This document shows, piece by piece, positions 1 through 64,000 of a DNA stretch of 64,000 nucleotides. Every line of letters starts with the position of its first letter. Positions within the stretch are counted from its first letter, which is position 1. Below the pieces are notes generated by a model. That model did not search any database. It was not told the origin of the DNA and saw nothing but the letters and a program-made list of their open reading frames with translations. Source of the stretch: a virus (Duplodnaviria > Caudoviricetes); IMG/VR virus record IMGVR_UViG_3300023174_000048, positions 128,001 to 192,000 of that record. One strand, 5' to 3'. The position numbers and the translations under genes were made by a program.

Positions 1-3000
1 GCTGACTGCATTCCATAGTCTTTTGATAATTGATTTTCAAGCTCTTTTCTTTGAAATAATTGTACGGTCGATGTTACTCTTGCTATTGCTTTTAGTGACG
101 ATACTGATGAAGCCGTCTCTAATTTGCTGCTTGATGGTTGACCAACATCTGAACTATTAACAAGAGCCCACTTGGTTGCTTTCGATGTTCGTGTATTAAA
201 AGCTCCGGGACTACTAGATATGGAAAAATCATCAATTACTTTTGGAGTTCTTGATGGTTCATTAATAAGAGGAGAAGCCTGACCAACTAATACTGTGCTG
301 GGACTCCAACTAAATAGTTTCGAAGACAGGTCTGAACTTCCAAATTGGGCATTATTTAATCTTTCTTGTAATATTAGATCTCTTTCTTTATTTTTTAAAT
401 TAGTAATTTCCTGATTAATTTGAGAGATCTGTTTTCCTCTTTTCAGATTTAACCTATTAGCTCTTCTTATTCTGTCATTTTCTTCTTTATTAAATAGTCC
501 TAATTTCCTCGTATATGTTCTGAATGAATAAGTTGTGGATATTCCCTGTTGTCCAACACTTGTTTGTATAGAGGTTATAATTGGACCATCAACAAAGTAT
601 GATGGAGTTTTTAAGTCTAATACTTTGTATATTGCAGTAACTGTGTTTTCTGTATTAGGGGAGAAAGACATAGTTGCTCCTGGAATATATGATAAATTCA
701 CAACAGAAGCTACGGAGTCTTTAACGTCTTTGTAACCATAACCAGATGGCGATATAATATGCAATCCTGTATTGGCTAATGCAAAATTACCACCTATATT
801 AAATAATGGAAGTCCTGGCATATCTAATTGAGCAGTTTCTATAACGCTCTGGTAGTTCACTTTTGTTTGTATCTCTTTAAAAGCAACAATATCTAACTGA
901 TGCATTCCTCCATAATTCCAAGGAACAAAATCATCATTAAATTCTATATTAACATTTGATATTAAATTGTTTAATGCTTTATCAACTTCTGCTTGCGTGG
1001 TTGCGCGACTTGAATATGTGCAAGTTAATGGAAACGTTGATGATTGAGTAACAAGCTGACCAGATGGGAAAATACCAGTACCCTCTAGTGCTGGATAATT
1101 AGTCCATGGTCCATAAACAAATTGATTTGATTTGATTGGAATACCGGCAAAAAAAGGATGAGCGGCTTTTGGTGCTAGCTCAACATTATTTGCAGTATGA
1201 TTAGATGATACGGTATATAGTCCAAGAAAATATGGATTATCACTATCGTCTAATACTATTGGACTAATATAGTTCAACATGTATCTTATCCAATCCATAT
1301 CCCAATCATCTTTTCTGGTAGTCTTTAAGTATATCATCAAGTCTTCAGCTGAAATGTTGGATATTACTGTTCTGTTAGGATCTTTAGCATTTTCTTCGCT
1401 AGATAAATTTAAATTAATTCCTGGAGAATCTATTAAGATTTTTGGATTTTCAAATCTAGTAGGATCTATATATATAAAACTTTCTTCAACTGATGTTGAT
1501 ACGTAAAGTTTTGATCTTGGCATTGATATGCCTTTTGTCATTGTCCCAGTAAGCTCTACTATCTCTGCCCCCCAAGCATCATACGATTTTACTATTGAAC
1601 CTAGAGTTAATGCTGTTGTCATACTTCCAGTAGGTACTATGCTGGTGCCAACAGTGGAGATATATTTTTGGTCAACTATAACATAGTCATTATTTGATAA
1701 AGAAGAAATATCTAATGATGGAAATATGTAGCTATCAGTACAACTTTTTGTTTTATATTCATTAAGAGTGAGCCAACTATCATAACTAAAATATGGATTT
1801 GCCTGTTCTTTTATAATGTCTTGAATTGGCGTAGTTTTATTAGCGGCCACACACTTTGCCTGTCTAATATAGTCATAATTATAATTATTGTTATAGCCCA
1901 ATAATGGCTGAATCTTACCAGTATCGTCCGTTAATGTCATCCATTGTGTTCCTCCAACAGCCATACTATCATCTATTATGTTTCCATATTCTTCCCAGGC
2001 CCCATCATTAGTTGGCGTATAATTATATCTTAAATTACCGTCTCCACTAAATATGTATCCGTATCCAACATTTGTGGGAAAAGCGAATCCGGTAACACTA
2101 TTTTCTCTATAGGTTCTTAATTGATCAGCAGACACCATGTATTTTTTGCCATAATACTTTGCAATGTCCGTAATAAATTTATGAATTATTTTTAAATCTT
2201 GCAAAGCTTTTTCTTGAATATATTGGCTACCATCATTTTTATCTGGATAAACGGCAGTTGGATATAATTCGTCTCCGGCAATATTAGGACCAAGTAATTT
2301 CCAATACCAGTCTGTTTCTTGAAAAGCAATTTTTTCAGCTTTATCAAGTTCCATACCCATATTATTCACTAGTTCATCTCGTGTTTTAATATAGTATGCT
2401 CTTCTTATTAACTCTATTAAGTCTGGCTTATATGTTTTTGCTAATGAATAAACAAGATAATTATCAAATCCTGCTATTGCTGCTCGTATCTCAGATTCTG
2501 TTAATACAAAAAATTCTACAGGGTCATAACTATTTAATATTCCAAGATTATTAAATGTTGTTGTTGGAGGATCCAGATTTGCTGTTTGAGGAAGAGCAAA
2601 GCCAGCTCCAGTTTCAAGATATGCTCGGCTAATTGGCACATTAAGCTTTGGTAATTCTGATATTCTTACTATTATAGATATTTGAGATGTCCAGGTGTCA
2701 TACCATACTGGACGTATTCTTCTAAAATCAGTATTTGCAGAATCATTGGCTCCTACCTTTAATCCAATTTTATTATCATAAACGAAACCAAAAAATGGAC
2801 ATATATTATCTAAATATAATGGAAACCATCTTCCCACAGAAGTGTCTGTTTGTGAGTATGCAATAGCATGACTATTTTTAAAGCACGGTTCATAGTTACC
2901 ATAATTAACATCAACACCGTCTAAGAGTTCATTTTTTGTATTCCATATATCATCTTTAGTACCAAAACCCTTTGAGGCAGCAGTTTGCATAGTATCTTCG

Positions 3001-4769
3001 TCATTAATTATGCTAACATATGCTGTCTCTAGTCTGCTTGATGTTCCAAGATAATCTGATATTTTTTTATTTCTTGAACTATTAAAGTTTGGAAATCTTA
3101 TTTTGCCGTGACCATATTGCTTAGTTGTAATAGTTGGAGCATCATTACCTATCGGCGCTCCATCAGCCAAAGAATAGTAGTTAACAAATTTTCTTGTTCT
3201 GGGATTATAAATGAAATTATTCTGAGTATATGCTAATCTATAACTTTTTACTTGGTATAATCTTTGTTGCTGTCCTCCAATAACCAAACATCTTGATGGA
3301 GTATCATTCTTTTCTTTTCCTATAGTATTTGATGATACTTGATAATTATTGCATTCTAATGATTTTATAGTATTTTCAATAAGATTTGTACTAGGTTGTT
3401 TTAGCCTTGATATTGCTTTAACTTTTATAACATGATAAAGTTTAGCACTATATACTCGTGGAATCATTTCTATGCTAAAGTCACAACCAGCTCTTTCTCC
3501 AATATCATTTAATAAATCGGTTATGCTAAGAAATGGTCCTGTGGTTCGTATATCATTTGGCAATCTTTTCTTTATTCTAGTATTATCTGTATATATAACG
3601 TCATGAAGATCTAATACAAATTGACATCTATTTGTTGAGGTAGTATCATTTGACATAGCATTTAAAGTTTGAGGATATACTACTCCAAATCTATTAAAAG
3701 CTGATGTTATTGGTTCATATAAATTACCATTATCCTCTCTTTGCATACATTTGGATATGATTCTTCCAAATGGAGAAAATGCTCTTTTTATAGCTTCGCT
3801 ACTTCTGTTAGGAGTACTTCCTTGACCTAAAACAGTATCTAATTTAAATGTGCTATCATGCGTTATTGAAGTTAACATCATTAAAGCGTCTAGAATAGAA
3901 TTTATACTAACTCCTCTATCGTCTGGTCGTGCTATTCCATAGTTTCCCTCACCGAAAGACTCTAAAAATCCATAAATGTTGAAAATATTAGGAATTGTTC
4001 CATGCTTTAAATCAGTATCACTATAATTAGCACCAAGCGATTTTAAATAATTCTTTGGACCACCATATATTGACGTAGATCCGGGGGCATCTGCTTTGCT
4101 AAAAATTGATCCAGCATATTTATCAACTATAATATAAGAAGAATTTAGAATAGCCTGTGGACCATTAATAATAACAGTATAATTTTTACCTCCGCTACCA
4201 ATATCTCGTGACCAAGATTGAACAAAGCCCCCAAATTGAAAATCCCCCATTTTAAAATAAACAGGAGTATCGATTATATCATACTTATATCCTGGATGAC
4301 TATCCTCAGCAACGTTTGAGTAAGTATTTTCTTCTTGTATTCTTGTTTTTCTTCCAAAAAATCCAGGATCAGGATCTTTCCAGTATTTTGATATTAATCC
4401 TTTGGTTTCTGATAATTCATAGTATACTTTTCCTGGAACTATTCTGTTTTCTATGGGAGTAGTCTCACTAGCTGCCGCCCCAGTATATTTATCAATAAAA
4501 CATCCTACTCCACTACAAAGAGTATAATGATCATCAGTATTGATAGTACCAGTGAACTGCGGATACATGCTTCCGTCATTTGGTTGGCCTGCTGTGAGAG
4601 AAGGAGACGGATCACAAGAGTAGACCAATTCATCTTCTACTAAATTAACTGTTAATTGTGATGGCTGTGTTCCCCAGCCGAAGTTGCTAGTGAAACTGGC
4701 TACACTAGCTCCTAAGAATAATGTTTGCGCAATTGGTTTATCTATATTTGAACATACTTTTGTTGGCAT
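1..4769 (-). CDS. Large virion structural protein, probable baseplate hub/Tal-like; truncated at the left window edge
   Basis: Not in the ORF track because it has no stop inside the window. Manual translation from ATG at 4769 (1 nt after the stop of the upstream gene) reads MPTKVCSNIDKPIAQTLFLGASVASFTSNFGWGTQPSQLTVNLVEDE... and stays open for 1589 codons to position 3. The function is inferred from its position after the TMP and fibre genes only. Confidence 0.85.
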   Translation of the reverse strand, partial: MPTKVCSNIDKPIAQTLFLGASVASFTSNFGWGTQPSQLTVNLVEDELVYSCDPSPSLTAGQPNDGSMYPQFTGTINTDDHYTLCSGVGCFIDKYTGAAASETTPIENRIVPGKVYYELSETKGLISKYWKDPDPGFFGRKTRIQEENTYSNVAEDSHPGYKYDIIDTPVYFKMGDFQFGGFVQSWSRDIGSGGKNYTVIINGPQAILNSSYIIVDKYAGSIFSKADAPGSTSIYGGPKNYLKSLGANYSDTDLKHGTIPNIFNIYGFLESFGEGNYGIARPDDRGVSINSILDALMMLTSITHDSTFKLDTVLGQGSTPNRSSEAIKRAFSPFGRIISKCMQREDNGNLYEPITSAFNRFGVVYPQTLNAMSNDTTSTNRCQFVLDLHDVIYTDNTRIKKRLPNDIRTTGPFLSITDLLNDIGERAGCDFSIEMIPRVYSAKLYHVIKVKAISRLKQPSTNLIENTIKSLECNNYQVSSNTIGKEKNDTPSRCLVIGGQQQRLYQVKSYRLAYTQNNFIYNPRTRKFVNYYSLADGAPIGNDAPTITTKQYGHGKIRFPNFNSSRNKKISDYLGTSSRLETAYVSIINDEDTMQTAASKGFGTKDDIWNTKNELLDGVDVNYGNYEPCFKNSHAIAYSQTDTSVGRWFPLYLDNICPFFGFVYDNKIGLKVGANDSANTDFRRIRPVWYDTWTSQISIIVRISELPKLNVPISRAYLETGAGFALPQTANLDPPTTTFNNLGILNSYDPVEFFVLTESEIRAAIAGFDNYLVYSLAKTYKPDLIELIRRAYYIKTRDELVNNMGMELDKAEKIAFQETDWYWKLLGPNIAGDELYPTAVYPDKNDGSQYIQEKALQDLKIIHKFITDIAKYYGKKYMVSADQLRTYRENSVTGFAFPTNVGYGYIFSGDGNLRYNYTPTNDGAWEEYGNIIDDSMAVGGTQWMTLTDDTGKIQPLLGYNNNYNYDYIRQAKCVAANKTTPIQDIIKEQANPYFSYDSWLTLNEYKTKSCTDSYIFPSLDISSLSNNDYVIVDQKYISTVGTSIVPTGSMTTALTLGSIVKSYDAWGAEIVELTGTMTKGISMPRSKLYVSTSVEESFIYIDPTRFENPKILIDSPGINLNLSSEENAKDPNRTVISNISAEDLMIYLKTTRKDDWDMDWIRYMLNYISPIVLDDSDNPYFLGLYTVSSNHTANNVELAPKAAHPFFAGIPIKSNQFVYGPWTNYPALEGTGIFPSGQLVTQSSTFPLTCTYSSRATTQAEVDKALNNLISNVNIEFNDDFVPWNYGGMHQLDIVAFKEIQTKVNYQSVIETAQLDMPGLPLFNIGGNFALANTGLHIISPSGYGYKDVKDSVASVVNLSYIPGATMSFSPNTENTVTAIYKVLDLKTPSYFVDGPIITSIQTSVGQQGISTTYSFRTYTRKLGLFNKEENDRIRRANRLNLKRGKQISQINQEITNLKNKERDLILQERLNNAQFGSSDLSSKLFSWSPSTVLVGQASPLINEPSRTPKVIDDFSISSSPGAFNTRTSKATKWALVNSSDVGQPSSSKLETASSVSSLKAIARVTSTVQLFQRKELENQLSKDYGMQS

Positions 4770-4770
4770 A

Positions 4771-6780
4771 TTAATAATCTAAATAATTTTTACTATTTGT
4801 GCATTGCTGATAAACCCATCCAATTGATTTTGAATATCTTCCATTAGTAGGATCCCATGATTGAGTATCATTGGTCACATAAACTTGTCCTTGGGCATTA
4901 TTATTATTCCTATTAAAATTAGCATTTCCGAATATGTATGAAGCCCTATCTCCAAATGGCTTTAATCCTTCAATAATTCCTGTTATAGTTTGATACACCG
5001 TTCCTCCCGTCCATAAAGGACAAGTGGTATTTTGCATAAAAAAGCCGCCCATACTAGATGGTGGAACCACTCCAACCTCGATGGTGACGCTTTTTCTTGT
5101 TGATGTTTTTGTTCCAAGATTTTGTAAAACTGGCCCTAATGATCGACCCAAAACGAAAGCTTCTCCAATAACATCTGTTGGCCCAGTTTCTTCAATACTA
5201 ACACTTTCATATAAAACACCACTTATTATTGTAAACTTATTATTAAACTCATAACTATATGATATGCTACCCTTTTTAGGATTATGTGTTTCAGAAGTTG
5301 ATATCGGTATAATATTTAATACAGAATTTCTAGAATATACTGGATTATTTGGGGGCTGTGGTGGATTAACTGCTCCTGGTATATATCCTTTTGTTCTGTC
5401 AGGACTACTCATCGGTATACAAGCTCTTCTGTACAAATATGGCTTAACTTCATTTATCCATCCACTAACAGCGTTAGCATACTTACTAGCCATTAAATTT
5501 TTAGTTACTGGTAATCCATTATCTGCTATTGCTGTATTAAATGATAAATTATCTAACAGTCCGGTAGATGAACTTAAATCAAATTTTAAAGGACTTCCAC
5601 TACCACTAACATATGGAAGTCCAGTAATTGCTGGATTACTAATACTTAATCCTATAATTTCTCCTTGAACTCTAACAGTATGAATATATTTATCGTCAGT
5701 GCTCATTTCTAATGAATAATCTTCAATAAAAGTTATTCCTGTTGGCATGGCTAACCAAGTATCAGTTATCTCATATCTGGCAGCATGAACATCAAAATTG
5801 GTGGATCTTAGATGATTATAAAAATATCCATCGGTTCCTCCTATTCCTCTCGTTAGCATTGGTGACCATAAAACGTTATCTGTTTTTTTATCAAAAATAG
5901 CAGATGATCGTTCCATCACCCATTTTTTAGCATTATTAAATGCTGATACTGCTAATGGTGGATATCTGTCAAAATCTATTTTATTTTGTTCATTTATTGG
6001 CAAAGTACTTTTACAAAATCCTGTTCCAGAAGGTATTCCTACGGCACTAATTGTTCTAGAAACTTTAAATTGAGGAATACTTAGATAATTAATATCAACT
6101 GGTGCTACTGCTGTTCCTCCAGTATTTGTTTGGTTCGATTTGGGTTCTCCAGCAGTATTTGTTGGAGCTGTTGGCTTTAATTGAGGATTATCATACTCTG
6201 TTTTTTGTATTACATTAATAGTTCCTTTACTGTAAATATAGTCTTCTAATGGTTCTATGCTCCAACTATCACTATAATCTTTAACATACCAACCACTGTA
6301 TGCCGGTTCCAAATATTCCAATACCGCCGTATAATCTGCGGTAAATATCCAATTATCATTACTCTTGTTAACATCAAAACTAACTAATCTAACACCACCA
6401 GCGCTAAATATGCTAGTTTCTACAGCGTTTGGTGCTGATTTGCATGTTATATCAAAACTTCCACAAGTATTTATTTTGAATATTTGATTTAATCCACTAA
6501 TTGCTGACATCATTGGACCGATGCCACTACCATTAGGTGATGCTTCTTTAGTAATAGTAACTTTACCAGTTAATGTTATTCTGTTGGTAAAAACCATAGG
6601 TTCTCCTGCTTCGTTTCTTTCAACAGAAGTGGAGAAATCAATGAATGGAGTTGGTCCAGCAACAGTGTGGATACCGCTACCGTTGAAATATACTCCAACA
6701 GCATTAGTAGGACCAAGAGCTTGTATAGTAGCAAAATCTTGTGTAGAATTTAGAGCTTCTAATGAATAAACCATAATCAA
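4771..6780 (-). CDS. Putative distal-tail/baseplate structural protein
   Basis: 669-aa ORF, co-oriented and abutting its neighbours, with AAGGA RBS upstream. Beta-rich segments (ITLTGKV, VSRTISAVG, VRVQGEIIG, KSVTIEV) are suggestive of tube/hub-like folds. Function is inferred from synteny. Confidence 0.6.
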   Translation of the reverse strand: MIMVYSLEALNSTQDFATIQALGPTNAVGVYFNGSGIHTVAGPTPFIDFSTSVERNEAGEPMVFTNRITLTGKVTITKEASPNGSGIGPMMSAISGLNQIFKINTCGSFDITCKSAPNAVETSIFSAGGVRLVSFDVNKSNDNWIFTADYTAVLEYLEPAYSGWYVKDYSDSWSIEPLEDYIYSKGTINVIQKTEYDNPQLKPTAPTNTAGEPKSNQTNTGGTAVAPVDINYLSIPQFKVSRTISAVGIPSGTGFCKSTLPINEQNKIDFDRYPPLAVSAFNNAKKWVMERSSAIFDKKTDNVLWSPMLTRGIGGTDGYFYNHLRSTNFDVHAARYEITDTWLAMPTGITFIEDYSLEMSTDDKYIHTVRVQGEIIGLSISNPAITGLPYVSGSGSPLKFDLSSSTGLLDNLSFNTAIADNGLPVTKNLMASKYANAVSGWINEVKPYLYRRACIPMSSPDRTKGYIPGAVNPPQPPNNPVYSRNSVLNIIPISTSETHNPKKGSISYSYEFNNKFTIISGVLYESVSIEETGPTDVIGEAFVLGRSLGPVLQNLGTKTSTRKSVTIEVGVVPPSSMGGFFMQNTTCPLWTGGTVYQTITGIIEGLKPFGDRASYIFGNANFNRNNNNAQGQVYVTNDTQSWDPTNGRYSKSIGWVYQQCTNSKNYLDY

Positions 6781-6798
6781 ATATCCTTAGTATCTTAT

Positions 6799-9700
6799 TT
6801 ATGCTATATCAAACCAATTGTGAGAGTATCCTGTTCTCTGACTAAATCCAGCCCCATTCGTTACCAGTACAACGCTACTATTAGCAATTGTGATAATAAT
6901 TCTATTTCTATCTCCTCCATCTGTATAAGTCCACACTTTAAATATGGGACTAAGTAATCCATAATTCGGAATTACTCGATTCCAAGAGACCTTATTGTTT
7001 ATTGATTCATATACGTTTCCATCAGTTGTTGTGATAATATATCTCCCACTACTGCTAGTAGTCACATATATTCCATATCCGTATATTATTTTGTCTACAT
7101 TAAACATACTATTTTGTGTAGATGATGTTATAACACTCCAATATATTCCGTTACTACTGGTCATCACATTCATTCCTGCTCCATATTGTCTATTTCCTAT
7201 TATTATAAACTCATTATTAAGATATTCTAATGACGAACAAGGCACAATTTGTCCACTAAATGATCTTACTGTCCATGTTAATCCATCCGGAGATGTTGCA
7301 CAGGAGCCTGAGTTGTCTGTAGCAGCAACAATGATGTTGGCCCCATAAGCAATTCCTTTCCAATTAGCATAAGCTGGTAATGTAGAATAAGTAACATCTT
7401 TAACATTCCCATTTTGAAATTTAATTATAGCAACTTGAGAACTAGTATTTGATGTTAATATAAAGTTGTTATTAATAGGATCATATGTAGAATTAATCCA
7501 CAAGGCGCTAGTACTCGGTATCTCATTTGATATATCATATGATTGCCAAGTCATACCATTATCAGTAGAATAATTAATTATATAACTAGTATATGCTGCA
7601 GCAATAAATACTCCATTACCATAACAGATTGTTGTCCAATTTTGATTATCTGGTAAGTCCTTTAAAACAAAAGAATTACCATAGGTTTGAGATACCATAG
7701 CCTTGTTATTATTGTATGCTACAGCAACAGCATTAGCTTGAGGTATGGCACTAGTTGCTGTTGGAGTTATGGTTACTGTTGGAGTGGTGGTTGTTGTTAT
7801 AGTAGGAGTGATTGTTGGAGTTTGTGTTGATGTTATACTCGGTGTTATTGAAACTGTTGGCGTTATTGTTCTGGTTGGAGTAGCCGTGGCAGTTACACTA
7901 ATAGTAGGAGTAACTGTTATTGTTGGGGTAGTTGTAACAGTGTTTGTTATGCTTGGGGTTATAGTAATTGTTGGACTAACACTAGCTGTTGGAGTCGCAG
8001 TATTCGTGGAAGTTATTGTTGGCGTTGTTGTTCTAGTTGGAGTAGCAGTAGCAGTTGTACTACTAGTAGGGGTAACTGTTATTGTTGGACTAATACTAAT
8101 TGTTGGAGTCGCAGTATTCGTGGAAGTTATTGTTGGGGTGCTTGTTGGCGTATTTGTTACGCTTGGCGTGATTGTATTAGTAGGAGTAATTGATGGAGTA
8201 TTTGTCGTCGTTATAGATGGTGTGGGACTATTAGTTGAAGTTACTGTATTGGTAGGAGTTACTGTTTTCGTTGGTGTTGTAGTTAACGTAACACTCGGCG
8301 TTATGGTATTGGTAGCGGTATTACTTGGTGTTATAGTGCTTGTGTTCGTTTTAGTAGGGGTTATACTATTAGTTGGCGTATTGCTAGGTGTTGTTGTGGG
8401 TGTTTTTGTTTGTGTTGGGGTAGGGGTCAGAGTAGTAGACTGAGCAACAAAAGAGAACTCCCTCTCTGCTCCGTCATAAATAACCTCACCATTATTATTC
8501 AGTCTACCGGCTGCTGCTTTAAATGTATAGGTTCTTCCATTCACCATCCTTAATCTAACATCATTATAGTTTAGTGTTATGCTACCATTAGCATTTATGC
8601 CATCATAATCATCACTAAAATTAAGACTATCACAAGTTAAATAATAGCCACCAAAAATTGAGTTAGAGGGTATTGTTGGGGAGACAAAATTAATTGTAAA
8701 AGATTGTGCCGACGTTGTAACTGATACAGTTGGTTGCCCTATTGGTGAACCAATATTTAAAACAGGAACAGTCAAGCTAGCAGATCCAATTGTTCCACAA
8801 TTTGTTAGATTATTATCACAAGCACTAACATAAAAAGTTACAGTACTACCAGCAGATGGAAAAGTATTAGCTTCATAATAGCTTAAAACACTGTTGTTTG
8901 CAGTAATACCCTCATCTCCAATTCCAGGAACACTAGACTCTACTCTATAATTAATTGGTCCTGTGCTTGTTGATAATATATTTAAGTTTTCTGGATAATT
9001 CCAGGAAATACTAAAAGATGGCTGATTATTAGTAATAATAGTTTGTACAACAATGTTCGTAGGAGCAGTTGCTGGAAGATTAGCTGTTGATAATGATATT
9101 GATTGATTTAATAATGAAATATTAGGCAATAATTTACCATCAAAAAACAATCCTTTATATAAAGCTTGTATATTATCGTTAATAAAAACACTATTTTGAT
9201 AAATTAATTGTCCAAGATTTACCGGACTGCACATTGATTTGCTTGGAGTAACTGTTGGAGTAGATGTTTTAGTCGGGGTTGGAGTCTTAGTATTTGTTGG
9301 TGTTTTTGTCGGGGTTCTAGAATTAGTTACAGAAATTGTTGGAGTTATAGTAGGAGTAGATGTGTTTGTTGATGACGGCGTTTTAGTTTTAGTTACACTC
9401 GGAGTTACAGTTCTAGTAGGAGTTACTGTTAATGTACTTGTTTTTGTTGGTGTTTGAGTAACAGAACCTGTAGGAGTTTTTGTTAAAGAAACTGATGGAG
9501 TAACAGTATTTGATGGAGTAAGTGTCTGGGTTGGAGTTGGAGTTGGAGTGATACATCCAAGATTCGTTGGTCCATTAGCCACACCAGTTACTGAGTCTGC
9601 AGTTACTGATGTTGGAACAGAATCGCTTTTTGTAGAATAAGTCCAATAACCAGCTCCAGTTCCACCCTTATTTGGATCATAATAAGCAGCTTTATACCAT

Positions 9701-10470
9701 TCGTTCTCTGTTGGTATCCAGTAAGAGTTACTATTATTCTTTGATGGCTTACTAGTTCCTTGTATTATAAAACCAGATAAAGAATACACTCCATCCTCTG
9801 TAGTTGAGTTGGATGGAACTCCTGTTGGTTTCCCATTACTTAGCCAGTTCACATATCTTGCAACACAAAACCAATTTATAAAATTAACTGGTTTATCTCC
9901 CATGTTTGCAAGAGAAGCATAAGAATATGATCCTGAAATTCCTGATCTAGAAATGCCTCCTCTTTGTGCAATATCTCCCATTTGAGAAACCCACAAAGAT
10001 AAGCTGTTAGAAGATATTGCTACTGCATTTAAAAATTCAACATATTCATTATTAGTTATTAGATATTTTTTAATTTGATAAGTATAGCTCACAGATCCAA
10101 GATTATTATTAGAAGAGTCAGAACTATTATTTGTGTTATTAATTAAAACATAGTTCTGTGAGTCTATGCTTGCCGAACTTTTTGCTATTCTAAAACCCAA
10201 ATCACTTCTTTTAGAGTCAAAGAAGTTAATATCAGCATAAGTCTTTTTTAAAGAATCTCCATTGCTAGCAAATGATCCACCTCTAAAAATTGGATAGCTA
10301 TTACTTATAGTATCTAAAAGCTCATTAACATTTCCGCTTTGATCATATGTTCCGTAGTAACTAGGTTGTCCATTTGATCCTACAGAAGTAATATTACCAG
10401 TTAAAGCATTCCATGATGCTGAATTATTATAATTAGCGGTATTACAATTATTTAATAAATAACTCATCAC
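6799..10470 (-). CDS. Fibre/adhesin: N-terminal FGE-sulfatase (C-type-lectin-fold) domain, two Thr/Pro-rich linkers, Ig/FN3-like middle, C-terminal BNR-like beta-propeller
   Basis: Motifs YGTYDQSGNVNE, RGGSF...GFRIA, KPVNFINW, YWIPTENEWYKAAYYDP; long T-P-T-x-T runs; repeats STDNGMTW, TSPDGLTW, TSSNGIYW. Confidence 0.8.
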   Translation of the reverse strand: MMSYLLNNCNTANYNNSASWNALTGNITSVGSNGQPSYYGTYDQSGNVNELLDTISNSYPIFRGGSFASNGDSLKKTYADINFFDSKRSDLGFRIAKSSASIDSQNYVLINNTNNSSDSSNNNLGSVSYTYQIKKYLITNNEYVEFLNAVAISSNSLSLWVSQMGDIAQRGGISRSGISGSYSYASLANMGDKPVNFINWFCVARYVNWLSNGKPTGVPSNSTTEDGVYSLSGFIIQGTSKPSKNNSNSYWIPTENEWYKAAYYDPNKGGTGAGYWTYSTKSDSVPTSVTADSVTGVANGPTNLGCITPTPTPTQTLTPSNTVTPSVSLTKTPTGSVTQTPTKTSTLTVTPTRTVTPSVTKTKTPSSTNTSTPTITPTISVTNSRTPTKTPTNTKTPTPTKTSTPTVTPSKSMCSPVNLGQLIYQNSVFINDNIQALYKGLFFDGKLLPNISLLNQSISLSTANLPATAPTNIVVQTIITNNQPSFSISWNYPENLNILSTSTGPINYRVESSVPGIGDEGITANNSVLSYYEANTFPSAGSTVTFYVSACDNNLTNCGTIGSASLTVPVLNIGSPIGQPTVSVTTSAQSFTINFVSPTIPSNSIFGGYYLTCDSLNFSDDYDGINANGSITLNYNDVRLRMVNGRTYTFKAAAGRLNNNGEVIYDGAEREFSFVAQSTTLTPTPTQTKTPTTTPSNTPTNSITPTKTNTSTITPSNTATNTITPSVTLTTTPTKTVTPTNTVTSTNSPTPSITTTNTPSITPTNTITPSVTNTPTSTPTITSTNTATPTISISPTITVTPTSSTTATATPTRTTTPTITSTNTATPTASVSPTITITPSITNTVTTTPTITVTPTISVTATATPTRTITPTVSITPSITSTQTPTITPTITTTTTPTVTITPTATSAIPQANAVAVAYNNNKAMVSQTYGNSFVLKDLPDNQNWTTICYGNGVFIAAAYTSYIINYSTDNGMTWQSYDISNEIPSTSALWINSTYDPINNNFILTSNTSSQVAIIKFQNGNVKDVTYSTLPAYANWKGIAYGANIIVAATDNSGSCATSPDGLTWTVRSFSGQIVPCSSLEYLNNEFIIIGNRQYGAGMNVMTSSNGIYWSVITSSTQNSMFNVDKIIYGYGIYVTTSSSGRYIITTTDGNVYESINNKVSWNRVIPNYGLLSPIFKVWTYTDGGDRNRIIITIANSSVVLVTNGAGFSQRTGYSHNWFDIA
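7745..8443 (-). repeat. Thr/Pro-rich T-P-T-x-T-x low-complexity coding repeat
   Basis: About 230 aa of TPT(I/V)T(S/T) hexapeptide-like repeats in the 1223-aa protein; similar shorter tracts at about 9230-9560 and 44750-45000. Confidence 0.9.
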
Positions 10471-10487
10471 GTTTCCTTATAGGGCTA

Positions 10488-11987
10488 TCAACAACTTGTA
10501 GTTCCGCCACATTGAACCGTTAATGTGTCAGTAGCAGTTTCTCCTGATGTTAAATTAGTAGTAATAACCCTTAATGCTCTTGTGTTGCTGTCAGATAAAT
10601 CTGAAGTTAAGCGAGTACCAAAGGTTATATTTCCATTAATGTCAGTAACGGCTATGCCGCTAATTGGTAAAGTACTGATTTTCCCATCACTGATTGTTGG
10701 TATAAATTCATATCTGTATGCTTGAGCCGGTGAGCCAACAATAGTAGCCGTTAGGTCTCTTGTTCCGGTGCAACAAGGATAACTCAAACTTAGTAACGGA
10801 GCATTAGTAAATCCTACAGAGTATTTATCGAGACAATTAGAACAAATAATAGTAGACTCTGAGCTAGATACTTTAGAATTATTACAGTCTTGAGTTAGCT
10901 CCATCTTTAATTTGCATATTTTTTCTAATCTAGCAACACCATAAGATAATAATGTATTTATTGAATATGGCTCAACCCCAATAGTGTTTTGTGGACATAA
11001 CCCTGTTGATGCACAAAACGACAGTCTAACAGATACTGTTTGGTTATCGCTAGTTGGTACAATAACTCCACTATTTGGATATAAAACAATTGGCCAATTA
11101 GCATCAGAAGTAAAAAATCTATAACTATACTTTTCTCCAGCCTTAAGATTTGAAAGAGTAGCAGATACTGTTGTTTTGCTAGTTGTGGAACTGGTCAGAG
11201 TAACAGAGTTTGGTAGTGAAACTGTTGGTTTTGTTAAACAATTATCACAAACTATTGAAAAAGAAGTTTGAGTTTTTGTTTGCAAAGCACTAATATCGAT
11301 AGGAGTAATAGTTAGCTTAATTTTACCATAAAGTTCATCTCCAGCATAACACTGGTTAGACTGTTGATACTTTAGAATATCGCTTTGTGATTTCTGACAA
11401 TTATCTGATGAATTGCAAAAAGAAGCTAAGGAGCTAAGAATATATGTTTCTTTTGTTGATTGTATTGTGCCAGATGATGGCAGAATACTAATGGGCCAAT
11501 TGCCATCAATTCCTTCAAACTTATATGTATATTCCTGATTTGGAATTAATCCACTAATAGTTATTGGTATATTGTTAGCATTTTTAGTACTAGCATTAAG
11601 AGTAACATCAGGAGCTGATATATCTATATTGGGTAAACAGGTGTCACATTCTACTAAACATGAACGACTATAAACAACGTTATTATTATTAGAGTTGGTG
11701 ATAACTAGGTCTAAAACAGTATATAATGTTGTATTATCAACAGACAATGTTGTTTGTTTAAGATTAGTTGTTGGAATGTTATAAAACACACTAGGGTCAC
11801 TTGGTGAGCATGAAGCGGCACTCGGACAAAAGTATGCATAAGAATTTAGTTGTGGAGGATAAAAAACTCCTGAACGAGGCATAATTTTTACTGGCCAATT
11901 CCCGCCTCTATTATTAAAAATAAAGTTATATTGTTCTTTATCATCTAATCCGTCCACAGATACATCTATAAGCTTGATTGTTGACAT
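10488..11987 (-). CDS. Cys-rich virion protein with three ~130-aa NWP repeats
   Basis: 499-aa ORF; repeats GGNWPVKIMPRSG, DGNWPISILPSSG, DANWPIVLYPNSG, each followed by FC-x4/5-C and C-x-x-C motifs. Confidence 0.75.
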   Translation of the reverse strand: MSTIKLIDVSVDGLDDKEQYNFIFNNRGGNWPVKIMPRSGVFYPPQLNSYAYFCPSAASCSPSDPSVFYNIPTTNLKQTTLSVDNTTLYTVLDLVITNSNNNNVVYSRSCLVECDTCLPNIDISAPDVTLNASTKNANNIPITISGLIPNQEYTYKFEGIDGNWPISILPSSGTIQSTKETYILSSLASFCNSSDNCQKSQSDILKYQQSNQCYAGDELYGKIKLTITPIDISALQTKTQTSFSIVCDNCLTKPTVSLPNSVTLTSSTTSKTTVSATLSNLKAGEKYSYRFFTSDANWPIVLYPNSGVIVPTSDNQTVSVRLSFCASTGLCPQNTIGVEPYSINTLLSYGVARLEKICKLKMELTQDCNNSKVSSSESTIICSNCLDKYSVGFTNAPLLSLSYPCCTGTRDLTATIVGSPAQAYRYEFIPTISDGKISTLPISGIAVTDINGNITFGTRLTSDLSDSNTRALRVITTNLTSGETATDTLTVQCGGTTSC

Positions 11988-12004
11988 TACATTATACCTT
12001 TTAT

Positions 12005-13222
12005 TTATGAGTCTTGTATATTTTTTATATCTACAGATGAATTTATCGAGCTTGGTGCCGAATAATTCTTACATGTTAACTTTAAAACATTACTATAGTG
12101 AATAATAGTAGGATAATCTTGATCAGTTAAAGATGCTCTTAATGTTATCGAAGGTCTATACCACGACTGTTTAGTTACGTTATTATTTTGAGAAACGTAT
12201 GTCAAAACGTTATTAGTATTACTAGGATACTGTTCTGTTGACGGGCAAAATACACCGTCTATTTTTATTGAATCTGTTGCTGAAGTAATTTTTATTAGTC
12301 CTGTTGGATGAGAAACATAATAAGGCCATGTTGCAGATAGTGACTCTATTGAATATCTATATGTTTTATTTTTACTAAAATTTGTCAAATTAACAGATAG
12401 TGTTTCTTTTTGGTTCTTGACTCTGTCATCCTCATTAGTAATACTAGAAGATATTATAGCTTGTGGCAAACAATCTATACACTTTATAGTAAACTCATTA
12501 CTTAATACAGAGTCTCCATCATATGATTGTGGCGTTAATTCAAGTTGTAATATTATGTGCTTATCATTTAAGTTAGAAACTAAACATGAAACAGGAATAT
12601 TATATTCTATATTTGATACGTTACAGTTCTGGGTTGTTGGAGATAGAGTCAGTATTGATTGTATTGATCCAGAAGTTGAGGTGGATCTTAATGTTCCACT
12701 AATAGGGGTTATATTGGCTGGCCAATTACTATTAATGGTATTGAATTTATATGAATATGTTTCATTAATCTGTAAATTATCGGCATTAATATTTAAAAAA
12801 CTACTATTGCCTGTCCTTGTATTTAAATCGACTGAATCAATACTAACTCTTGGTAATATATCGGGATCAGCAAAATTGGTTACTGTTCCACCTAATACTG
12901 GTATGCTAAGTGGCAGAAATGATGTGTCTCTAACAATAAAATAATATGATAGTTTAGAGTCTAGATATTCTAATGTTGAATCGGGGTGTGGAATATAAGT
13001 ATATTTTGTATTTCCTAATTCGTCAGTGGTTTCTGTTAGTTTTGTCCAAAATTTTAATATTTTACCATTAATGTCCTGACTACTATAAATACTCCCGATT
13101 GACTGAATAAATCTATCATATATAATCTTGTCTGTTGTAGACAAATTTTGTGGTTTAGTTTTTAATGGTAGTTGTGCTTTGCCATTATAGTGTGTAATAA
13201 AAAATTGGCTATTTATAATCAT
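12005..13222 (-). CDS. Virion protein with two NWP-type repeats (paralogue of 10488..11987)
   Basis: 405-aa ORF; SNWPANITPISGTL and ATWPYYVSHPTGLI, plus IKCIDCLP. Confidence 0.75.
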   Translation of the reverse strand: MIINSQFFITHYNGKAQLPLKTKPQNLSTTDKIIYDRFIQSIGSIYSSQDINGKILKFWTKLTETTDELGNTKYTYIPHPDSTLEYLDSKLSYYFIVRDTSFLPLSIPVLGGTVTNFADPDILPRVSIDSVDLNTRTGNSSFLNINADNLQINETYSYKFNTINSNWPANITPISGTLRSTSTSGSIQSILTLSPTTQNCNVSNIEYNIPVSCLVSNLNDKHIILQLELTPQSYDGDSVLSNEFTIKCIDCLPQAIISSSITNEDDRVKNQKETLSVNLTNFSKNKTYRYSIESLSATWPYYVSHPTGLIKITSATDSIKIDGVFCPSTEQYPSNTNNVLTYVSQNNNVTKQSWYRPSITLRASLTDQDYPTIIHYSNVLKLTCKNYSAPSSINSSVDIKNIQDS

Positions 13223-13251
13223 ATTTAATCCATTTATTTATGGTTTGTACT

Positions 13252-13264
13252 AATAATTACACCA
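13252..13264 (-). promoter_or_regulatory. GTGTA-led intergenic motif, copy 5
   Basis: TGGTGTAATTATT upstream of 12005..13222. Confidence 0.45.
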
Positions 13265-13265
13265 T

Positions 13266-14363
13266 TTAGATATTTGACATACATATAGAATCATTTAAAA
13301 CTCTGCCACCAAGCTTAATTATAGATACTTCTGGAATAGGGGCTGGTAAACTATCTTTTGCTAAAAGGGTTGTATTTTTAATAGGCAAAAAAATTATTAA
13401 ATTTGATAAACCAGTTGATACTTTTGGAATAAACTGTGCAATAATTTGATCTTTAACTTGATAGGTCCAATTATTATTCTGATCTAATACAGTATAAAGG
13501 GGAGACTCTATTGTTGTTGATTCTGTACTTGTGAAACATCCGAAAATTGTTGTTAAAGAATAAATTCCAGAATATTCAATAGAATTACCAATTTGTTGGT
13601 TTAATTCAAATACTGTGTCAGATACTATACTTTTAACCGTTATTATTGCGCTGCCTGATCCGCTATTCGCAAATACTATAATTATATTAGCATTTAATGT
13701 TACAGACTTACTGATAACTACTTTTGAGGCGGCTTCATCTATAGAAACAATTGACCCTAATAGTGTTCCGTCTTGCTTATATGCCAACATGCCAACAGAT
13801 AAGCTTGAGATATTAGCAAGAGTAATACTTGTTGATGATGATACTGCAGAAGATACTATTTTGGATACTCTGTTGAGTGATTGATCCAATCCTGGTCCTT
13901 GGATCGTTGATCCAACCATAACGGATGATGTTGATTCATTATTTCCAGTTATTTGTATTAAACTACCACCATTAGGTCCAAAATTAGAAGAACTAGAACT
14001 CAATAATTTACCTGTAACAGAAACCACAGATTCTGGATAACAAACTATTAATATATAATCAGTATATATGATAGTATTATTTGTGTCTTTTATTACTAAT
14101 CTTAATAGTGTTTTTGTTTGTGTTTTACGTAAAGATTTTATCTTAATAAATACTGTAGGATTAAATAAATTAGATCCAAAAATAGAATAAGAACCATTTG
14201 ATGGCTCAAAACTTATAATATTAGCCGGGCTCTGTGGAAGACTAACGGGAGTATCAAAATACAGTATATATTGATTCTTCTGTTTTAGATTAGATGGAGT
14301 TGGAAAGGATATAACTATCCCTTTTTCAGCCTCTTCTAAAGAATAATTAACAGTATTAATCAT
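13266..14363 (-). CDS. Hypothetical baseplate/fibre-associated protein
   Basis: 365-aa Ser/Ile-rich, beta-rich ORF within the operon; no family recognised. Confidence 0.65.
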   Translation of the reverse strand: MINTVNYSLEEAEKGIVISFPTPSNLKQKNQYILYFDTPVSLPQSPANIISFEPSNGSYSIFGSNLFNPTVFIKIKSLRKTQTKTLLRLVIKDTNNTIIYTDYILIVCYPESVVSVTGKLLSSSSSNFGPNGGSLIQITGNNESTSSVMVGSTIQGPGLDQSLNRVSKIVSSAVSSSTSITLANISSLSVGMLAYKQDGTLLGSIVSIDEAASKVVISKSVTLNANIIIVFANSGSGSAIITVKSIVSDTVFELNQQIGNSIEYSGIYSLTTIFGCFTSTESTTIESPLYTVLDQNNNWTYQVKDQIIAQFIPKVSTGLSNLIIFLPIKNTTLLAKDSLPAPIPEVSIIKLGGRVLNDSICMSNI

Positions 14364-14376
14364 ATATTATATCCAG

Positions 14377-14934
14377 TTAAGATTGTGTAGCACATTTAAT
14401 AGTAATAATTTTTTCAATTAATTTTTTACTATCTGTAATTGAAGATACTATGAATTTAAATATACTAATATTTTGTTGATTATTTGAAATAGATAGATTT
14501 ACTGGAACAACACCTTTTCTTACAGATATTGTTTCATTAGTTGTTGTCCCTGGTTTTGGGATTGTGTATTCAGAATACTTTACAGACTGTACGTTAATAT
14601 CTGTTGGTAATGAATTTGTTGTCAATTCAACAAGCTCAAAAGAATACTGATAAGGATCTAATTTTAATTTACTAACTTCAAATTCTAATATTCCACCTAA
14701 GCAACAGAAATTTTCTACTATATCATTTCCTACTATTGTATTCTCATAATTTAGTACAATTTCTGGAGTAGGATCAAAGCAAATTTTTTGAGCTATCCAT
14801 TCTACTATGGATCCATCGGTAAGTTTTGTATACAGTCTTCCAGTAACGCTATTTATTACTAATTCTCCAACTAAAACCTGATCGACACTTGGAAAGCCAT
14901 TACCGCTTTCGTCTCTTTTTAATAGTAGTTTCAT
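14377..14934 (-). CDS. Small protein with fibre-type N-terminal anchoring motif
   Basis: The ORF track starts it at 14943, but ATG at 14934 overlaps the upstream TGA (ATGA coupling). N-terminus KLLLKR...P...VGELVINSVTGRLYTK resembles the N-termini of the fibres at 51549..55841 and 55858..60723. Confidence 0.7.
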   Translation of the reverse strand: MKLLLKRDESGNGFPSVDQVLVGELVINSVTGRLYTKLTDGSIVEWIAQKICFDPTPEIVLNYENTIVGNDIVENFCCLGGILEFEVSKLKLDPYQYSFELVELTTNSLPTDINVQSVKYSEYTIPKPGTTTNETISVRKGVVPVNLSISNNQQNISIFKFIVSSITDSKKLIEKIITIKCATQS

Positions 14935-17420
14935 ACTGAACATACTCCTGTAAATAATACTGTTCCGAAATCCCAGTTGCTTAATTGATCTGTTTGTTGT
15001 TGAGAAACAGCATCAGGATCATCTTCTGGTAGAACATTACCAGAACTATAAATATAAGAAAAAGCGCTTTGACCAAAAGAGTTCCATGCTGATATTCTAT
15101 AATAATAATTTATTTTAGATGTTGTGCCAGTAATTGTTTCTGTAGTATTAGTTATTAATTGATCAAGAGCGGAAACTGCAGGATCATAACTTGGATAATA
15201 TTGCCAAGTTAATCCATTATCAGATGATTCTTCTATTGAAAAACCCAATAAATTGGAAGATCCATTTTGTCCAGCGACCCAAGATAGTCTTATATCTGAA
15301 TATTCACTATTATCAAATGTCCTTACTTGGGTTAGGCCATATGGGGCTTTTGGAACAGATAATCCTGGAATTATTGTTGAAGAAGCATTGGAATATTCTC
15401 CTATTCCGATAGCATTTTGAGCAGCAACTCTAAATAGGTATGAGGTCAATGGTGACAACCCAATTATAGTAGCTTTATTAGAATATGCATTTGCTCTATT
15501 TATATAAAAATTATTATCATTGGGAATATCTGTCCATGTTGATCCGCCATTAGTAGAAAATTGTATTAGATAATTTATGATCTGACTATTGCCATCACTT
15601 TCTGGAATAGTCCAAGATATAGAGGATTCAGCATTTCCTGACCCATTATTATCAGGGTCTAGTATCACGCCAGATGGTTTACCAGGTATTGTTGGATTAG
15701 TCTTTGGTACTCTTGATATTATTTTACCATTTTTATCAATAGTTAATAAAGCATTAGTTATATATTTATTACTATTATTTGATAATGGAGATGGTCTTAA
15801 ATAAATATCTTCAGCAATAATATTAGGACTATAAGTTGTTCTGTTAACTGTTAAATCAGCATAGTCATAAATATATCCTGTTATCGTCACCTCTCCGATT
15901 TTATAGGTTCCAGTTGGTAGTGAACTTATAACATATGCGCCGCTGGTATTAATAGAAACTTTTGCTCTAGTATCATAACTCCATCCTGAAGGATTTACTT
16001 TTTCTCTGTCTAAATACTTTGTGAAGTATACTCCAGAAGCTGGAGATCCGCTAGCTGCGTTTGGTATATTAGCATCTATTTTAAATGCAGGAACTAAACC
16101 AGAGGGAATATTATTTGTATTTAGTCCAAAAATATTTTCATCATAGTTTCCATATCTTGTTTTTCTTTGTCCATAAACAAGGAAGTCTATATTTTCACCA
16201 AGCATATTAAATGCCGTATAAGTATCTGGTCTTATACTGATACTATTAAGTGTACTTGGTTTAAATTTTAATTGACTAGCTGGTAGTTCTTCTTGTATAC
16301 AACTATATTGGTTCTTTGCAGTTCTTCCCAACTGCATGTCCATATATGCTCCCTTAGTAACAGAGAAAGCATAACCATTGCCTGAGTATGAAGTACCACC
16401 GGACCAAGGTTTTGGAGTACAAATTTTAATAGCTAATCCTTGCACTGTTTGATCAGGCTCTCCATCAGGATCGACAAAATCAACATCAAAATATAAATCA
16501 CTTAATGGAGTAATTAAATCAATAGAGTCTTGTTCAGCACCGTATCTAACTTCTGCTGCAAATTTTACAAATGTAATTTCTCTAGTATCATTACGCACCA
16601 ATTCAATAGTATCAAAACCCACCCCAAATTCTGCTTCTAATATATCTTGCGTTAATGCTGTTGAGCTTATGCTAGCATCTGCCCATTTGGGTTTATTTAC
16701 ATAAAATATAATTCTACCATCCTCAATCTTGATGGGTCTCTTTGAGAACCTATTCCACAAAACACCGTCCGCATTAAGATAGACTGCGGGAGACCATTGT
16801 GCGGGTTGGTCTTTTCCCATGTGTGTTAAAATATTCCCCTTATATCCTTCAAAATTTGGAGCTATTTGTACTCCTTCTGCTAATTTTGTTAAGGCATTGA
16901 TTGTAACGGTTGCTGGGATTTCTGTACCATCAATAGTTGCAGATGGAACGTACTCTATCTCTGGGAATGCTTTTATTTCATGAGTATTAGGATTATCAAA
17001 ATTTCCAGAACTAATATAAAGAGGTCCATATGGCTGGTTTGGCATTGTTAGAGCATTTAATCCAGTATTAAAAATTAATTTATTTCCAGGAATTGCTGCT
17101 AAGTCATTGTCTCCGGATCTGTATATCAACGATCCATCAGATCCAGGATAAGAAGGTACTATATTACCACTAGAGTCTATTTTACTCATGTTTTGATATA
17201 ACAGGTTTTTAGATCTTAACCCACTAGTATCAACATACCCTTGAGATACTAACTGAATACCACTTGCTCCAACAAGCCACATATTTCCACTAGCAGCCAA
17301 TTGGATGTTCTTATCTCCCAGGATATTATAATATTTTCCATCTATTTTTTTATTTCCGGTGTTAATACTAACTCCGGGCCAGCCGCTAGGTCCAATAATT
17401 GTATACCAGGGATTACTCAT
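14931..17420 (-). CDS. Tail/fibre protein with two C-terminal fibronectin type III domains
   Basis: Two FN3 signatures at about 15040-15690: PGKP...ISW..P...Y.IQ.S..GG.TW...GLSP.TSY.FRVAAQN..G and PKAP...LSW......F.IE.S.D.G.TW...YYYRISAWN.FG. Confidence 0.8.
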   Translation of the reverse strand: MSNPWYTIIGPSGWPGVSINTGNKKIDGKYYNILGDKNIQLAASGNMWLVGASGIQLVSQGYVDTSGLRSKNLLYQNMSKIDSSGNIVPSYPGSDGSLIYRSGDNDLAAIPGNKLIFNTGLNALTMPNQPYGPLYISSGNFDNPNTHEIKAFPEIEYVPSATIDGTEIPATVTINALTKLAEGVQIAPNFEGYKGNILTHMGKDQPAQWSPAVYLNADGVLWNRFSKRPIKIEDGRIIFYVNKPKWADASISSTALTQDILEAEFGVGFDTIELVRNDTREITFVKFAAEVRYGAEQDSIDLITPLSDLYFDVDFVDPDGEPDQTVQGLAIKICTPKPWSGGTSYSGNGYAFSVTKGAYMDMQLGRTAKNQYSCIQEELPASQLKFKPSTLNSISIRPDTYTAFNMLGENIDFLVYGQRKTRYGNYDENIFGLNTNNIPSGLVPAFKIDANIPNAASGSPASGVYFTKYLDREKVNPSGWSYDTRAKVSINTSGAYVISSLPTGTYKIGEVTITGYIYDYADLTVNRTTYSPNIIAEDIYLRPSPLSNNSNKYITNALLTIDKNGKIISRVPKTNPTIPGKPSGVILDPDNNGSGNAESSISWTIPESDGNSQIINYLIQFSTNGGSTWTDIPNDNNFYINRANAYSNKATIIGLSPLTSYLFRVAAQNAIGIGEYSNASSTIIPGLSVPKAPYGLTQVRTFDNSEYSDIRLSWVAGQNGSSNLLGFSIEESSDNGLTWQYYPSYDPAVSALDQLITNTTETITGTTSKINYYYRISAWNSFGQSAFSYIYSSGNVLPEDDPDAVSQQQTDQLSNWDFGTVLFTGVCSV

Positions 17421-17436
17421 GATTAATTTCCTCTAT

Positions 17437-20400
17437 TTAATTAAACCATCCAGGACCATTATTATTTGTATCACACCACCAAGGAATCTCATTATATGAT
17501 AGAGTGTTATCGGAACATAGCGAGATAGTATCTTCATCTAATCTTAATGGCTTAGCATTAAATGAACAACCAGCAGATATGCAACTCGCAACAGAGCCAA
17601 AAACAGAAGCATAAGGATTATTATATTGGGTTAATAGATTTATTGATGGAGATACTGTGGTTGTCCCTTGTGATGTAGGAGTATCTACCACTACTGGATC
17701 AGTTAACCCTGTAAAACTTTTTGCAGATCGTATGGTTCCGTCACCAACAACAATATGGTCAACATATAACCACCCACTAACACTAAGATTAGCATATAAT
17801 TTTGCTGCCGAACCTGTGATATCAATACCTGTAGCTATAATTTCTGGCTCACTACGCTTAATACTTACGGTAGATGTTCCTGTAAAATCGTTAGAATTAA
17901 CAGGACGATAGTAGGCTGCCTTATGCCATTCATTAAGATTGGGCAACCAATACTTTCTATACGATGACTTAACAACATTATAAGAATTACTTCCTATACT
18001 ATATATTGTATATGCTCCGACGCTTAAATTATAATCAATATCAGACTCACTTAGCGTAATACTTGCTCCATTATGTAGCCAATTAATGAATTTAATAGCA
18101 CTCAAGTAGCTAACAAAAACTACTGGTTTATCACCCATATTTGACTTTGTACTATACTCATATCCAGCATTACTAATACGAGTAATTCCTCCTTGAGCAT
18201 TACTACTCATTCTAATGTCATATAGTTCACGATCATTAATTTTTGCTACTGCATTTAAAAATGCACAGTATTGTGTATTTGTTACTTCGTATTTACCAAT
18301 ACGATAAATATTATTTACAACACCAAGATTATTAATAACTTGTTGAGAATAAACTGTTGGAGATCCTGCTGGGTTTTTAATATAAATAGGATTTAAATCT
18401 TCTATATTTTTAGGATTATTAACTCCAACAAAAGACATATTAAGACCATTTGTACTAGAGATATAAGTCTGGTCTGTTATACCTTGTAGACTAGCAATTC
18501 TAAACCCAACATAATTATATCCTGACGCTCTAATTAAGGACTCAATACTTTTTAAAACATTAGATCCTATTATGCTGTCATTTGCTGTAGAATAAGCTCC
18601 TCCCGCAATAAATTCTATACTATCTCTAGATTCTATTGCGTCTTGTTTTTCTATCCATTCAGCAGCATTACCGTTCTGATCGTATGTTCCATAGTAAGAC
18701 GGCAATCCATTAGTGCCCACACTAGACAATAATCCAGAAAAAATATTTCTACTATTATCATATGCGTAATTTGCAGATGAATACTGGTTTGATAATCCTA
18801 CTCCTGTAATATTAATTATTGTAGAAAACATATCCGAACGACCCGTGGCAAAACCCGAATAGATTCCAGAAGGTATTAATATTCTTCCTGTATTTGCTTT
18901 AATGAATAATGCTGGATCATCTCCAAGTCCATATACTGAGAAATTAATATCTTTTTGACCAGCATTAAATGTTGTATCTACTAATGGTCTAATGCTTAAA
19001 GTATTAGAAGATGAATTTGAAATTATTCCATCATCAACACTCTTAGTCATTGTTAAATATCCACCCTTAGTTATGGAGTAAATATTAACATTTGATGTTG
19101 TATTTTGTACGATACTTTCATCAACTAAAAGTCCAACAATAGCATTGCCATTTAACTCTAAACTAATAACTCTTCTATATAAATTAGATCCATTATATGA
19201 TATTACTATTTGGTCTCCAGGAGCAAACTCATCAGAAGGAACACTATCTGCGAAAGTAATTTGTCTTAAGCAAGCTGTTGCTGTTCGTGGAGAATATTTC
19301 GTCCAGACTATGTCTCTCTCAGTTAAGAAATAGTCATCTAGAGTATATATTCCAGTAATTGCTCCGTTTGCTGTTGTGCTCAATAATTTATTTGCTGGAA
19401 CAGGAATTCTTAATGATCCTGCTGAGTCAATACTGAGTGGACTATTAATTATTTTGCCACCAGAAACCATCAATAATCCGCTAGACCCTAAATTACTAAT
19501 GGTTATATTAGACGCATCAATATTTTGTGAAGATATGTTTGTTAAATATGATGTCCCTGTGGCATATAATGAGGCAGACGAGAATGTTATGGATGATTGT
19601 GGACTAACTGTTATTTGACTGCTACCATTAGTTAATAGTAGATTACCATTATTATTAATCTGTAATCTATTTCCACTATATCCAACATATGTAGAATCTA
19701 CTGTTGTTTGTATTGTTTTTATTCCTGTGACACCAGAAACTACTGTGATATCTAATGAGCCCTTTTCTCCATAAACTGTTGTATTGACTGCTCGTGATTC
19801 TATCTGGGCATAATTTGTTTGATTGCCTGTAGAGTTTTTAGCAGAAAGGTTGATCTGGGAAACTACGCTTCCACTAGTGATGTCTGTGGATGGTTTATGA
19901 TAAAGTGTTATATTTGCTGGATAACAAGATGTTCTATTCTCTAGTCTTAGACCCTCTTGACAAACCGTATTAACAATATGAAATACTGTTGATGGTCGTG
20001 AGCCTGAGGGAATGTTGATTCCTACTCTTCCGTCATAAGAAAAAAATAAATTTTTATTTAATGATCCACTTCCATAAACTATAAAATCACTACCATTACT
20101 ATTGTTATTAACAACAAATGGATATGTGCCGCTGGTCGGTATGATAGTATCTGCGGATGATGCTGAATTTGCTCCGATAAATACTCTTTGAGACCCTGAG
20201 TCCCAATACATTTCTGCATTATTGATGTCTGCACTCATTATAGAAAAAGTATCAGAATCATTATTTAATGACTGTACGCCCATTCTTTCTGGTGTCTTAT
20301 TATTTAGTACTACCCAATCCTTCCCTGTTGACGCCAATCTTGCATAATTATTAAACGAATCTAGTGTGCATACTAGCGAACCATCCTTATCATTTATAAA

Positions 20401-20892
20401 TAATGGGTTTGATGATTCTATTAGTTTTAATTCAATAATAATATTGTTTGACTGGTCTAATGATGGAAGATTAATACTGATAGATTTTGAAGAGCAGTCT
20501 ACAAGATACAAGGCGCTTATAGGATCTAAAGATAAATCTTTATCAATAACGATTGTGTTGTTTAGTCCTTTGTCAAAAGAACTTTGATTAGCAAATACAT
20601 AAAAATCATTACCAGAAGATGGAAAATCTACTGTATTGTTATTATTAGACGATGAAATAGTCTCAATTCTTTTAACAACAATATTACCAATATTATCAAA
20701 TACTATTTCTCCAACACCAGTTTCAAATAGGCGACTATTTAAGTTTCTGGCTATGTAAGGAATTAAATATCCTACATGATTGGTATTAAGAATATTATAT
20801 GTTTTTATAGCAGATACTGGCTTAATACCGTCATTTTCTATAACGAAATTAAATCCAATATTATCAAATACTCTTATTAGTTTGTTTGACAT
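17437..20892 (-). CDS. Fibre/baseplate protein with C-terminal FGE-sulfatase (C-type-lectin-fold) domain
   Basis: 1151-aa ORF directly downstream of the TMP. YGTYDQNGNAAEW, GFRIAS, YRIGKYEVTNTQYCAFLNAV, KPVVFVSY, YWLPNLNEWHKAAYY at about 17900-18720. Confidence 0.8.
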   Translation of the reverse strand: MSNKLIRVFDNIGFNFVIENDGIKPVSAIKTYNILNTNHVGYLIPYIARNLNSRLFETGVGEIVFDNIGNIVVKRIETISSSNNNNTVDFPSSGNDFYVFANQSSFDKGLNNTIVIDKDLSLDPISALYLVDCSSKSISINLPSLDQSNNIIIELKLIESSNPLFINDKDGSLVCTLDSFNNYARLASTGKDWVVLNNKTPERMGVQSLNNDSDTFSIMSADINNAEMYWDSGSQRVFIGANSASSADTIIPTSGTYPFVVNNNSNGSDFIVYGSGSLNKNLFFSYDGRVGINIPSGSRPSTVFHIVNTVCQEGLRLENRTSCYPANITLYHKPSTDITSGSVVSQINLSAKNSTGNQTNYAQIESRAVNTTVYGEKGSLDITVVSGVTGIKTIQTTVDSTYVGYSGNRLQINNNGNLLLTNGSSQITVSPQSSITFSSASLYATGTSYLTNISSQNIDASNITISNLGSSGLLMVSGGKIINSPLSIDSAGSLRIPVPANKLLSTTANGAITGIYTLDDYFLTERDIVWTKYSPRTATACLRQITFADSVPSDEFAPGDQIVISYNGSNLYRRVISLELNGNAIVGLLVDESIVQNTTSNVNIYSITKGGYLTMTKSVDDGIISNSSSNTLSIRPLVDTTFNAGQKDINFSVYGLGDDPALFIKANTGRILIPSGIYSGFATGRSDMFSTIINITGVGLSNQYSSANYAYDNSRNIFSGLLSSVGTNGLPSYYGTYDQNGNAAEWIEKQDAIESRDSIEFIAGGAYSTANDSIIGSNVLKSIESLIRASGYNYVGFRIASLQGITDQTYISSTNGLNMSFVGVNNPKNIEDLNPIYIKNPAGSPTVYSQQVINNLGVVNNIYRIGKYEVTNTQYCAFLNAVAKINDRELYDIRMSSNAQGGITRISNAGYEYSTKSNMGDKPVVFVSYLSAIKFINWLHNGASITLSESDIDYNLSVGAYTIYSIGSNSYNVVKSSYRKYWLPNLNEWHKAAYYRPVNSNDFTGTSTVSIKRSEPEIIATGIDITGSAAKLYANLSVSGWLYVDHIVVGDGTIRSAKSFTGLTDPVVVDTPTSQGTTTVSPSINLLTQYNNPYASVFGSVASCISAGCSFNAKPLRLDEDTISLCSDNTLSYNEIPWWCDTNNNGPGWFN

Positions 20893-20895
20893 ATA

Positions 20896-23800
20896 TTAGG
20901 TTCTCATTGGGCGATTGTTTGCGGCTGAGTTTAAATTGCCTTCAAATTGGGTTCTATCGTATTTAGCTACTGTATTTTGACTTGTAATAGCTCCAGCATA
21001 ATGACCAGCACTTTCTCCAGCACTTTTTCCAGCAGCAGAAGCGTGGTTTTGTACAGAGCCTACGTCTAATCTAACCGATTGTGTACCATTTATTTCTGCT
21101 GTTAATGATGTTGGTATTTGACTAGCAGTCTCTGACCAAGTATTTGCTGAACTAGCAATTGTTTGTGAGGCACTAGAGAATGTTTGGCCGAAATTGTTTA
21201 ATGTTTCAGTACTGCTTTGTATCATTTGACTATATGTTTCCATTCCTGATTCGAGTGCGGTGCTTAGTTGGTTCATAGCCTGTCCTACTGCAGCGCTAAT
21301 ACTAGACGATATATCATTAGATACACCACTACTACCACTACTGCCGCCACTACCTCCACTAACTAATCCAGCCTCAGCATAATATTTGGGCGCAACTATT
21401 CCACCATTGGCCAAATAGTTAACAATTCCACCTCTATTGAAATGGCCACTATTTATAGCATTAAGAAGAGGCATATGTTGCTGACTAGACTCTCTGTTAA
21501 CAACAAACTCTCCAGGAGTTAGCATGGCTGGTACAGTATCTGTTCCCTGAGATAATGATGGAACTAATGCTCCATTATTAGCATATACCAAGCCGCCAGA
21601 AGCATACATCATTCTACCACCAGCAGGCTTAGGAACATTCTGTATTTGTCTTTCTCTTTCTGCTTTTTTATATTCTTGTGACTGAGTGTAGTGGTCAGGA
21701 ATAAGTCCTTGCGCCCCTAACTCTTGTGTTCTCTGTTCTATTCTTTTTGATTCTGCTGCATTATCGGCCATTTGTCTGGTTGTGGATTCTGTTTCTACAA
21801 CTAATTGTGCTGCTGCTCTTCCAGGACTAAACATGTTCTCGCCAAAATTTTGAGCATACCCTTGCTGTCTTTGTCTATCATTTTCTTTAGCATAGTCTTC
21901 TGCTGTTTTTTCTCCGCTCATTATTGCTGCTGCTTCGGATGCGTAACTGCCAGCAGCATAACCTCCATAAGCAGCAACGGCGCCAATGCCTGTTGCGGCA
22001 GCAGGACTTGAGGTTCCTAGTCCAAAAACTTTTGCTCCATGACCAACAGAGTGTGCTGTGTGTCGTGCTTCTCCGATCATATCAATTCCTTCTCCAACCA
22101 ATGTTGCTGTGTGTCCTGTACCAAAATGGGCATCAAGATTAGATCCCATTGTTCTCATATTTAATGGATTTCTTCCTCTGGTAGCAACAGCGGACAATCC
22201 TGTAGAAGCAGCATTTCCAGCCAAAGAACTAGTTGTCATACCATGATGACCATGAGAATCATGACTGTCATGATCGTCAACATGACCACCATTACCATAA
22301 TATCTTACTAGTCCACCTTTATTATATCCATGGAATTTCATTAACTTCTTTAAAATTCTTTCTGCTATTTTATTGCCTTTTACTTTTTCGATATTTTCTA
22401 CTAATGTTGTTAGTAGTTCTGATGGATTCTTTTTTATAGCCGATGAGCTGTATCCATTCTTGCTCTTGCCACCACTAATAGAAGATAATCCACTAGGATC
22501 ATCAACAAATTTTTCTATTTCTTTCATTAAGGGCGATTTCTGTAAACTTCTTTTTCCAAAAGGATCTTTTTTACTACCTTTCGTACTTTTTTGAAATAGA
22601 TGACCAAGCTCGTGTTTCACAATACTCTCATCAGCATATTGAGATCCAAAAACTAGTTTTGATTCTGCTGTTGTCATACCAACTTTACTAGAATTTGTTA
22701 CTGGTCTATTTATTCCTTTTATTTGTCTACTAGCATTGATTTTGTCTAGATCAACCGATACGGATTGTGGTGTAGATTTTTCAACAAATTCTGATAAGAA
22801 CTTATTCCTTCGTGCTGGAGTAACATAATCAGCCAAATCACTTGCTAAATTCTCCTGAACTTGTCTGAATGACACCGGGTCTGTAACATTAACTTTTGAT
22901 TTTGTGGCTGTTGTTGGCTTAACTGGTTTAGTTGGAATAGTTGGTTTAGTTGGTTTGGGTTTTACTATAGATGGTCCGGCAACTGTTGTTTTAGCTTTTC
23001 CTAACACGCTTTGGGTCGCTGTGCTATTTGGAACACCTTGATTAACAAGATCTTGAATCTGTTGATATTGTGCTGCTGTTATTTTGGGCTTAACTTGTGG
23101 ACCGGGTGTTGGCATAGTCAAATCAATATTTGATAATTTTTCATCCAATGCTCTGCTTCTTGCTGCTTTAGCTTTGGCCGCTAGTCTACCATAATTACCA
23201 TCATACTCTAATGGATTAATATCGTCTATGCTTCTGATTTTGGTGGGAGCAGACTCTGGGAATGTTACTGGCTTTGCTGGTTTTAAATTCTTATAAGAAG
23301 AAGTAGTGCCTGATCTATTAAGATTTGGTCTTGAATAACTTGGGGCAATACCTCTAACTCCTATAACATCACCCATTTGAGTAGCAACATCTTGAACGCC
23401 CTCAACAAAATTATTAACTGCCCTTCCGGCTCCACGAGCACCAGGAATTCTACCACCCAATCTTCCTGCTCCTCTGGCAGTTGATGTAATAGCTCTATCT
23501 ACTGTTCCAGCAACTCTGCCAACACTAGCAGCACCAGGTATTTTACCAGCAGCCCTACCAACACTAGAAACACCAGGTATTCTACTAGCGACCCTTCCAG
23601 CAGCCCCTGCCATTCGACCGGCAACATTAAATACTGCTCCTTCAGCATTAACTAATGCTCCTGCGCCTTGAGTGCTTCCATACGCAGTAGTTTGAGCAAA
23701 TGCTGTACCAAAGCCAGCCCAACTATCCATACCACCAGCCAGCTCCACATTTCTAGCATCATTACGTTGTAATGCTGTTTGCTCACCAGTTTGTATCGGC

Positions 23801-26800
23801 CCCATACCAGCAACAGCTTGTCCGGCTTCAACAAAACTAGTTGCTCCAGCACCCATAGCCCTTAGTCCAACATCGGCGGCCGCAGAAGTTGCTGCAGAAT
23901 AAGCTCCCTGTTGATTATTTAGTCTGTCGCTGTTTGCCGTAAATGTTCTTGCTCTTATAGCAGCAACATCTTGAGCAGCCGCTATCTCTTGAGGAGATGG
24001 CATTGGTCTGCCATTAGCTCTAGCCTCATCATACATATTTTCGGCTGTTCTGTTTCTTAAATTATTTTCGTCTCCAATTTTAAAAGCTGTATCATCTCCA
24101 GACATAGCATATCCAATACCTCCAACAATAGGAGATGCAACTGTTGCAACTGCTCCGGCAGTTATATTTGCCGCCCCATAAAGGGCGTCTCCAATACCCT
24201 GAGTTACTCCTCCAACATATCCTACTGCTGCCGTAGCAGGATTGCTACTATTTATATATAATGATGCTTGTCTATCTTCTTCGGCTTTTTGCTGTTGTGC
24301 TCTAACCTTTTCTGCCGCACTAACTTGTTGGGCCCCTTCAAATTGTGCTATCGCTTCGCTATTTGCTTGATCCTGTAATAGTTGTTCTGTTGTTGGAACC
24401 TTATAGCTTGCAACAGATTCCTTATAAGGTTTAGGCATATATGATCTTTGTTCATCTCTATATTTGTCTCTTTGCTCTTCTTTAACTTTTCCTTCGGCTA
24501 AGAATTTATTAAATTTATTATCTATTTCTGCTGTTTGAGCATCTTCTTTAGCTTTATTTCTTTCATTGATTACTTGCTGTCTTCTTTGTTTCTTATAAGC
24601 TTCTCTATTTCCTTCATCATCTCTCCATGCTCCTGATTCTAATAGTTGGTTAAATTCAACATCAAATGCTTGTTCTTGAGCTGCTATTTGTGCTCTTTTT
24701 TCTATTCCTATTTTTGTGCTAGTAATAGCACTATCTGCTTCTCTCTTTTTCTTCGTGTCGCTTGAAGTTGTAGCCGTTTGAATTGAAGAAGATAATCCTG
24801 GACTAGCAGTTATTCTATAAACATTTTGTGTTTCTGCTTTTGCTCGTATTTTTGGATCATTACTATATTCTAATGGATCTGTAGCGCCAACAGATTGATA
24901 AGAATTTATTTGACTATTCGGCATAAACAACTGATTTGGATATTTTATCATTGTCTCAGTCGCTAGTACATTCGATGGTGATCCAAGAGGAAAGTTAAAC
25001 CAATCTCTGCGTGAGCTTTCTCTATCTCTAGTTGTTTTTTGAGACTCAAACCTTGGGGTATTAGGATCTCCTCCATATGTATAATTTGTTCCAGCAACAT
25101 AATCTCCAGGCAACGATACTCTAGGACTTGGAACCATTGGACCAATATTAACGCCTAATCTTCCATCCTGATTTTTAATTTCTGGTGTTCTCAAATTAAC
25201 AGAAGTATTAGTCTGGGTTGCTTGTTGAGTTTGCTGTGCCTCATAAGCTCTATTATCGGCTATGCGATTAACCATTCCTTCTAAAGGATTTCTTGTTTGG
25301 TATTTTGGATCATTTGGATCTGGCTTTTGTAAAACCTTATTGGTAGTATAAGATGCTAATCCTGTTTGAACACCAGAAGAGACCGCAGGATCAGTTATAT
25401 CAGGTCTTGCAGTAGTATACTGCTGTCTAATTCCTGATTCGATTGCGGCATTTTGTTGGGCAGCCTGTTGCTCATTGCTTGGTCTTGAGTAGCCTTCATT
25501 TATTCTAGAGGCCGTTGCTGGATCAAGACCGCTAGGATTTACTGCGTTGCTAGTTATTGGAGGCAACGCAGCACTAAATGATAGAGCACGTAAACTTCCT
25601 CTATTTCTACGATCAGAACCTAACTCTTTTAGGGCTGATCTTTCTTCTGGTGTTATCTCATTAGACTGAGCACCTTTACGATAAGCACTATTTACTAAAG
25701 AAGAAATATTACGATCTTTTTCTACAGTATATGGACCGACCTCTCTTTTTATTTGATTAGATTTCAATGTTGCATATTCTGTTTCTTCTTCTGGACTTCT
25801 TCCTTTGCTTCCTTTCATCCACAATGATCGTCTTCGTGAGTCTTCAGATTTGATTTTTTTCTTCTCGTCAATAGCTTCTTGAGTTGGTCTAATTTTTGTT
25901 GTTGTTCCTCTGCCCCACGGAATAACATCTGCTCTTACTAAAGGAACCGGTAATGATGGTTGTATTACTGGTTGTGAAAATTCTTGTGGAGACAGCGACG
26001 TTTGAGCTATTGGAGTATTTAATGCTGCTGTTTCAGCATCGCGTGCTTTTTCAAATCTTTCTGTAGCTCTTTTCTTTTCTTCGTTAAAAAAATTAGCACC
26101 AACAATAGCAGAATTAGGATCCTCCTTTATGCTACCATATCCTGCATCGTTAGCGCTTCTGAGCTGTGCATCGTTTTCTTTATTATTATAATTATCCCAT
26201 CTATTTTGAAATTCTGGTTCATATTTTTTGGCTTCTGATTGTCTTTCATCTTCTGTCATCCCCATCCATCTACCATCGCCTACCTGAGATTGTGCCCAGC
26301 TAGATGATGTTCTAGAAACTACCTCATCAGGTCTTCCTCCAGTTGCTTCTGACATCATCCATGATTCTTTTTGAGCATCTATTCTTTCTTCTTTTCTTTT
26401 TTGTACTTCGCCACCCTGTGCTAAATAAACCACTCCGCCCTTACTATAATTTCCACTATTAATAGCTTTCAATAATGGCAAGTGTTCTGAGGTTGATCTT
26501 GCATTAATCACAAACTCGCCCGGAGTTAACATAGCAGGAACAGTATCAGTTCCTTGTGGTTGGAAATTTACTAATTGACCTTCACTAGCATAAATTAATC
26601 CTCCGCGAGCCTTCGGAGGAGCAACTGGGGCGGCAACTCCGATATTTAATGGAACTTTAGCTCCGCCAGGAGCATTAATTCTACCTTCATTCATATCATT
26701 ATTAAGCATACTAGCTTCAACAGTTGTTCTAAGATCATCTATACTAACCTTAAGGTTGGCATTTGCTGATACTAGAGCCTGCTGAGATTCTAATAAAGCC

Positions 26801-29800
26801 AACTCTCCTTGTGCCTTAGTAGCATCAGCCTGTAATCCAACAGACTGTAAATATTTGCTAGAAGCTTCTTTCATTGCGGGATCAGCGTTAGGATTTTCCA
26901 TAGCAGCTATTGATTGCTGAACAAGAGGATTATTCATCATTCCACTCTCGATAGCCATACTCTTTGTTAATTGTAATTGTTGTTGTTTAAAATAGTCAGC
27001 AACAGCTTGGTCAGCACTTACCCCAGGCTTTCCTTTACCCTGAGCATATTGATTTCTAATATTTAATTCTTGAGCAGCTCTTACTCCAGGATCTTGTGAT
27101 AGGGCCAGTGTTTCTTTTCTTTGATTGGCTAATACTGTATTACCAGCCTTAGTAGCTTCTCTTACACTTCCTGTTTCTCTTAATGTTTGATTAAATGCTT
27201 TGCGAGCATCTCTTTGATTACTAGCACCATTTAATCCTCCAGAAAGATTTCTTTGAAGTCTTATAAATGTTTTATTAAGTTTATCAGCTTCTTCTGGAGT
27301 ATTTGTTAGTAATGTATTAACAAAACTTTCTCTATTCTTCTGAAGATCTCTAACATTCTTTAAATCATCAAATGCTTTTTCTACTAATTCTGTGCTACTT
27401 GCTAATGTGTCTAAAGCTTCTCTTGTATCTCTTAATTGATCGTCTAATGATCTTAGTTGTATAGCAGATTTTTTAAGTTCATCAGGATCGCTCATGCCCT
27501 GTCTTTTTTCTTCTACTGCTGTTCTTTGTGCTTGTAAGTCAACAATTCTATTTTTAATTCCACCAACAGAGGTTTCTCCGCCAGCTAATCCGGCCACATC
27601 ACCCATAACTCTTGCTTGTTTCTCATCATAAGTTTCACCAACGCCCGTCATAACCTCTCTAAGATTCATATCTCCTTGAGCTCTGATATCTCTAGCTTTC
27701 TTAAAATAGTTCTGAGCATCTTTTGCTGCTTTACTAGCATCTCTAAGACCTTCGGAGAAATCGGCTAATGCCCCTTGTTTAAACGATGATAATGCTTTTA
27801 CTGCTTCAAGCGTTTTAACTCCAAAGGCCCCAAGAATATTATCGGCATCTCCTAATCCTTCTCTAAAAGCGTCTAATTCTGCTTGAGGCGTATCATTTTT
27901 TTTCTTAGCTTCTTCTGCTAAATTATTTATTCTTGTTTCTGCTTGTTTTTTAAGGCTTGTCTTTTGTTCATCTGATAAGTTTGTTTTATCTATTTGTTCA
28001 TTAGTAGTTTTAATAGCCTCTGTTTTGGCTTCTTCAACTCCCAAGCTTCCCTTGGTACTTAATTTTTCTGCTATGCTTTTTGTTATAGCATTTGGTAATT
28101 GTTGTTGTAGTTGTGCTCCGCCTATTAACTGGTTCCTAGTTTTTTCATCAACTCCTGCTGTTGCAGACTGTAAGGCTTGATTAAAATCTTTTTCAGAATA
28201 AGCATTTGGATTTTCAAGAACATTTAATTCTCTTAACTTTGGACCATTATCTTCTGATTGTCCTCTTAATGCTGATCTGCTTTTTTCTGCCGATGATTTT
28301 CTAACATCAGATTCGAATTTAATTCTATTAACAGATTCACTAATAATATTTGATAATTTTTCAAAACTAGCTGCTAGTTTTCTGCCAGCTTTGTCTGCAG
28401 CCTCTAAAGCATCAGACATTTGTTTTGTTTTTATTGCAGATTGAACCTGAACATTTGTCAGTATTTTTTGATTAGCAACTTCATCTAATATTGCATCTTG
28501 TTTTTCTTTAGAAACCTTCTCATACCCACCTTCTTCCATAATTCTTGCTCTAACCGTTTTAAGAGCATCTTCATCTGCTAATACTAATGCTCTTCTAGCC
28601 CCAATTAATTCTTTATCTGCTTGTATAGATTCTACACTAGCTCCAGTATTAATTTTTTGTGATATTAAAGCAAATGCTTTGTCTCCACTATCAGCATTTC
28701 TTTCAGCTATCTTGCTATCTAATTCATTAAAATCTTGAGTATCCATCTTTGGCTTTTCTGCTCCGGATAGAAACTCTGTCCATGTTCTAGTTTTACCCTT
28801 TTCATTTTGTGCAACCTTAGTCTCAGCAGAAACAGCTTTTAGAGATGATTCTGAGGATCTAACAAGAGCCTTATCTAAAGCCTTTTGTAGATCTATATTA
28901 CCAAGATCTTTCTCAAAATCCTTGAAAGCCTTAGCCAAATCTTTTTCAGAAGCGGCCACTTCTTCAAATCGTAAATTCTTTTCCATCTCTAGAGCAGCAG
29001 TTTCTTGTGCTCCAGTAAAATCGGTAAAATAATCAGTAGCAGCATAGACTACTGTACCTAGTGCTGTTAATCCTCCTAATAGGGGATTTATAGCCATTAA
29101 TTGAGAAGCAGTTGTTAAACCGGTTGCTAGTGTTGATCCGGCCTGTTCAATAGCGGCCCCTTTACCAGCAGCAGCAATCTTTCCTTCGTCTGTGGAAGTA
29201 TCATACATTAGATTTGCAATATTTTTCCCTTGTCCACCAACTAATCCTGCCACCATTCCAACGTCTCCCAAAGCTGTTCCAATTCCTTGGGACATTGTTC
29301 CTGAGAAGTATCTTTCTTGAACAGCTTTTTTAATAGGACTATTTCTAATATCAGTTAAACCACCAGCGCCAACTCCTTTTTCTCCCTGCTCTTTGGCCAT
29401 CTCATTAATCATTTCTCTTCTTTTACTAACTTCTTCCTTAGCAAGAGAGAGTGCTTCTGATGCTGATTTGACTGAGACACCTCTAACAGTTCCAGCATTC
29501 TTATATTCTTCTAATCTCATTGCAATAAGCTGTTTATCCATCTGAGCTAATGTTTTACGATCAGTCATTGACTGAGAAACATAACTTTGAATATCAGCTC
29601 CGCCGATGCCCATTCCTGAAAGTTCTGATCTTTTAATTCCAGTAACTTTTTCTGTGGCTGATGAGAATGCCTGCTCTTTAATCTGTCTTTGTTCTTTTTC
29701 TAATCTTCTATTAGTTCTTCGTTCTAGTTTATCTTTATCTCCTAATAATGATGGATCTTTTTTGATTAAATCTTTTTCTATTTGTGATTTTCTTTGTGCT

Positions 29801-32800
29801 GTAATTAATTTTTCTTTTTTCTCAGCTTCTGTTAAAATGGCTTGCTGGGCACCACCCGAACCAAGAACTTTACCTGTTTTTGATTCTTTTAATCCTGCTT
29901 CTAAAAATTGTCGTTTTGCTACTGCTGTTTTAGCTTGATCTCTAACATTCTTTAATGCTTTTTCTGCTGCTATTATAGTGTCTATTGATGCTCCAGTAAT
30001 CTTGAGTCTTTCAACATCCTTAGTCATTGCCTTTTCAATATCTTTATAAGATATGTCAGCTCCTGCCCCAACTTGTTCAAGAACTTTCTTAAAGCTTATC
30101 ATGCTATAACCAGCTTCTTCAAAACCTTTTGTTAATAGTTTAATATTATTAACTAGTTCTGATGAAGCTTCTATACTTTTACTATCAATAGTTTCTGGTC
30201 TGGTTTTTAATTTTTGAACTGCTGGTTCAGCAAAACCTTTTAATCCTTTCATTATTTCTTCAATACTAAAAACACTACCTCCAGTAGCAAATCTTTGAAT
30301 TACTCCTCCACCAACTACTCCTCCCTTATTATAACCCTGTAATTTATCCGCTTTATTTAATGTCTCTAACTTGCCATATCCTATTTTTTCTGCTGCTTTC
30401 TTATTAACAACAAATTCACCAGGAGTTAATAATGCAGGAACAGTGTCCTTTGATGATATTCCTGCTTGTCCTCCTTGAGCAAAGGTCTCGATATTGGTTG
30501 GCTTCAAGGGAGATGATCCAACATATTTTAATGCTAATCCTAGTGGTTTTTCAAAAAGTTTGGATTCAAAAGAATTTACTAATTCGGGATCTCCAGATTG
30601 TATTCTGGACATAAGCTGACCCAATAAAGCCCCTTCTCTTACATCTCCTTCACTTCCGGCATAAATAGATTTTCTTGATCCTCCAGGCAAGGTAAACTCT
30701 GTTCCGTCTTCGGACTTTAATGTTTGAGATCCTTCTTGAACACGTACTCCAACCGACATCATCCCAGCGTCTGGATTTTTATCAAACTTACCTTTTAATC
30801 CGGTTTGATTTTCAGTAGGAGCATATTTATCTTTAAGAGTATCGTAATTATCATGCATCCATTGTACCACTAGTCCTTTTTGTAATTCATAATCTAAATC
30901 ATAAGTTTTTGGATCTAAAGTTTCATCAAAACTTAATACCATTGGTTTTCCTGATCTATCTCCTTGAGCAACAGTGAAGTTGCTTCCTCCATTAACTCTC
31001 ATCTTAGCTTGTTGTTCTGCTTTATTCTTTTCTGTATATAAGTAGAATCCTTCTCCTTGACCATATCCTTTAGCAATATTAGAAAGGGCACCTTTTTCTT
31101 TAAAGCTCTTTAAAACACTATCATCAACTCCGGTATTGCTTCCGTGATATAGTTTAACTTGTCCTCCAGTAGCATATCCTCTATTTTTTCTCCACATTTT
31201 TTCATCATTAGTTTTGGTCTCAAACTCTTTTGGCTTGCGACCTTGTTTTTCCATAGCCTCTTGTATTCTTTTTTGTTTATTAGCCTGGGCAAGTTCATAT
31301 CTTTCTTGTTCTGGTGATGTTTTTTTAGATGGTATTAGTCCAAATCTTTTGTTTATCTCCCAGTCTGGAATAGCATAGTCTTTATATCTATTATCTAATC
31401 GTTCTTCTAATTTTGCTGTGAGTTCTTCTTGGCTCATGCCCAAAGTCTTTGCTCGTGCGGCAATATCGGGTGGGGAATATGATCCTCTTACCCAGCCACC
31501 CTCGGAAAGCATTTGTATGTCTTCTTTGACGGGTTCTGGAATTCCATATTGTTGTCTAAAATGTTTTTGGAATTCTTCAACAGCCTTGCCTCTACTATTA
31601 CTATCTATTGTTCTTTTAACTTCTGTTGGAATATCAGGATCGATACCAAATATTTTTGCTGCTTTAGATCCGATGCCCATTGGAAAGTCAATCGGACGAG
31701 TTCTTAAAGCATCGTCTAATATTGTAGCATCTGCTGATCCAAAAATTTGTTCTAGTAAAGCGCCTTCAATATTACCCTGACCTAATGTTTCTCTTTGTTT
31801 TTTAGTTAATTTCTTTGGAGATATTCCAAGAAGTTTGGCTGCTCCGCCTACAATTTCTTCTGTTTGACCACTAAGATAATCAATTACATTTTGATATTGA
31901 TTTGGTAATCCTCTCTGAACTATTGAAGCATCTATTGATCTTTCTTGTCCAGACGAATCAACTCCAAGATTCCAAGTTTCTGGCCCTAATAATCCAGTAT
32001 ATCCCAATGGATTTAATCCAACTAGTCCTAATTGTTTTGACGATAATACAGCGCTAGTTGTTTCTGCTAGTGACGTGGCCTTTTGAGTTCCTTGTGATTC
32101 ATTAAATTTGTCTATTAGATAGTCTCTTGTTGCAATATAGTAAGCGAGCTTGTCTGCTTTTGTTTCTGGTCTAAATGCAGAATTCCAGTATTTTAATTTT
32201 CCTCCTTCGGCGGTATCTCTTACTGTTTTTCCTGAGAATGGACCAAAACTTGCGTCATTTGGTAATCTGTCTGTTCCAAATCTTTTTAATATCTCTGTTC
32301 CTTGTGCTGGTAATATCCCAGAAGACTTCTTGACCTGAGTAGCCTTTTCTACATTTTTTAGTATTGCTTCTTGTAGTCCAGAAGGCATTGCTGTTGGCAC
32401 CCCACTAAATTCACCGGCCATGCCTTCAGACAATTGGGCCGATATGACATCTTTAGATAAGTCGGATGGCTGTGCTGATACTGATGCTCTGCGTGATGGA
32501 TCTAATCCATAAGCATCTGGATATTTAGCAGATAATAAGGAGATTATATTGTGTGCTCTGTAGCCCAAAAGACTGGAACTCAATTCGTCTCTTTTCTCTC
32601 TCATAGCTTCAATTTGGGCTACTACATCTGGAGCATTGTCTCTTACCCTTTGAGTAATATTTTTGCCGTATGGGCCTCCTGGAGCTTCTGCTAACATTTT
32701 TTGAATTTCAGCATTTGTTTGAGCTTTTTGATTTGCTCCATATTTTGTTATTTCTTCAATAAGCATAGGAACCATCACGCTGCGATTTCTTAGCTGTGCT

Positions 32801-35800
32801 CTATTGCCCATGAGAACAGAAGCAACTTCTGGGCTAACAAAACTAGTTAAAGCTTCATCATCTCCATTAATCACTGCTTGCCTAACTTTAGTAGCACTAA
32901 TATCGTCTATCCTTGGAATATCTGTTACGTCAACTCCTGCTTTTTCATATTTTTGAAGAGCACCGGCTTTTTTCCCTGATGTGATTGCTAATGCTCCTTT
33001 TAGTTTAGCAAATTTTCTACGACCATTAGCTCCTTGAACCTCCATCATTTTTGGCAAAACATCTCCTCTGCCAGTTGATTCGGCACTTATCATGCCTCCA
33101 GGAAAATTAACTCCTGCTAATAATGCTCTAAAATCTGCTGGAAATATGCCATATCGTGCAGCATGTGCGAGCTTCTCTGCGTCGGTATCTCCTTCTCCTC
33201 TGTCCATCGATAAATTAGGAGCAACACTCACTATAATATCTTCTGCTGAAGCATTTGGATTTCTAGAAATCATATTACTTAATAAAGTATCAAATGCTCC
33301 ACGATGGCCTCTGGTCGGTGGAGCAAATCCACCAGTGTAGTATCCACCAGCCTGAACAATTTCTGGCAATTCTTCTTCAGTCTTACGTCTTAAACCAAAA
33401 CCTCCTGGTTTGCGACCAAGAACGGTTGCCCTTTTACCTAATTCATCCCTTAATATACTCTCTTCTACTGTAAAATCTCTAGGAGCAATATTTGTAATTC
33501 CTGGTTTACGACCATATAGACCTTCCCCCGTTAAATCTCTCTGAACTCTATTAGCTCCTATTTGATCTTGTTCTTCTGTTGTATTGGAACTTAATATATA
33601 TGCTCTATCAACATCTTTTAAATATGCATCTAATTTTTCTTGACTAGCAGTAGATGTTAAGACTATAACCTCATTAACTTTAGCAATATCTTCAGGGCTA
33701 AGAATTGAAGAGCGAATAGTTTTTCTTAAAGTTGCATCATCTGGAGATCCTTTTCCCGTAGCCAAACTACTTTTGCCTGATCCTGCTGCTCCAGCGATTG
33801 CTGTTAATTTTGATAAAGACTCTTCTTTTCTTGCTTGTGCTGCTAATTTTGCTAATTCTCTGCTATATAAACTAGTATTTGTAATTCCAAGTTTTTCCAT
33901 GGCTGGTCCAACAATATCGGCATTTGCTGGATCTCGTAAAACATCTGTATCTATAATTCCTATATTTCTTTGTACTTTTCCACCAGCAGCATAAGTTTGT
34001 CTCTGAATACCAGCACTACCCAATAGATCAGTTAGTGTAGAATCTAAAGCTCCTTGAAGATTACTATCAAGTCTAGGATAGTTCTGAACTAGTGTTGTTA
34101 AAAATTCTTCTTTCCCACTATCTTCTATTCTATCAATATAAGATTGAGAAATACTATTATCTAATAATACCTGATTAACTTCTGGATTTAATGGTTTAAA
34201 ATCTTTAGCCTTTTTAATACCAAGAGATTTTGCCCAAAGAGAGGATGCGGCGGTGGCTGCTTCGGGAGTTTTAGCAGGCTTGTCTCCCCTGCTAATAGAT
34301 CGATTTTGTTGTATAATTTGATCTAATGTTCCAACTTTGTATGAACGTCCATATACAACATCCGAACTATTATAGCTGGACTCTAAAGCATCAAATGCAT
34401 CTGCTAAATCATTATTATCTCCACTAAATAGTGAAACAACTCTTGATTTATATTTATCAAAACTCTCTGATGATCGTGTTCTTAATCCTTGAAATAATTG
34501 ATGGGTCATTTCATGATAAAAAGTATCATTTTTTCTACCAGAAAGTCTTCCGGTGCTCATGGTGATCGCGCCACGGCCAGTAGCTTTAGCTGTGGTTTGC
34601 ATCTGATCCATAGCAGTTAATTCTGCTTGGTTTTTTAATTTTTTAGTATTAGATATCTTCATTTGAAGATCATTAATCTCATCCCAAGTTTGTTTAGCTA
34701 ATGCTTCATCATATGAAAAAGATCCGTCATCAAAAGTTTTTACTGGTGTTTTTATTATTTTCTTCAATTCTTTTTGTTTTTCTGCTACTAATTTTTCATA
34801 TCCATAAAGATCCTGGTCATTGGCCTCTGTATATCCAGAACCAGATAGGTCATAGCCAGATGTGCTTTTAGTACCCATACCCGTTCTATCAAATTGACCA
34901 AGACCTTTTAATCCCAGATCAGTAAAATCAATATGACTTGGTAGAGCTAATGATAAATCTTCTTTTGGTAGTCCTATGAATTTAGCAAAGTCACTCATTC
35001 TTCTATAAATAGCGCTATTAGCTAATTTACTCTTGAAAGAATCTGCAAACTGCTTTCTATCGAATGGTATTGAGTCAAAAGCTTCGGTTGCTTTTGCTTG
35101 ATCCACTTTGAATCTAAAGTCTTCTGGATATTCCAAGAAGGATCCTCCACTAAAAGCTTTATCAACTTGTTCTTTATTTAGCTTGGCGTCTATTTCTTTG
35201 AAATAGGCATTACTAATTCTTTTGGGAAATGGAAAAGTTCCACTTCCAAATGATCGGGTTTCTTTTGCTTTTCCTCCGGCCATGAATTTTTGAATTTTTC
35301 CACCAAGATTTTTTTCTGTAAATCTACCTGTTTTAAATTCATCAGATATAGTTAAAATATTTGAATCGCCTTCTATAAGTAATCTATTATATCTATCTTT
35401 ATCTCCTTGTACAATTTGTTTCTTTAACTGCTTCAATTTACCTTCATCTGCATTATTCAGATTTTTTTTCAGTTCTTCTGTAGCCTTGTTTCCAGCCTCC
35501 ACAGCCGTTAGTCCTGAATCTGTTACTATTGTTTCTGGTGGTATAACCCAATCATTACTCTTTTTTCCTGTTTTTTTAACCTTACTTAATATATTAGCAT
35601 TTTTTTCATATTTTGATATTTGATCTAATTTTGCTTGACTGACTTTACTTTCTCCAGTTTTTTTAGAGTTAGCTCTCTCGCCCATAGTCTCATATGCATC
35701 AAAACCTCCTACTCTGAATTCTACTTCAAAAGGCTTTGGTCTAGGAATAGCAGTTGCAATAAAGCTATCTCCATCTTTTACTTTTTTAATACTTTCAAGT

Positions 35801-37593
35801 GATCTTATCTCAACAGCACCACCGCTAGCAAACCCTTTTCTTCGGTTTGATCCTCCAGCTCTTATACTTCCTCCACCACCATACTTATTCATATTATGAA
35901 GATTATCCGATCCTATAGTCTCAACAGCTTTTTTTCGTATCACAAATTCTCCTGGCTCTAACATTGCAGGAACAGTATCTCCACTACCAGTGCCTGGAAC
36001 AACACCTCCTCTTGCGAATTTTCTAATTACTCCACCACTAGCTTTACCATCTGGTCCTCTTTTAACTCCAGTACTAAAACCACTAGCAAATTGAGTTAAA
36101 GCTTTGGCGCCCTTAAATGCTGTTATAACAGCAAGAGCGGGTAATATTCCTTTAACAGCATCTGTCACTTTAATTAGTCCACTAGCTAAACTTAAAGCTC
36201 CTCTTATTAATGACTGAAAACCTTTTGATTGTCCTATTTCTCTGAATAGAGCAAAAAACTCTTGTCTTACTTTGCTAATTTGATTGGCCAAAGAAAGTTG
36301 TGCTGTTGCAGCATCTTTCGCTAATGATCCTTGACCAGCTTGTGCAGTCTTTAATGCTTCTTGAGCAACTGTGAACTGCTGAATAAGCGGAATAACTTTA
36401 CCAATTTGTCGGAATCCACCAAGTTCTTCAACTATCTTAGAGAACTGAGCAGTTCTTGGATCAATTCCACTCAATCCCTTACTTAATAATTCAACAGCTT
36501 TATAGGCTCCTACGAATTTACCTTCGGTATCAGTTAGATTAACTCCAAACTCTTTGAGAGAATCAATTGTGCTTCCTCTCTGAATACGAGTAAAAATAGT
36601 TCTTAAGCCAGTAGCAATAGTTTCAGCACTTTCACGAGTTGTAGCACGAACACTTGTGAACACTGCTATAAATTCATTTAAAGCATCCTTACCTTCACTA
36701 ACTCCTTTACTTGCAGTTGCAAATACGCTACCCGTTCTTTGAACAGCAGTAATAATGTCAGAAGATTCAACAGCGAATCTTGCAGCAACAGTATTTACAG
36801 CACCTAGTGCTCCTTCTAAATCATCAGCACTAATACCAAACTGTCTCATTAATGCGATACTTCCTTCTACTGTCTCATTCATATTATCAAATGATGGAGC
36901 TAAACTACTTAAAGCTAAAGCTCTTAATGCTTTTTCTGTTTCTCTCGCACTCAAACCAGCCTGTGCTAATGTAGAAGCAACAGAGGTTAAATCTTTAGAA
37001 CTAACACCAAATGTTGTTGACAGATTTGTAATTTGTTCTTGTAGTTTTGCAAGGCCAGATGACGATTCTCCGGTTACCTGTTGTAATTTAACTAATTCTT
37101 TATCATAATCAATAAATGCTTGAACACCCTGACTAATACTATTTGTTAATCCGTATATAACACTAGTAACAGTACTAAATGCTACGAATCTTCTAATGGC
37201 AAGACCAGCCTGTTTACCGAACTCTTGCATCTCTGCTGATGCTGATCCAAGATCTTTTGCTGACGAGGCTGATGCTTTGTTAAGTTTATTAACAGCATTA
37301 GCTGCTGCATTTATTTGTTGTGGAACGTTATTTATTTTGACGCTATTTATGCTGTTACCAAAAGCTTTGATAGCTGCTGAAGCAGCAGTAGCAGACGTTG
37401 TCGTTGAACCAAATGCGGCATTTAAGCCTTTGAGAGACGATGACAAAGCCGCAACATTTTTAGTAACAGCAGGATCAAGCTTAAAAGTAATATTTGCATT
37501 AATGTTACCAAGATCTTTTTTAATTTGTGCAGCAATTTGCTTTACATTTGTTGGTCCTTGTAAATTCAGTTGTGCAGTTAAGTTGAATGCCAT
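20896..37593 (-). CDS. Giant tape measure protein (TP901-type core) fused to multiple enzymatic cargo domains (polyvalent TMP)
   Basis: 5565-aa ORF after the tail tube and chaperone genes. The N-terminal ~500 aa carry the TP901-family TMP core (FIDYDKELVKLQQVTG...TLAQAG...QFGI...NTVAARFAVESSDI...TIATGLRTIFTRI); later long Ala/Glu/Lys coiled-coil tracts. Cargo motifs are listed under findings. Confidence 0.92.
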   Translation of the reverse strand: MAFNLTAQLNLQGPTNVKQIAAQIKKDLGNINANITFKLDPAVTKNVAALSSSLKGLNAAFGSTTTSATAASAAIKAFGNSINSVKINNVPQQINAAANAVNKLNKASASSAKDLGSASAEMQEFGKQAGLAIRRFVAFSTVTSVIYGLTNSISQGVQAFIDYDKELVKLQQVTGESSSGLAKLQEQITNLSTTFGVSSKDLTSVASTLAQAGLSARETEKALRALALSSLAPSFDNMNETVEGSIALMRQFGISADDLEGALGAVNTVAARFAVESSDIITAVQRTGSVFATASKGVSEGKDALNEFIAVFTSVRATTRESAETIATGLRTIFTRIQRGSTIDSLKEFGVNLTDTEGKFVGAYKAVELLSKGLSGIDPRTAQFSKIVEELGGFRQIGKVIPLIQQFTVAQEALKTAQAGQGSLAKDAATAQLSLANQISKVRQEFFALFREIGQSKGFQSLIRGALSLASGLIKVTDAVKGILPALAVITAFKGAKALTQFASGFSTGVKRGPDGKASGGVIRKFARGGVVPGTGSGDTVPAMLEPGEFVIRKKAVETIGSDNLHNMNKYGGGGSIRAGGSNRRKGFASGGAVEIRSLESIKKVKDGDSFIATAIPRPKPFEVEFRVGGFDAYETMGERANSKKTGESKVSQAKLDQISKYEKNANILSKVKKTGKKSNDWVIPPETIVTDSGLTAVEAGNKATEELKKNLNNADEGKLKQLKKQIVQGDKDRYNRLLIEGDSNILTISDEFKTGRFTEKNLGGKIQKFMAGGKAKETRSFGSGTFPFPKRISNAYFKEIDAKLNKEQVDKAFSGGSFLEYPEDFRFKVDQAKATEAFDSIPFDRKQFADSFKSKLANSAIYRRMSDFAKFIGLPKEDLSLALPSHIDFTDLGLKGLGQFDRTGMGTKSTSGYDLSGSGYTEANDQDLYGYEKLVAEKQKELKKIIKTPVKTFDDGSFSYDEALAKQTWDEINDLQMKISNTKKLKNQAELTAMDQMQTTAKATGRGAITMSTGRLSGRKNDTFYHEMTHQLFQGLRTRSSESFDKYKSRVVSLFSGDNNDLADAFDALESSYNSSDVVYGRSYKVGTLDQIIQQNRSISRGDKPAKTPEAATAASSLWAKSLGIKKAKDFKPLNPEVNQVLLDNSISQSYIDRIEDSGKEEFLTTLVQNYPRLDSNLQGALDSTLTDLLGSAGIQRQTYAAGGKVQRNIGIIDTDVLRDPANADIVGPAMEKLGITNTSLYSRELAKLAAQARKEESLSKLTAIAGAAGSGKSSLATGKGSPDDATLRKTIRSSILSPEDIAKVNEVIVLTSTASQEKLDAYLKDVDRAYILSSNTTEEQDQIGANRVQRDLTGEGLYGRKPGITNIAPRDFTVEESILRDELGKRATVLGRKPGGFGLRRKTEEELPEIVQAGGYYTGGFAPPTRGHRGAFDTLLSNMISRNPNASAEDIIVSVAPNLSMDRGEGDTDAEKLAHAARYGIFPADFRALLAGVNFPGGMISAESTGRGDVLPKMMEVQGANGRRKFAKLKGALAITSGKKAGALQKYEKAGVDVTDIPRIDDISATKVRQAVINGDDEALTSFVSPEVASVLMGNRAQLRNRSVMVPMLIEEITKYGANQKAQTNAEIQKMLAEAPGGPYGKNITQRVRDNAPDVVAQIEAMREKRDELSSSLLGYRAHNIISLLSAKYPDAYGLDPSRRASVSAQPSDLSKDVISAQLSEGMAGEFSGVPTAMPSGLQEAILKNVEKATQVKKSSGILPAQGTEILKRFGTDRLPNDASFGPFSGKTVRDTAEGGKLKYWNSAFRPETKADKLAYYIATRDYLIDKFNESQGTQKATSLAETTSAVLSSKQLGLVGLNPLGYTGLLGPETWNLGVDSSGQERSIDASIVQRGLPNQYQNVIDYLSGQTEEIVGGAAKLLGISPKKLTKKQRETLGQGNIEGALLEQIFGSADATILDDALRTRPIDFPMGIGSKAAKIFGIDPDIPTEVKRTIDSNSRGKAVEEFQKHFRQQYGIPEPVKEDIQMLSEGGWVRGSYSPPDIAARAKTLGMSQEELTAKLEERLDNRYKDYAIPDWEINKRFGLIPSKKTSPEQERYELAQANKQKRIQEAMEKQGRKPKEFETKTNDEKMWRKNRGYATGGQVKLYHGSNTGVDDSVLKSFKEKGALSNIAKGYGQGEGFYLYTEKNKAEQQAKMRVNGGSNFTVAQGDRSGKPMVLSFDETLDPKTYDLDYELQKGLVVQWMHDNYDTLKDKYAPTENQTGLKGKFDKNPDAGMMSVGVRVQEGSQTLKSEDGTEFTLPGGSRKSIYAGSEGDVREGALLGQLMSRIQSGDPELVNSFESKLFEKPLGLALKYVGSSPLKPTNIETFAQGGQAGISSKDTVPALLTPGEFVVNKKAAEKIGYGKLETLNKADKLQGYNKGGVVGGGVIQRFATGGSVFSIEEIMKGLKGFAEPAVQKLKTRPETIDSKSIEASSELVNNIKLLTKGFEEAGYSMISFKKVLEQVGAGADISYKDIEKAMTKDVERLKITGASIDTIIAAEKALKNVRDQAKTAVAKRQFLEAGLKESKTGKVLGSGGAQQAILTEAEKKEKLITAQRKSQIEKDLIKKDPSLLGDKDKLERRTNRRLEKEQRQIKEQAFSSATEKVTGIKRSELSGMGIGGADIQSYVSQSMTDRKTLAQMDKQLIAMRLEEYKNAGTVRGVSVKSASEALSLAKEEVSKRREMINEMAKEQGEKGVGAGGLTDIRNSPIKKAVQERYFSGTMSQGIGTALGDVGMVAGLVGGQGKNIANLMYDTSTDEGKIAAAGKGAAIEQAGSTLATGLTTASQLMAINPLLGGLTALGTVVYAATDYFTDFTGAQETAALEMEKNLRFEEVAASEKDLAKAFKDFEKDLGNIDLQKALDKALVRSSESSLKAVSAETKVAQNEKGKTRTWTEFLSGAEKPKMDTQDFNELDSKIAERNADSGDKAFALISQKINTGASVESIQADKELIGARRALVLADEDALKTVRARIMEEGGYEKVSKEKQDAILDEVANQKILTNVQVQSAIKTKQMSDALEAADKAGRKLAASFEKLSNIISESVNRIKFESDVRKSSAEKSRSALRGQSEDNGPKLRELNVLENPNAYSEKDFNQALQSATAGVDEKTRNQLIGGAQLQQQLPNAITKSIAEKLSTKGSLGVEEAKTEAIKTTNEQIDKTNLSDEQKTSLKKQAETRINNLAEEAKKKNDTPQAELDAFREGLGDADNILGAFGVKTLEAVKALSSFKQGALADFSEGLRDASKAAKDAQNYFKKARDIRAQGDMNLREVMTGVGETYDEKQARVMGDVAGLAGGETSVGGIKNRIVDLQAQRTAVEEKRQGMSDPDELKKSAIQLRSLDDQLRDTREALDTLASSTELVEKAFDDLKNVRDLQKNRESFVNTLLTNTPEEADKLNKTFIRLQRNLSGGLNGASNQRDARKAFNQTLRETGSVREATKAGNTVLANQRKETLALSQDPGVRAAQELNIRNQYAQGKGKPGVSADQAVADYFKQQQLQLTKSMAIESGMMNNPLVQQSIAAMENPNADPAMKEASSKYLQSVGLQADATKAQGELALLESQQALVSANANLKVSIDDLRTTVEASMLNNDMNEGRINAPGGAKVPLNIGVAAPVAPPKARGGLIYASEGQLVNFQPQGTDTVPAMLTPGEFVINARSTSEHLPLLKAINSGNYSKGGVVYLAQGGEVQKRKEERIDAQKESWMMSEATGGRPDEVVSRTSSSWAQSQVGDGRWMGMTEDERQSEAKKYEPEFQNRWDNYNNKENDAQLRSANDAGYGSIKEDPNSAIVGANFFNEEKKRATERFEKARDAETAALNTPIAQTSLSPQEFSQPVIQPSLPVPLVRADVIPWGRGTTTKIRPTQEAIDEKKKIKSEDSRRRSLWMKGSKGRSPEEETEYATLKSNQIKREVGPYTVEKDRNISSLVNSAYRKGAQSNEITPEERSALKELGSDRRNRGSLRALSFSAALPPITSNAVNPSGLDPATASRINEGYSRPSNEQQAAQQNAAIESGIRQQYTTARPDITDPAVSSGVQTGLASYTTNKVLQKPDPNDPKYQTRNPLEGMVNRIADNRAYEAQQTQQATQTNTSVNLRTPEIKNQDGRLGVNIGPMVPSPRVSLPGDYVAGTNYTYGGDPNTPRFESQKTTRDRESSRRDWFNFPLGSPSNVLATETMIKYPNQLFMPNSQINSYQSVGATDPLEYSNDPKIRAKAETQNVYRITASPGLSSSIQTATTSSDTKKKREADSAITSTKIGIEKRAQIAAQEQAFDVEFNQLLESGAWRDDEGNREAYKKQRRQQVINERNKAKEDAQTAEIDNKFNKFLAEGKVKEEQRDKYRDEQRSYMPKPYKESVASYKVPTTEQLLQDQANSEAIAQFEGAQQVSAAEKVRAQQQKAEEDRQASLYINSSNPATAAVGYVGGVTQGIGDALYGAANITAGAVATVASPIVGGIGYAMSGDDTAFKIGDENNLRNRTAENMYDEARANGRPMPSPQEIAAAQDVAAIRARTFTANSDRLNNQQGAYSAATSAAADVGLRAMGAGATSFVEAGQAVAGMGPIQTGEQTALQRNDARNVELAGGMDSWAGFGTAFAQTTAYGSTQGAGALVNAEGAVFNVAGRMAGAAGRVASRIPGVSSVGRAAGKIPGAASVGRVAGTVDRAITSTARGAGRLGGRIPGARGAGRAVNNFVEGVQDVATQMGDVIGVRGIAPSYSRPNLNRSGTTSSYKNLKPAKPVTFPESAPTKIRSIDDINPLEYDGNYGRLAAKAKAARSRALDEKLSNIDLTMPTPGPQVKPKITAAQYQQIQDLVNQGVPNSTATQSVLGKAKTTVAGPSIVKPKPTKPTIPTKPVKPTTATKSKVNVTDPVSFRQVQENLASDLADYVTPARRNKFLSEFVEKSTPQSVSVDLDKINASRQIKGINRPVTNSSKVGMTTAESKLVFGSQYADESIVKHELGHLFQKSTKGSKKDPFGKRSLQKSPLMKEIEKFVDDPSGLSSISGGKSKNGYSSSAIKKNPSELLTTLVENIEKVKGNKIAERILKKLMKFHGYNKGGLVRYYGNGGHVDDHDSHDSHGHHGMTTSSLAGNAASTGLSAVATRGRNPLNMRTMGSNLDAHFGTGHTATLVGEGIDMIGEARHTAHSVGHGAKVFGLGTSSPAAATGIGAVAAYGGYAAGSYASEAAAIMSGEKTAEDYAKENDRQRQQGYAQNFGENMFSPGRAAAQLVVETESTTRQMADNAAESKRIEQRTQELGAQGLIPDHYTQSQEYKKAERERQIQNVPKPAGGRMMYASGGLVYANNGALVPSLSQGTDTVPAMLTPGEFVVNRESSQQHMPLLNAINSGHFNRGGIVNYLANGGIVAPKYYAEAGLVSGGSGGSSGSSGVSNDISSSISAAVGQAMNQLSTALESGMETYSQMIQSSTETLNNFGQTFSSASQTIASSANTWSETASQIPTSLTAEINGTQSVRLDVGSVQNHASAAGKSAGESAGHYAGAITSQNTVAKYDRTQFEGNLNSAANNRPMRT

Positions 37594-37623
37594 AATTTGA
37601 TTGTCCTAATTAATTATTTAGCT

Positions 37624-37668
37624 AAAAAAATATTCCCAGCCACAAGAAAAATCTCATGATTGGGAATA
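37624..37668 (-). terminator. Rho-independent terminator immediately upstream of the TMP gene
   Basis: Minus strand reads TATTCCCA-A-TCATGAGA-TTTT-TCTTGTGG-C-TGGGAATA-TTTTTTT: an 8-bp perfect outer stem, an inner stem with G-U pairs, and a 7-T tract. Confidence 0.8.
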
Positions 37669-37695
37669 CTAAAAAGAAGAATTATGTTATAAAAA

Positions 37696-38595
37696 CTAAG
37701 CTGGAGCAACCTCTTTTGATTCAGAAACGACGGGCTGAGCTGGTTGAGTCTCTGGCTCGACTGTTTCTGTTTTTGCTGTTGGTTCATCTTTTTTGTCTTC
37801 TTCTAAGATAACTGGGTTTCCGTTTTCATCTAGGAACGGCTGTGCATCAACGAGATAATCTCCATCAGAAGTTACTCTGTTACCATACTTATCAACAAAG
37901 TTACCTTCTTCGTCTATAAATCGTCCACTCTCATCAATTAGCCTACTTTCCGCATCAATTAGTCTGCCCTTCTTGTCTACTAATCGTAGCTTATCGTCAA
38001 CAAACTTAAACTTCTTTAAGAATTTGTTTTCTGGTAAATTACTTTCATAGTCATTATCCAAACCATACAGCATATTGGCCAAGTTTTGTGCTCCTAGTAG
38101 TCCAACCTGATCAGTTGATCTATTAAGATAGTCTTCCATATTGTTGAAATACGGTTGCTTGCTATCATTATACACCACACAAACACTAACTAAATAGTTA
38201 AATCTAGCATTATCAGCTTGACCTTCGGCACTATGGTTGTCTAGAGATGTACGAACACTGATAAGATCTCGTATTTCATCTCTGACGCCCTTCATTTTAA
38301 TTGCAAGGTCTTTGGCTTCGTTTAAACTAAATCCACCCTTAGCAAGTCTCTTCTCGCCATCAAGCAACTCTTTTTGCAAGGTGGTGAACTTAGCCTGTTT
38401 TTCATCGTTCCATAAACCCTGATCTTCTAATAGATCATCTAATTTTGCCCTCACAACACTTTTGCTTTTAATAGCATCAGTAAAAGCTTGATTATAAACT
38501 TTTTGGGCTTCTCTTTGATCATTTAAAGACGGTGTTTTAACAAGAAACTCTTTTTCTGCACCATCAACTGTTGTCTTAAAAGTCTTAGTCTTCAT
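37696..38595 (-). CDS. Probable tail assembly chaperone
   Basis: Last gene before the TMP. Likely start is ATG 38595 (AAGGAGA RBS) rather than 38622 from the track. Acidic C-terminus with D-x-x-G-R/N-x-[IV]-D repeats. Function is inferred from synteny. Confidence 0.65.
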   Translation of the reverse strand: MKTKTFKTTVDGAEKEFLVKTPSLNDQREAQKVYNQAFTDAIKSKSVVRAKLDDLLEDQGLWNDEKQAKFTTLQKELLDGEKRLAKGGFSLNEAKDLAIKMKGVRDEIRDLISVRTSLDNHSAEGQADNARFNYLVSVCVVYNDSKQPYFNNMEDYLNRSTDQVGLLGAQNLANMLYGLDNDYESNLPENKFLKKFKFVDDKLRLVDKKGRLIDAESRLIDESGRFIDEEGNFVDKYGNRVTSDGDYLVDAQPFLDENGNPVILEEDKKDEPTAKTETVEPETQPAQPVVSESKEVAPA

Positions 38596-38887
38596 ATCTA
38601 TCTCCTTCTTTCTTTTTATCAAAGTTAAATTGATATTTTTGTTTTACTGTTCCGTTATTTCCAAAATAATTGCTAAGATCATCAATTGCTGATCGTGCTT
38701 GTTTATTTCCATTATTGAGTATGCTATTTCTAGCATATTCCCACATATCTTCAAATTCTTCAGCTTCTTTGCTATCATTTTCCCATAAATGTCCAAAAAT
38801 AGCTTCGAATCTTGCTAGTGAGCCAATCATTGTGGTTTGAAATTTTTTATATACATTATCTACTAATATTTTTTGTTCGTTTGTCAT
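38585..38887 (-). CDS. Hypothetical protein (100 aa)
   Basis: Co-oriented helical ORF overlapping the downstream gene's start; plausible composition. Confidence 0.65.
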   Translation of the reverse strand: MTNEQKILVDNVYKKFQTTMIGSLARFEAIFGHLWENDSKEAEEFEDMWEYARNSILNNGNKQARSAIDDLSNYFGNNGTVKQKYQFNFDKKKEGDRYED

Positions 38888-38898
38888 GGTGTTACTTT

Positions 38899-39936
38899 CT
38901 ATCTTTTTCTTGATTGAGATGCTTGATTCATTAAATCCATTCTAACGTCGGGTAAATTCCCGTCATCAACAGAGCCCACTTGCTGAATATAATTCATTTT
39001 CTCTTTCATCCTTCTTAAAGAATCTGGAGAATTTAATCCAATAATATCCTCAATTTCTTCCTTGCTTTGTGGTATTAAAAATACTTCCTGAGCATTTTTT
39101 AATTTCGGATTCATCTCATCAATTTGGGCTTGTTTTTTCGCTTTTTGATTTTTCTCTCTTTGATGAATCATCCAACCATCTAACATATCGTCATCTTCAA
39201 TAACATTGTCTGACGGACACTCAGGATGATCATAAATATTATCATACATTCTAGTTACGCTAACTGTTGTACGCTGATCATCTGTCCAGTCACATACTGC
39301 TTTATTAAAAACTTTTTCTTTATTGCAGTTCCAGTATGACCTCCACATGGAGCTTCGTGCTAATTCTTTATATGAGTCTATTCCTATATTTTTTTTATTA
39401 ACTTCTGTTACTAAATCATTAAAGTAAATATACGATGCTTGGTCACTAGACACTTGTTTGGGAAAAACTCTCATATTATTTTTAAATAATGTATTACAAA
39501 GTATATACTCATTTTTTATGGATGATGCATATCCTTCTAAACTATGAGAAAATAGATCGTTTTTATAGTCCATAATTTTATTTAATTGATTTCTATATTC
39601 ACTTAATGATCTTTTAATTTTTTTTACTTTATCCGATAATGCTGCTGATAAAAACATATCTACTTTGCTTCTTTCAATCTTTTTTTCTATATCTTTAATA
39701 ATCTTGTTTGTGTCCTTTGACCACAGGCCCAAACTAATTAACATATTATCCAAATCTTCTGCTCTAATCCAATCATTATATTTTTCATCATTAATAATAC
39801 TATCATATAATATTTGAGCTTCATACTTAATATCAACAGATGAGTTTTTTAGCTCATATTGCTCATTTTTATATGTGAATAATATTTTTCCTGACAACAC
39901 TCTATATAATAGTAATTCCAGATCAGCATCAGTCAT
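38899..39936 (-). CDS. Probable tail assembly chaperone (paralogue of 37696..38595)
   Basis: 345-aa ORF between tail tube and TMP. Shares EAQxxY, (L/Q)GLW and HS(L/A)EG.A...(NE/FN)Y(I/L) with the 37696 gene. Confidence 0.6.
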   Translation of the reverse strand: MTDADLELLLYRVLSGKILFTYKNEQYELKNSSVDIKYEAQILYDSIINDEKYNDWIRAEDLDNMLISLGLWSKDTNKIIKDIEKKIERSKVDMFLSAALSDKVKKIKRSLSEYRNQLNKIMDYKNDLFSHSLEGYASSIKNEYILCNTLFKNNMRVFPKQVSSDQASYIYFNDLVTEVNKKNIGIDSYKELARSSMWRSYWNCNKEKVFNKAVCDWTDDQRTTVSVTRMYDNIYDHPECPSDNVIEDDDMLDGWMIHQREKNQKAKKQAQIDEMNPKLKNAQEVFLIPQSKEEIEDIIGLNSPDSLRRMKEKMNYIQQVGSVDDGNLPDVRMDLMNQASQSRKR

Positions 39937-40072
39937 CCTTGTTCCTGGTTTGTTTTAACTTTAGAATTTCAGAATCCTTGTCCTTTAACTGCTGCTGTAA
40001 ACGCTCTAGCAGTTTTTGCATATTATACATGTCCACATATAATTTTCCTACTATACTGAATAGTTCATCCAT
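39929..40072 (-). CDS. Small coiled-coil protein (47 aa), below the ORF-track cutoff
   Basis: Manual translation MDELFSIVGKLYVDMYNMQKLLERLQQQLKDKDSEILKLKQTRNKDD*. AGGA RBS 5 nt upstream of the ATG; its last codons overlap the ATG of 38899..39936. Confidence 0.6.
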   Translation of the reverse strand: MDELFSIVGKLYVDMYNMQKLLERLQQQLKDKDSEILKLKQTRNKDD

Positions 40073-40127
40073 AGTTGTCCTAAGTCCTGTTCAATATCCC
40101 TTGTCTGCTTACAAATTTAACTAATTA

Positions 40128-41252
40128 TCAGTCACCTACTATGGTGGCATCATTGACACCATCTACAAAACTAATAGCCGTAGGATCAGTACCAGTGCCG
40201 AATGTTCCGCTACCAGTTACAACAAGCTTATTAAAGGTTTGATAGCTATATGTAACAGTAGCATTACCACCACCAGTATCTCCACCATTATAATTAACAC
40301 TTGTTAGTTTATTCTTTTTTCCAAGATCAAGCCTTAATGAATCATTAATACCAGAACCACAAATAACAATATTAACTTCTTTATCTTGTAAATTCTTATA
40401 AACAGTAGAACAGCTTGATGTTTGTGAGCTAAAGTCTGAAGCCTCAACCATATCTCCACTAGCAGCAATAATTTGGAATTCACTAGTAACTTCAAGAGGG
40501 AATGTTACATAACGATAGTATGGAGCCATGGTTCCTAATTCGTAAATTGCTTCACGACCAAGATTAGCACTAATCGTAACACTTTGCATTCTTGGCTTGC
40601 CACCACCAGGAGCAGGAATACCACCGCCAACACCAGTTGGAATAATACTTTGTGTTGTGTTATATTTATAACGTCTAGCAATTGATGGAGCTGTCATGGT
40701 TCCAGCGTCACTGCCTCCACCGAAGGTGCCATTGGAACTTGGAGCCCCATTTAATCCGCTATTCCATACTTTATTATTTCCAACAAGAGTAATGTCTTCT
40801 GTAGCATTTCCTTCAACAGGAATTGTATAGCTAATGCTTGATAAATACATTCCGCTGCAATCAACATAATTAGTTGGTGTTCCAGTAGCAGCTGTTAAAT
40901 CGTCACTATAAAGACCTAAACGAACGTTAACTCTATTATTTGCTAAAGCAACAAGTTCTTTTCCACTAGCACTAGCAGGACCAGCGCTTCCACCCATACA
41001 TAATAGGTATAGTGGGAATGTTCCATCAATAACTTTGCTCATTGTAACTTCAACTTCAGGAACATTTTCAATGTTGTCATAAAGTTCGATTTGACCTAAT
41101 TGGAAAACTTGTTCTAGTGTGAAGTTTGTTGTGATACCTATGCTCTGTAAGCCTCTGGGGTAGTACCAGTTACCATTAACTGATGTTCCGTCTACGTTTT
41201 GTCCTTTAAGAGCAACACCTTGTGTGGCGTAAAAAATTCTATTAAATGGCAT
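40128..41252 (-). CDS. Major tail tube protein
   Basis: 374 aa; GLQSIGITTNFTLEQVFQLGQIELY...PEVEVTMSK and a second half MQSVTISANLGREAIYELG...YRYVTFPLEVTSEF, a duplicated tube-protein-like beta pattern. Lies after the tail terminator, with GGAGA RBS. No sheath gene in the window. Confidence 0.75.
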   Translation of the reverse strand: MPFNRIFYATQGVALKGQNVDGTSVNGNWYYPRGLQSIGITTNFTLEQVFQLGQIELYDNIENVPEVEVTMSKVIDGTFPLYLLCMGGSAGPASASGKELVALANNRVNVRLGLYSDDLTAATGTPTNYVDCSGMYLSSISYTIPVEGNATEDITLVGNNKVWNSGLNGAPSSNGTFGGGSDAGTMTAPSIARRYKYNTTQSIIPTGVGGGIPAPGGGKPRMQSVTISANLGREAIYELGTMAPYYRYVTFPLEVTSEFQIIAASGDMVEASDFSSQTSSCSTVYKNLQDKEVNIVICGSGINDSLRLDLGKKNKLTSVNYNGGDTGGGNATVTYSYQTFNKLVVTGSGTFGTGTDPTAISFVDGVNDATIVGD

Positions 41253-41288
41253 TTGTATTCTCCGAATAAGGGGTGTTTTGATTTATAT

Positions 41289-41301
41289 GTAATATACACC
41301 A
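41289..41301 (-). promoter_or_regulatory. GTGTA-led intergenic motif, copy 4
   Basis: TGGTGTATATTAC upstream of the tail tube gene. Confidence 0.5.
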
Positions 41302-41303
41302 AG

Positions 41304-42239
41304 TCATGGAAAAATTTCTATCGACCATCTGATAAGACCATTATATAAGTTGCTGCTCAAAGTATTCATTTCGCCAAGACTGCTACTTTTAATATTACAC
41401 CAATACTGCCTAAAATTAGATACCAAATCAGGATAATTTTGTCCATTTCGATTAATACTTCCTTCAGAAGTTAATGAATAAACTTGGTTTTTGGCTACTT
41501 TATCAGAGTCGTATAAAAATAAAACTTTATCTTTTTGAGCTAATAATATGTCAATTAAAATGTTTCTTTGGGTTGCTGTTGGAGAGAAAACGTGAAGAAA
41601 AACATCCTGAGTCCAAACATTTTGAGTAGTTCCTAATTGGAAAGGAGTTAATTCTGTTCTTGGAGCAAGCTCTATCATAACTGCTGGTAATTGAACTCTA
41701 TGAACAGAGGTAATAGCATAATCTCCATTGGGTTTATAATTAGCCGGATTATATGTTTCTTTTTGAACCTCTTTCCACCATAATGAATCACTAGATTTAT
41801 AAGTTTGAATATATCTATATGAATATCCTGCAGTAACAGAACTAGTGGCCGAAACAGCATTAGTAAATTTAATTTGACCTAATGGATAATTTACAGAATA
41901 TGTATAACTACCACTTCCTGATGGAGCAGGCAAGAGGGTATTATTTAAATATACTCCAGAGAATAAAGACGGCGAAACTCCACTGTATACTATTCCTGAT
42001 TCGTAAACCCAATCTTTTCTTGGGGCCTCCCATAATCTATTTCCTGCAATAGTCGGGTCGGTTGACAACTTTAATGTTTGAAAACCAACTGTTCCGGTTA
42101 TAGCCACTGTTGGAGTTGATACATTTATGAATCCTCCAATATTTAAAAATGACCAATCTAGAAAACTCTTTAAATTGTCTTCTAAATTTGATATTTTATC
42201 TTTATATGTTATTGAGCCAACATTATGAAATTGTGTCAT
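41304..42239 (-). CDS. Putative tail terminator/completion protein
   Basis: Immediately upstream of the tail tube; C-terminal VQLPAVMIE...QDVFLHVFS...QRNILIDIL matches the tail-terminator pattern. Confidence 0.6.
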   Translation of the reverse strand: MTQFHNVGSITYKDKISNLEDNLKSFLDWSFLNIGGFINVSTPTVAITGTVGFQTLKLSTDPTIAGNRLWEAPRKDWVYESGIVYSGVSPSLFSGVYLNNTLLPAPSGSGSYTYSVNYPLGQIKFTNAVSATSSVTAGYSYRYIQTYKSSDSLWWKEVQKETYNPANYKPNGDYAITSVHRVQLPAVMIELAPRTELTPFQLGTTQNVWTQDVFLHVFSPTATQRNILIDILLAQKDKVLFLYDSDKVAKNQVYSLTSEGSINRNGQNYPDLVSNFRQYWCNIKSSSLGEMNTLSSNLYNGLIRWSIEIFP

Positions 42240-42877
42240 AGATTTTTTTCTATATTCTCTTGAATAATTTTATAGACACTATCTTCTACACTATTTATGG
42301 CCCTGGTTGTCCAATTATCATTTTCTGTTCCGGCAAACTGTGGAGGAACTCTCCAAGAACTTGACGATGGAATCATAATGGCCATTCCTGATCTTGAATA
42401 TGGAGATGGAAAATATGATACCTCATAGTTTTTAACTAATATTTCATTACCTTTTAATAATAGCCATTCTAGCCATGGCAAAGAATATCCACTAGCATCT
42501 TTTACAGACGCTGGTTCGGTATATATTACTCCATTCATATCATCAGATTTCATCATTGTAAGCACGAATCCACCAGATAAACCTTTATTTGTAACTTTTA
42601 TATCGTTTCTTTGAACAGCTAATGTCTCTATTAGAGCGTCTATGACAGAATTGATTGAAGTAGCATCAGCTATGCCTAATTCAGCTTTTAGCGTTCCTGT
42701 CATTAAAGAAGAATATTCTGGTTGGTTTCTTAAAGATTCACTAATAAGAATTTTAATTTCTGTTGAGATTTTTGGAAGGGCTGTATTGATAGCTTTATCT
42801 AGAATAATCTTTAATTCATCCATGATTAGTTTAGAAATTTGACTATCAGTTTCTAACAATCGTAAAGAAAATTTCAT
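42236..42877 (-). CDS. Putative neck/tail-component protein (HK97 gp10-like position)
   Basis: 213 aa in the neck block with ATGA-type overlaps; motifs LPWLEWLL and RSGMAIM. Function from synteny. Confidence 0.55.
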   Translation of the reverse strand: MKFSLRLLETDSQISKLIMDELKIILDKAINTALPKISTEIKILISESLRNQPEYSSLMTGTLKAELGIADATSINSVIDALIETLAVQRNDIKVTNKGLSGGFVLTMMKSDDMNGVIYTEPASVKDASGYSLPWLEWLLLKGNEILVKNYEVSYFPSPYSRSGMAIMIPSSSSWRVPPQFAGTENDNWTTRAINSVEDSVYKIIQENIEKNL

Positions 42878-43407
42878 TTACGTTTCCACATGGTTATAAT
42901 ATATGAATTATTACCAAGTCCTGCCGGTTCTGGATCTCCAGCTCTTTCATAAGTATAATTACCATATTTGCTGATCTTAGAGTCTATAATAATTTCAGAA
43001 GCATTTTTAATTTTGGGTAAAAGTTCAACTTTACATATTGTTTGAACCATTCCATCTGGAATATTAATGGTTTTTGAAGACCAATTCATCCAATATTTAC
43101 TATCGAATATGCAAGCTAAATATACTGTTTCGCTTGAGGATGATGATGTTGTCATGCCCATACCCATACAAGAAGGACATATTGAACCTTCTGGAAATGG
43201 ATTTGGTCCTCTATTATTATATTTATTTGAAGATAATCCAGATATAGTATCAAAAATACAGTTATTACAATAAACAGTATTTCCCGCACCAGAGTATTTA
43301 AAAATACAAGGAACAGTCAATGCTGTGGTTTCCAACAAAGAGTCTATGGCGTCTTTATATAATTGTTTAAATTCTGAATTTATTAAACTAGAAAAAGGAT
43401 TTGTCAT
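42874..43407 (-). CDS. Putative head-closure protein with two CxxC pairs
   Basis: 177 aa; YCNNC and ICPSCMG; C-terminus with Y.YERAGDPEPAGLG...YIITMWKR. Function from synteny. Confidence 0.55.
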   Translation of the reverse strand: MTNPFSSLINSEFKQLYKDAIDSLLETTALTVPCIFKYSGAGNTVYCNNCIFDTISGLSSNKYNNRGPNPFPEGSICPSCMGMGMTTSSSSSETVYLACIFDSKYWMNWSSKTINIPDGMVQTICKVELLPKIKNASEIIIDSKISKYGNYTYERAGDPEPAGLGNNSYIITMWKRK

Positions 43408-43601
43408 TTTGATATATAAACCATATTTGGTGGACTATTTTGCAAATCAACAGATGTTTTAGTTAAATTTTGACTATATTGTAGAATAATTTTAGAAATA
43501 CTAATAGTATTTGTAATAAGATTATTCATGGATATTGATAGAGTTGACTGCTCTATATTAACATATCCAATAGAGTTATAGTTTTCTTTAACAATATTCA
43601 T
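43404..43601 (-). CDS. Hypothetical protein (65 aa)
   Basis: Fills the gap and overlaps both neighbours by 1-4 nt, consistent with translational coupling. Confidence 0.45.
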   Translation of the reverse strand: MNIVKENYNSIGYVNIEQSTLSISMNNLITNTISISKIILQYSQNLTKTSVDLQNSPPNMVYISK

Positions 43602-43843
43602 TATGGATTATTGGCTGGTGGAGTTTTAGCTTCTCCTGGAACTCCGGGTGCAGAAGGAGCATAAGGAGCGTCTTTATCAACTATTGCCTGAATGCATAAT
43701 TGTGCCCATAATTCGGCTTCTGTAGCGGATGCCCAAGGTGTTGAGTCTGGCCAATCTGGTTGATATACAATTGGCTCAGTTCGTCCTTCAGTAAAAATAT
43801 TAATCGCAAAACTATTGGGATCTACTGTGTAAGTTAAATTCAT
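43601..43843 (-). CDS. Small acidic protein, possible fibre-assembly chaperone
   Basis: 80 aa with AGGAG RBS, directly after a beta-propeller adhesin gene; QPDWPD..PW motif. The chaperone role is inference. Confidence 0.55.
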   Translation of the reverse strand: MNLTYTVDPNSFAINIFTEGRTEPIVYQPDWPDSTPWASATEAELWAQLCIQAIVDKDAPYAPSAPGVPGEAKTPPANNP

Positions 43844-43874
43844 AAAATCATCTCCTATATTTAAAATTAAAATA

Positions 43875-45188
43875 TTATGTAATACTATACCAATTGTCTG
43901 TAGTTATTGATCTTTGTGTCCAAGATATTCCATTTGTTGATGTTGCTACTATACTACCATTACCAATAGCAATAAAAGTACTGTTTTTATATATTATACT
44001 ACTCCACTGATTAGCAAAAATAGTTTGACTTGACCAACTGGATGTATTGCTAGATAGGGCAACAGCCGATGAGCCGTTTGCTATGGCAACATAAACTCCA
44101 TTACCATAGGCTACTGTTGTCCAATAATCAGAAGATGGCAGTGTTGCAGAAGTCCAGCTTATTCCATCTGAACTAATTAAAACATCGTTTGTATTAGCGC
44201 CAACAATCACAAAATTACCATTTCCAAAAGTTATGTCTTTCCATTCTCTGGATAATGGCAATGATCTTTGAGTCCATGTGGTGCCATTTGTTGATGTTGC
44301 TATTGTTGATGATGAATCTACTATAGCAACAAATATACCATTCCCATATACTACAGATTTCCATGTGGCACTAGCTGGTAGATTTACTGCGTTCCAAGTT
44401 AATCCATCAGACGATGTGGCAGCAATATATGATGTTGATAGCACAAGGAATATACCATTAGCATAGATTGCCTTCGTCCATTGATTATTGACATTAGCAA
44501 TATTAAAATTATTACTGGCCCAAGTTATACCATTCGACGAATAATCATAATCTGAACTATTATATGCACATGCTATAACTTTATTGCTTCCAGAAGCTAC
44601 GCCTGTCCAATATCTAGAAGCTGTTAAATTATTAATATTCCATGTTGCTCCATTATTTGTAGAAGCTGCTGATCTGTTACTATTAAAGGCCACAGCAACA
44701 GGAAAACCCCCAACAGGATATACAACGGGTATTGTGGGATCGGGTGTTGGACTTGGTTCTGGCATTGGGCTTGGTTCTGGCGTTGAAGTAACAGTTTGAG
44801 TAATTGATGGAGTAGGGGTGACGTAAGGAGTAACAGATATTGTTGGTGTTACTGTCATTGTTGGTGTTACTGTTTGAGTTACTGAAATTGTTGGAGTTTG
44901 TGTTGGACTTATACTAATTGTGGGAGTAACAGTTCTTGTTTGTGTTGGAGTTTTGGTAACTGTGCGAGTTGGTGTTCTTGTTACTCCGGGCAGTGCTGCT
45001 CCTGGCCCAAGCTTATAATAAGCAGGATCATCAAACTTTTCATCATATTTATCTATATCGGATGGATTAATTGGATCAGTATCTTTTGAGCTATCATAGC
45101 GACCTATTCCTTGTCCACCTGTATTTACAGTACTAGAACCATTACTTATTGGTTTGTCTTCTCTTGCTTTTGAAATATCTGTCATCAA
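43875..45188 (-). CDS. Adhesin-like protein: Thr/Pro linker plus BNR-like beta-propeller
   Basis: T-P-T-x-T tract at about 44750-45000; repeats SSNGITW, SSDGLTW, STNGTTW, SSDGISW, STNGISW and W..V.YGNG.FV. Confidence 0.8.
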   Translation of the reverse strand: MMTDISKAREDKPISNGSSTVNTGGQGIGRYDSSKDTDPINPSDIDKYDEKFDDPAYYKLGPGAALPGVTRTPTRTVTKTPTQTRTVTPTISISPTQTPTISVTQTVTPTMTVTPTISVTPYVTPTPSITQTVTSTPEPSPMPEPSPTPDPTIPVVYPVGGFPVAVAFNSNRSAASTNNGATWNINNLTASRYWTGVASGSNKVIACAYNSSDYDYSSNGITWASNNFNIANVNNQWTKAIYANGIFLVLSTSYIAATSSDGLTWNAVNLPASATWKSVVYGNGIFVAIVDSSSTIATSTNGTTWTQRSLPLSREWKDITFGNGNFVIVGANTNDVLISSDGISWTSATLPSSDYWTTVAYGNGVYVAIANGSSAVALSSNTSSWSSQTIFANQWSSIIYKNSTFIAIGNGSIVATSTNGISWTQRSITTDNWYSIT

Positions 45189-45208
45189 TATATCCTTTAT
45201 TTATAAGA

Positions 45209-46207
45209 TTATGGTTTGTATGTTAGTACAAGTTTCCAGCCACCTATTGATCCAGAAATTGTGGGATCGGTATCTTTTACTATGAGATTCCAAACTCCGG
45301 TTACGCTATTTCCAAATAAATGATTAAAATTATATGCTAAAGTTTCATTTGAGTATTTGATAGAGTTTATTTTTTGACTATTATTATATATATTACATAG
45401 ATTACCGTTAGATACATTATGTAGATATACTGTTGGTAGTGCTTTATTAGAAAACATAAAACTAAAGTTATTACTATTATTAGATATTTTATGATTACCA
45501 GCCAAGAGTATTTTATTACCAGAAGGTGGAGCTAATAGTAATTGCAAATCTTGTGGAGATGAATGGTTTAGATTATTTATAACAAGTTCCACATTTTCTA
45601 TTTGTCTGGTATCTGTTGTAGAAACTGATCCAGTAACGGATGATAGGTCGGGTATTTGTAGTGACGATCCTTCATATACTTTAGAATAAATATCAATGTC
45701 TAAACAGTCAGTTTTTAAGCATAGATCTTCAGCATCTGGTACTGGGGTGGTTGTAGGAGTTGATGTTCCCCCATCGGTATTGCCTCCTGCTGTTCCTGTG
45801 CCGGTTCCTGTACCTGAGTTTGTCTGTAATAGTTGACAATTTGGAAATGGAGTTTGTCGTTTCTGAATAGTTATAGAACCAGAAACTAATCTAATAACTT
45901 TGGTTCCTTGTATAAGATCTAAATCATATACGGCACTATTGAATGAATATAATTTAGTTAATGAATTATCAAGCTTTAAACTAATAAGACCTTTATCAGA
46001 ACCAATTAAAGAATAATTACTAGCCTGAGTTGTTGTTGAGAAAGATGTTGTTGCATCTACTCCTGAATTGGGTATCATTTGTAAAACAACACAAGAATTC
46101 TGATTATTGCTTAGGTCAACAGGATTATTATTTTCATCATTATATTGAAAATTAATTTCAAAATCAGAACCCTGTTCAATAATAAAATTATAATTTACTG
46201 CTGGCAT
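45209..46207 (-). CDS. Virion protein: BppU_N/Ig-like N-terminal domain plus proprotein-convertase P-domain
   Basis: N-terminus YNFIIEQGSDF...YDLDLIQG..VIRLVSGSITI; C-terminus IPD...IENVELVINNLNHSSPQDLQLLLAPPSG..ILL...GVWNLIVKD...SGSIGGWKLVL is the P-domain pattern. Confidence 0.75.
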   Translation of the reverse strand: MPAVNYNFIIEQGSDFEINFQYNDENNNPVDLSNNQNSCVVLQMIPNSGVDATTSFSTTTQASNYSLIGSDKGLISLKLDNSLTKLYSFNSAVYDLDLIQGTKVIRLVSGSITIQKRQTPFPNCQLLQTNSGTGTGTGTAGGNTDGGTSTPTTTPVPDAEDLCLKTDCLDIDIYSKVYEGSSLQIPDLSSVTGSVSTTDTRQIENVELVINNLNHSSPQDLQLLLAPPSGNKILLAGNHKISNNSNNFSFMFSNKALPTVYLHNVSNGNLCNIYNNSQKINSIKYSNETLAYNFNHLFGNSVTGVWNLIVKDTDPTISGSIGGWKLVLTYKP

Positions 46208-46219
46208 AAGATTTCCTTA

Positions 46220-46729
46220 TTAAAATAAGTCTCGTCCTCTATTATCAGAGAATAGTGATCGTGGATCAAATTTGTTACCAACAAACGGACCAAGAATTGC
46301 TCTAACAGCAGTAGCCTGACTAACATCCCAGTGAGAAGTTAATTCTTCGTATGATGCGCATGGGCCATTTTCTAATATCTTAATAAATCCTTCAAGACTA
46401 CCTTTAACTGTTAGGGTGGCTGGTCCAAGAGCTGCTCTTATGCCTTCTAATGCTGCTTTTGTTCTTAAGGCGCTTTGATCAACTATACAAGCAGCTTTCA
46501 AAGATACTAAACTAATAAAAATCTCATCATTATCATCAGTAGGGTCAGGACTAATATTGCCCTCTACGACATCAACATTATATAAATGGTCAAGAACAAC
46601 GTCAAATTGAACATATTTAGCAGCGACTGCTATTATTTGTTTTAATCTTTCATCGCTATATGTTGGTTGATCACTTAAATCATTAATAAGTGTTCTTACG
46701 ATTATTGGTATTTCAATATCCCAAGACAT
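46220..46729 (-). CDS. Putative head-tail adaptor/connector
   Basis: 169 aa helical protein, IVRTLINDL...YSDERLKQII.VAAKYV, resembling the gp6/gp15-type adaptor pattern; first gene of the neck block. Confidence 0.6.
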   Translation of the reverse strand: MSWDIEIPIIVRTLINDLSDQPTYSDERLKQIIAVAAKYVQFDVVLDHLYNVDVVEGNISPDPTDDNDEIFISLVSLKAACIVDQSALRTKAALEGIRAALGPATLTVKGSLEGFIKILENGPCASYEELTSHWDVSQATAVRAILGPFVGNKFDPRSLFSDNRGRDLF

Positions 46730-46778
46730 AATATGGCCTTTTTTAAAAATGAAATCTTAAGTACTTATAGGCTTTATC

Positions 46779-46791
46779 TATTTATACACTT
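46779..46791 (-). promoter_or_regulatory. GTGTA-led intergenic motif, copy 3 (contains TATAAATA)
   Basis: AAGTGTATAAATA upstream of the neck block; includes the T4 late-promoter octamer TATAAATA. Confidence 0.55.
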
Positions 46792-46792
46792 T

Positions 46793-47140
46793 TTAAACTG
46801 ATCCTGATGGATTTGGGAGCTGGTCCTGAATAGTCACAGTACCATCTTCATTCATTGTGAATTGACCAATTAAACCTAATCCTGACGATATTGATTCTGG
46901 TTTAATATTGGCTATTAATTGACCAAGAGCATAATGTAATTCGAACACCTCTTTGGCATCTGTTCCTAATGCTTGTGCTATTTCTGAAGGAGTTGCTCGT
47001 GGATTGCTCCAAAAGGTTCGTGACCCCATATTAAAAGCATTAACCATAGACTGAAATGTTTGTCTAGCAGTAACTTTGATGTTTCCTGCTATAACTTCTG
47101 GAACGGTTTTTTGTGACGATGAATTATCTAGAATACTCAT
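46793..47140 (-). CDS. Hypothetical protein (115 aa)
   Basis: Coupled to the upstream ORF by ATGA-type overlap, with GGAGA RBS. Confidence 0.65.
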   Translation of the reverse strand: MSILDNSSSQKTVPEVIAGNIKVTARQTFQSMVNAFNMGSRTFWSNPRATPSEIAQALGTDAKEVFELHYALGQLIANIKPESISSGLGLIGQFTMNEDGTVTIQDQLPNPSGSV

Positions 47141-47319
47141 AAATTTTCTCCATTATTAGGATTTTGTAATTGTAAATAGTTTGATACTAGTTCATTAACT
47201 TCTTCTTGGGTTGGATAGTGGTCAAATCTGAAGAATTGACTAGAATTTTCGTCAATAACTACTCTTACCCTATATTTATCAGCTTCGTCAAGAAAAACTT
47301 CAGTAATTTTATAGTTCAT
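47137..47319 (-). CDS. Small hypothetical protein, possible fibre chaperone
   Basis: 60 aa with GAGGA RBS, directly after the 1057-aa spike gene. Confidence 0.55.
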   Translation of the reverse strand: MNYKITEVFLDEADKYRVRVVIDENSSQFFRFDHYPTQEEVNELVSNYLQLQNPNNGENL

Positions 47320-47326
47320 ATTATCC

Positions 47327-50300
47327 TCATATTTGTATTATAGTAAGATCATCTACATAACCAGTAAATGTTGAGCCTCCCCAACATTCCGCCAATATTT
47401 CAACAACACCCGCTTCGGTAGGAGTGAAGCTTAAGGAAACTTGTTCCCAAGTATCTGCAGCTGCTGTCATATATCCAGTAACATCGTTAGTTACTCCTGC
47501 TATTTGTCCGCCCTTCACTCTTAATCTCATTATTAAACCAATGGCGCTTCTTCTCATCCAAGCCTTAACAGTAACCTGACTATTTGCACTAACAGCAACA
47601 GTTGCTAAACTAAGATCCAAAGGAAAATTTACATATCTAACATTTACGTTAGTCGGAGCCATTGCCCAAGCAATGCCGTTATTGCTGTATCTAACAGACG
47701 TTGTTGAATAGATTAATCCATAGTCACACCATATATAATGAAGATTAGGTGTTTGATCATGATTATGAGAGAATATCTTACTATTATTACCATATCCGGG
47801 GGATGCTATAGCTACTTCAGTAGTATCATTTAAAGCGCAGTTAATAAAATACGTTGGTCCACCAGTATTATTTCTATGAGAAGCTGTAGTATTTGTAGAG
47901 AATGTAATATTTTTGAAAATATTGTTCCATCCAAGAGTATTATTGTCTAAACCATAATTCCAATTATCGGATATTGTTCCACTATTAGCAACTAGGTTGT
48001 GAGCAGAAATAAAGGATATACCATTGATATTATTTTTAATTGTAAAGTTATCTATTGAATTATATTGAGCATTATAATACTGAATTCCTGGCCCATTATT
48101 ACTGCATATAATCATATTTTTAAATGATGTCTGTCCTAATTGAGCAAATGCGTAAACTCCACCAGCACTACTATAGCAGCAATATATAGTATCGTATGTA
48201 AAATTTCTGTGTTCTCTGGCGTAAAGACCAAATTGATCACAATTATTACAATGACAGTTTGTTGCTGTAGAATGCATATTTCCTGGTAAGAATAGTCCAT
48301 AATAAAATCTAACAAAACAAGCTCTATCTACTGTTAGATTTCCACCAGAAAGGTAATAAGAATAATTTCCATATCCGAATCCGTTTCTTCCATCAAACCA
48401 TGTTTCTCCGGTTCTGGTACTCATATCAGTTCTGTTCCAACCAAAAGAATAATTAATAGGATTGCCAACCCCATAAGATTGAGGTGGTCTTCCTCCGAGT
48501 TGAAAATTCAATAAAGATGTTGTTGTAGCTGTGGCGGTCGCCGCCAATGGTGCCTTTATTGTTTCTCTTTTATATGTTGTTACTGTTTCGCTAGTTCCAT
48601 AATATCCTGGTATCTGTATGCTTGAAGACCCAATTGAAACCGGACCCCATTGTCCACCAGTATCAAGCATAACTCTTGTTCCATTAATGCTTTGGATACC
48701 ACACCAAGTTTCTCCGCTAGTATTTTTTCCAATCAACGAACAAAGATTAAGACTATCTGCACTAGAGCTTGCCTTACAAGCAATAATATTAGATAACAGA
48801 AATGTTTGGGCTCCATTATCAGTATTCACATAGAATCCTATACTTTGAATGCTCGCTCCTAAATTAGTACCAAGATCTATTGTTATAGGAGTCCATCTAT
48901 TGAGTACGGTCAGATTTTCGATGTTGAATGTATTTACTGCTGTGGCCCCTGCTGTATCAGAGCATAGCTTTAAAGATAATGCGCCAGATGCTCCTATTGT
49001 GCCTGCTGTTTGTTTTATCCAGAAACTGATCTGTTGATATCCGCTAAGATTCAAAGTTCCGGTCGCTTTGTATGCTGCTAATCCTGTAGTAAAGTTTACC
49101 CCAACAGCTATAGAGTCTGAACAGTCGCCTTCTTTGATGCCGCCCAAAGCATCAGTAGTAGCCAAAGATGTTGTTATATCAGCAGTCTGTGCTGTCCATG
49201 CTGTTCGTCCATTCCCTCTATTTCCATGACTGGCAATATTAACTATTGGGGATGATGCCAATATTACTCTTTGATTGGAAACTTTTCTTAAAAATCCGGC
49301 AGCTCCAACTCCGTTTCCTGTTGATCCTACAAGGGCGCAGGTTGATCCGCTAACACTAGTAACTTCCCATGTGCCGTTCGCATTGGTGTTGGTTGTGTGG
49401 CCGGTAACGACCACAGTATCTCCATTGCTTATTCCTAAAGTTGCCATGGTGCTAGCGCAAGTCATAACAATAGGAGAAGCGTTTGTGCTGCTACTCACAG
49501 AGTTTGCTCCTTGCATTTTTGAACCCACCCATGTGGCACTGCCAATACTAGTGGGATCGGTGCTACTCATTATTCGTAAAGTGTCATCACTTGCCAATCT
49601 TGTGGCCGACGCTCCTGTGCTAGAGAAAGTTTTCCATCTTCCTCCTATATAATATTGTCTGCTGCTCTGAGATGAAACCGCCGTTGCTGATGTTGGAGTT
49701 TGATTTATTCGTAAGCTAGTAGAGCTTAGCCTTTGGACTATATGATACATTATATAACTAGTTCCATTGAATATACTCAGATACTGCTCCGGAGGCTTTT
49801 CGTAAGTTGTTGCCGATGCGGCCTGCTCTATCTGTATACCACAAATATAAAGTCCACTATTATTATCTCCATTATATGTTGCATATGTTAATCCGGTATT
49901 ATCATTTGGAACCAAAATAATTTGTATATTATCTGCAGCACCATTGCTAGTAGCGGTTATTGATATTCTGTACCAACCGTTTCCTATGCTGCTTATTGCT
50001 GATGTGGCGCTTGCTCCTGTTTGCTCTATGGTGCCACTACTAAGATTAAATCTTGCGGCCTTAGCATCATTATCAAATCTCAAAATAACTTTTGTTCTTT
50101 CAGCAGCCTTGACATATACGGATATTGTATACTGAGTTGTTGCGGAGAGTGGATTATACCATGTTGTACTTCCCCAATAACGATTACTATTTTGTGAATC
50201 CTCCCATAGTTTATACACAGTAGCATCTACGCCACTTGGTCCTGTTATGGAGCTTTTTTCAACAAAGGACGCAGTACCAGCCAAACTATTTAAATATAAA

Positions 50301-50500
50301 CAGTTCGAGTACCAGGCAAGATTTTTTGTTGGAGCTAATGTTCCGTTATTTAAAAAATTTGCACTTGCAGAAGAAAATGTGCCAAACACAGTACTGGACC
50401 CGGCTGTTGTTGCTCCGTCTGCCGCACTCGCCAATAAAGCAAAACTAGTGCCAGAATAGTTATCATTTCCATTTTCATAATCTAAGTAAAATGTTGGCAT
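47327..50500 (-). CDS. Spike/fibre protein with CBM-like domain and C-terminal parallel beta-helix
   Basis: FYLDYENGND start; YTISVYVKAAE...GNGWYRISIT...LYICGIQIEQ (galactose-binding/CBM-like module); Asn-rich beta-helix rungs (NCHCNNCDQFGLY, NMIICSNNGPGIQY, NFTIKNNINGISF, GTISDNWNYGL). Confidence 0.75.
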   Translation of the reverse strand: MPTFYLDYENGNDNYSGTSFALLASAADGATTAGSSTVFGTFSSASANFLNNGTLAPTKNLAWYSNCLYLNSLAGTASFVEKSSITGPSGVDATVYKLWEDSQNSNRYWGSTTWYNPLSATTQYTISVYVKAAERTKVILRFDNDAKAARFNLSSGTIEQTGASATSAISSIGNGWYRISITATSNGAADNIQIILVPNDNTGLTYATYNGDNNSGLYICGIQIEQAASATTYEKPPEQYLSIFNGTSYIMYHIVQRLSSTSLRINQTPTSATAVSSQSSRQYYIGGRWKTFSSTGASATRLASDDTLRIMSSTDPTSIGSATWVGSKMQGANSVSSSTNASPIVMTCASTMATLGISNGDTVVVTGHTTNTNANGTWEVTSVSGSTCALVGSTGNGVGAAGFLRKVSNQRVILASSPIVNIASHGNRGNGRTAWTAQTADITTSLATTDALGGIKEGDCSDSIAVGVNFTTGLAAYKATGTLNLSGYQQISFWIKQTAGTIGASGALSLKLCSDTAGATAVNTFNIENLTVLNRWTPITIDLGTNLGASIQSIGFYVNTDNGAQTFLLSNIIACKASSSADSLNLCSLIGKNTSGETWCGIQSINGTRVMLDTGGQWGPVSIGSSSIQIPGYYGTSETVTTYKRETIKAPLAATATATTTSLLNFQLGGRPPQSYGVGNPINYSFGWNRTDMSTRTGETWFDGRNGFGYGNYSYYLSGGNLTVDRACFVRFYYGLFLPGNMHSTATNCHCNNCDQFGLYAREHRNFTYDTIYCCYSSAGGVYAFAQLGQTSFKNMIICSNNGPGIQYYNAQYNSIDNFTIKNNINGISFISAHNLVANSGTISDNWNYGLDNNTLGWNNIFKNITFSTNTTASHRNNTGGPTYFINCALNDTTEVAIASPGYGNNSKIFSHNHDQTPNLHYIWCDYGLIYSTTSVRYSNNGIAWAMAPTNVNVRYVNFPLDLSLATVAVSANSQVTVKAWMRRSAIGLIMRLRVKGGQIAGVTNDVTGYMTAAADTWEQVSLSFTPTEAGVVEILAECWGGSTFTGYVDDLTIIQI

Positions 50501-51546
50501 TATACGTTCCTACTTAAAGATGTTTGGAATGCTTGTATAGCATTGTAGTAGTTTGTTACCTGTGTACTGTCCATCGAAAGTCCTATTGAATAGGATGCTA
50601 ATGTTCCTGTGGTCATACCGTCACCAGTAGTCCCGTTATCATTTAGTGCGAATACCCAGTAGGTCAAACTTTGAGCTGTTCTTGTTGATGGAGTTGCTGT
50701 TCCTTGTTGTGTGCTATTTTTGTAGATAGTGCTACTTGTAGCTGTAGCATTAGTACCAAACCAAAAAGCTCCGGTTTCAGCATAAGAACTAGCTGATGCT
50801 CTGTTATTTCCTCCTAAAGAGGAACATCCATAAATTAAAGGAGAGGTTGCGGCATTAGTCAATAGGTGTTCATTATTACTAGATGCTCCTCTGGAACCTA
50901 TTCTAGTTTTATAAGAACCAGAAGGCTGTGATCGCTCATAAATGGATAAATGACAACTATTAACTCCCAAATCAGTTTGTTTAAGTCCAGTATCCAATCT
51001 TTTTAAATTATTACCATTTGGGGATAATCCTCCATTAGCTCCGGTTTCGGCATAGTCAGATGAAATAAAATTATAATTCATATCAGAAAAAAATCCATAA
51101 TTAGTAGAATATATTCTACCAATTTCTAGCGATACTGGACCAACATAAAGAGGAACTAAACAAGCTTGCAAATTATTTCCACAAAATAAATTAAGTCTAT
51201 AGAATCTGTTTCTTATTCCTGCATTGTCTATGGCCGCACAGAAAGTATTTAAAGCTGATATTGTTGTACTATTAGCACTACCTCCATTCCAAGAAATAGT
51301 ATTCAGCCAATTCTGAACATCTATATGATTAGAACTGACATTTATTATCGGACCAGTCAATCTATTATTATAAGCAGCAACAAATGGTTGAGCATTATAT
51401 GCAACATCAAGACCTAATGTATTTTCATTCTTCGCTATAACTCTAGCTAATGGTTGAGCTAAATAAGAAGTATCTAAAGTCAGTAGTTGACTTTTTTTAG
51501 GTAGTCTAGTTGATCCTTTTATGAAATTTTGTCTTATACTAAACAT
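50500..51546 (-). CDS. Fibre-associated protein with a possible LamG/concanavalin-like C-terminus
   Basis: The track starts it at 51582; ATG at 51546 lies just after the upstream stop. ALNTFC..ID.AGI....YRLNLFCG motif; C-terminal SSTIYKNSTQQGT...YWVFALN...TLASYSIGLSM. Confidence 0.65.
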   Translation of the reverse strand: MFSIRQNFIKGSTRLPKKSQLLTLDTSYLAQPLARVIAKNENTLGLDVAYNAQPFVAAYNNRLTGPIINVSSNHIDVQNWLNTISWNGGSANSTTISALNTFCAAIDNAGIRNRFYRLNLFCGNNLQACLVPLYVGPVSLEIGRIYSTNYGFFSDMNYNFISSDYAETGANGGLSPNGNNLKRLDTGLKQTDLGVNSCHLSIYERSQPSGSYKTRIGSRGASSNNEHLLTNAATSPLIYGCSSLGGNNRASASSYAETGAFWFGTNATATSSTIYKNSTQQGTATPSTRTAQSLTYWVFALNDNGTTGDGMTTGTLASYSIGLSMDSTQVTNYYNAIQAFQTSLSRNV

Positions 51547-51548
51547 GA

Positions 51549-54500
51549 TTAACCATAATTTTGAGAAAAACTTCCATACCAATAAGTTCCATCGCTAATA
51601 AAACTATATATATCAACTTTACTAGCAGTAATTGTTGCTGTTGGTGTGGCGCTATCGGCCCATCTTACGCCAGTAAATGTTGCGGTATAGTTTCCAGCAC
51701 CGCTATTCAAGAACAATGTGAAACTCTTACCAGCAGTTGCTGTTGGCATAGTAAATGTACAGTTACCGGTTAGGGTACAAGTATGGACCGTTCCGCTGGT
51801 CAAACTGAGAGTTTTACTAGTCCCACTATTACCATTAGCTACTACGCTTTCAGTATAGCTAGTAAAAGTAACATTACCATTAAGATTAATTTGATTACTA
51901 ACAGCAGAAGTTATGTCTATTGCCCCATCGCCAGCTAAAACTAAGTCATATGGACCACTATCAATACTAATGTTAGTTGGACTATTATCAGTTATAGTTA
52001 GTCCATTAAATGATCCGGCTCCTAGTGAATTACCATTTACTAATCCAAATGAGGCATTACCATCAGCATCAATAGTCCAGTTGATATGAGATAATGTAGT
52101 AAGATCTCCAATAGTAACATCGCCAACAACACCACTGGCCCAATCATTATAAGATAATAATATATTAGAGGCTATATAATTACATTTAATCGTACCGTTT
52201 CCGCCATTAACTGGTTGAACATCTAATTCAGCTTCTGGAGATGCTGTTCCTATACCTATTCTACCATTAGATCTATCGGTATTGAAAAAGTCATTTGATG
52301 CAATATCATATAGCGTTAATCCATCAACACCGATTTCTGCAGCATAATTAGGTCCAGAGTCAATTAACCTTAAAATTGGCGTTACCGGATCAACATATAA
52401 TCCTTGGCCTCCACTGATAGGATCATTACCAGGACTACCGCAAGAAAAACTTCCATTAACTTGTAGTGTTGTAGTTGGACTAGAATTGTTTATTCCAATA
52501 TTTCCAATATTATTTACTCTTAGTCTTTCAACTCCACTAGTACTAATGCCGAAAGTATTTGCTGCTGGACTAAATAATCCGGTATCAGGATCATTAACAA
52601 ACTTAAATGATGGTAATAATGCTGTTCCTGATCCAGCAATGAATGAGCCTGTTGAGCTAACATCTCCATTAAGTATACTATTCCCAATAACATGAAGAAC
52701 ACTGGTGGGACTAGAGACTCCTATACCTAATCTATTATTAGTGCTGTCCCAAACTAATTGACCACTATCAGCAATTATATCGCTAGAACTACTCCAATAG
52801 GCTATATGATTAATAATACCAGTACCAGTAACAGGATTGGTAATAGTATTTTGTTTGTTATTTAATTGAGTTTGAATCGCACTTGTAACACCTTTGACAT
52901 AACTTAATTCAGTAAGAGATGGATAAGTTCCTGTGCTCAATGACACTACTTTTTTATTGCTGTCAAAACTAGCAATAGTACTAGCAGTTTGATCAGTTAA
53001 AAATAGTCCACTCGCTATTGATCCACTTCCAGTTATTGTTAATAATGACCCATCAAAAGTTAAATTAGATTCAGCATTGATACCTAATGATGATCCTGTG
53101 CTGGTAAGAACTCTATTATCTCCACTGTTTGAAATAGTTGGAAGTAAACCACTTACAGAGCTATTAAAATTACTAATATCAGAAGAAGTGTGAGTATGAC
53201 CACTAATACTAACTCCAGTACCATTAACTTGTAAAGCCTGAGTAAAATTACCAGTACCTATCACATGTAGTTGAGTACTGGGGGACATTGTACCTATTCC
53301 AACATTTGTTCCATTATCATAGATTAAACTATTACTCAATCCGCTAGCGCTACTCCATTTTGGAACGTATGAAGCTGTTCCTGTTCCTGTAACGGGATTG
53401 ATTAACGTTGTTTGTTTATTATTCAATTGAATTTGAATACCACTAGTAACACCCTTAATATAGCTTAATTCTGTTAGTGATGGATAAGTTCCTGTGCTTA
53501 ATGAAACTATATTTTTATTACTGTCAAAACTAGCTATTGTACTAGCTGTTTGACTACTGATATTAACTCCACTAGAAAATGCGCCTGATGTACTAACGCT
53601 TAAGCTACCAGCAATATCTACTGAGGCTCCTCCTGTTATACCACCATTACCATTGATAGAAACATTATATCCCATTCCATTAAAACCAACACCAATATCA
53701 TGATATGTATGAATAGTTCCATTACTTATAATAGTTTTCCAATCAGTTAAATCTGTTCCATTATTGGGATCATTGGCAATGTTTAATGTTGAATAAGTAT
53801 TAATACTACTCGAAGTAAAATTACCATTTATATTTGTTACAATGTCTCCATCAAAAGCCCATCCATTAATATTAGTAAATGTACTATTTAAATTGGTAGT
53901 ATCATTATAAGCATTACCAATATTTATAACTCCATCGCCTTCTGTGGCAGATTGAATATCTACTGTTTGAGCACTTCCAAATGTTGATAAAATAATACCA
54001 TTATTTGAACAATTTATGCTCGATCCTTCTAAGTTTTCTGGGTCGCTATAAACATTAAAACTGCCTTGAACATCTAATTTGGCTGATGGTGAAACCGTAC
54101 CCATGCCAACATTTCCGCCGCTTGCGACAACCAAATTTCCAGCACTATAATTACCACCGCCATAGTGGTAAGACCCATCACTCATTCTAAGTGCAAGAGC
54201 TTCATCATAATCTGTAGTAAAACCTAATTCTCCGCCTATTCTATCATCACCAAAGTAAATAGAGCCATATAGGCCAGCTCCAAATTTAGCGGCGCCAGAA
54301 ACATCGATAGCTAGTACATAAGGATCGGTAATAAATGTACCGACTCCATCAACTCTAACATCTCCAGAAACATGAAGTTTGCTAAATGGAGAATTTGTTC
54401 CTATTCCAACACTACCGTCATTACGCACACATAATCCGCTATTAAATATGGTATTAAAATATATTTCTTGTCTAGTATAAGCGAATCCACCACCTCCATA

Positions 54501-55841
54501 CTGAGTCCAACTAGAAAATTTAATTTTCCAATATCTTTCTGTTGGAACATGCTTCATAATTAATTCTACATTAGGTAAATTATATCCTAAATTACCTCCA
54601 ACAGTATTCATTAAAGTATCATATGTTCTAGTTTTGATATTAGTAATGTTTGACCATCCATCATTATTCCACAACGTATTTGATGGTCCGCTACTATCCC
54701 ATATTGATTGAAGTACTAAATTATATATTCCTCCACCATTACCTCTAGTTAATATTAGTGCTCCTGGTATGATGGTATCATAATCATTTGCATAAACGTT
54801 ATCTGGATGAGTATATGAGATTACAGAGCCGCTTCCTGTAACTATAGATGTATTTCCAATAATGTTTCCACCCATTACATGAATATTACCACTAACAGCT
54901 AATTTCTCTGATGGTACTGTTGTGCCTATTCCAATATTATTACCGCTTTGATAGATGATACTATTATTCAAACTTGATGAATTAGTAAATTTTCCTAAGT
55001 ATCCAGCAGCTCCTCCACTACTAACAACAACTCCCGTACTATTAACATTTAATGTTGTGAAATTTCCGCTACTAGTTGGAATCCATAATCCACTACCACT
55101 ATTATATTGAAGAAATTGTCCATTAGTAACACCACTAATAGCAACATTATGTAATTCTTCTAGTTCAAATCCATTTTGAACTCTTACTTCTACAACTCCT
55201 TCATTTTGATGGGTTCTTATTATAGTTCCAACATAAACCATATGATTAGGAGCTGTAGGTTTAGTTAGAGTTACGCTACCAGAAACCGATGGACTAAGCC
55301 ATAATGCAGAACCATTAACATCTCCAACTGGTGCAGTAGGGTTAAATTGATCAGTATTAACTCCGGTTAGCGCCCCGGCAACAACAACTATACCAGTACC
55401 CATACTTGATATAGCTTCCGAAGTGACACCATAAGTTTTACTAGATCCTGCCTCGTTACTAGCAATAGCCAGATTTATAGTTGGTTGATCGCCCTGACCA
55501 CCATTGATATAAACAACACTGAATTTGGGAATGGTGCTACTAGTTTTATTAAAGACAGCTGTGGTTAATGATCCGGCGCTTGTTACACGATCATGATTAT
55601 GGCCGCTAACGCTAACTTCAATCCCATTAACTTTTAAACTACTACTAAAATTACCACTGGCCGGAGTTATACTAGTTCCACTAATGCTAGTAACTCCAAG
55701 ATTAATTACAACATTACTGCTATTTTTAGTATACAATCTACCATCAGCAATATTTATTCCTAATTCACCCTGAGCTAATCCTGTAGCAGAAGGAGTAGCA
55801 CCACTTGTGCTGTTCCTTTTGTGTTGTATAGTATTTGGCAT
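51549..55841 (-). CDS. Long fibre protein (1430 aa)
   Basis: N-terminal KRNSTSGATP...GELGINIADGRLY; seven G-x-[IV]-G-[IM]-[GN]-x-x-x-P-x-x-x-L-x-V-x-G trimeric beta-helix repeats; C-terminal TLTGNCTFTMP...GKSFTLFL...W...PT.T...KVDIYSFISDG..WYG tip domain. Confidence 0.85.
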   Translation of the reverse strand: MPNTIQHKRNSTSGATPSATGLAQGELGINIADGRLYTKNSSNVVINLGVTSISGTSITPASGNFSSSLKVNGIEVSVSGHNHDRVTSAGSLTTAVFNKTSSTIPKFSVVYINGGQGDQPTINLAIASNEAGSSKTYGVTSEAISSMGTGIVVVAGALTGVNTDQFNPTAPVGDVNGSALWLSPSVSGSVTLTKPTAPNHMVYVGTIIRTHQNEGVVEVRVQNGFELEELHNVAISGVTNGQFLQYNSGSGLWIPTSSGNFTTLNVNSTGVVVSSGGAAGYLGKFTNSSSLNNSIIYQSGNNIGIGTTVPSEKLAVSGNIHVMGGNIIGNTSIVTGSGSVISYTHPDNVYANDYDTIIPGALILTRGNGGGIYNLVLQSIWDSSGPSNTLWNNDGWSNITNIKTRTYDTLMNTVGGNLGYNLPNVELIMKHVPTERYWKIKFSSWTQYGGGGFAYTRQEIYFNTIFNSGLCVRNDGSVGIGTNSPFSKLHVSGDVRVDGVGTFITDPYVLAIDVSGAAKFGAGLYGSIYFGDDRIGGELGFTTDYDEALALRMSDGSYHYGGGNYSAGNLVVASGGNVGMGTVSPSAKLDVQGSFNVYSDPENLEGSSINCSNNGIILSTFGSAQTVDIQSATEGDGVINIGNAYNDTTNLNSTFTNINGWAFDGDIVTNINGNFTSSSINTYSTLNIANDPNNGTDLTDWKTIISNGTIHTYHDIGVGFNGMGYNVSINGNGGITGGASVDIAGSLSVSTSGAFSSGVNISSQTASTIASFDSNKNIVSLSTGTYPSLTELSYIKGVTSGIQIQLNNKQTTLINPVTGTGTASYVPKWSSASGLSNSLIYDNGTNVGIGTMSPSTQLHVIGTGNFTQALQVNGTGVSISGHTHTSSDISNFNSSVSGLLPTISNSGDNRVLTSTGSSLGINAESNLTFDGSLLTITGSGSIASGLFLTDQTASTIASFDSNKKVVSLSTGTYPSLTELSYVKGVTSAIQTQLNNKQNTITNPVTGTGIINHIAYWSSSSDIIADSGQLVWDSTNNRLGIGVSSPTSVLHVIGNSILNGDVSSTGSFIAGSGTALLPSFKFVNDPDTGLFSPAANTFGISTSGVERLRVNNIGNIGINNSSPTTTLQVNGSFSCGSPGNDPISGGQGLYVDPVTPILRLIDSGPNYAAEIGVDGLTLYDIASNDFFNTDRSNGRIGIGTASPEAELDVQPVNGGNGTIKCNYIASNILLSYNDWASGVVGDVTIGDLTTLSHINWTIDADGNASFGLVNGNSLGAGSFNGLTITDNSPTNISIDSGPYDLVLAGDGAIDITSAVSNQINLNGNVTFTSYTESVVANGNSGTSKTLSLTSGTVHTCTLTGNCTFTMPTATAGKSFTLFLNSGAGNYTATFTGVRWADSATPTATITASKVDIYSFISDGTYWYGSFSQNYG
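52825..53560 (-). repeat. Duplicated QTASTIASFD...TYPSLTEL module
   Basis: Two near-identical copies at about 53380-53560 and 52825-52995, and a third at about 59840-59985 in the neighbouring fibre gene. Confidence 0.85.
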
Positions 55842-55857
55842 TTAAATCTCTAGCTAA

Positions 55858-58800
55858 TTAGAACGTTCCACCATCTAGTGAACAATCAACAATAGAGGCA
55901 CATACTGTTGCTGCTGTTAAGTATGTTGCAGTAGTTACTGCTGTTACGTGTCCCATTCCGTCAACAGTGAAACTAGCAATACCATTACTTCCTTGGGCTC
56001 CGCTTAGAGTTGATGTGTCATTATGTCCAATTGTTATACTACCAGTACTATTAGTAATATCTATTGCTGTACCTTGTGTCAATGTGGCTTTAGTTAAAGT
56101 ATTTCCAGTAGAATTACCAATTAATAATTGACCATTAGTATATGTAGTATCTCCTGTTCCACCATTAGCAACAGGTAATGTTCCAGTAACATGAGTGGTT
56201 AATCCAATCTTACCCCAAGACGGTGCAACTCCTACTCCGCCAGCTAGTAGAGCATTACCAGTAGCAACATCGGCTAATTTGGCTAAAGTAGATGAGGTAT
56301 CAGCATATAATAAATCACCAACAGCATATGAACTTTGACCAGTTCCGCCCTTATTAGCAGCTATAGTTGTGGCGCTCCATGTGCCGGTACCAATTGTTCC
56401 AAGAGTTGTAATATTGGTGCTTCCTGCCCAGGTACTAAGAGCAGTATTTTGTACATTATCAAGACTTAAATCTGTTTTAAGTTCTGATGCTGAACGACTT
56501 GTTACAGTATTATCAGCATTCACTCTAATAAAAGAAACCGCACTAGGATTAGTTAGTGTGAAGAAATTAGAACCAACAGTAGTAGCTCCTAATGATGTTC
56601 TATAAGTAGAATTACTTTCTGTAGATACCGTATTATCTGCGTTTATTTTTGGAAAAGTAATTGCTGAAGGATTAGTTAAATTGATAAGATTTCCACCAAC
56701 TGTTGTTGGAACAAAAGATGAATTTTTAATGAGTTTGCCAGTAGCTCCATTATATACTGCTAAAGCATTATCTGTTGATGAAGCTGGTCCCACAACAGCC
56801 CCATCAATATTGGTTTGAGCAACAGTCCAGGTACTATTTACATTACCAGCAGCATCAGCAACACCTATAATTAAATCTCCAATTTCGCAAACCACACCAG
56901 CATATGTTCCTGTTGCAACCACCCTATAGGTCCAACCAGCACTGATTGTTCCTGTTGGAAGAGTTCCTGGCGTACCTCCTCCAATAGTACCTTTAAAAAT
57001 CATAGCATCATTAGCAGCTAATAAACTATCAACATAAGTTATAACAGCATCTGCCCTAGGAATAGCAGTAGAGCTACTAGATAGAGTGGTTTGTACGCTA
57101 TATCCATCAGATAAAGCATCTCCTGTTGTTCCATTCCATATCGGAATATTGCCATTAGTTGAAGATGCTAGCTTTTTAATTTGAGCATCATTAGTAACAT
57201 TGCTTAATCCTACCTTAGATTTAGCTAAACTACTTATCCATGTTGGATCAGCATATGAACCAGATGTATACACTCCACTGGTTACTGTAGCAGCATTTCC
57301 ACTAATGCTTATATTCCATGTTCCAGTAGCATTAGTTCCGCTTATGGAAGGAGATCCAATACTGTTATAAGAAATGGTTCTTGCTGCACTACCATTAAAT
57401 GTGAAACTGGAACTATCACCAGCACCACCATTATTAATAGTGATAGAATTAGTAGTATTTCTAGTATCGCTTAGCCTACTATCATTACCCTGGCAGAAAG
57501 TATTAGCTGTTGATCCAAAGTTTCCTGTTGTTAATGCTCCAGCAGTTGTTGTTATAATTGGCAAGTTGGCTGTTGAGCCGATAGCGCCAGCATTTGTTAT
57601 ACTACCTAGTTGTGGTATGTCACTAGATACTAAAGCTCGAAAAGATGGAGCACCAGAGCTTCCATTAGGAGCAGCCAAAACAGTATTAGCAGTTTTACTT
57701 CCATAAGGATTTACAGTATCTCCATAAGCTGTTGCTAATCCAAGAGTATTACCGGACTTAGTTAAACCAGAACCAGCAGTAATTTGACCAGCACCGCTAA
57801 ATTGAGCAAACGCCAACGCTGTGGTTCCTAATGTGATAGAATCATTAGTTGTTAATACCCAACCGCTATCAGCATTGGTTGTACCTTCTGCTACAAAAGT
57901 AAACATGCCAGCAGTAACTTCAGCATCAAGATCAGCATCTGTTGCTCTGCTCCAAGCTCCTGCGGCAACAACATAAATACCATTTTGACTACCGGTACTT
58001 TGGTCTTTAACAAGAACTCTATCTCCGGCACTTAAAACAACACCGTCAATAGTTTGAGTTCCAGACAGAGTTATATTGGCTGTGGTGGCAACTCTAACAC
58101 TTTGCTTCACATCAAGGCCGCTTCGTGCAGCATCAACATAAGCTTTTGTTGCAGCATCTTGGGGATTGGTCGGATCTAACACATTGGTTAAAGCTTGACT
58201 ATTCATTGAAACAGAAGCTGTCGGTACCGCCATCTGATCCAAACGGTTAGTTCTTACAGCAGTATTAAAATCATTGATATTGCTGGCTACTAACCCAGTA
58301 CCAGTAACGGTAAGATTTCCTCCAATACTAACATTTCTAAAATTACTAACATCTCTATTAGCGTCTGCAGTTACAACCTTATTTGCCTGTACTGTTCCAA
58401 CAGTTGTAATTCCATCAATTCTACCTAATTCTGTTGTATCTAGAGTAACACCACTAACTGTAATAGTGCCACCATTAACCGTTAGAGTACCTCCTAGTGT
58501 CTGATTACCTGTTGTTCTAACTACTGTAGAATCAACTGCTATTGTATCTGCTGTTACACTAATACCATCACCTTGTCCAATATCAAAAATCTTATCAGAA
58601 CTTAAGTCTCCTCCACCAACCAATCCGCTTCCGGCAGTAAGCGTTCTTGATGTGTAAACCCCACTTGTTACTGTAGCAGCATTTCCATTTATACTAATTC
58701 CCCATGTTCCTGTAGCATTAGTTCCACTTATTGACGGGGCCCCAATACTATTGTAAGATATTGTTTGAGCAGTATTTCCATTAAAGGTGAACGAAGATGC

Positions 58801-60723
58801 TGTTCCGGCCCCTCCATTATTCACAGTTAAGGTATTGGTAGTAAGACCTATTCTACTATCATTGCCTTGACAGAAAGTATTGGCTGTAGTACCGAAACTA
58901 CCCGTAGTTAAAGCTCCTGCTGTTGTTGTTATGATTGGCAAATTAGCATTTGATCCGATAGCTCCAACATTACTTATATTCCCGTGAGTATGACTTGCAG
59001 TAGCAAAACTACTAGAATTTAAAGAACTATCCTTAACAATCTTGCCTGTTGTTCCATCAAACATAGCAAAATTACCACTAGTAGCACTAGCTGGACCAGT
59101 AACAAGAATACTAGAGTCAACAATATTAGTTTGAAGAATATTCCAATTACTACCAACGGATGCGTGAGTGCCAGCGGCAGTGCTGTCTGTTCCACAAATT
59201 ATTGTATCATTAACCTCTACTACTGGACCAGAAGCTCCACCAATTCTACCAGCAACGCTAATTTTATATACCCAACCTCTATCAGCAGCCGGATAGTTGG
59301 GATTGGCTGAACAATCTATTGTTCCTTTGAAAATCATAGCGTCATTAATTGCTATACCACTGACTATAGCATTATCAACATATGTTTTAACAGCATCAGC
59401 TCTTGGTAATGCTGATGATCCGCCAGTTAATGTTGTTTCAACACTATAAGGAGCTGATATTGCGCTAGTTCCATTACCAACAAGAATATTGTTAGCTGTT
59501 AATGTTGTTGCTCCAGTACCACCTTTATCTACAGCGATTGTGGATGCTCTCCATTCTCCATTAGTTATAGCAGCTACTCCAACAAGATCAAAAGTTATTC
59601 TGAATGGAGCAGATGACGTGTCACCGTGTAATCCTGCTAAAAAATATCCAGAAGATACACCTTGTTGACCAGTATAATAATCAAAATAGTTATCTCCACC
59701 GCCACCAATACTCAAAGATGGAATATTACTAAAAGACCCAGTATGAGATATATTTATTCTGTCGCCAAAAGTTTTTCTTCCATTTACAGTTTGATTTCCT
59801 GTGGTTCTAACAACAGTACTATCACTAGTAGATACTTTACCATCTATTTGTGTCTGAATAGCACTAGTAACACCTTTTACATATGCTAATTCTGTTAATG
59901 ATGGATATGTAGCTGTAGATAACGATGTAACATTTTTATTAGCGTCAAAACTTGCGATTGTGCTAGCTGTTTGATTAGCTATATTTAATCCGCTAGCAAA
60001 GATTCCGCTGCCATTAACATGAAGTTTTGCCGAAGGAGTTGAAATTCCAATACCAACATTGCCACTATCCTCTCTTACTGCTATTCTGGGACTAGCTAAT
60101 GTTCCTCCGCCATAAGCATAATGAATTATACTATCTGATCCAAGCCAATACTCTGCAGCAATTGGAGTAGCAAGTCCATCAAATAATCCTGCTCCACTAG
60201 CTCCAGGTCCAAGTTGGTCTCCAAGTCTAAATCCTGATTGGTATCCTGTTCCAAATTCTGCATTGCCATCAAATGATTTAAAACCCGCCATTCTCTGTGC
60301 TCCTGTTGTTCTAATAACAGTACTATCAACAGCAATGCTATCAGCACTAACGCTTATCCCATCACCTTGTCCAATATTAAATGTTCTATCAGTACTAAGA
60401 TCAAGAGCCGCTGACCCAGCTAAGCCGCTTCCAGGAGTGATAGTTCTACTAGTATAAACTCCACTAGTTACTGTGCCAGCATTTCCTGTTATTGCTATTG
60501 GCCAGGTACCAGTGGCGTTAGTTCCACCTCTTAATGAATATGCTCCGCTACCACCAATAGCAGGAACAGACTGAGATACGCCACCGGTTCCGCTGCCGTA
60601 AGCATAATATAATATATTATCATTTTCATTAAAGGCTAATTCACCATTGTATAACGATGCTGATGATGGGGCGCCAGCTGATCCGCTTGATGGTCTTCTT
60701 TTAATTCTGATAGTATTAGCCAT
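55858..60723 (-). CDS. Long fibre protein (1621 aa) with internal duplications
   Basis: N-terminal IKRR...AP....NGELAFNE; Gly/Thr/Ser/Ala-rich; contains DAATKAYVD...GLDVKQSVRVATTANITLSGTQTIDG...DRVLVKDQ...QNGIYV, a common phage fibre module. Confidence 0.85.
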   Translation of the reverse strand: MANTIRIKRRPSSGSAGAPSSASLYNGELAFNENDNILYYAYGSGTGGVSQSVPAIGGSGAYSLRGGTNATGTWPIAITGNAGTVTSGVYTSRTITPGSGLAGSAALDLSTDRTFNIGQGDGISVSADSIAVDSTVIRTTGAQRMAGFKSFDGNAEFGTGYQSGFRLGDQLGPGASGAGLFDGLATPIAAEYWLGSDSIIHYAYGGGTLASPRIAVREDSGNVGIGISTPSAKLHVNGSGIFASGLNIANQTASTIASFDANKNVTSLSTATYPSLTELAYVKGVTSAIQTQIDGKVSTSDSTVVRTTGNQTVNGRKTFGDRINISHTGSFSNIPSLSIGGGGDNYFDYYTGQQGVSSGYFLAGLHGDTSSAPFRITFDLVGVAAITNGEWRASTIAVDKGGTGATTLTANNILVGNGTSAISAPYSVETTLTGGSSALPRADAVKTYVDNAIVSGIAINDAMIFKGTIDCSANPNYPAADRGWVYKISVAGRIGGASGPVVEVNDTIICGTDSTAAGTHASVGSNWNILQTNIVDSSILVTGPASATSGNFAMFDGTTGKIVKDSSLNSSSFATASHTHGNISNVGAIGSNANLPIITTTAGALTTGSFGTTANTFCQGNDSRIGLTTNTLTVNNGGAGTASSFTFNGNTAQTISYNSIGAPSISGTNATGTWGISINGNAATVTSGVYTSRTLTAGSGLVGGGDLSSDKIFDIGQGDGISVTADTIAVDSTVVRTTGNQTLGGTLTVNGGTITVSGVTLDTTELGRIDGITTVGTVQANKVVTADANRDVSNFRNVSIGGNLTVTGTGLVASNINDFNTAVRTNRLDQMAVPTASVSMNSQALTNVLDPTNPQDAATKAYVDAARSGLDVKQSVRVATTANITLSGTQTIDGVVLSAGDRVLVKDQSTGSQNGIYVVAAGAWSRATDADLDAEVTAGMFTFVAEGTTNADSGWVLTTNDSITLGTTALAFAQFSGAGQITAGSGLTKSGNTLGLATAYGDTVNPYGSKTANTVLAAPNGSSGAPSFRALVSSDIPQLGSITNAGAIGSTANLPIITTTAGALTTGNFGSTANTFCQGNDSRLSDTRNTTNSITINNGGAGDSSSFTFNGSAARTISYNSIGSPSISGTNATGTWNISISGNAATVTSGVYTSGSYADPTWISSLAKSKVGLSNVTNDAQIKKLASSTNGNIPIWNGTTGDALSDGYSVQTTLSSSSTAIPRADAVITYVDSLLAANDAMIFKGTIGGGTPGTLPTGTISAGWTYRVVATGTYAGVVCEIGDLIIGVADAAGNVNSTWTVAQTNIDGAVVGPASSTDNALAVYNGATGKLIKNSSFVPTTVGGNLINLTNPSAITFPKINADNTVSTESNSTYRTSLGATTVGSNFFTLTNPSAVSFIRVNADNTVTSRSASELKTDLSLDNVQNTALSTWAGSTNITTLGTIGTGTWSATTIAANKGGTGQSSYAVGDLLYADTSSTLAKLADVATGNALLAGGVGVAPSWGKIGLTTHVTGTLPVANGGTGDTTYTNGQLLIGNSTGNTLTKATLTQGTAIDITNSTGSITIGHNDTSTLSGAQGSNGIASFTVDGMGHVTAVTTATYLTAATVCASIVDCSLDGGTF
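57260..58990 (-). repeat. Internal duplication in the 1621-aa fibre gene
   Basis: GAIGS.ANLPIITTTAGALTTG.FG.TANTFCQGNDSR...NNGGAG..SSFTFNG..A.TISYNSIG.PSISGTNATGTW.ISI.GNAATVTSGVYTS occurs at about 58650-58990 and 57260-57600. Confidence 0.85.
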
Positions 60724-60754
60724 TATTAATATTCCTTAAGAGAGAGAGATTAAA

Positions 60755-60767
60755 ACTATATACACCT
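60755..60767 (-). promoter_or_regulatory. GTGTA-led intergenic motif, copy 2
   Basis: AGGTGTATATAG upstream of the 1621-aa fibre gene. Confidence 0.5.
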
Positions 60768-60775
60768 ATATTTTA

Positions 60776-61477
60776 TTAAATAATTCCTCCATCAATACTA
60801 CCAGAATTGGTCCACATAGACGAGGAACTATCATATTTTAATAAGTCTGTATTTTTTTCATTATCAATGTCTATTCCATTTAATTCTTTTAATTTTGGAT
60901 TTATAAATGGCCTAGTTAATATGCTTCCGTTAATGTTGCTGTATAATATCAAACCAACTAAAATAATATTATATTTGGGTTTAACATTTGTCAGCTTTCC
61001 ATAGTCATATCTATTTACATATAATATATCTCCATTAGACCATGATTCATTTCCGATAGCCAAATTGCTTATATTTCCAGTAGTGTCTATTCCAGATAAA
61101 ACCCCAAATAATATTACATATCCTGAAGATCCATTAGGAATATATGACGATGATAATCCTAAAAATTTTTTTTCATTTAAAGTATTGTTTGCAATATATA
61201 GTCCAACATAAGGCAAATTACTAACAGAATCATATCCAGATATATAAACAGCCTGTCCTTTATTAATAGCATAGCCAGTATTGTTTTTAACCTCAAGAAC
61301 ATTTTCTGAAGATCCTATATATTTTAGATTATTCCAAGTATCACTACCATTACCTATTTTGAGCTTATTAGTATCTATTTCAAATCCAAGTTCTCCAATA
61401 GACAAAATAGGATTTATTAACATCCATTCACTAGATGATCCTCTTCTTACTTGAATCAAATGGCTTTGTGCAGGCAT
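60776..61477 (-). CDS. Short fibre protein: Mtd_N-like N-terminus plus beta-tulip/cement-like module
   Basis: IQVRRGSSSEW...NPILSIGELGFEIDTNKLKIGNG...WNNLKY resembles the major-tropism-determinant N-terminal domain; followed by VKNNTG..INKGQAVYISG. Confidence 0.75.
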   Translation of the reverse strand: MPAQSHLIQVRRGSSSEWMLINPILSIGELGFEIDTNKLKIGNGSDTWNNLKYIGSSENVLEVKNNTGYAINKGQAVYISGYDSVSNLPYVGLYIANNTLNEKKFLGLSSSYIPNGSSGYVILFGVLSGIDTTGNISNLAIGNESWSNGDILYVNRYDYGKLTNVKPKYNIILVGLILYSNINGSILTRPFINPKLKELNGIDIDNEKNTDLLKYDSSSSMWTNSGSIDGGII

Positions 61478-61803
61478 TAGGGGCTTCCTCCGTCAATAAG
61501 AGCAGGCCCAACAAGAGTTATATGGTATTGTAAAATATGATTTTGCATAGAAGTGGTTGATGACTGATCGACATAATCTGTTAAGCCACTAACTCTAGTA
61601 TAAGGAAGATCTCCGATAGTATTTTCTATAGGATATCCATAAGGCAAATCACTAGCTAATATTTTTTCAGTATTAACTATGTTAATAGTGTTATTATATT
61701 GATGTTCAACTGTTATATTATCAGTAACAGTATCTAATATGCTTGTTTCTATCTCAATAGTATTAGCTACTGGCTCTAAAATTTCAAGTATAAAATCACT
61801 CAT
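61477..61803 (-). CDS. Hypothetical protein (108 aa)
   Basis: Coupled to both neighbours; ends IDGGSP. Confidence 0.65.
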   Translation of the reverse strand: MSDFILEILEPVANTIEIETSILDTVTDNITVEHQYNNTINIVNTEKILASDLPYGYPIENTIGDLPYTRVSGLTDYVDQSSTTSMQNHILQYHITLVGPALIDGGSP

Positions 61804-62202
61804 TTAGCACACTAGTTGGTTTAAAGATTGACTAAATCGTTTAACAAAAGATATTGTTCCAAACAATAATCTTATAGTATATTTTCCTCCACTAGCATAT
61901 AAATCATCTGGGCTTTGTAATTCTAAATCATATTTAGCCATACTAAAAGTATAAGTATTAGTGACTGATGCGGGAATCATAAGAGTTAATTTGCCATTAA
62001 CTCCATCTATAGTAAATTTATATAAACTATAATCTGTATTTTTAGAGCTAAAAGTTTGAGAAGCATTAGTATTGGTTTTCCAGATTAATCGGGCACACCA
62101 ATTAGTTAAATTTATAGGATTTCCATTAGAATCTTTATAAACTAGACTAATTTTAAATGATGTACCTTGCTCTATAGCAAAATCATATTTACTTGCTGCC
62201 AT
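61804..62202 (-). CDS. BppU_N/Ig-like small virion protein
   Basis: YDFAIEQGTSF...YKDSNGNPINLT...AKYDLEL...IRLLFGTI; paralogous to the N-terminus of 45209..46207. Confidence 0.75.
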   Translation of the reverse strand: MAASKYDFAIEQGTSFKISLVYKDSNGNPINLTNWCARLIWKTNTNASQTFSSKNTDYSLYKFTIDGVNGKLTLMIPASVTNTYTFSMAKYDLELQSPDDLYASGGKYTIRLLFGTISFVKRFSQSLNQLVC

Positions 62203-62234
62203 AGTATTTACCCATTAGTGTTAGTGGTACAATA

Positions 62235-62246
62235 AGTAATACACCT
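62235..62246 (-). promoter_or_regulatory. GTGTA-led intergenic motif (candidate late promoter), copy 1
   Basis: AGGTGTATTAC immediately after the MCP terminator, upstream of 61804..62202. Confidence 0.5.
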
Positions 62247-62249
62247 AAT

Positions 62250-62279
62250 AAAAAAGGCCAGCCGCGAGGCCAGCCTTTC
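62250..62279 (-). terminator. Rho-independent terminator after the major capsid gene
   Basis: Minus strand AAAGGCTGGCC-TCGC-GGCTGGCCTTT forms an 11-bp stem with two G-U pairs and ends in a T tract (CCTTTTTT). Confidence 0.85.
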
Positions 62280-62309
62280 TTATTTTGGTTATTAGAACCA
62301 GTTTAATAA

Positions 62310-63329
62310 TTAGAGAGCGCCAACAAGTACTCTACGATTATCAAGAACAGCAAAGCCAAGCTCTGCCCAGCCGTAGAAACCGGCTCTCTTCTGACGATGT
62401 AGTGTTTCGTCTTCAAAGATTTGAACTTCTTGACGAATTGGCATTATGAAACTGTCTCTCTTGCGTTGATCAAGACCAACTACAATCTCAGTCTTGCCTC
62501 CTGGCATTGAGGCACCCAGGCCACCAGAAGCAGAACTGTAGAATAGTTGATACTGTTGACCAACACCTAGTTCGTCAAGGTCGTGAAGGTTAACGCCGAA
62601 TACTCTATTGATAGCGCCATCATTGGCAGTATAGATTTCTCTGCGTGTTACTTCGTCAACTTGATCGATACCCCAGTTACGAATATCTTCCATGGCCTCT
62701 GGACTAACGTAAAGATCAGTTAGTAAGCCTCTATTGTTTGATGTGCTGTTACCACCACCGTTACGACGCATAACAGTTTTCATGAGACTCACTAAACGCT
62801 TTGTGAACTGACTAGCATTAGCATCACTATCATATACTACGATATTGCGATCAACACCAGCAGCAAGTAGTGTGTGCCAACCATCATCATTCATCTTCTT
62901 TACGAAAGAAGCTTCGAGAACTTCCATAGCACGACCAACAACGTCCCAGCGGGCGTCACGAGCATACTTTAGAAGATAGTCGATACTAGCACCAACGTCA
63001 TAGGTTGGAACCATGACGTAATCGCCTTCAACATGGCGCTCTGGAATGTAGCCATGATTTGGGATTGTATAGGCAACGAAGTCTTTTTCTGTGCCTGGAG
63101 CTAAGAAATCGAGTGGGAATTCTGGAGTAGCACTTTGAGCTAATTGGATTGGCTCGAAGATACCATCAAGAACATCGCCACTAAGAATACCCTTACGAAG
63201 AGGAAGCTCAAGAGCTTTTGCAAATTCTGCATTAGCAGCAAGAGCGGTCTCTCTGTTGGCCGAACCAGAACGCATTAGAAGGTCTGTTAATTCTGGTGTT
63301 GGCTGAAATCTTTCGGTTTTAGCTGACAT
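62310..63329 (-). CDS. Major capsid protein (HK97-fold)
   Basis: 339 aa with strong GGGAGA RBS; visibly more GC-rich, with C-ending codons typical of highly expressed genes; followed by a terminator. P-domain-like LYVSPEAMEDIR and C-terminal IFED..LHRQKRAGFYGWAELGFAVLD. Confidence 0.85.
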   Translation of the reverse strand: MSAKTERFQPTPELTDLLMRSGSANRETALAANAEFAKALELPLRKGILSGDVLDGIFEPIQLAQSATPEFPLDFLAPGTEKDFVAYTIPNHGYIPERHVEGDYVMVPTYDVGASIDYLLKYARDARWDVVGRAMEVLEASFVKKMNDDGWHTLLAAGVDRNIVVYDSDANASQFTKRLVSLMKTVMRRNGGGNSTSNNRGLLTDLYVSPEAMEDIRNWGIDQVDEVTRREIYTANDGAINRVFGVNLHDLDELGVGQQYQLFYSSASGGLGASMPGGKTEIVVGLDQRKRDSFIMPIRQEVQIFEDETLHRQKRAGFYGWAELGFAVLDNRRVLVGAL

Positions 63330-63358
63330 GTGTTTTTCTCCCTTTATTTAAAAATGAA

Positions 63359-63835
63359 TTATAGGTTAACTGATACTTTGGCATAACCGTCGGCGTCTTT
63401 GGCACTTAGGAACTGGCCAATCTTAACAGCGTTAGTTGAGCTTGTTCCAATTAGACCGCTGACACCAACATAAGCATCAGCACCAGCAGATGGTGTTGTG
63501 CCTGCAACTAGTTGATTTGTGGTTACTTGACCTACTCGAAGTAGGGTTACCTTTCCACCAACTTGTGTTTCGTCTTTGTGCCAATTGATATGTTGTCTTG
63601 TTAGATCAAGATTAACAACATCATTTAGTAGAATGCCTACTGGCTTAGCGCCAGAAGCAACAGCAGCATATGCTACGACAGCATTGCCATCATCCATTGA
63701 AACGCCAACGCCGCTAGTAGCTGTTACAACACTAGCAACACCACCACGCTCAACATAAGTTGAACCAGCTGGGATAGATGTCATGAAGAATGAAACGTCA
63801 GTTAAAAGTTCGATACGATCTGGTTTTAGAGCCAT
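63359..63835 (-). CDS. Capsid decoration/cement protein (beta-tulip-like)
   Basis: 158-aa Gly/Ala/Val-rich ORF directly upstream of the MCP, with GGAGA RBS and the same codon bias; KPVGILLNDV...GKVTLLRVGQV...AYVGVSGLI. Confidence 0.75.
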   Translation of the reverse strand: MALKPDRIELLTDVSFFMTSIPAGSTYVERGGVASVVTATSGVGVSMDDGNAVVAYAAVASGAKPVGILLNDVVNLDLTRQHINWHKDETQVGGKVTLLRVGQVTTNQLVAGTTPSAGADAYVGVSGLIGTSSTNAVKIGQFLSAKDADGYAKVSVNL

Positions 63836-63869
63836 TGTAATTTCTCCGTATTTAGTTGGTTATTACTTA

Positions 63870-64000
63870 TTAGTTTTTCTTGCCTAGTTTACTTGATACA
63901 AATTCGACCAATGCTGCTCTAGTTGATTCTAGTGCAGATTCTACATCGCTACTGCCAACACCTAGATTAATATTAGCTTCAACCTCGGCTGTTTCTAATA
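63870..64000 (-). CDS. 3' end of an upstream gene, probably scaffold/prohead protease
   Basis: Manual translation ...LETAEVEANINLGVGSSDVESALESTRAALVEFVSSKLGKKN*, stop at 63870-63872. Identity is inferred from position only. Confidence 0.55.
   Translation of the reverse strand, partial: LETAEVEANINLGVGSSDVESALESTRAALVEFVSSKLGKKN

Follow-up and report, generated by a model that had tools for sequence, protein, structure and literature searches.

In an uncultured freshwater phage, the tail module encodes a 1223-aa protein (P0001) whose N-terminal head carries the two halves of the FGE-sulfatase / C-type-lectin fold in reversed order. The explanation favored in this study, with a probability of roughly 0.8, is that the head is a circularly permuted, closed, non-enzymatic binding domain derived from a tandem precursor. 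The usual end segment of the domain (GNV.E, RGGS, a variable loop and GFR) would now lead the chain, a loop of approximately 9 residues would connect it to the segment that opens canonical domains, and the chain would start and stop within what is an internal loop in its canonical relatives. One compact domain is predicted for the unit; it would occupy the free N-terminus, held by a Pro/Thr-rich stalk about 100 residues long, in a tail-module protein that would also have Fn3-like domains and a C-terminal beta-propeller. The features of P0001, together with a second permuted copy in the same 64-kb window (the whole stretch of DNA analyzed), are as follows.

6799..10470, minus strand: whole gene P0001, 1223 aa (ORF list, translation)
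9571..10443, minus strand: circularly permuted FGE-sulfatase / C-type-lectin-fold domain, residues about 10-300 (AlphaFold2; split, reversed Pfam matches)
10180..10413, minus strand: canonical C-terminal third with the GNV.E, RGGS and GFR motifs, residues 20-97 (PF03781 profile 158-255)
10153..10179, minus strand: short new junction from the canonical C-end to the canonical N-start, residues 98-106 (C-to-N gap statistics)
9589..10152, minus strand: canonical N-terminal two thirds, residues 107-294 (PF03781 profile 36-136)
10201..10320, minus strand: hypervariable loops between the GNV.E, RGG and GFR anchors, residues 51-90, the presumed ligand-binding surface (column entropy)
9256..9552, minus strand: Pro/Thr-rich stalk 1, residues about 307-405 (translation; repeat families D1/D2)
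8356..9255, minus strand: middle region, residues 406-705 (phmmer against relatives; phrog_15511; fn3 lead)
7666..8355, minus strand: Pro/Thr-rich stalk 2, residues about 706-935 (translation; repeat families D1/D2)
6802..7665, minus strand: predicted C-terminal beta-propeller with Asp-box-like repeats, residues about 936-1223 (AlphaFold2, Foldseek)
17887..18774, minus strand: second permuted FGE-fold domain, residues 707-1002 of a 1151-aa protein (half HMMs, Pfam)

Reversed order of the two halves of the domain

The motifs described in the first-pass annotation were located at the positions it gives, in ORF 6799..10470 on the minus strand, with KY.ITN.EY.EFLNAV, KPVNFINW and ENEWYKAAYY falling in residues 107-294. 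Comparison of the whole protein with PF03781 (gathering cut-off 23.3 bits) yielded two stretches (E 6.8e-12, 46 bits), where residues 20-97 aligned to profile positions 158-255 and residues 130-280 to positions 36-136, a reversed order; residues 1-323 scored 51.5 bits. Scanned alone, residues 1-100 matched positions 158-255 of the 255 in the profile (E 4.3e-5, 23.7 bits) and residues 101-295 matched positions 36-127 (E 1.5e-8). No single collinear PF03781 match was found for the head, while seven canonical bacterial relatives examined as a control gave collinear matches spanning up to positions 34-254 of 255. The first-pass annotation had proposed a circular permutation at the N-terminus and expected two split PF03781 matches in reversed order rather than one collinear match; both the permutation and this expectation are borne out by the reversed stretches, and the permutation also by the one-domain model described below. 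In sequence terms, the split and reversed order is far beyond chance.

The NCBIfam matches followed the same pattern, with residues 57-98 matching the last residues of GldK (365-406 of 408) and SenA (344-381 of 382) and residues 129-174 matching where the EgtB FGE domain begins. When half-domain HMMs were derived from 49 phage units, their E-values on P0001 were 1.2e-32 and 1.5e-72, scores that are partly self-counting since P0001 is itself one of the 49 units. A phmmer search with the single P0001 sequence returned nothing among PDB sequences at E <= 1, and the 49-unit profile was needed; the C-ends of solved FGE-fold chains aligned to positions 3-91 of this profile and the N-parts of those chains to positions 108-253, with the C-ends of TvpA, pFGE, CarF and FGE chains aligned to P0001 residues 20-97.

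The C-tail and N-start of the domain form contiguous sequence in canonical Planctomycetota/Verrucomicrobiota relatives; since the two ends of the permuted domain are contiguous there, nothing is missing from it. The likely start of P0001 is the ATG at 10467, with an AAGGA RBS-like motif 6 nt before it, and the gene upstream has its stop at 10488; therefore, no N-terminal half can precede the head domain. In permuted proteins the C-to-N gap has a median of 8 aa (IQR 7-10, n=168) and the N-to-C gap a median of 115 aa, a pattern that is opposite in canonical proteins, and at many phage loci the unit starts within 8 aa of the ORF start or ends within 11 aa of the ORF stop. Besides P0001, the half-domain HMMs matched only one ORF in the window; it lies immediately downstream of the tape-measure gene and encodes a 1151-aa protein in which the C-part (residues 707-802) again precedes the N-part (852-1002) and Pfam profile positions 155-253 precede 35-122. 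A DNA repeat (D8) connects this second copy with the first.

Predicted structure of the head

AlphaFold2 modeled the P0001 head as one compact domain (pLDDT 88.3, pTM 0.89), and from these two values it is predicted to be a single closed domain. This agrees with the earlier expectation that the fold would close, and independently folding halves were not indicated. VIA-align placed model residues 100-297 on the N-part of FGE folds with Z up to 6.4 (human FGE 87-279, CarF 5-192) and residues 7-99 on EgtB-IV 334-448 (rmsd 1.6-2.2 Å, 30% identity); superposed one at a time, the halves fitted their counterparts in solved FGE folds with Z of 4.4-6.4 and rmsd of 1.6-4.2 Å. Foldseek retrieved only FGE-fold chains for the head model, each over approximately 100 columns, with TvpA (PDB 2y3c) as the best. 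Against BFVD, Foldseek found no full-length match to the head, the best match (92 columns, E 0.08) being to a Microcystis phage LMM01 protein of the canonical FGE-like type.

There are two alternatives in which the halves would not close on each other within one chain. Phage fibers are usually oligomers, and the C-part of one chain could complete the N-part of a neighboring chain in a dimeric or trimeric fiber; however, such a domain swap is considered improbable, as the monomer model closes confidently and the junction varies little in length (7-10 aa), as expected of a hairpin joining two neighboring strands within one chain. It is also very unlikely that the head is a fragment of a tandem array, with its C-part and N-part belonging to different folding units or left as orphan remnants. 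Close canonical relatives are indeed tandem doubles with tight C-to-N junctions, across which the permuted query aligns straight, but P0001 has exactly one C-part and one N-part with no other FGE piece within the protein, many relatives start or stop exactly at unit borders, the units of permuted proteins lie hundreds of residues apart, and both parts are joined in one domain by AlphaFold2 (pTM 0.89).

Function of the head and its variable loops

P0001 contains no Cys in residues 66-90, between RGGS and GFR, where FGE has Cys336 and Cys341. The absence of this catalytic pair, and with it of a formylglycine-generating active site, argues that the permuted head would act as a non-catalytic binding module and not as an enzyme. 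An active FGE-, EgtB- or OvoA-type enzyme carried as an auxiliary metabolic gene would fit the PF03781 score, which exceeds the gathering cut-off, and the name 'formylglycine-generating enzyme required for sulfatase activity' that the sources (JGI) give such proteins. Nevertheless, this is highly unlikely given the missing Cys pair, whose loop varies more than any other part of the family, the Pro/Thr-stalked structural protein and tail module in which the domain lies, and the missing DinB-type iron-binding domain of EgtB/OvoA, which was not found in P0001 by Pfam and NCBIfam scans. The EgtB matches in P0001 cover only 44 residues, with 21.5-28 bits against a cut-off of 360.

A receptor-binding role of the head is plausible, and the likely partner would be a host-surface glycan or protein, contacted via the hypervariable loops at residues 51-90. 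The first-pass annotation had offered metal binding as another possible role, for which this analysis gave no support. Residues 51-90 show the top column entropy (2.7-3.4 bits) and the most insertions in the 49-unit alignment, and they align with both the Cys336/Cys341 loop of FGE and the C-terminal segment of TvpA; the most variable segment of the head is therefore the one that is diversified by DGRs in TvpA. Despite this correspondence with the TvpA variable region, P0001 is highly unlikely to be a DGR variable protein in which the variable region has shifted toward the 5' end, as the 64-kb window contains no template-repeat/variable-repeat pair, the nearest 95%-complete relative genome has no reverse transcriptase (RVT_1), and only 2 of 17 differences from a 95%-identical allele fall in residues 66-90, with no clustering in the loop.

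Genomic context and remainder of the protein

A 5565-aa ORF upstream contains PF10145 (E 3.8e-25), and P0001 is the seventh gene to follow it; a neighboring ORF matches minor-tail PHROGs via an fn3 domain. PHROGs gave no function for the P0001 head or for most of the neighboring genes, and a megablast search with 18 kb of the window found no match in GenBank phage records. The term 'fiber' for P0001 is suggested by its architecture and its position in the tail module. The G+C content of the window is 30-41%.

The first approximately 70 aa of the middle region are conserved in all relatives with an N-terminal permuted head (phmmer), and the region matches phrog_15511, annotated as being of unknown function. 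Beyond these residues, Atlas feature matches to fn3 at 0.87 serve as a lead only, and a weak one, that this part might be Fn3/Ig-like. For the C-terminal region, AlphaFold2 gave an all-beta model (pLDDT 75.9, pTM 0.80), which Foldseek matched best to Ycf48 (TM 0.64) among many propellers, in addition to weak Sortilin-Vps10/BNR matches.

Distribution and origin of the permuted unit

As judged from the sequences compared, the permuted FGE-fold unit is a family that is common in uncultured phages. Ninety-three percent of the scorable IMG/VR loci (70/75) contained only permuted units, while none of the 80 best bacterial loci showed the permuted order, the N-part preceding the C-part in all 80. Representatives at E <= 1e-30, without regard to source or half order, numbered roughly 4,000. 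Two different permuted units searched by tblastn against 50,697 GenBank phage records gave no match. The first-pass annotation had noted a resemblance to PEP-CTERM proteins of Planctomycetota and taken it as a weak host hint. The resemblance is real, as the best cellular relatives are mostly proteins from Planctomycetota/Verrucomicrobiota MAGs, some of them PEP-CTERM, whereas the hint itself stays weak because the window is 30-41% G+C and these phyla hold many FGE-like genes. A host assignment from these relatives was rejected as too weak.

Bacterial tandem doubles have an inter-domain junction of 6-12 aa, the same pattern as the permuted junction, and with this short junction they look like the precursor. 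The most likely origin would be the loss of the first N-part and the last C-part from a tight-junction array of tandem canonical domains, and the permutation probably occurred once, followed by spread of the unit among uncultured phages. A tree in which a single branch separates all 44 permuted units from the rest was not rejected (AU p 0.66; bacterial units L081 and L093, which are 5'-truncated canonical doubles, were left out of the test) and had a lnL 14.5 higher than the free search, a result that is compatible with one origin and is no proof of one. In a FastTree run, 7 label changes were needed, 2 of them due to truncated ORFs, and the trees were poorly resolved. Additionally, a few proteins combine permuted and canonical units, so the rearrangement may recur.

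A wider proposal, considered possible but rather doubtful, is that the permuted unit has a single origin, is specific to phages and forms a major class of host-recognition heads in uncultured freshwater large phages, with the rotation allowing the head to be mounted at either end of a protein. With the rotation, the ends of the chain would have left the canonical N/C strand pair, and the head could therefore be mounted at either protein extreme on a Pro/Thr stalk, possibly glycosylated, and be shuffled as a cassette.

Comparison with known systems and implications

The FGE / C-type-lectin-like fold is well known; its swapped form did not turn up in the sampled bacterial genomes, and no description was found in the literature of a circularly permuted FGE, C-type lectin or SUMF1 fold or of an FGE-sulfatase domain on phage tails. 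A survey of DGRs (PMC5758913) contains no mention of 'permut'; the same paper describes TvpA as an FGE-subclass domain that binds without catalytic activity, with a variable binding loop between GGS and GFR. TvpA (Treponema denticola variable protein 1, PDB 2y3c) was aligned over both halves by the 49-unit profile (E 5.7e-10). It is collinear, with a C-terminal variable region diversified by a DGR, while P0001 is rotated, has its loop near the N-terminus and yielded no DGR. The canonical FGE-like proteins of Planctomycetota/Verrucomicrobiota, comprising single-domain proteins (some PEP-CTERM) and tandem doubles, are 32-48% identical to the permuted unit and share with it the motifs KY.VTN.EY.EFLNAV, NEWYKAAY and GNVTTVGS, and in the doubles also the short GFR-to-FV.VGD junction; however, these proteins are cellular, secreted or anchored, and the permuted unit belongs to a phage tail-module protein.

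Human FGE (SUMF1, PDB 1y1e) and pFGE (SUMF2, PDB 1y4j) have the same fold halves as the P0001 head. FGE is a copper oxidase with Cys336/Cys341, neither of which is present in the head, and pFGE is non-catalytic like the head but collinear. The type IX secretion system protein PorK/GldK (PDB 9mzu) and CarF (PDB 5aoh), matched by both structure and profile, are non-enzymatic FGE-fold structural or binding proteins, and both are collinear and come from unrelated cellular contexts. Natural circular permutations that arose via duplication and truncation include swaposin/saposin and some DNA methyltransferases. These share the proposed route, with plausible extant tandem intermediates, although their folds differ from that of the P0001 head. 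Compared to these classical permutations, the permuted and canonical forms described here separate phage from cellular sequences in the samples searched.

For protein evolution, the P0001 head would represent a large natural circular permutation of which plausible tandem intermediates survive. With respect to annotation, the enzyme name of these proteins suggests a metabolic gene, while the findings indicate a structural, non-catalytic head for binding. A permuted-order profile scores P0001 far above Pfam (P0001 being among the profile's 49 sequences) and could help to pick out candidate proteins for host recognition in uncultured phages, for which PHROG and Pfam annotation is scant. The hypervariable loop at residues 51-90 is an obvious candidate for differences in specificity among phage lineages.

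Reversed Order of the Two Domain Halves

The FGE-sulfatase (PF03781)/C-type-lectin-fold domain at the head of the 1223-aa protein (residues ~10-300) carries the segment that ends canonical domains (the C-part, with GNV.E, RGGS and GFR) before the segment that starts them (the N-part). The whole protein scored above the Pfam cut-off for PF03781 with two matching stretches; scanned alone, residues 1-100 matched profile positions 158-255 of 255, while residues 101-295 matched positions 36-127 (to ~136 in the whole-protein scan). Canonical bacterial relatives, which served as the control, matched PF03781 collinearly (up to 34-254). With NCBIfam, residues 57-98 corresponded to the final residues of GldK and SenA, and residues 129-174 to the beginning of the FGE-like domain in EgtB. 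Similarly, a profile of 49 phage units matched TvpA (189-292 of 294), pFGE, CarF and human FGE at their C-terminal ends through its positions 3-91, and at their N-terminal parts through positions 108-253. The first-pass annotation had claimed a circularly permuted domain at a fibre N-terminus and expected split, reversed PF03781 matches. These matches were found, which confirms the reversed halves and supports their interpretation as a circular permutation.

Gene, Protein Architecture and Genomic Setting

Features of the window, all on the minus strand
6799..10470, minus: permuted-head gene, 1223 aa (ORF list and translation)
9046..9255, minus: ~70-residue module, residues 406-475, right behind the first Pro/Thr stalk (comparison of relatives)
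17437..20892, minus: gene of a 1151-aa protein, directly downstream of the tape-measure gene
17887..18774, minus: second permuted FGE-fold domain, residues 707-1002 of the 1151-aa protein, same reversed order
20896..37593, minus: 5565-aa ORF with PF10145 (phage minor tail/tape-measure N-domain), E 3.8e-25
43875..45188, minus: 437-aa protein, Pro/Thr linker and beta-propeller, paralogous to the propeller at 6802..7665 (minus)

All large ORFs of the window lie on the minus strand, and G+C is 30-41%. The likely start codon of the permuted-head gene is the ATG at 10467, with AAGGA 6 nt ahead, and the stop of the upstream gene is at 10488. Because it is the seventh gene after the PF10145-bearing ORF, the permuted-head gene is placed in the tail module. 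The nearest record, a 131-kb IMG/VR phage contig estimated to be 95% complete, encodes a 99%-identical protein. Two plus-strand "VGV"-rich long ORFs (7745..8443 and 9239..9457) were rejected as genes, being antisense to Pro/Thr-stalk codons.

Directly C-terminal of the head lies a Pro/Thr stalk of ~100 residues, followed by the ~70-residue module, which is kept at the same position in every relative with an N-terminal permuted head; these relatives diverge in the parts downstream of it. The module might, speculatively, be a virion-attachment or oligomerisation piece. It is followed by an Fn3/Ig-like region (phrog_15511; Atlas score 0.87, a lead only), a second Pro/Thr stalk (~230 residues) and a C-terminal beta-propeller with Asp-box-like repeats (pLDDT 75.9, pTM 0.80), for which Ycf48 was the best of many propeller matches (TM 0.64). 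One relative (P0024, 693 aa) stops after the middle region. The propeller is related to that of the 437-aa protein (phmmer E 2.9e-20; DNA repeat families D9/D10). In the second permuted copy the halves are ~50 aa apart, more than usual, and a 95-nt DNA repeat with 73% identity is common to both copies.

PHROGs and Pfam left nearly all structural genes of the window unrecognised, and the match to a major head protein reached only E 6e-4; this phage lineage is very poorly represented in current phage family libraries. Two adjacent proteins of 499 aa (10488..11987, minus) and 405 aa (12005..13222, minus) repeat a Cys-rich module (NWP....P.SG.I; three and two copies, respectively), and their sole Pfam or PHROG matches were sub-threshold and fn3-like.

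A Predicted Single, Complete Domain

As the annotation had also anticipated, the fold closes in the AlphaFold2 model of residues 1-310 (alignment A1), a single confident predicted domain (mean pLDDT 88.3, pTM 0.89) with disorder confined to the two ends. Foldseek returned only FGE-fold chains, each over ~100 columns (E ~1e-2), as would be expected of a sequence-order aligner given a permuted domain. With VIA-align, model residues 100-297 aligned to human FGE 87-279, CarF 5-192 and TvpA 52-241 (Z 4.4-6.4), and residues 7-99 to the C-terminal 334-448 of EgtB-IV (rmsd 1.6-2.2 A, 30% identity). The counterparts of the head's C-tail (...EWYKAAY...YW.Y.T.S...PT...) and N-start (...NY...W....GN.T.VGS...YGT.DQ.GN) are directly contiguous, in that order, in the canonical relatives from Planctomycetota and Verrucomicrobiota; thus the cut sits in an internal loop, at approximately Pfam positions 138-158, and no part of the domain is missing. 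The permuted head is predicted to be one complete domain.

Distribution of the Permuted Family

A search with residues 1-310 yielded 538 proteins. Of 240 collected proteins on which the halves were mapped, 91 carry C-then-N units, 129 are canonical and 20 are mixed. The median C-to-N gap is 8 aa in permuted proteins (IQR 7-10, n=168) and 49 aa in canonical ones; for the N-to-C gap, the medians are 115 and 22 aa, respectively. At many IMG/VR loci, the unit starts within 8 aa of the ORF start or ends within 11 aa of the ORF stop. Tight C-N pairs were the only form at 70 of 75 scorable viral loci, compared to canonical pairs only at four and both at one. The same profile, run against 185,579 prokaryotic species (one genome per species), found 576 relatives, and the best 80 loci were all canonical; any phage-only status of the permuted form extends no further than its absence from these 80 top-scoring bacterial loci of the subtype. 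The best loci were mostly from Planctomycetota and Verrucomicrobiota MAGs, some with PEP-CTERM. Permuted relatives were not found in GenBank phage records or in BFVD. An exhaustive profile search, in which permuted and canonical relatives are pooled, recovered 60,166 representatives with E <= 1e-3, 4,014 of them with E <= 1e-30. The permuted unit is a family, not an accident, and a variant of a known fold family; no description of it was found in the literature searched.

Origin of the Permuted Unit

In bacterial tandem doubles (N-C-N-C), the C-to-N junction is 6-12 aa long (GFR.A, ~9 residues, FV.VGD..N..D), and the permuted unit has a junction of matching length and pattern. Canonical doubles or triples with this GFR-to-first-strand spacing occur at nine bacterial MAG loci (L084, L097, L100, L103, L110, L115, L135, L145 and L153), and such tight arrays are plausible precursors: trimming of an N-C-N-C array at both ends would leave a permuted C-N unit.

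The halves were aligned separately and rejoined in canonical order for tree building. FastTree required seven changes between permuted and canonical labels (two of them from mislabelled truncated ORFs), compared to a mean of 52 for shuffled labels, and IQ-TREE with 97 units required two. A tree that keeps the 44 permuted units together on a single side of one branch had a likelihood above that of the free search and was not rejected (AU p 0.66); a single origin thus fits the data, without being proven. Three metagenomic relatives (P0088, P0061 and P0029) contain permuted and canonical units in one protein, with the permuted unit N-terminal and the canonical unit C-terminal in P0088, and rearrangement between the forms may be ongoing.

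Function of the Head

The catalytic pair of FGE (Cys336/Cys341) lies between GGS and GFR, a stretch that contains no Cys in the head. Within the family, variability and indels peak in this stretch and in residues 51-60 (entropy 2.7-3.4 bits), and the flanking anchors are invariant. The corresponding segment is diversified by DGRs in proteins of the TvpA type, a group of non-catalytic binders (PMC5758913). No DGR template repeat was present within the 64-kb window, no reverse transcriptase was found in the nearest relative genome, and differences from a 95%-identical allele did not cluster in the variable loop. We infer that the permuted domain serves as a non-enzymatic binding head, whose specificity would arise from ordinary divergence and from the exchange of modules.

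What the first reader, a model, noticed from the sequence alone, without database searches (positions are those of the whole stretch)
20896..37593. 5565-aa tape measure protein that doubles as a multi-enzyme effector cassette
Seen in sequence: after a canonical TP901-type TMP core (aa 1 to ~500) the same ORF carries, in order, an SNase nuclease, HExxH peptidase, P-loop kinase, (T/H)xGH nucleotidyltransferase, PD-(D/E)xK-like nuclease, HGS-type ADP-ribosyltransferase, a long coiled coil with Gly/Ala-rich hydrophobic segments, and a second HExxH peptidase. Established: TMPs leave the tail during ejection; polyvalent proteins of phages and conjugative elements (Iyer et al. 2017) combine metallopeptidase, ART and nuclease domains. 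Inference: this phage uses the tail lumen as a delivery tube for enzymes that enter the cell with or before the DNA, to disarm defences or take over the host. At the usual ~0.15 nm per residue the whole protein would imply a tail of about 830 nm; excluding the two cargo blocks (about 3400 aa) leaves about 2200 aa, or about 330 nm.
Basis: partly seen in the sequence, partly recalled or inferred. Interest (0 to 1): 0.92.

Follow-up and report, generated by a model that had tools for sequence, protein, structure and literature searches.

The report
Giant tape measure carrying swappable enzymes
An uncultured lake phage encodes a real 5565-residue tail tape measure protein whose conserved ruler parts are interrupted by exchangeable enzyme modules (a nuclease, an ADP-ribosyltransferase-fold domain, a nucleotidyltransferase), each fenced off by a short motif from the region where phage lambda cuts its own tape measure, so the tail ruler probably also serves as a multi-enzyme injection package.

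Summary
The ORF (20896-37593, minus strand, 5565 aa) is real. Two runs from different studies hold it without a difference, and over 50 relatives carry 2328-7577-aa versions. Residues 146-479 match the TP901 tape-measure model (E 4e-32).

Only the N-terminal core, a central helical/hydrophobic block (aa 2455-3660) and repeated junction modules are common to all 24 fetched full-length relatives. The rest is gained, lost or reordered.

Status of the claimed domains:
- **SNase nuclease:** fold found in five structure libraries; catalytic-type residues invariant.
- **ADP-ribosyltransferase:** every Z>=5 row of an unbiased PDB search is an ART; nearest named relative is "ART-PolyVal-like", with an H-Y-D site.
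- **HIGH nucleotidyltransferase:** both signature motifs invariant, plus weak profile hits.
- **P-loop:** Walker A only.
- **Two HExxH modules and the PD-(D/E)xK-like module:** motif level only.

New here: modules are bounded by [FY]AxGG boxes (8 seen, 0.29 expected). The four longer junctions match lambda gpH residues 729-803, within the Gly-rich region where gpH is cleaved.

Delivery into the host is inferred, by analogy with Thermus phage P23-45 (RNA polymerase fused to its tape measure).

This scan has noted similar giant modular tape measures before on other DNA.

Verdict: new variant of a known kind; interest about 0.66.

The parts
20896..37593 (-). Whole tape measure gene, 5565 codons
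   Evidence: contigs of two runs span it with no difference
36034..37593 (-). aa 1-520: TP901-type tape measure core with a hydrophobic segment at aa 472-501; present in all relatives
   Evidence: TIGR01760 E 4.3e-32; PF10145 E 2e-25; PHROG tape-measure families
35809..36033 (-). aa 521-595: junction module J1 (FARGG ... DTVPAMLEPGEFV ... FASGG), like the C-terminal module of lambda gpH
35299..35808 (-). aa 596-765: staphylococcal-nuclease-fold module. The residues D-G-D, R, D, E and a later R are invariant in 10 homologues. Present in only some relatives.
   Evidence: VIA 1sta_A Z 7.0, rmsd 3.0, 103 aligned; Foldseek PDB SNase rows, prob up to 0.90; AFDB thermonuclease, prob 0.99, TM 0.54; Atlas PF00565 cluster, TM 0.59; BFVD TNase-like, prob 1.00; invariant residues
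33994..35298 (-). aa 766-1200: mainly helical module with invariant Y-H-E-x-T-H-Q (HEMTH at aa 1027). Confidently modelled, no known fold found. Lies before or after the next module in different relatives.
   Evidence: model pLDDT 86.9; no match; invariants; order permuted in G006, G008 and G009; homologues occur almost only inside giant tape measures
33394..33993 (-). aa 1201-1400: P-loop NTPase module (Walker A GAAGSGKS at aa 1268)
   Evidence: G-x-x-G-x-G-K invariant in 10 homologues; Walker A level hits only
32464..33393 (-). aa 1401-1710: HIGH-type (cytidylyltransferase-like) nucleotidyltransferase. G-x-F-x-P-x-T-x-G-H at aa 1427 and I-S-x-T-x-V-R at aa 1565 are invariant.
   Evidence: PF16581 E 0.011 in the window and 1.5e-4 in relatives, both below the curated cut-off; PDB profile hit 3gmi E 3.1e-4, plus NMNAT and PPAT weakly at the HIGH motif; language-model neighbours PF01467, score 0.93
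31486..32463 (-). aa 1711-2036: module of unknown fold. Its C-terminal ~100 aa (G..E ... IDFP ... PT(E/D)xKRT) is the most widespread accessory piece.
   Evidence: no profile hit; model is moderate and mostly helical
30484..31176 (-). aa 2140-2370: ADP-ribosyltransferase-fold module (LYHGS ... GQGEGFY ... DLDYE). Also exists as free-standing 240-285-aa proteins.
   Evidence: VIA on Foldseek's PDB hits: all 50 rows are ARTs, Tpt1 Z 9.4; unbiased VIA over 48,161 chains: 32 chains reach Z>=5 and every listed row at Z>=5 is an ART-fold protein; AFDB A0A1J4W6I9 E 1.2e-10, TM 0.70, and 'ART-PolyVal-like' E 1e-3; Atlas DUF3990/PARP; free-standing homologues; invariants
30229..30483 (-). aa 2371-2455: junction module J2 (FAQGG ... 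DTVPALLTPGEFV ... FATGG)
26614..30228 (-). aa 2456-3660: proline-poor, highly charged block with a hydrophobic Gly/Ala segment (aa 2831-2853). Present in all 24 full-length relatives, so it is core and not cargo.
26404..26613 (-). aa 3661-3730: junction module J3
   Evidence: 112 phage records hit by this module, annotated as tape measure (three as endolysin) wherever the listed rows carry an annotation
23092..26403 (-). aa 3731-4834: second variable block (Pro/Gln-rich, then Gly/Ala-rich with a hydrophobic segment at aa 4475-4498). Found only in G001, G002 and one other relative.
   Evidence: absent from the related contigs of runs X3 and X5
22276..23091 (-). aa 4835-5106: second HExxH module (HELGH at aa 4994). 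Shares only a C-terminal piece with the first.
21394..21618 (-). aa 5326-5400: junction module J4 (YASGG ... DTVPAMLTPGEFV ... LANGG)
20899..21393 (-). aa 5401-5565: Ser/Gly/Ala-rich C-terminal end, shared with the closer relatives

Best explanation
This is the tail tape measure protein of an uncultured freshwater tailed phage. Its nearest record is 131 kb.

It is built from two kinds of parts.
1. An obligatory scaffold. This is the TP901-type N-terminal core, a central helical and hydrophobic block, a short C-terminal end, and four copies of a ~70-aa junction module. The junction module matches the C-terminal module of lambda gpH.
2. Exchangeable accessory modules inserted between the scaffold parts. 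They are a staphylococcal-nuclease-type nuclease, a P-loop NTPase joined to a HIGH-type nucleotidyltransferase, an ADP-ribosyltransferase-fold domain of the H-Y-D 'polyvalent protein' kind, two HExxH modules, and several modules of unknown fold.

Each module ends at a short [FY]-A-x-G-G box.

Shown here:
- The gene is real.
- It is a tape measure.
- It has a core/accessory structure.
- The nuclease and ART folds are present.
- The nucleotidyltransferase signatures are present.
- The boundary motifs coincide with the module borders.

Inferred:
- Like other tape measures, the protein fills the tail tube and is expelled first at infection.
- The accessory modules travel with it. They are probably released from one another by cleavage at the boxes, as lambda gpH and T5 pb2 are cleaved in or beside similar Gly-rich sequence.
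- They act in the host envelope or cytoplasm at the very start of infection: the nuclease on nucleic acid, the ART on host proteins or nucleic acids, and the NTPase/nucleotidyltransferase on nucleotides.
For: Gene reality.

Tape measure identity:
- TIGR01760 E 4.3e-32.
- PF10145.
- PHROG tape-measure families.
- Position between head-type genes upstream and large fn3/FGE-sulfatase tail proteins downstream.

Core versus accessory:
- jackhmmer and BLAST against 24 full-length relatives and about 35 further giant proteins.
- In 1.84 billion representative proteins, the SNase+HExxH slice has only 43 relatives, nearly all of them giant proteins with the same N-terminal core.

Folds:
- SNase.
- ART. 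The model places H2150 in strand 1, Y2184 in strand 2 and D2232 in a later strand. This matches the H-Y-D site that PMC5512222 describes for polyvalent-protein ARTs.
- Nucleotidyltransferase.

Boundaries:
- 8 strict [FY][AM]xGG boxes against 0.29 expected; the maximum in 2000 shuffles was 4.
- 50% of 381 homology end-points lie within 25 aa of a box or junction, although only 9.1% of the protein does.
- A profile of 180 junction copies hits lambda gpH 729-803 at E 8.5e-8.
- gpH is cleaved in the Gly-rich region near its C terminus (PMC12617516).
- T5 pb2 is cleaved after R1127, in '...VPR|AEGG...' (PMC10038345; sequence).

Precedents for delivery:
- P23-45 gp96 is a 5002-aa tape measure with a working virion RNA polymerase (PMC10770324).
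- The solved pre-ejectosome of cyanophage A4 holds an ART-fold domain similar to this one (9k3a_B residues 1418-1614, Z 5.6).
Against: - There is no direct evidence that the accessory parts are in virions or enter cells.
- Enzymatic activity is not shown. The HExxH, PD-(D/E)xK-like and several other modules have no recognisable fold.
- No Pfam model passes its cut-off outside the tape measure core.
- Three to six copies of folded 20-50 kDa domains do not obviously fit a ~4 nm tube lumen (my own knowledge). Either the modules are unfolded there or they lengthen the tail.
- The junction profile does not hit T5 pb2 (E 0.22), so the T5 analogy rests on four residues.
- The cleavage site in lambda is not mapped, and the protease is unknown.
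- Staphylococcal-type nucleases are typically calcium-dependent secreted enzymes (my own knowledge). That points to the outside of the cell or the periplasm rather than the cytoplasm.
Confidence: 0.6

Rival explanations
1. The modules work at the cell surface or in the envelope, not in the cytoplasm. On this reading they are penetration aids: a nuclease against extracellular or periplasmic nucleic acid, and HExxH modules as wall-degrading peptidases like T5 pb2C. They are exposed when the tape measure leaves the tube.
For: - The tape measures of T5 and of several other phages carry wall-degrading enzymes (PMC10038345; PMC12617516).
- The SNase fold and its calcium-site residues are kept.
- Hydrophobic segments suggest membrane insertion.
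Against: - ART-fold enzymes and nucleotidyltransferases need NAD or NTPs, which are cytoplasmic (my own knowledge).
- No lysozyme, transglycosylase or M23 signature was found.
- The HExxH modules match no known peptidase fold.
Confidence: 0.15
2. The tape measure gene is used as a polyprotein carrier. The modules are cut off during tail assembly in the producing cell and act there, or are discarded, and are not packaged.
For: - Boundary boxes resemble known tape measure processing regions.
- It was long assumed that the fragments cleaved from T5 and lambda tape measures are lost.
- Free-standing copies of the ART module exist.
Against: - Recent structures show that the cleaved C-terminal fragments of T5 and lambda stay in the tail.
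- The modules lie between obligatory scaffold parts, so their removal would break the ruler into pieces.
- The only tested case, P23-45, packages the fused enzyme.
Confidence: 0.12
3. The inserts are mainly length spacers. Relatives differ in tail length, and the enzyme-like folds are relics without activity.
For: - Frame lengths in relatives range from 2329 to 7577 aa.
- Tape measure length sets tail length in tested phages (PMC7302621).
- Pfam models do not reach their cut-offs on the modules.
Against: - Catalytic-type residues are invariant across homologues only 21-60% identical: SNase, ART, nucleotidyltransferase and Walker A, HExxH.
- Globular domains make poor spacers compared with the coiled coil already present.
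Confidence: 0.1
4. The 16.7-kb frame is an assembly artefact that joins several genes.
For: The four junction modules are repeated at DNA level at 68-82% over 44 nt, which could mislead an assembler.
Against: - One 28.9-kb contig in run X1, and two overlapping contigs in run X2 from another study, match with 0 differences at flat depth.
- Independent relatives keep collinear giant frames without stops.
Confidence: 0.02

Closest known systems
Thermus phage P23-45 gp96 (5002-aa tape measure with an N-terminal virion RNA polymerase; Chaban et al. 2024, PMC10770324)
   Same: A giant tape measure that also carries an enzyme destined for the host. It has hydrophobic segments and a metallopeptidase-type motif in the same protein.
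   Different: - gp96 has one enzyme, placed at the N terminus. Here several unrelated modules are inserted after the tape measure core.
- Here the modules are exchangeable between relatives and bounded by a repeated motif.
- No RNA polymerase was found here.
- No sequence comparison with gp96 was made.
Polyvalent proteins of phages and conjugative elements (Iyer et al. 2017, PMC5512222)
   Same: - Several unrelated enzymatic domains in one virion-associated polypeptide.
- An ART with an H-Y-D site.
- HExxH modules proposed to process the chain.
- The gene lies among late virion genes.
   Different: - Those proteins are tied to MuF, portal or N4-type polymerase, that is, to the head. The paper never mentions tape measures.
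- Pfam's polyvalent-protein models do not hit this protein.
Lambda gpH to gpH* + gpHC, and T5 pb2 to pb2* + pb2C (processing of tape measures)
   Same: - The junction module here matches lambda gpH 729-803, which holds FATGG ... RGEFV ... YATGG. [quoted passage not shown]
- T5 is cut just before A-E-G-G, which separates an enzyme domain from the ruler.
   Different: - Lambda and T5 each have one such site, near the C terminus. This protein has four full junction modules and further single boxes.
- The lambda site is unmapped.
- The T5 resemblance covers only four residues, and the junction profile does not hit T5.
Tape measures with wall-degrading motifs (T5 pb2; mycobacteriophage TM4: my own knowledge for TM4)
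   Same: Enzymatic parts are embedded in a tape measure.
   Different: Those parts are peptidoglycan hydrolases used for entry. Here the recognisable modules are a nuclease, an ART fold and nucleotide enzymes.
Cyanophage A4 pre-ejectosome protein (PDB 9k3a chain B)
   Same: A solved virion ejection protein with an ART-fold domain that aligns to this module: residues 1418-1614, Z 5.6, rmsd 3.6, 94 aligned. It is also Foldseek's first PDB hit.
   Different: It belongs to a short-tailed phage, is stored in the head, and is not a tape measure.

Membership tests
TP901-type tail tape measure protein (TIGR01760 / PF10145) | Profile match above the curated cut-off | tested here: met
   TIGR01760: 111.5 bits against a cut-off of 28.8, aa 146-479, covering profile positions 1-329 of 349. 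PF10145: 90.3 bits against 33.2.
TP901-type tail tape measure protein (TIGR01760 / PF10145) | Gene sits in the tail module, after the head genes and before the distal tail and fibre genes | tested here: met
   - Upstream: a weak major-head hit, head decoration and virion structural hits.
- Downstream: minor tail protein PHROGs and large fn3/FGE-sulfatase proteins.
- The tail tube and chaperone genes themselves were not recognised.
TP901-type tail tape measure protein (TIGR01760 / PF10145) | Its length sets the tail length | not testable with these tools
   This needs electron microscopy of virions. No cultured member is known: no match among 50,697 phage records at DNA level.
Polyvalent proteins (Iyer et al. 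2017) | Several unrelated enzymatic domains in one polypeptide encoded among virion genes | tested here: met
   SNase fold, ART fold, and P-loop plus HIGH nucleotidyltransferase in one ORF.
Polyvalent proteins (Iyer et al. 2017) | ART of the H-Y-D (Tox-ART-HYD2 / ART-PolyVal) kind | tested here: inconclusive
   - For: fold neighbour named 'ART-PolyVal-like', E 1e-3, prob 0.98. An Atlas PARP cluster has PF18760 in 21% of its members. H, Y and D are invariant and lie in successive strands of the model.
- Against: no Pfam PF18760 sequence match at E<=1.
Polyvalent proteins (Iyer et al. 2017) | Zincin-like MPTase domain | tested here: inconclusive
   HExxH is invariant in 22 homologues. No Pfam, PDB-profile or fold match was found.
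Polyvalent proteins (Iyer et al. 2017) | Linkage to MuF, portal, N4-type polymerase or a conjugation apparatus | tested here: not met
   The fusion is to a tape measure core instead. The paper has no occurrence of 'tape'.
Staphylococcal nuclease (SNase, PF00565) | OB-fold of thermonuclease | tested here: met
   - 1sta_A: Z 7.0, rmsd 3.0, 103 of 137 residues aligned.
- AFDB thermonuclease family: prob 0.99, TM 0.54.
- Atlas PF00565 cluster: TM 0.59.
- BFVD: prob 1.00.
Staphylococcal nuclease (SNase, PF00565) | Calcium-site and catalytic residues (D21, R35, D40, E43, R87 in S. aureus numbering, from my own knowledge) | tested here: met
   D-G-D, R, D-x-Y-E and a later R are invariant in 10 homologues. 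The correspondence is by motif order, not by a residue-level structural alignment.
Staphylococcal nuclease (SNase, PF00565) | Pfam or PDB sequence-profile match | tested here: not met
   No PF00565 hit at E<=1. The family profile finds no SNase chain in the PDB.
HIGH-motif nucleotidyltransferases (cytidylyltransferase-like, PF01467 clan) | (H/T)xGH motif near the N terminus and ISxTxxR motif about 140 aa later | tested here: met
   G-x-F-x-P-x-T-x-G-H and I-S-x-T-x-V-R are invariant in 10 homologues.
HIGH-motif nucleotidyltransferases (cytidylyltransferase-like, PF01467 clan) | Profile or fold match | tested here: inconclusive
   - PF16581: E 0.011 in the window and 1.5e-4 in relatives, both below the curated cut-off.
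- PDB 3gmi: E 3.1e-4 at the ISxT motif.
- NMNAT (E 0.37) and PPAT (E 2) at the HIGH motif.
- Language-model neighbours: PF01467, score 0.93.
PD-(D/E)xK nucleases | Alpha-beta-beta-beta-alpha-beta core with D and (D/E)xK on adjacent strands | tested here: inconclusive
   - An E...IDFP...PT(E/D)xK pattern is conserved, but K is T in 4 of 26 homologues.
- The model (pLDDT 60-82 there) shows only two short strands among helices.
- No profile hit.
- The fold searches were filled by the ART domain.
Lambda gpH C-terminal module | Sequence-profile match to gpH's Gly-rich C-terminal region | tested here: met
   A profile of 180 junction copies hits lambda gpH 729-803 at 19.3 bits and E 8.5e-8, in a two-sequence search. 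The same module hits 112 phage records, annotated as tape measure (three as endolysin) wherever the listed rows carry an annotation.

The most novel reading that the evidence does not exclude
The protein is a self-punctuated polyprotein. On this reading the [FY]AxGG boxes and the gpH-like junction modules are cleavage and docking signals. At assembly or ejection they cut the tape measure into a set of separate effector enzymes plus ruler pieces, possibly through its own HExxH modules. One gene would then load the tail with an exchangeable cocktail of injected enzymes. It would also reveal the still unknown rule for how lambda-type tape measures are processed.
Probability: 0.3. Interest if true: 0.82.

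Novelty: new variant of a known kind. Interest (0 to 1): 0.66.

Why it matters
Tape measures are usually treated as rulers that sometimes carry a wall-degrading tip. One tested case, P23-45, shows that a tape measure can carry a cytoplasmic enzyme.

This family would extend that case into a general, modular delivery device.
- More than 50 lake-phage tape measures mix and match nuclease, ART and nucleotide-enzyme modules between conserved ruler parts.
- It links the 'polyvalent protein' idea, so far tied to the phage head, to the tail.
- It gives a concrete sequence candidate, [FY]AxGG within the gpH-like module, for tape measure processing. The site and protease of that processing are still unknown in lambda.
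- The natural series of relatives with and without each module is a ready-made test of whether folded inserts count towards tail length.

Tried and rejected
1. Direct Pfam, NCBIfam and PHROG scans of overlapping slices of the window protein, and of 52 slices from 22 relatives, found nothing past the core. The exceptions were weak PF16581 and, in relatives, EF-hand hits.
2. Single-sequence and family-profile searches of PDB sequences gave nothing for the ART, SNase, HExxH and PD-(D/E)xK-like modules.
3. The word-indexed search for free-standing relatives of the P-loop/nucleotidyltransferase slice found none. The same search for the second HExxH module found one fragment.
4. The language-model Atlas search gave no usable hit for the ART module.
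5. I tested whether the two HExxH modules are homologous. hhalign gives probability 15%, over a 40-residue C-terminal piece that ends in the boundary box. This reading is rejected as unproven.
6. I tested whether the junction module equals the T5 pb2 cleavage region. The profile does not hit pb2 (E 0.22), and only A-x-G-G is shared. I kept it as a weak analogy only.
7. I considered a NadR-like NAD salvage pair (kinase plus NMN adenylyltransferase). The hits do not discriminate between NMNAT, PPAT, cytidylyltransferase and the MJ0951 family, so I make no substrate claim.
8. No match to any deposited phage genome at DNA level.
9. The tail type (contractile or not) could not be settled. No tube or sheath gene was recognised upstream.
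Full report
**1. The observation**

The window has a single open frame at 20896..37593 on the minus strand, 5565 codons. It is not an assembly artefact.
- In public run X1, one 28,876-nt contig covers window 20500-38000 without a single difference.
- In run X2, from another study, two overlapping contigs do the same at flat depth.
- Both runs may be sources of the window. The independent evidence is therefore the relatives.
- The nearest virus record (G001, 131 kb, 95% complete) has a 5646-aa open frame (5642 aa from its start codon). It is 82% identical and collinear over aa 1-5106.
- 30 further IMG/VR records encode the same N-terminal 500 residues at 57-96% identity, in uninterrupted frames of 2329 to 7577 aa.
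- The runs that hold this DNA are lake and freshwater metagenomes.

**2. It is a tape measure**

- Residues 146-479 match NCBIfam TIGR01760 (tape_meas_TP901) at 111.5 bits against a cut-off of 28.8.
- They also match PF10145 at E 2e-25.
- Fourteen PHROG tape-measure families cover aa 17-600.
- Upstream genes give head-type hits: a weak major head hit, head decoration and virion structural protein.
- Downstream lie large proteins with fn3 and FGE-sulfatase-like domains and minor-tail PHROGs.
- The tube, sheath and chaperone genes were not recognisable. Whether the tail contracts is therefore open.

**3. Core and accessory parts**

I fetched the complete genes of 24 relatives. A search of 1.84 billion representative proteins added about 35 more giant proteins. 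Block-wise jackhmmer and BLAST show the following.
- The N-terminal core (aa 1-520) and the central block (aa 2455-3660) are present in all 24 full-length relatives. The central block is proline-poor, 25-35% charged, and has a hydrophobic Gly/Ala segment at aa 2831-2853.
- Everything else is variable. The table gives where each variable block was found.

| Block | Residues | Where it occurs |
|---|---|---|
| SNase-like | 596-765 | 13 of the 75 sequences searched (24 full-length relatives plus the proteins returned by the database searches) |
| First HExxH | 764-1211 | 40 proteins, at positions from residue 1 to 2766 |
| P-loop + nucleotidyltransferase | 1199-1710 | 34 proteins |
| ART-like | 2140-2370 | a handful of giants, plus free-standing 240-285-aa proteins |
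| Second variable block | 3731-4834 | G001, G002 and one other |

- In G006, G008 and G009 the first HExxH block lies after the P-loop/nucleotidyltransferase block, not before it. The order is therefore permuted.
- The related contigs in runs X3 and X5 cover the N-terminal two thirds of the gene but not the C-terminal variable block.

**4. What the modules are**

No Pfam or NCBIfam model passes its cut-off outside the core, in the window or in 52 slices from 22 relatives. I therefore folded two slices with family alignments.

*Slice aa 596-1211 (mean pLDDT 86.9).*
- The first 169 residues have the staphylococcal nuclease fold.
  - VIA: 1sta_A, Z 7.0, rmsd 3.0, 103 aligned.
  - Foldseek PDB: SNase rows with probability up to 0.90.
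  - AlphaFold DB: thermonuclease family, probability 0.99, TM 0.54.
  - ESM Atlas: PF00565 cluster, TM 0.59.
  - BFVD: TNase-like, probability 1.00.
- In 10 homologues that are 29-79% identical to the window's module, D-G-D, R, D-x-Y-E and a later R are invariant. By motif order these correspond to the calcium-site and catalytic residues of the S. aureus enzyme (my own knowledge).
- The next 430 residues are confidently modelled and mostly helical.
  - HEMTH lies in a helix that follows a strand.
  - Y-H-E-x-x-H-Q is invariant in 22 homologues.
  - No library gives a fold match.
  - 'Peptidase' stays a motif-level guess.

*Slice aa 1710-2460 (mean pLDDT 67).*
- Residues 2139-2378 are well modelled and have the ADP-ribosyltransferase fold.
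- In an unbiased alignment to 48,161 PDB chains, 32 chains reach Z>=5. Every listed row at Z>=5 is an ART-superfamily protein: KptA/Tpt1 8.1, PARP13, PARP16 and PARP10 6.5-7.0, then Arr, pertussis, diphtheria and others.
- The re-alignment of Foldseek's hits puts Tpt1 at Z 9.4.
- AlphaFold DB gives an unnamed 206-aa protein at E 1.2e-10 (TM 0.70), and a protein named 'ART-PolyVal-like' at E 1e-3.
- The Atlas gives DUF3990 and PARP clusters.
- In the family alignment, H2150, Y2184 and D2232/D2234/E2236 are invariant or nearly so. In the model they lie in the first, second and a later strand. This is the H-Y-D arrangement that Iyer et al. describe for the ARTs of polyvalent proteins.
- A solved ejection protein of cyanophage A4 (9k3a_B, residues 1418-1614) has a similar domain, at Z 5.6.

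*Parts not folded.*
  - In 10 homologues the Walker A motif, G-x-F-x-P-x-T-x-G-H and I-S-x-T-x-V-R are invariant.
  - The family profile hits PDB 3gmi (MJ0951, HIGH_NTase1 family) at E 3.1e-4 on the ISxT motif. It hits NMNAT and PPAT weakly on the HIGH motif.
  - PF16581 scores E 0.011 in the window and 1.5e-4 in relatives.
  - Language-model neighbours are viral PF01467 clusters at score 0.93.
  - Superfamily membership is likely. The substrate is unknown.
- The PD-(D/E)xK-like piece (aa ~1940-2036) is the most widespread accessory element.
  - It keeps an E...IDFP...PT(E/D)xK pattern, but K is replaced in 4 of 26 homologues.
  - The model is mostly helical there.
  - Nothing matches it.
- The second HExxH module (aa 4835-5106) shares only a 40-residue C-terminal piece with the first: hhalign probability 15%.

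**5.

- A strict [FY][AM]xGG box occurs 8 times: at aa 526, 588, 770, 1201, 2140, 2371, 2435 and 5330. The expectation is 0.29, and the maximum in 2000 shuffles was 4.
- Relaxed versions sit at aa 2029, 3724, 5099 and 5394.
- These positions are the block borders that I had derived independently from homology. Of 381 internal HSP ends, 50% lie within 25 aa of a box or junction, although only 9.1% of the protein does.
- Four boxes pairs flank a longer junction module, (F/Y)AxGG ... DTVPAMLTPGEFV ... (F/L)AxGG, at aa 539, 2383, 3683 and 5352. Relatives have one to eight copies.
- A profile of 180 such modules hits lambda gpH residues 729-803, which read FATGG ... RGEFV ... YATGG, at E 8.5e-8.
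- The module also hits 112 deposited phage records. Wherever the listed rows carry an annotation it is a tape measure, or in three records an endolysin.
[quoted passage not shown] The exact site and the protease are unknown (PMC12617516).
- T5 pb2 is cut after R1127, directly before A-E-G-G. The cut separates its enzyme domain from the ruler (PMC10038345; sequence). The junction profile itself does not hit pb2.
- In the same lake metagenome, several otherwise unrelated contigs match the core of J4 with 2-4 mismatches over 35-51 nt. The junction could therefore also serve as a recombination point for module exchange.

**6. Mechanism**

Shown:
- a real tape measure;
- obligatory scaffold plus exchangeable modules;
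- nuclease and ART folds with conserved active-site-type residues;
- nucleotidyltransferase signatures;
- motif-marked borders related to the processing region of lambda gpH.

Inferred:
- The protein fills the tube and leaves first at infection. This is established for tape measures in general.
- The modules go with it, probably separated by cleavage at the boxes.
- They act on the host at once.
- The P23-45 case shows that a tape-measure-fused enzyme can work in the host.

I put this at about 0.6. The main rivals are action in the envelope only, a polyprotein whose modules are removed before packaging, and mere length spacers.

P23-45's tape measure is described as defining its very long tail. 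The figure of about 800 nm for that tail is from my own knowledge.

**7. Comparison and novelty**

- Enzyme-bearing tape measures are known: T5, TM4 and P23-45.
- Multi-enzyme injected 'polyvalent' proteins are known too, but those are tied to the phage head. Iyer et al. do not mention tape measures at all.
- A 2023 survey saw mosaic signals in tape measures but could not confirm any genuine recent case (PMC10684548).
- Four full-text searches for such a protein found no description of a tape measure with an array of exchangeable effector modules.
- I class it as a new variant of a known kind.
- This scan has already noted comparable giant modular tape measures on other DNA (e1-3266856, e1-3410600, e1-4024441, e1-3484703, e1-3489226; e1-5339526, e1-5339529).
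- From those notes I took two leads and checked both. The P23-45 paper holds. The gpH-like nature of the junction holds for lambda and is weak for T5.

Noticed in passing
window 21497-21547 (core of junction J4): In run X1 at least seven other contigs match only these 35-51 nt, with 2-4 mismatches, and are unlike the window on both sides. One of them is 15.9 kb at depth 137. The junction motif is therefore conserved at DNA level between different phages of the same lake, and could be a recombination point.
   Followed up: partly
window 51549-55841 and 55858-60723 (minus strand): Two further giant virion genes of 1430 and 1621 aa lie upstream. The second has a strong head-decoration PHROG hit (E 4e-58, aa 778-1007) joined to tail-fibre-like parts.
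   Followed up: no
window 17437-20892 and 6799-10470 (minus strand): Two large proteins downstream of the tape measure each carry an FGE-sulfatase-like domain (E 2.5e-11 and 6.8e-12). They are possibly receptor-binding parts.
   Followed up: no
window 37696-38643 and 38585-38887 (minus strand): Two overlapping frames lie directly upstream of the tape measure: one of 100 aa and one of about 310 aa, with an A-rich stretch (AAAAAG) in the overlap. This recalls the frameshifted chaperone pair of long-tailed phages. No family match was found.
   Followed up: partly
window about 22230-22290 (aa ~5102-5120 of the tape measure): A histidine/aspartate-rich run (HVDDHDSHDSHGHHG) follows the boundary box after the second HExxH module. 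It may bind metal.
   Followed up: no
relatives' tape measures (alignments A1, A2): Some relatives carry EF-hand motifs (best E 1e-6), and one carries a holin-like segment, inside their tape measures. The cargo repertoire is therefore wider than in this window.
   Followed up: no
window 45209-46207 (minus strand): A 332-aa protein has a proprotein-convertase P-domain at its C terminus (E 2e-10). Its N-terminal PHROG 1084 domain recurs in the 132-aa ORF at 61804-62202.
   Followed up: no
PDB 9k3a chain B, residues 1418-1614: The solved pre-ejectosome protein of cyanophage A4 contains a domain that aligns with the ART-fold module here (Z 5.6). I did not check whether the depositors describe it as an ART.
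   Followed up: no

What the first reader, a model, noticed from the sequence alone, without database searches (positions are those of the whole stretch)
21395..36045. Four DTVPAML(T/E)PGEFV cassettes bracket two cargo blocks in the TMP
Seen in sequence: a ~70-aa unit, [FY]A-x-(G/E/N)G...DTVPA[ML]L[TE]PGEFV[VI]...L..[MLI]N...[YF]xxGG.V...[FL]AxGG, occurs four times, at about 35812-36045, 30270-30484, 26400-26612 and 21395-21625. Copies 1 and 2 flank the six-enzyme block (about 1775 aa). Copies 3 and 4 flank a second block with low-complexity sequence, peptidase 2 and a His-rich segment. Established, from memory: a single related motif is common near the C-terminus of many siphophage TMPs. Inference: duplication of this cassette created insertion sites in which cargo accumulates or is exchanged by recombination, and the cassette may mark processing or export boundaries.
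Basis: partly seen in the sequence, partly recalled or inferred. Interest (0 to 1): 0.85.

Follow-up and report, generated by a model that had tools for sequence, protein, structure and literature searches.

The report
Repeated junction cassettes in giant tape-measure protein
A 5565-residue phage tail tape measure protein is built from swappable modules separated by a conserved ~70-residue cassette also present once in phage lambda's tape measure; two cassette pairs frame two highly variable cargo slots, a layout shared by about a thousand uncultured-phage protein clusters and seen in miniature in cultured mycobacteriophages.

Summary
DTVPA[ML]L[TE]PGEFV occurs four times, at aa 539, 2383, 3683 and 5352 of the ORF at 20896-37593 (-). 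These four cassettes are the protein's only internal repeats.

The cassette is homologous to lambda gpH residues 729-798 (E 1e-7). That stretch lies beside the glycine-rich region where gpH is cut to gpH*.

A profile search found 16,618 proteins carrying the cassette, about 983 of them with several copies. The best 150 share one plan: TMP core, C1, slot 1, C2, a conserved ~1170-aa helical module, C3, slot 2 with 0-6 extra cassettes, last cassette, and a ~143-aa tail.
- Cassettes before the helical module are lambda-like (type A). Those after it are a second type (B).
- Slot lengths vary up to tenfold.
- Similarity breakpoints pile up at cassettes and at short double-GG linkers between single cargo modules.
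- Module order differs among relatives.

Mycobacteriophages Douge and LeBron show the same thing independently: two cassettes flank unrelated cargo.

So the cargo-slot and exchange reading is supported, but cassettes also bracket a non-cargo module. Whether they are processing sites is untested. AlphaFold gives the cassette no fold of its own. Enzyme assignments for the cargo rest on motifs and weak matches.

Other first-stage notes of this scan describe the same protein, and similar ones on other DNA.

The parts
20896..37593 (-). Gene for the 5565-aa (599 kDa) tape measure protein P0001
   Evidence: Single ORF. PF10145 at aa 185-391, E 2e-24. TIGR01760 at aa 146-480, E 2.6e-32. The identical protein is on record from three contigs, the longest 225,860 bp.
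36046..37593 (-). N-terminal TMP core, aa 1-516
   Evidence: In relatives the first cassette starts at median aa 519.
35812..36045 (-). Cassette C1 (type A, lambda-like), aa 517-594
   Evidence: 113 bits; type call.
30493..35811 (-). Variable slot 1, aa 595-2367: modules M1-M5 separated by GG linkers
   Evidence: HSP end points cluster at aa 750-780, 1185-1215, 1695-1710, 2025-2040 and 2130-2145. Modules are reordered or absent in relatives.
35272..35304 (-). Double-GG linker KNLGGKIQKFMAGG, aa 764-774 (M1/M2 border)
33994..35271 (-). M2, aa 775-1200: zincin-like module with HEMTH at aa 1027-1031
   Evidence: Y-H-E-x-T-H-Q is invariant in 13 homologues. HExxH is seen 59 times against 0.57 expected in the family. 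The Atlas leads to LPD1/5/23 are weak. No Pfam or PDB match.
33979..33993 (-). GG linker YAAGG, aa 1201-1205 (M2/M3 border)
32494..33981 (-). M3a, aa 1205-1700: P-loop followed by a HIGH-type nucleotidyltransferase (NadR-like pairing)
   Evidence: Invariant G..GK and G-H. Profile against PDB sequences: MJ0951 7.4e-5, NMNAT 0.0045, NadR 0.035. PF16581 at 0.002, below its cut-off.
31507..32496 (-). M3b, aa 1700-2029: conserved module whose C-terminal part shows an E..PID..E-x-K pattern
   Evidence: Invariant E244, D270, E292 and K294. Atlas feature hits to LPD38 at 0.92. Pfam finds none. The nuclease reading is an inference.
31495..31509 (-). GG linker LSEGG, aa 2029-2033
31162..31176 (-). GG linker YATGG, aa 2140-2144
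30484..31164 (-). M5, aa 2144-2370: ADP-ribosyltransferase-like module (invariant H..Y..E)
   Evidence: Invariant H7, Y41/Y43 and E93. Atlas hits are ART-PolyVal, AcrIF11 and DUF3990. Foldseek hits are nearly all ART folds but weak, E 0.06-0.9, on a model of pLDDT 53. A cassette follows M5 in all 8 homologues.
30271..30492 (-). Cassette C2 (type A), aa 2368-2441
   Evidence: 99 bits.
26614..30270 (-). M6, aa 2442-3660: conserved helical module with a hydrophobic Gly-rich stretch at aa 2831-2852
   Evidence: M6-like in 137/150 relatives. Gaps to the flanking cassettes have medians of 20 and 10 aa. Hydrophobic segment.
26404..26613 (-). Cassette C3 (type B), aa 3661-3730
   Evidence: 104 bits.
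21607..26403 (-). Variable slot 2, aa 3731-5329: low-complexity sequence, HELGH at aa 4994, half cassette, His-rich run
   Evidence: Few homologues: P0088 for aa 4250-4817 and P0029 for aa 4567-5113.
22600..22614 (-). Second zincin motif HELGH, aa 4994-4998
22279..22335 (-). Half cassette (double-GG part only), aa 5087-5105, followed by the His-rich run
   Evidence: It is the fifth stretch reported for P0001.
21394..21606 (-). Cassette C4 (type B), aa 5330-5400: the canonical C-terminal copy
   Evidence: 111 bits. Relatives have a tail of median 143 aa after the last cassette.
20899..21393 (-). C-terminal tail, aa 5401-5565; by analogy with gpH 818-849, the part that sits in the tail tip
   Evidence: Length is conserved in the family, IQR 125-165 aa. 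The analogy rests on PMC10721106 and PMC12617516 and is an inference.

Best explanation
The cassette is a conserved junction element of tail tape measure proteins (TMPs). It has the form PHI-A-x-GG, spacer, D-T-V-P-A-x-L-x-P-G-E-F-V, a short helix, then one or two PHI-x-x-GG-x-V. Lambda gpH has it once, at residues 729-798.

Shown: in this family of giant TMPs from uncultured large phages the cassette recurs at fixed places and in two position-specific types. Type A flanks variable slot 1. Type B closes the conserved helical module and punctuates variable slot 2. The cassettes, together with short double-GG linkers that equal the cassette's C-terminal part, are the constant frame. Between them, cargo modules are gained, lost, reordered and replaced. 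The cargo here includes a zincin, a P-loop plus HIGH nucleotidyltransferase pair, an ART-like domain and polyvalent-protein-like domains.

Inferred: exchange happens by recombination between diverged TMP genes at these conserved junctions. It is tolerated because the cassette supplies what assembly needs, whatever lies between two copies.

Inferred, less firmly: the cassette is a signal read in trans or in the TMP oligomer. It would be a docking or registration element whose flanking GG motifs are hinges or cleavage points. In lambda, the cut that makes gpH* falls 0-30 residues before the cassette, so the fragment kept in the tail tip is cassette plus tail.
For: Homology and distribution:
- Four copies, the only internal repeats.
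- The type A profile finds lambda gpH at E 1.1e-7 and Douge gp16 at E 1.4e-11 with two copies.
- 16,618 proteins at E<=1e-3 and 983 at E<=1e-30, a level that needs at least two cassettes; up to 10 copies in one protein.

Family plan:
- Positions and lengths of the fixed parts.
- Type A in 146/178 cassettes and type B in 0 upstream of M6; type B in 238/282 and type A in 1 downstream.
- A 2289-aa relative lies in the same gene neighbourhood.

Exchange:
- 51.7% of 39,046 internal HSP ends lie in cassettes, against 10.7% expected. Outside cassettes, 18.5% lie within 12 aa of PHI-x-x-GG, against 5.5% expected.
- Module order is permuted in P0076, P0061, P0144 and P0033. M5 lies in slot 2 of P0016. 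Every junction carries the double-GG linker.
- Douge and LeBron TMPs are collinear at 52-53% identity outside the cassette pair and show no similarity inside it. Douge holds NlpC/P60 there: PF00877, 26.7 bits against a cut-off of 23.
- In TM4 a cassette directly precedes the experimentally characterised hydrolase motif mt3 (PMC1796659).

Selection and structure:
- Copies are kept alike by selection although their synonymous sites have diverged.
- No autonomous fold: pLDDT 61.7 and pTM 0.30 with 146 sequences.

Lambda:
- Fragment masses place the gpH cut at about residues 705-737, just before FATGG at 733-737 (PMC12617516).
Against: - No cleavage, docking partner or oligomeric structure of the cassette has been observed anywhere. 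The region is unresolved in the lambda and Douge cryo-EM maps (PMC10721106, PMC12617516, PMC13033339).
- No protease is linked to the cassette. Only 46 of 150 family members carry an HExxH module. No JAB, NlpC or other peptidase domain was detected in the neighbouring tail genes.
- T5 pb2 is cut after an Arg and has no detectable cassette.
- HSP end points are not independent events, so the enrichment figures overstate the number of recombination events.
- Breakpoints at conserved junctions could partly reflect where variation is tolerated rather than where recombination occurs.
- The longest identical DNA runs between copies are about 14 nt, which is short for classical homologous recombination.
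- The 150 relatives examined were chosen by total cassette score, so they are biased toward many copies.
Confidence: 0.6

Rival explanations
1. The cassettes and GG linkers are purely proteolytic processing sites. The giant TMP is a polyprotein cut at every PHI-x-x-GG, by a phage, host or embedded protease, into free effectors and tape segments, before or after ejection.
For: - The linker is a short conserved island inside K/E/P-rich flexible sequence at every module border.
- Lambda gpH is cut in the Gly-rich stretch next to its cassette (PMC12617516).
- TMP processing, including loss of an internal segment, has been reported (PMC1796659 discussion).
- Zincin modules are strongly enriched in the family: 59 HExxH against 0.57 expected.
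- Polyvalent proteins are proposed to be processed by embedded zincins (PMC5512222).
Against: - A protease site needs 4-8 residues. Here the best conserved part is the 13-residue DTVPAxLxPGEFV core plus a helix, not the GG.
- 104 of 150 members have no HExxH.
- No protease gene was found nearby.
- The two position-specific cassette types are not needed for a common protease.
- Removing the embedded motif from the TM4 TMP shortened the tail as a ruler predicts, so that cargo stays in the measuring chain during assembly (PMC1796659).
Confidence: 0.2
2. The cassettes are structural clamps or docking elements that are never cut. Short beta segments would fold only in the TMP trimer or hexamer, or against the tube, chaperone or tip proteins. 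They would restore chain register on both sides of any inserted module.
For: - Long conservation with an alternating hydrophobic pattern.
- No fold as a monomer in AlphaFold despite a 146-sequence alignment.
- Cassettes sit on both sides of every variable stretch and of the helical module.
- In lambda the cassette lies where hexameric gpH* gives way to trimeric gpHC (PMC12617516).
Against:
- There is no within-protein covariation of the C1-C2 pair: identity 0.439 against 0.431, with 636 of 5000 permutations reaching the observed value.
- The model does not by itself explain the short GG linkers between single cargo modules.
Confidence: 0.15
3. The repeats are functionless leftovers of serial fusion of TMP C-terminal ends, or an assembly chimera created by repeats.
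For: Each unit resembles the C-terminal cassette of an ordinary TMP.
Against: - Protein sequence is conserved while synonymous sites have diverged.
- Cassette types are tied to position across 150 proteins.
- The same protein is on record from three independent sources.
- The DNA copies are too different to mislead an assembler.
Confidence: 0.03

Closest known systems
Lambda gpH C-terminal region (residues ~700-853; gpH* / gpHC processing)
   Same: The cassette has the same architecture: FATGG, spacer, PAGIVHRGEFV, IG..L..L, YATGGYV, with a profile E of 1.1e-7. It is followed by a short tail that sits in the tail tip. A Gly-rich region lies beside it, where the TMP is cut (PMC12617516).
   Different: Lambda has one copy and no embedded enzymes. 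P0001 has four copies plus a half copy, and three of them are internal, far from the tip-binding tail. The cut site and the protease are unknown even in lambda.
Mycobacteriophage TMPs with embedded cell-wall hydrolase motifs (TM4 mt3, cluster L phages Douge and LeBron; Pedulla 2003, Piuri and Hatfull 2006)
   Same: An enzymatic cargo lies inside the ruler protein. In Douge and LeBron it lies between two cassettes, and in TM4 directly after one. The cargo differs between related phages while the flanks stay collinear.
   Different: These TMPs have one small slot of about 350 aa holding a peptidoglycan hydrolase. P0001 has two slots of about 1600-1800 aa with presumably cytoplasm-directed modules. 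The papers I read do not describe flanking cassettes.
Polyvalent proteins of phages and conjugative elements (Iyer et al. 2017, PMC5512222)
   Same: Many effector-type domains lie in one polypeptide, the mosaicism is extreme, and zincin peptidases are frequent. ART-PolyVal and LPD-like leads were found for M5, M2 and M3b.
   Different: That paper mentions neither tape measure proteins nor a conserved linker. Its examples are thought to be packaged in the head or transferred by conjugation. Pfam models of those domains do not reach significance here.
T5 pb2 (TMP cut between the tape and a C-terminal muralytic metallopeptidase)
   Same: A TMP is cleaved at the border between the ruler and an enzymatic cargo, and the C-terminal fragment stays in the tip (PMC10038345).
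   Different: The cut follows R1127, and no cassette is detectable in pb2 with either profile.

Membership tests
TP901-type phage tail tape measure protein (PF10145 / TIGR01760) | N-terminal PhageMin_Tail / tape_meas_TP901 domain | tested here: met
   PF10145 at E 2.1e-24, 86.9 bits against a cut-off of 33.2. TIGR01760 at E 2.6e-32. PHROG TMP families.
TP901-type phage tail tape measure protein (PF10145 / TIGR01760) | Gene lies between tail-chaperone-like genes and distal tail genes | tested here: inconclusive
   Small ORFs of 100 and 308 aa lie upstream, and fn3 and minor-tail-protein genes lie downstream. The same order is found around a 2289-aa relative. The chaperone identity and a frameshift were not shown.
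TP901-type phage tail tape measure protein (PF10145 / TIGR01760) | Sets tail length | not testable with these tools
   Needs electron microscopy of virions. The phage is uncultured.
Lambda gpH-type C-terminal TMP cassette | Sequence homology to gpH 729-798 | tested here: met
   Profile of 119 type A cassettes: gpH at E 1.1e-7, 34.9 bits. The 4-copy profile gave E 0.011.
Lambda gpH-type C-terminal TMP cassette | Single copy 60-220 aa from the C-terminus | tested here: not met
   Copy 4 fits, with a 165-aa tail. Copies 1-3 are internal.
Lambda gpH-type C-terminal TMP cassette | Adjacent proteolytic cut (gpH to gpH*) | not testable with these tools
   Positional compatibility in lambda only (PMC12617516).
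Polyvalent proteins (Iyer et al. 2017) | Two or more effector-type domains in one phage polypeptide | tested here: inconclusive
   At the level of motifs and weak matches: HExxH twice, P-loop plus HIGH NTase, ART-like. None reaches a curated Pfam cut-off.
Polyvalent proteins (Iyer et al. 2017) | Significant match to ART-PolyVal or LPD Pfam domains | tested here: not met
   No such Pfam hit at E<=0.05 in P0001 or in module homologues. Only language-model leads at 0.87-0.92.
TMP-embedded peptidoglycan hydrolase motifs | Lysozyme, M23, NlpC/P60 or LAS domain inside the TMP | tested here: not met
   None detected in P0001. Present in Douge as NlpC/P60.

The most novel reading that the evidence does not exclude
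The cassette and GG-linker system is a general cis-acting 'grammar' for loading arbitrary proteins into the tail lumen and releasing them in the host. Any module placed between two cassettes would be assembled, ejected ahead of the DNA and freed by cleavage at PHI-x-x-GG. The tape measure protein would then be a programmable multi-effector polyprotein, and the same element would explain the unexplained gpH to gpH* cut in lambda.
Probability: 0.25. Interest if true: 0.85.

Novelty: new variant of a known kind. Interest (0 to 1): 0.66.

Why it matters
Tape measure proteins are known to carry small embedded enzymes. Nothing I found in the literature says where such cargo can sit or how it is exchanged.

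This work gives a simple rule: cargo sits between copies of a conserved junction cassette. The rule holds in about a thousand uncultured giant TMP clusters and in cultured mycobacteriophages.

It also ties the cassette to the part of lambda gpH whose cleavage site, protease and role are still unknown after 40 years. That question becomes testable by mutating residues 729-786 of gpH.

If the rule holds, it tells phage engineers where a protein can be inserted in a TMP for delivery into bacteria. It also suggests that large uncultured siphophage-like viruses inject a whole set of early effectors from the tail.

Tried and rejected
- Pfam and NCBIfam do not recognise the cassette. They find no significant domain in either slot, even when module homologues are scanned.
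- Profiles of M2, M3b and M5 against PDB sequences gave nothing usable.
- AlphaFold of the cassette with 146 sequences gave pLDDT 61.7. AlphaFold of M5 plus C2 with 8 sequences gave pLDDT 53. Neither gave the cassette a fold. The Foldseek result for M5 is only suggestive.
- I considered the embedded zincin as the universal processing protease and rejected it, because only 46 of 150 members have HExxH.
- I looked for a JAB or NlpC-type protease in neighbouring tail genes, as in lambda gpK, and found none.
- The idea that the two cassettes of a pair recognise each other finds no support from covariation.
- Amino-acid composition could not separate 'tape' from 'cargo' segments.
- There is no near-identical DNA in cultured phages and no whole genome is held.
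- P0002 was too long for a contig look-up.
- Two Atlas calls failed on length before being corrected.
- The first self-BLAST runs returned only the diagonal, so a tiled version replaced them.
- Literature searches for a described repeated TMP motif or for giant multi-cargo TMPs found none.
Full report
**1. What is there**

The window carries one uninterrupted ORF on the minus strand, 20896-37593, encoding 5565 aa or 599 kDa.
- Its first ~500 residues are a TP901-type tape measure core: PF10145 at E 2e-24, TIGR01760 at E 2.6e-32, and several PHROG TMP families.
- All ORFs of the window run the same way. Genes with fn3, FGE-sulfatase and minor-tail-protein matches lie downstream.
- The identical protein is on record from three sources, on a contig of 225,860 bp.
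- No cultured phage has near-identical DNA.

**2.

- DTVPA[ML]L[TE]PGEFV occurs at aa 539, 2383, 3683 and 5352.
- Each scores 99-113 bits against their joint profile.
- A tiled self-comparison shows that they are the only internal repeats of the protein.
- At the DNA level the copies are about 65% identical and differ at many synonymous positions. They are old copies held alike at the protein level, not a recent duplication or an assembly artefact.
- Copies 1 and 2 resemble each other, and so do copies 3 and 4.

**3. What the cassette is**

- A profile of 119 type A cassettes finds lambda gpH residues 729-798 at E 1.1e-7. It finds the TMP of mycobacteriophage Douge at E 1.4e-11, with two copies.
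- Read directly, gpH has the same parts in the same order: FATGG, a spacer, PAGIVHRGEFV, IG..L..L, then YATGGYV.
- tblastn places the motif in annotated TMPs of many cultured phages, mostly once per genome. It also occurs in proteins of T4-like cyanophages and pelagiphages.
- Pfam and NCBIfam have no model that hits it.
- The region is not resolved in the lambda or Douge cryo-EM structures. Only the last ~30-40 residues of the TMP are seen (PMC10721106, PMC12617516, PMC13033339).
- AlphaFold with a 146-sequence alignment gives no fold: pLDDT 61.7, pTM 0.30, one short helix.
- I therefore read the cassette as a conserved element that works only in a complex or as an extended signal.

**4. The family**

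A profile search of 1.84 billion cluster representatives found 16,618 proteins at E<=1e-3 and 983 at E<=1e-30.
- By the table's own score scale, E 1e-30 needs about 118 bits. That is more than any single foreign cassette gives.
- The best 150 proteins are 1618-7872 aa long. After split matches are merged, they carry 3-10 cassettes each (median 5).

They share one plan:
- The first cassette starts at median aa 519 (IQR 509-534).
- An M6-like helical module with a hydrophobic Gly-rich stretch is present in 137 of 150. Cassettes bracket it directly, with median gaps of 20 and 10 aa, and the span between them is constrained to 928-1417 aa.
- The tail after the last cassette is 125-165 aa (IQR).
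- In contrast, slot 1 (C1 to C2) ranges from 161 to more than 1740 aa. Slot 2 (C3 to the last cassette) ranges from 488 to 3260 aa and holds 0-6 further cassettes.
- P0001 sits at the large end for slot 1 (1774 aa) and at the median for slot 2 (1600 aa).
- A 2289-aa member lies in the same gene neighbourhood, and its upstream 349-aa protein is 38% identical to the one in the window.

Cassettes fall into two types tied to position. Upstream of M6 they are lambda-like: 146 of 178 are type A and none is type B. Downstream they are type B: 238 of 282, with one type A. P0001's order A, A, B, B is thus the family's basic plan.

**5. Exchange**

- BLAST of P0001 against relatives shows blocks that end at the cassettes and at four further points in slot 1: aa ~770, 1200, 2030 and 2140.
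- At each of these points lies a short motif, PHI-x-x-G-G-x-[VI]-Q-x-[FL]-[AM]-x-G-G. This is the C-terminal part of the cassette without its core.
- In relatives the same modules occur in another order (M2 after M3 in P0076, P0144, P0033 and P0061), are missing (P0029 lacks aa 617-1199), or sit in the other slot (M5 in P0016). Every new junction carries the double-GG linker.
- Over all 150 proteins, 51.7% of 39,046 internal HSP ends fall in cassettes, against 10.7% expected. Outside cassettes, 18.5% fall within 12 aa of PHI-x-x-GG, against 5.5% expected. These ends are not independent events, so the ratios show a pattern and do not count events.

**6. Independent test in cultured phages**

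- Douge gp16 (1699 aa) has cassettes at 954-1036 and 1410-1468. Between them lie a Pro/Gly-rich linker and an NlpC/P60 domain, PF00877 above its cut-off.
- LeBron gp16 (1654 aa) has cassettes at 951-1011 and 1394-1447. The two TMPs align at 52-53% identity up to the first cassette and from the second cassette on, with no similarity in between.
- LeBron's segment carries HPSGRALD...HYDHVH. By eye this is the same kind of motif as TM4 mt3, although Pfam gives no hit.
- In TM4, a cassette (aa 699-766) directly precedes mt3, the hydrolase motif studied by Piuri and Hatfull. Deleting mt3 gave viable phage with tails about 20 nm shorter (PMC1796659).
- In Douge, 29 of the 53 residues identical between the two copies use different codons. 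There too the copies are old and under selection.

**7. The cargo**

The 'six enzymes' are only partly verifiable.
- Supported at motif or weak-match level: a zincin (HEMTH, invariant in 13 homologues); a P-loop followed by a HIGH nucleotidyltransferase with PDB profile hits to MJ0951, NMNAT and NadR; an ART-like module with invariant H, Y and E, Atlas leads to ART-PolyVal and AcrIF11, and a Foldseek list made almost wholly of ART folds at weak E-values; and a second zincin motif in slot 2.
- M3b shows an E..PID..ExK pattern and an LPD38 lead.
- M1 and M4 remain unassigned.
- None of these reaches a curated Pfam cut-off.
- The flavour is that of the polyvalent proteins of Iyer et al. That paper mentions neither tape measure proteins nor a linker motif.

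**8. How it works**

Shown: cassettes and GG linkers are the constant frame of a modular protein, and variable content lies between them and is exchanged there.

Inferred: recombination between diverged TMP genes at these junctions creates the mosaics. Identical DNA runs between copies are only about 14 nt, so this would need relaxed, phage-type recombination or many rare events.

The function of the cassette itself is open.
- For a processing role: lambda gpH is cut in the Gly-rich stretch, and the reported fragment masses of about 78 and 14 kDa place the cut at about residues 705-737, just before FATGG at 733-737 (PMC12617516). The retained fragment gpHC is then cassette plus tail. TMP processing is common (PMC1796659, PMC10038345).
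- Against a pure cleavage tag: the best conserved part is a 13-residue core plus a helix, far more than a protease needs. Only 31% of members carry a zincin. No protease gene lies nearby. T5 pb2 is cut after an Arg and has no cassette.
- A docking or registration role fits the length of conservation, the lack of a monomer fold and the position on both sides of every variable stretch. There is no structure, and no covariation between the partners of a pair.
- I therefore commit to a combined reading: a junction element read in a complex, with GG motifs as hinges or cut points. The parts differ in certainty, as stated in the best explanation.

**9. Consequence for the tail**

If all 5565 residues count as ruler at about 0.15 nm per residue, as the TM4 deletion suggests for embedded motifs (PMC1796659), the tail would be about 0.8 micrometres long. 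Relatives with similar neighbouring genes have TMPs from 2289 to 7872 aa. Either tail length varies more than threefold in this lineage, or cargo is removed or compacted. Only microscopy or proteomics can tell.

**10. Novelty**

Embedded enzymes in TMPs, the conserved C-terminal region of gpH and polyvalent proteins are all known. I did not find the following described: reiteration of the gpH-type cassette as position-specific punctuation that frames exchangeable cargo slots, its spread over about a thousand protein clusters, and the matching case in cluster L mycobacteriophages. Other first-stage notes of this scan flagged the same protein, the GG motif, and ART-like cassettes in TMPs of other genomes.

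Noticed in passing
window 32494-33981 (-), aa 1205-1700 of P0001: A P-loop (GAAGSGKS) lies about 150 aa before a HIGH-type nucleotidyltransferase, with no GG linker between them. Weak profile hits go to NMNAT and NadR. This could be an injected NAD+-salvage module against NAD-depleting defences.
   Followed up: partly
window 17437-20892 (-) and 6799-10470 (-): Two large tail-region proteins (1151 and 1223 aa) each carry an FGE-sulfatase (C-type-lectin-like) domain, E 2.5e-11 and 6.8e-12. They are probably receptor-binding parts.
   Followed up: no
window 55858-60723 (-), 47327-50500 (-), 45209-46207 (-): Upstream of the TMP region lie a 1621-aa protein with a BppL_N (lower baseplate protein) motif, a 1057-aa protein with a right-handed beta-helix, and a 332-aa protein with a proprotein-convertase P-domain. 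This is an unusual place for baseplate- or fibre-like genes.
   Followed up: no
window about 22243-22287 (-), aa ~5103-5117: A His/Asp-rich run (HVDDHDSHDSHGHHG) directly follows the half cassette after the second zincin motif. It may be a metal-binding site.
   Followed up: no
L003:1076-6175 (Douge gp16) and L004:1600-6564 (LeBron gp16): Two related cluster L mycobacteriophage TMPs carry unrelated cargo between the same pair of cassettes. Douge has NlpC/P60. LeBron has a segment with HPSGRALD...HYDHVH, like TM4 mt3.
   Followed up: yes
phage records (e.g. GU071095.1 7674-7808, KM359505.1 7762-7884, MN698243.1 46981-47133): The cassette core also occurs in unannotated or 'transmembrane' proteins of T4-like cyanophages and in a pelagiphage. 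The element is therefore not confined to siphophage TMPs.
   Followed up: no
PDB chain 8vjh_Q (tape measure, 1431 aa), residues 1338-1370: A third solved-phage TMP gives a weak cassette match (E 0.027): FHDGG..SDEVPTILQKGEQV.
   Followed up: no
P0001 aa 2136-2445 and 7 homologues (alignment A9): The ART-like module is followed by a cassette in all eight proteins, whichever slot it occupies. Module plus cassette may move as one unit.
   Followed up: partly

Follow-up and report, generated by a model that had tools for sequence, protein, structure and literature searches.

The window analysed here (the whole stretch of viral DNA, 64,000 nucleotides) encodes a single giant protein of 5,565 residues in which a short motif, [FYL]xxGGx[VAI], recurs at the borders of many of its modules. 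The locus raises the question of whether this motif is a tag at which the protein is cut into free effectors, as the first-pass annotation had proposed, or whether the motif serves the protein in some other way.

A giant tape measure protein with variable cargo

Judged by its sequence, the protein is a TP901-type phage tail tape measure protein (TMP), the family cut-offs being passed by both PF10145, which represents the N-terminal core (aa 185-391, E 1.7e-24, 87.2 bits against a cut-off of 33.2), and TIGR01760 (aa 146-479, E 4e-32, 111.5 bits against a cut-off of 28.8). The ORFs downstream match fn3 and minor-tail or tail-fibre PHROGs, which places the gene in a tail module, and the neighbourhood of one relative, P0027, has the same tail-module layout. 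A map drawn from 150 relatives shows a backbone conserved at aa 1-600, 2400-3750 and 5300-5500, and variable cargo at aa 600-2370 and 3750-5300 (Table 1). The GenBank phage collection held no close whole-protein relative, and the only similarity found there was that of the TMP core to SPbeta YomI-type proteins.

Searches of the cargo modules against Pfam, NCBIfam and PDB sequences returned only the TMP core and a weak nucleotidyltransferase (NTase)-associated match, to Pfam HIGH_NTase1_ass, in the module at aa 1208-2028. The AlphaFold model of aa 1188-2048 has a mean pLDDT of 75.9 and is matched by Foldseek to NMNAT/PPAT adenylyltransferases (prob 1.0), which supports the NTase fold in the kinase/NTase label given to this module at first pass. 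The domains that had been called SNase, REase and peptidase showed no Pfam or PDB sequence match, among them the SNase-like module at aa 596-761; the same is true of the ART-like module at aa 2147-2370, and the module at aa 777-1200 had no Pfam match. For the ART-like candidate, the top three clusters in an Atlas feature search were all ART-PolyVal PF18760 (scores 0.85-0.87), to be taken as a lead only.

Table 1. Features of the tape measure protein and their positions in the window
Feature	Residues (aa)	Position	Strand	Basis or remarks
Single ORF, giant TMP (P0001)	5,565 in all	20896..37593	-	ORF call, Pfam, TIGR01760, PHROG TMP families
Cassette 1: two GG units, core DTVPAMLEPGEFV, more GG units, FASGGAV last	~515-595	35809..36051	-	best stretch 509-598; PHROG TMP families
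Module, SNase-like per first-pass annotation only	596-761	35311..35808	-	common to 13-23 of 150 relatives
Orphan joint doublet NLGGKIQKFMAGGKA, GG-to-GG spacing 9	762-776	35266..35310	-	HSP starts aa 760-771, ends 770-780
Module with HEMTH (zincin-type HExxH, aa ~1000)	777-1200	33994..35265	-	found elsewhere in other giants
Orphan joint YAAGGKV	1201-1207	33973..33993	-	21 HSP starts and 10 HSP ends; GG invariant in 24 sequences
Module: Walker-A P-loop region, HIGH-type nucleotidyltransferase, C-terminal helical/beta domains	1208-2028	31510..33972	-	AlphaFold, Foldseek
Non-joint look-alike GGYYTGGFA, HIGH-motif loop in NTase fold	1416-1424	33322..33348	-	model residues 229-237, pLDDT >90, strand E230-234
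Orphan joint LSEGGWV	2029-2035	31489..31509	-	15 HSP ends aa 2030-2049; pLDDT <50
Short module flanked by two joints	2036-2139	31177..31488	-	homologues end at YATGG-type joint
Orphan joint YATGGQV, directly before KLYHGS	2140-2146	31156..31176	-	8 HSP ends; conserved in relatives
ART-like module (candidate)	2147-2370	30484..31155	-	Atlas feature search
Cassette 2: FAQGGQA, core DTVPALLTPGEFV, YNKGGVV, FATGGSV	2371-2442	30268..30483	-	PHROG TMP match
Cassette 3	~3660-3731	26401..26616	-	phrog_25241 E 1.2e-8
Orphan joint doublet YNKGGLVRYYGNGGHV, spacing 9, after HELGH module	5090-5105	22279..22326	-	2 HSP ends aa 5100-5119
Cassette 4, ~165 aa from C-terminus (usual last-cassette position)	~5322-5401	21391..21630	-	sequence

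Cassette flanks reused as joints between modules

Written more closely as [FYL]-A/N-x-G-G-x-V/A/I, the motif corresponds to the unit that flanks a TMP cassette, of which this TMP carries four copies. The unit has nine residues (GG-x-V/I-Q-K/R-F/Y-A-x), and the consensus of 769 cassette copies places two such units on either side of a core of the form DTVPAMLTPGEFV-N...L.LL..IN.G. Copies of the motif lying outside full cassettes are referred to here as orphan motifs or, at module borders, joints; comparison with relatives showed that they are cassette flanks without the core. More than 16,000 representative proteins carry the cassette. In 150 giants the first one invariably comes after the TP901 core, at a median of aa 518, and the distance from the end of the last one to the C-terminus has a median of 143 aa.

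This TMP contains 18 copies of the motif where its composition predicts 1.25 +/- 1.1, and 14 of the stricter form [FYL]xxGGxV where 0.31 are predicted; 0 of 5,000 shuffles reached either count. Plain GG dipeptides showed no enrichment (59 against 45 expected). The seven sites on which the first-pass annotation had built its proposal were all found in place on the minus strand and inside one ORF (FASGGAV at aa 588 and FAQGGQA at aa 2371 within cassettes, the others as in Table 1), and the spacing of about 9-10 residues that it gave for the GG doublets proved to be exactly 9 in 49 of 64 close orphan-motif pairs from 150 related proteins. Its description of a motif between nearly every cargo domain holds for many junctions but was overstated, as the breakpoints at aa ~1700 and ~1850-1935 lack one. 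Cargo block 2 (aa 3750-5090) is also free of the motif until its end, and one of the 18 matches (aa 1418, within GGYYTGGFAPPTRGH) is no junction, being the HIGH loop of the nucleotidyltransferase fold, in which G234, F236, P238, G242 and H243 (model numbering) are invariant.

Across the 150 related giant TMPs there are 431 orphan motifs against 114 expected, a 3.8-fold enrichment, and their number rises with protein length (Spearman 0.72). Within cargo regions, 41% of BLAST HSP ends lie at most 10 aa from a motif, compared with 8.4% of all positions. Modules reappear elsewhere in other giants, and the HSP ends coincide with the motif in query and subject alike: the NLGGKIQKFMAGGKA doublet also precedes homologous modules in six other giants, at differing positions, and after a module end of the LSEGGWV type the relatives continue variously with the start of an ART-like module, with a cassette core or with other modules. 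The GG of the joints is invariant in module homologues at 29-74% identity (24-sequence alignment), and F, A and V are strongly conserved at module ends even where homologues are only 29-37% identical, to a degree comparable with the Walker A and HIGH residues. Synonymous differences among the motif codons leave no DNA-level recombination signal at the joints. In the AlphaFold model of aa 1188-2048 both flanking motifs fall in linkers of pLDDT<50 directly beside the folded part; at YAAGGKV the pLDDT is under 50 as far as the first residue and remains low over the motif, whose final V begins the first beta-strand. A short conserved motif found at domain borders, in low-confidence linkers predicted to be unstructured, is a trait of polyprotein cleavage sites. 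The cassette is an ancient tape-measure element whose unit is reused alone, in this giant TMP and its relatives, as a universal joint between exchangeable cargo modules, and selection maintains that joint irrespective of the module behind it.

In regards to the nature of the cassette itself, an AlphaFold prediction of the cassette made with 60 sequences (pLDDT 61.7, pTM 0.30) was confident only for the helix after the core, and an autonomous fold was rejected on these values. The hairpin of S24/S26 Ser-Lys peptidases (LexA, signal peptidase) was considered since the core resembles GDSMxPTL..GD, but the position of the Ser is an Asp in the cassette and 0 of 60 cassettes match Pfam S24/S26 at E<=10. 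An RTX nonapeptide (GGxGxDxUx) was rejected as its third G and its D are missing from the unit logo, and a double-glycine leader or ubiquitin-like LRGG tail as the hydrophobic residue stands at -3 from the first G and not at -4. No C39 or JAB protease partner was present among the window ORFs scanned.

Lambda gpH and other tape measure proteins

Lambda gpH carries one such cassette (FATGG...GEFV...YATGG, aa ~733-790). Alignment of the cassette to gpH 680-853 with hhalign gave 90.9% at E 1e-6, with homology at gpH aa 733-787, an HMM built from the 769 cassettes found gpH at E 1.2e-5, and the cassette profile searched against the PDB matched 8iyk_H 733-786 (lambda gpH). On these profile comparisons the cassette described here belongs with the lambda gpH-type C-terminal cassette, which consists of aromatic-A-x-GG units, the GEFV core, a helix and units again; Pfam PF09718 spans only gpH 627-701, outside the cassette, and we found no paper pairing 'tape measure' with 'GEFV'. 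As in the present TMP, the last cassette of gpH lies shortly before the hub-binding C-terminus; in gpH it is the only one, and there are neither orphan joints nor cargo.

In lambda, gpH is cut into gpH* and gpHC within its glycine-rich C-terminal region (PMC12617516), on finished tails and before head joining (PMC12617516, citing Hendrix and co-workers). The cut has been located to that region and not to a residue, so that in lambda too the motif is a candidate cut site. Cutting at FATGG would yield fragments calculated at 80.1 and 12.2 kDa, the reported values being ~78 kDa for gpH* and ~14 kDa for the released peptide; a position N-terminal to the cassette, around aa 690-730, is also possible for the cut.

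The one TMP cut that is mapped precisely, in T5 pb2, falls between R1127 and AEGGMMY and frees a C-terminal enzymatic fragment (PMC10038345). This site is the sole match in pb2 to [KRFYL][AS]xGGx[IVLM][YF] (0.002 expected, with a pattern written after seeing the site), and R followed by AEGGMMYPG fits the first-unit pattern present in 281 of 769 cassettes. At the profile level, pb2 was rejected as a cassette homologue (hhalign E 0.38, HMM E 48), and with no cassette detected in it the T5 parallel comes down to about eight residues.

The 5,002-aa TMP of Thermus phage P23-45, gp96, bears an N-terminal virion RNA polymerase, and is full-length in virions by Western blot and still active (bioRxiv 10.1101/2022.12.01.518664). 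Like the present protein, it is a giant TMP taking a working enzyme into the host, and is thus a functional precedent for the cargo, but it has one cargo only and lacks the cassette, the joint motif (three chance-level matches) and any HExxH, so that it was rejected as a relative and is an analogue only. Polyvalent proteins of phages and conjugative elements hold many unrelated effector domains per injected polypeptide, and their processing into units by built-in zincins has been proposed (Iyer et al. 2017, PMC5512222). This TMP may likewise combine several effector-type domains in one polypeptide, the NTase fold being supported and the ART-PolyVal-like module a lead; the paper contains 0 occurrences of 'tape' and defines no cleavage or junction motif, and none of the Pfam PolyVal families reached threshold in this TMP. 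Two stretches of gp16, the 1,699-aa TMP of the cultured and structurally studied mycobacteriophage Douge (residues 1658-1699 resolved; PDB 8ZDO; PMC13033339), weakly match the cassette: aa 965-1027 (E 17 for the stretch) and aa 1412-1458 (E 26), with an E of 0.012 for the whole sequence. Processing is reported neither for gp16 nor, for the TP901-1 TMP, in the paper that dissected it.

Possible cutting or docking at the joints

Because it derives from the region where lambda cuts its ruler, the motif is a plausible cutting or docking site. The best explanation, to which we would give a little under an even chance, is that the reused cassette units, as cargo joints, are recognition sites where the TMP is cut. 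By analogy with the conversion of gpH to gpH* and gpHC and of T5 pb2 to pb2* and pb2C, the TMP would be cut at the joints, most likely once the tail tube has closed around it or on ejection; judging from the T5 site, the cut may fall just before A-x-G-G. Released in this way, the cargo enzymes would precede the DNA into the host as individual proteins. In this form the cleavage tag proposed in the first-pass annotation is plausible, indirectly supported by the gpH cassette homology and the T5 look-alike, whereas the specific proteases that it had put forward are poorly supported. Some features speak against cutting: the fixed nine-residue doublets and the hydrophobic i/i+3/i+4 pattern suggest a repeat with a structural or docking role rather than a minimal site for a protease, and P23-45 gp96, the one cargo-bearing giant TMP that has been studied, is full-length in virions, though it is without the motif. 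No protease was recognised next to the TMP in 10+10 window ORFs, nor around the relative P0027.

It is also quite possible, although the chances fall clearly short of even, that the joints are structural or docking elements and the TMP stays whole, as in P23-45, where gp96 functions uncleaved (bioRxiv 10.1101/2022.12.01.518664). The nine-residue units would then bind a partner (the tail assembly chaperone, the tube lumen, the hub or neighbouring TMP chains) or act as defined hinges, with each cargo module kept unfolded, threaded and refolded separately. Candidate tail assembly chaperones are encoded upstream, at 37696-39936 in the window. The absence of an autonomous fold in the cassette is what would be expected of a peptide that folds on a partner, and the strict nine-residue periodicity, with V..FA conserved between the glycine pairs, points the same way. 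The TMP representatives that carry the cassette are mostly presumably without cargo to release, and the fixed positions of the first and last cassettes exceed a role as cargo borders. This explanation has more difficulty with the lambda and T5 TMPs, which are cut in the region of such a unit (lambda) or at a look-alike of one (T5); moreover, a plain hinge needs no conserved aromatic-Ala-x-GG-x-Val, and no docking partner was identified.

For the cutting reading, the protease acting on the joints is probably neither an in-cis HExxH domain nor the prohead protease, the two candidates of the first-pass annotation, and we regard its version of the processing as very unlikely. The two HExxH motifs of the TMP (HEMTH at aa ~1000 and HELGH at aa ~4990) do sit in joint-bounded modules, and built-in zincins are the proposed processors of polyvalent proteins (PMC5512222), but no Pfam zincin or MPTase match was obtained in the TMP at E<=0.1, and lambda gpH, which also carries the cassette, undergoes its cut although it contains no peptidase domain. 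An HExxH is present in only 45 of the 150 giants (30%), and orphan joints persist in the 105 without one, at 0.61 per 1000 aa compared with 0.83 in those with one, so that a dependence of the joints on an in-cis HExxH was rejected. The prohead protease is argued against by the lambda order of events, since a gpH that is cut on tails before head joining (PMC12617516) would give a head-internal protease no access. A further very unlikely explanation is that the orphans are functionless scars, decaying leftovers or recombination linkers from cargo inserted in or moved with cassette pieces: they do equal cassette flanks, the same module end precedes a full cassette core in some relatives and their count scales with protein length, so the earlier suggestion of cassette-duplication remnants had the origin right, but a neutral fate is contradicted by a GG that is invariant across homologues while the codons vary synonymously and give no DNA-level recombination signal, by the conservation of F, A and V and by the family-wide enrichment.

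A broader version of the cutting reading, which we consider unlikely, is that the gpH-type cassette together with its GG units amounts to a self-contained system for TMP processing in general, autoproteolytic or activated in the closed tube, cutting between an aromatic or basic residue and A-x-G-G. Such a system would account for both the lambda gpH and the T5 pb2 cuts and would make the giant TMPs of jumbo siphophages effector trains, releasing pre-made effector enzymes separately and ahead of the DNA.

The position and manner of the lambda gpH cut are a question of about 50 years' standing (PMC12617516), for which the cassette family offers FATGG (aa 733-738) and YATGG (aa 778-783) as conserved candidate sites. 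If the joints are cut, giant TMPs would be a second, tail-borne delivery route for ready-made enzymes (nucleotidyltransferase, ART-like and others) before phage gene expression, and the joints would be a natural plug-and-play boundary for cargo swapping. If they are not cut, the motif would still be a widespread and undescribed TMP linear motif, in more than 16,000 representative proteins and without a Pfam model, and its partner would reveal how the tape measure is handled in tail assembly.

The giant tape measure protein and its GG motif

P0001 is a giant tape measure protein (TMP) with a TP901-type tape measure core at its N-terminus (PF10145, aa185-391, E 1.7e-24, Pfam search); it also matches TIGR01760 over aa146-479 and is matched by several PHROG tape-measure families. 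The exact protein sits on a contig of 225,860 bases, indicative of a jumbo siphophage as its source, and no close relative of it was found in the GenBank phage collection. Among 150 related giants, the backbone (aa 1-600, 2400-3750 and 5300-5500) is common to 60-130, and the two cargo blocks (aa 600-2370 and 3750-5300) are sparsely shared. As a helix in the tube, all 5,565 residues would span a tail of ~830 nm; the ~2,200 aa of conserved backbone would by themselves correspond to ~330 nm. Two downstream tail proteins of 1151 and 1223 aa (window 17437-20892 and 6799-10470, - strand) each contain an FGE-sulfatase-type domain (PF03781, E ~1e-11), unusual in tail/fibre proteins, that may be a receptor-binding module in both.

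All the motifs listed in the first-pass annotation were recovered in P0001 where it had placed them. There are 18 matches to [FYL]xxGGx[VAI], where composition predicts 1.25, and 14 to [FYL]xxGGxV, where it predicts 0.31; none of 5,000 shuffles attained either count. Plain GG is not enriched in P0001 (59 vs 45), so glycine content does not account for the signal, which comes from the motif itself. Four full cassettes, each a GEFV-type core between GG units, contain eleven of the 18 copies; copies outside them are hereafter called orphans, or joints. One further match to the motif, at aa 1418 within GGYYTGGFAPPTRGH (aa 1416-1424, window 33322-33348), was rejected as a joint, being a strand-loop of a nucleotidyltransferase fold modelled by AlphaFold at pLDDT>90.

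Positions of the P0001 reading frame, its cassettes and its orphan motifs (aa, residues of P0001)
Feature	Position	Strand	Basis
P0001 ORF, 5,565 aa, uninterrupted	window 20896-37593	-	ORF translation
Cassette 1	aa ~515-595	-	motif positions and cassette profile
Cassette 2	aa 2371-2442	-	motif positions and cassette profile
Cassette 3	aa 3660-3731	-	motif positions and cassette profile
Cassette 4	aa 5322-5401	-	motif positions and cassette profile
Orphan doublet	aa 762-776	-	motif positions
Orphan singles	aa 1201, 2029, 2140	-	motif positions
Orphan doublet	aa 5090-5105	-	motif positions

A cassette family and its 9-residue unit

A search of 1.84 billion representative proteins with a profile built from the four cassettes matched 16,367 at E<=1e-3, of which 973 reached E<=1e-30; among the 16,367, the top 150 have lengths of 1,600-7,900 aa and contain 3-10 cassettes apiece. 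The alignment of their 769 cassettes gave the consensus [F/K][A/S]xGG-x-[IV]-[YF]-A-s-G-G ... P-[RK]-G-T-DTVPAMLTPGEFV-[VI]-N, followed by ... L-x-L-L-x-x-I-N-x-G-[YF]-[AS]-x-GG-V-x-[YF]-L-A-x-GG, so that the motif is present twice on either side of the core. The cassette lies outside every Pfam model (relevant-family matches in 0 of 60 cassettes at E<=10), and a literature search found no paper pairing 'tape measure' with 'GEFV'. Many GenBank phage TMPs have a single cassette, their hosts including Mycobacterium, Gordonia, Shewanella, Vibrio, Nodularia and Brevundimonas.

Orphans number 431 across the 150 giants (114 expected), and the logo shared by 434 orphan copies repeats with a period of 9 residues: GG-x-[VI]-Q-[KR]-F-A-x-GG-x-[VA]. 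The GG doublets, first described as about 9-10 residues apart, are spaced by exactly 9 in 49 of 64 close pairs, and the shared logo and spacing thus identify orphans as cassette flanks minus the core. At the sequence level, the module ends show orphans directly as coreless flanks: after one and the same end (...[FL]AxGGxV), relatives continue with another module, with an ART-like start (KLYHGS) or with the cassette core (DTVPALLTPGEFV).

Joints at module borders

The cargo modules of P0001 reappear at other positions in other giants, and 41% of 192 HSP termini fall within 10 aa of a motif, as opposed to 8.4% of positions, with clusters at aa 760-780, 1190-1219, 2030-2049 and 2140-2149; the motif is also present at the subject end of the HSPs. 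The proposal that it separates nearly every cargo domain is too strong: in the HSP-terminus map, the breakpoints at aa ~1700 and ~1850-1935 have no joint, and in cargo block 2 joints are missing from aa 3750 to 5090. This block (aa ~3750-5230, window 21900-26340) is mostly low-complexity and Q/S/T/N-rich, with long Gly/Ala-rich hydrophobic stretches at aa ~4440-4760 and ~5110-5230, and hardly any of the 150 relatives have it (0-7 for each 100-aa bin).

Across an alignment of the aa 1188-2048 module (24 sequences, 29-74% identity), joint glycine G17 never varies and G8/G18 hardly do, a conservation comparable with that of the Walker A and HIGH residues. Codons of the motif copies in the window differ synonymously, so it is the peptide that is under selection. 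AlphaFold models this module at a mean pLDDT of 75.9; pLDDT is <50 as far as the start of YAAGGKV and the first beta-strand opens at the final V of the motif, while LSEGGWV is within a pLDDT<50 tail directly past the last helix. This joint-bounded module holds both a Walker-A P-loop and GGYYTGGFAPPTRGH, which by model and Foldseek forms the loop with the HIGH signature in an adenylyltransferase of NMNAT/PPAT-like type. Foldseek matched the model to NMNAT/PPAT adenylyltransferases with probability 1.0, so the predicted NTase identity of the first-pass annotation is supported; its SNase, REase and two peptidases had no match by Pfam or PDB sequence search, and for the ART a feature search gave a lead (ART-PolyVal, score 0.87). 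Immediately past the doublet at aa 5090-5105 is a His/Asp-rich run, DDHDSHDSHGHHG (aa 5106-5118, window 22240-22278), which could be a metal-binding tract beside the HELGH module. The putative many-enzyme architecture would be akin to that of polyvalent proteins, whose description neither mentions tape measures nor defines any joint motif (PMC5512222).

Proposed processing or docking at the joint

The lambda TMP, gpH, as translated from gene H, carries the same cassette at aa ~733-790, in the order FATGG, GEFV, YATGG. The match reached significance with each of three methods: hhalign (probability 90.9%, E 1e-6), the HMM from 769 cassettes (E 1.2e-5) and a PDB sequence profile search (chain 8iyk_H, 733-786). 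PF09718 stops at gpH 701, short of the cassette. Once the tail has been assembled, and prior to head joining, gpH is cut within a C-terminal region rich in glycine, and its residues ~690-817 are not resolved in the structure (PMC12617516). A hypothetical cut at FATGG would give 80.1 + 12.2 kDa; these masses fit the estimates of ~78 kDa for gpH* and ~14 kDa for the released peptide, but the fit is not a discriminating one.

Tentatively, the joint may be a processing site of the TMP, comparable to the processing known for gpH and for the T5 TMP, pb2. This reading is favoured by the lambda homology, by joints that are very short, conserved, unstructured and exactly at domain borders, and by the single mapped TMP cut, that of pb2 after R1127 (PMC10038345). 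There the sequence is R|AEGGMMYPG, the sole pb2 match (0.002 expected) to the unit pattern [KRFYL][AS]xGGx[IVLM][YF], found in 281 of 769 cassettes; since this pattern was written after the site was seen, and neither hhalign nor the 769-copy HMM detects a cassette in pb2, the T5 parallel is a lead only.

That the joint is an uncleaved docking or hinge element is a somewhat less likely alternative. The cassette does not fold by itself (AlphaFold pLDDT 61.7, pTM 0.30, confidence limited to the helix after the core), its units recur with strict periodicity and show V..FA as a hydrophobic pattern, and cassettes keep fixed architectural positions, the first at median aa 518 and the last ending 143 aa before the C-terminus. 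Moreover gp96 of Thermus phage P23-45, the only studied cargo-bearing giant TMP, is full-length in virions (bioRxiv 10.1101/2022.12.01.518664); like P0001 it is an enzyme-bearing TMP, but unlike P0001 its sequence lacks the motif entirely.

As for the protease behind a processing site, the HExxH peptidases of the TMP itself, as first proposed, are disfavoured, since any HExxH occurs in only 45 of 150 giants, orphans persist without it (0.61 per 1,000 aa vs 0.83 with it) and lambda has no peptidase domain. The timing of the gpH cut, on tails before head joining, argues against the prohead protease (PMC12617516). No protease was recognised in the ORFs neighbouring P0001 or those around one relative.

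The hhalign comparison set the cassette core on pb2 DSGADTTQYLTLGERQKNV (aa 1080-1113), upstream of the cut site, at a non-significant E of 0.38; were this match real, the T5 cut would lie in the GG unit trailing a degenerate cassette. A PDB profile search returned two weak cassette-like stretches (aa 965-1027 and 1412-1458) in gp16, the 1,699-aa TMP of mycobacteriophage Douge (PDB 8ZDO chain S), a cultured phage solved by cryo-EM. If these hold, Douge would be a tractable system in which to test the cutting of multi-cassette TMPs.
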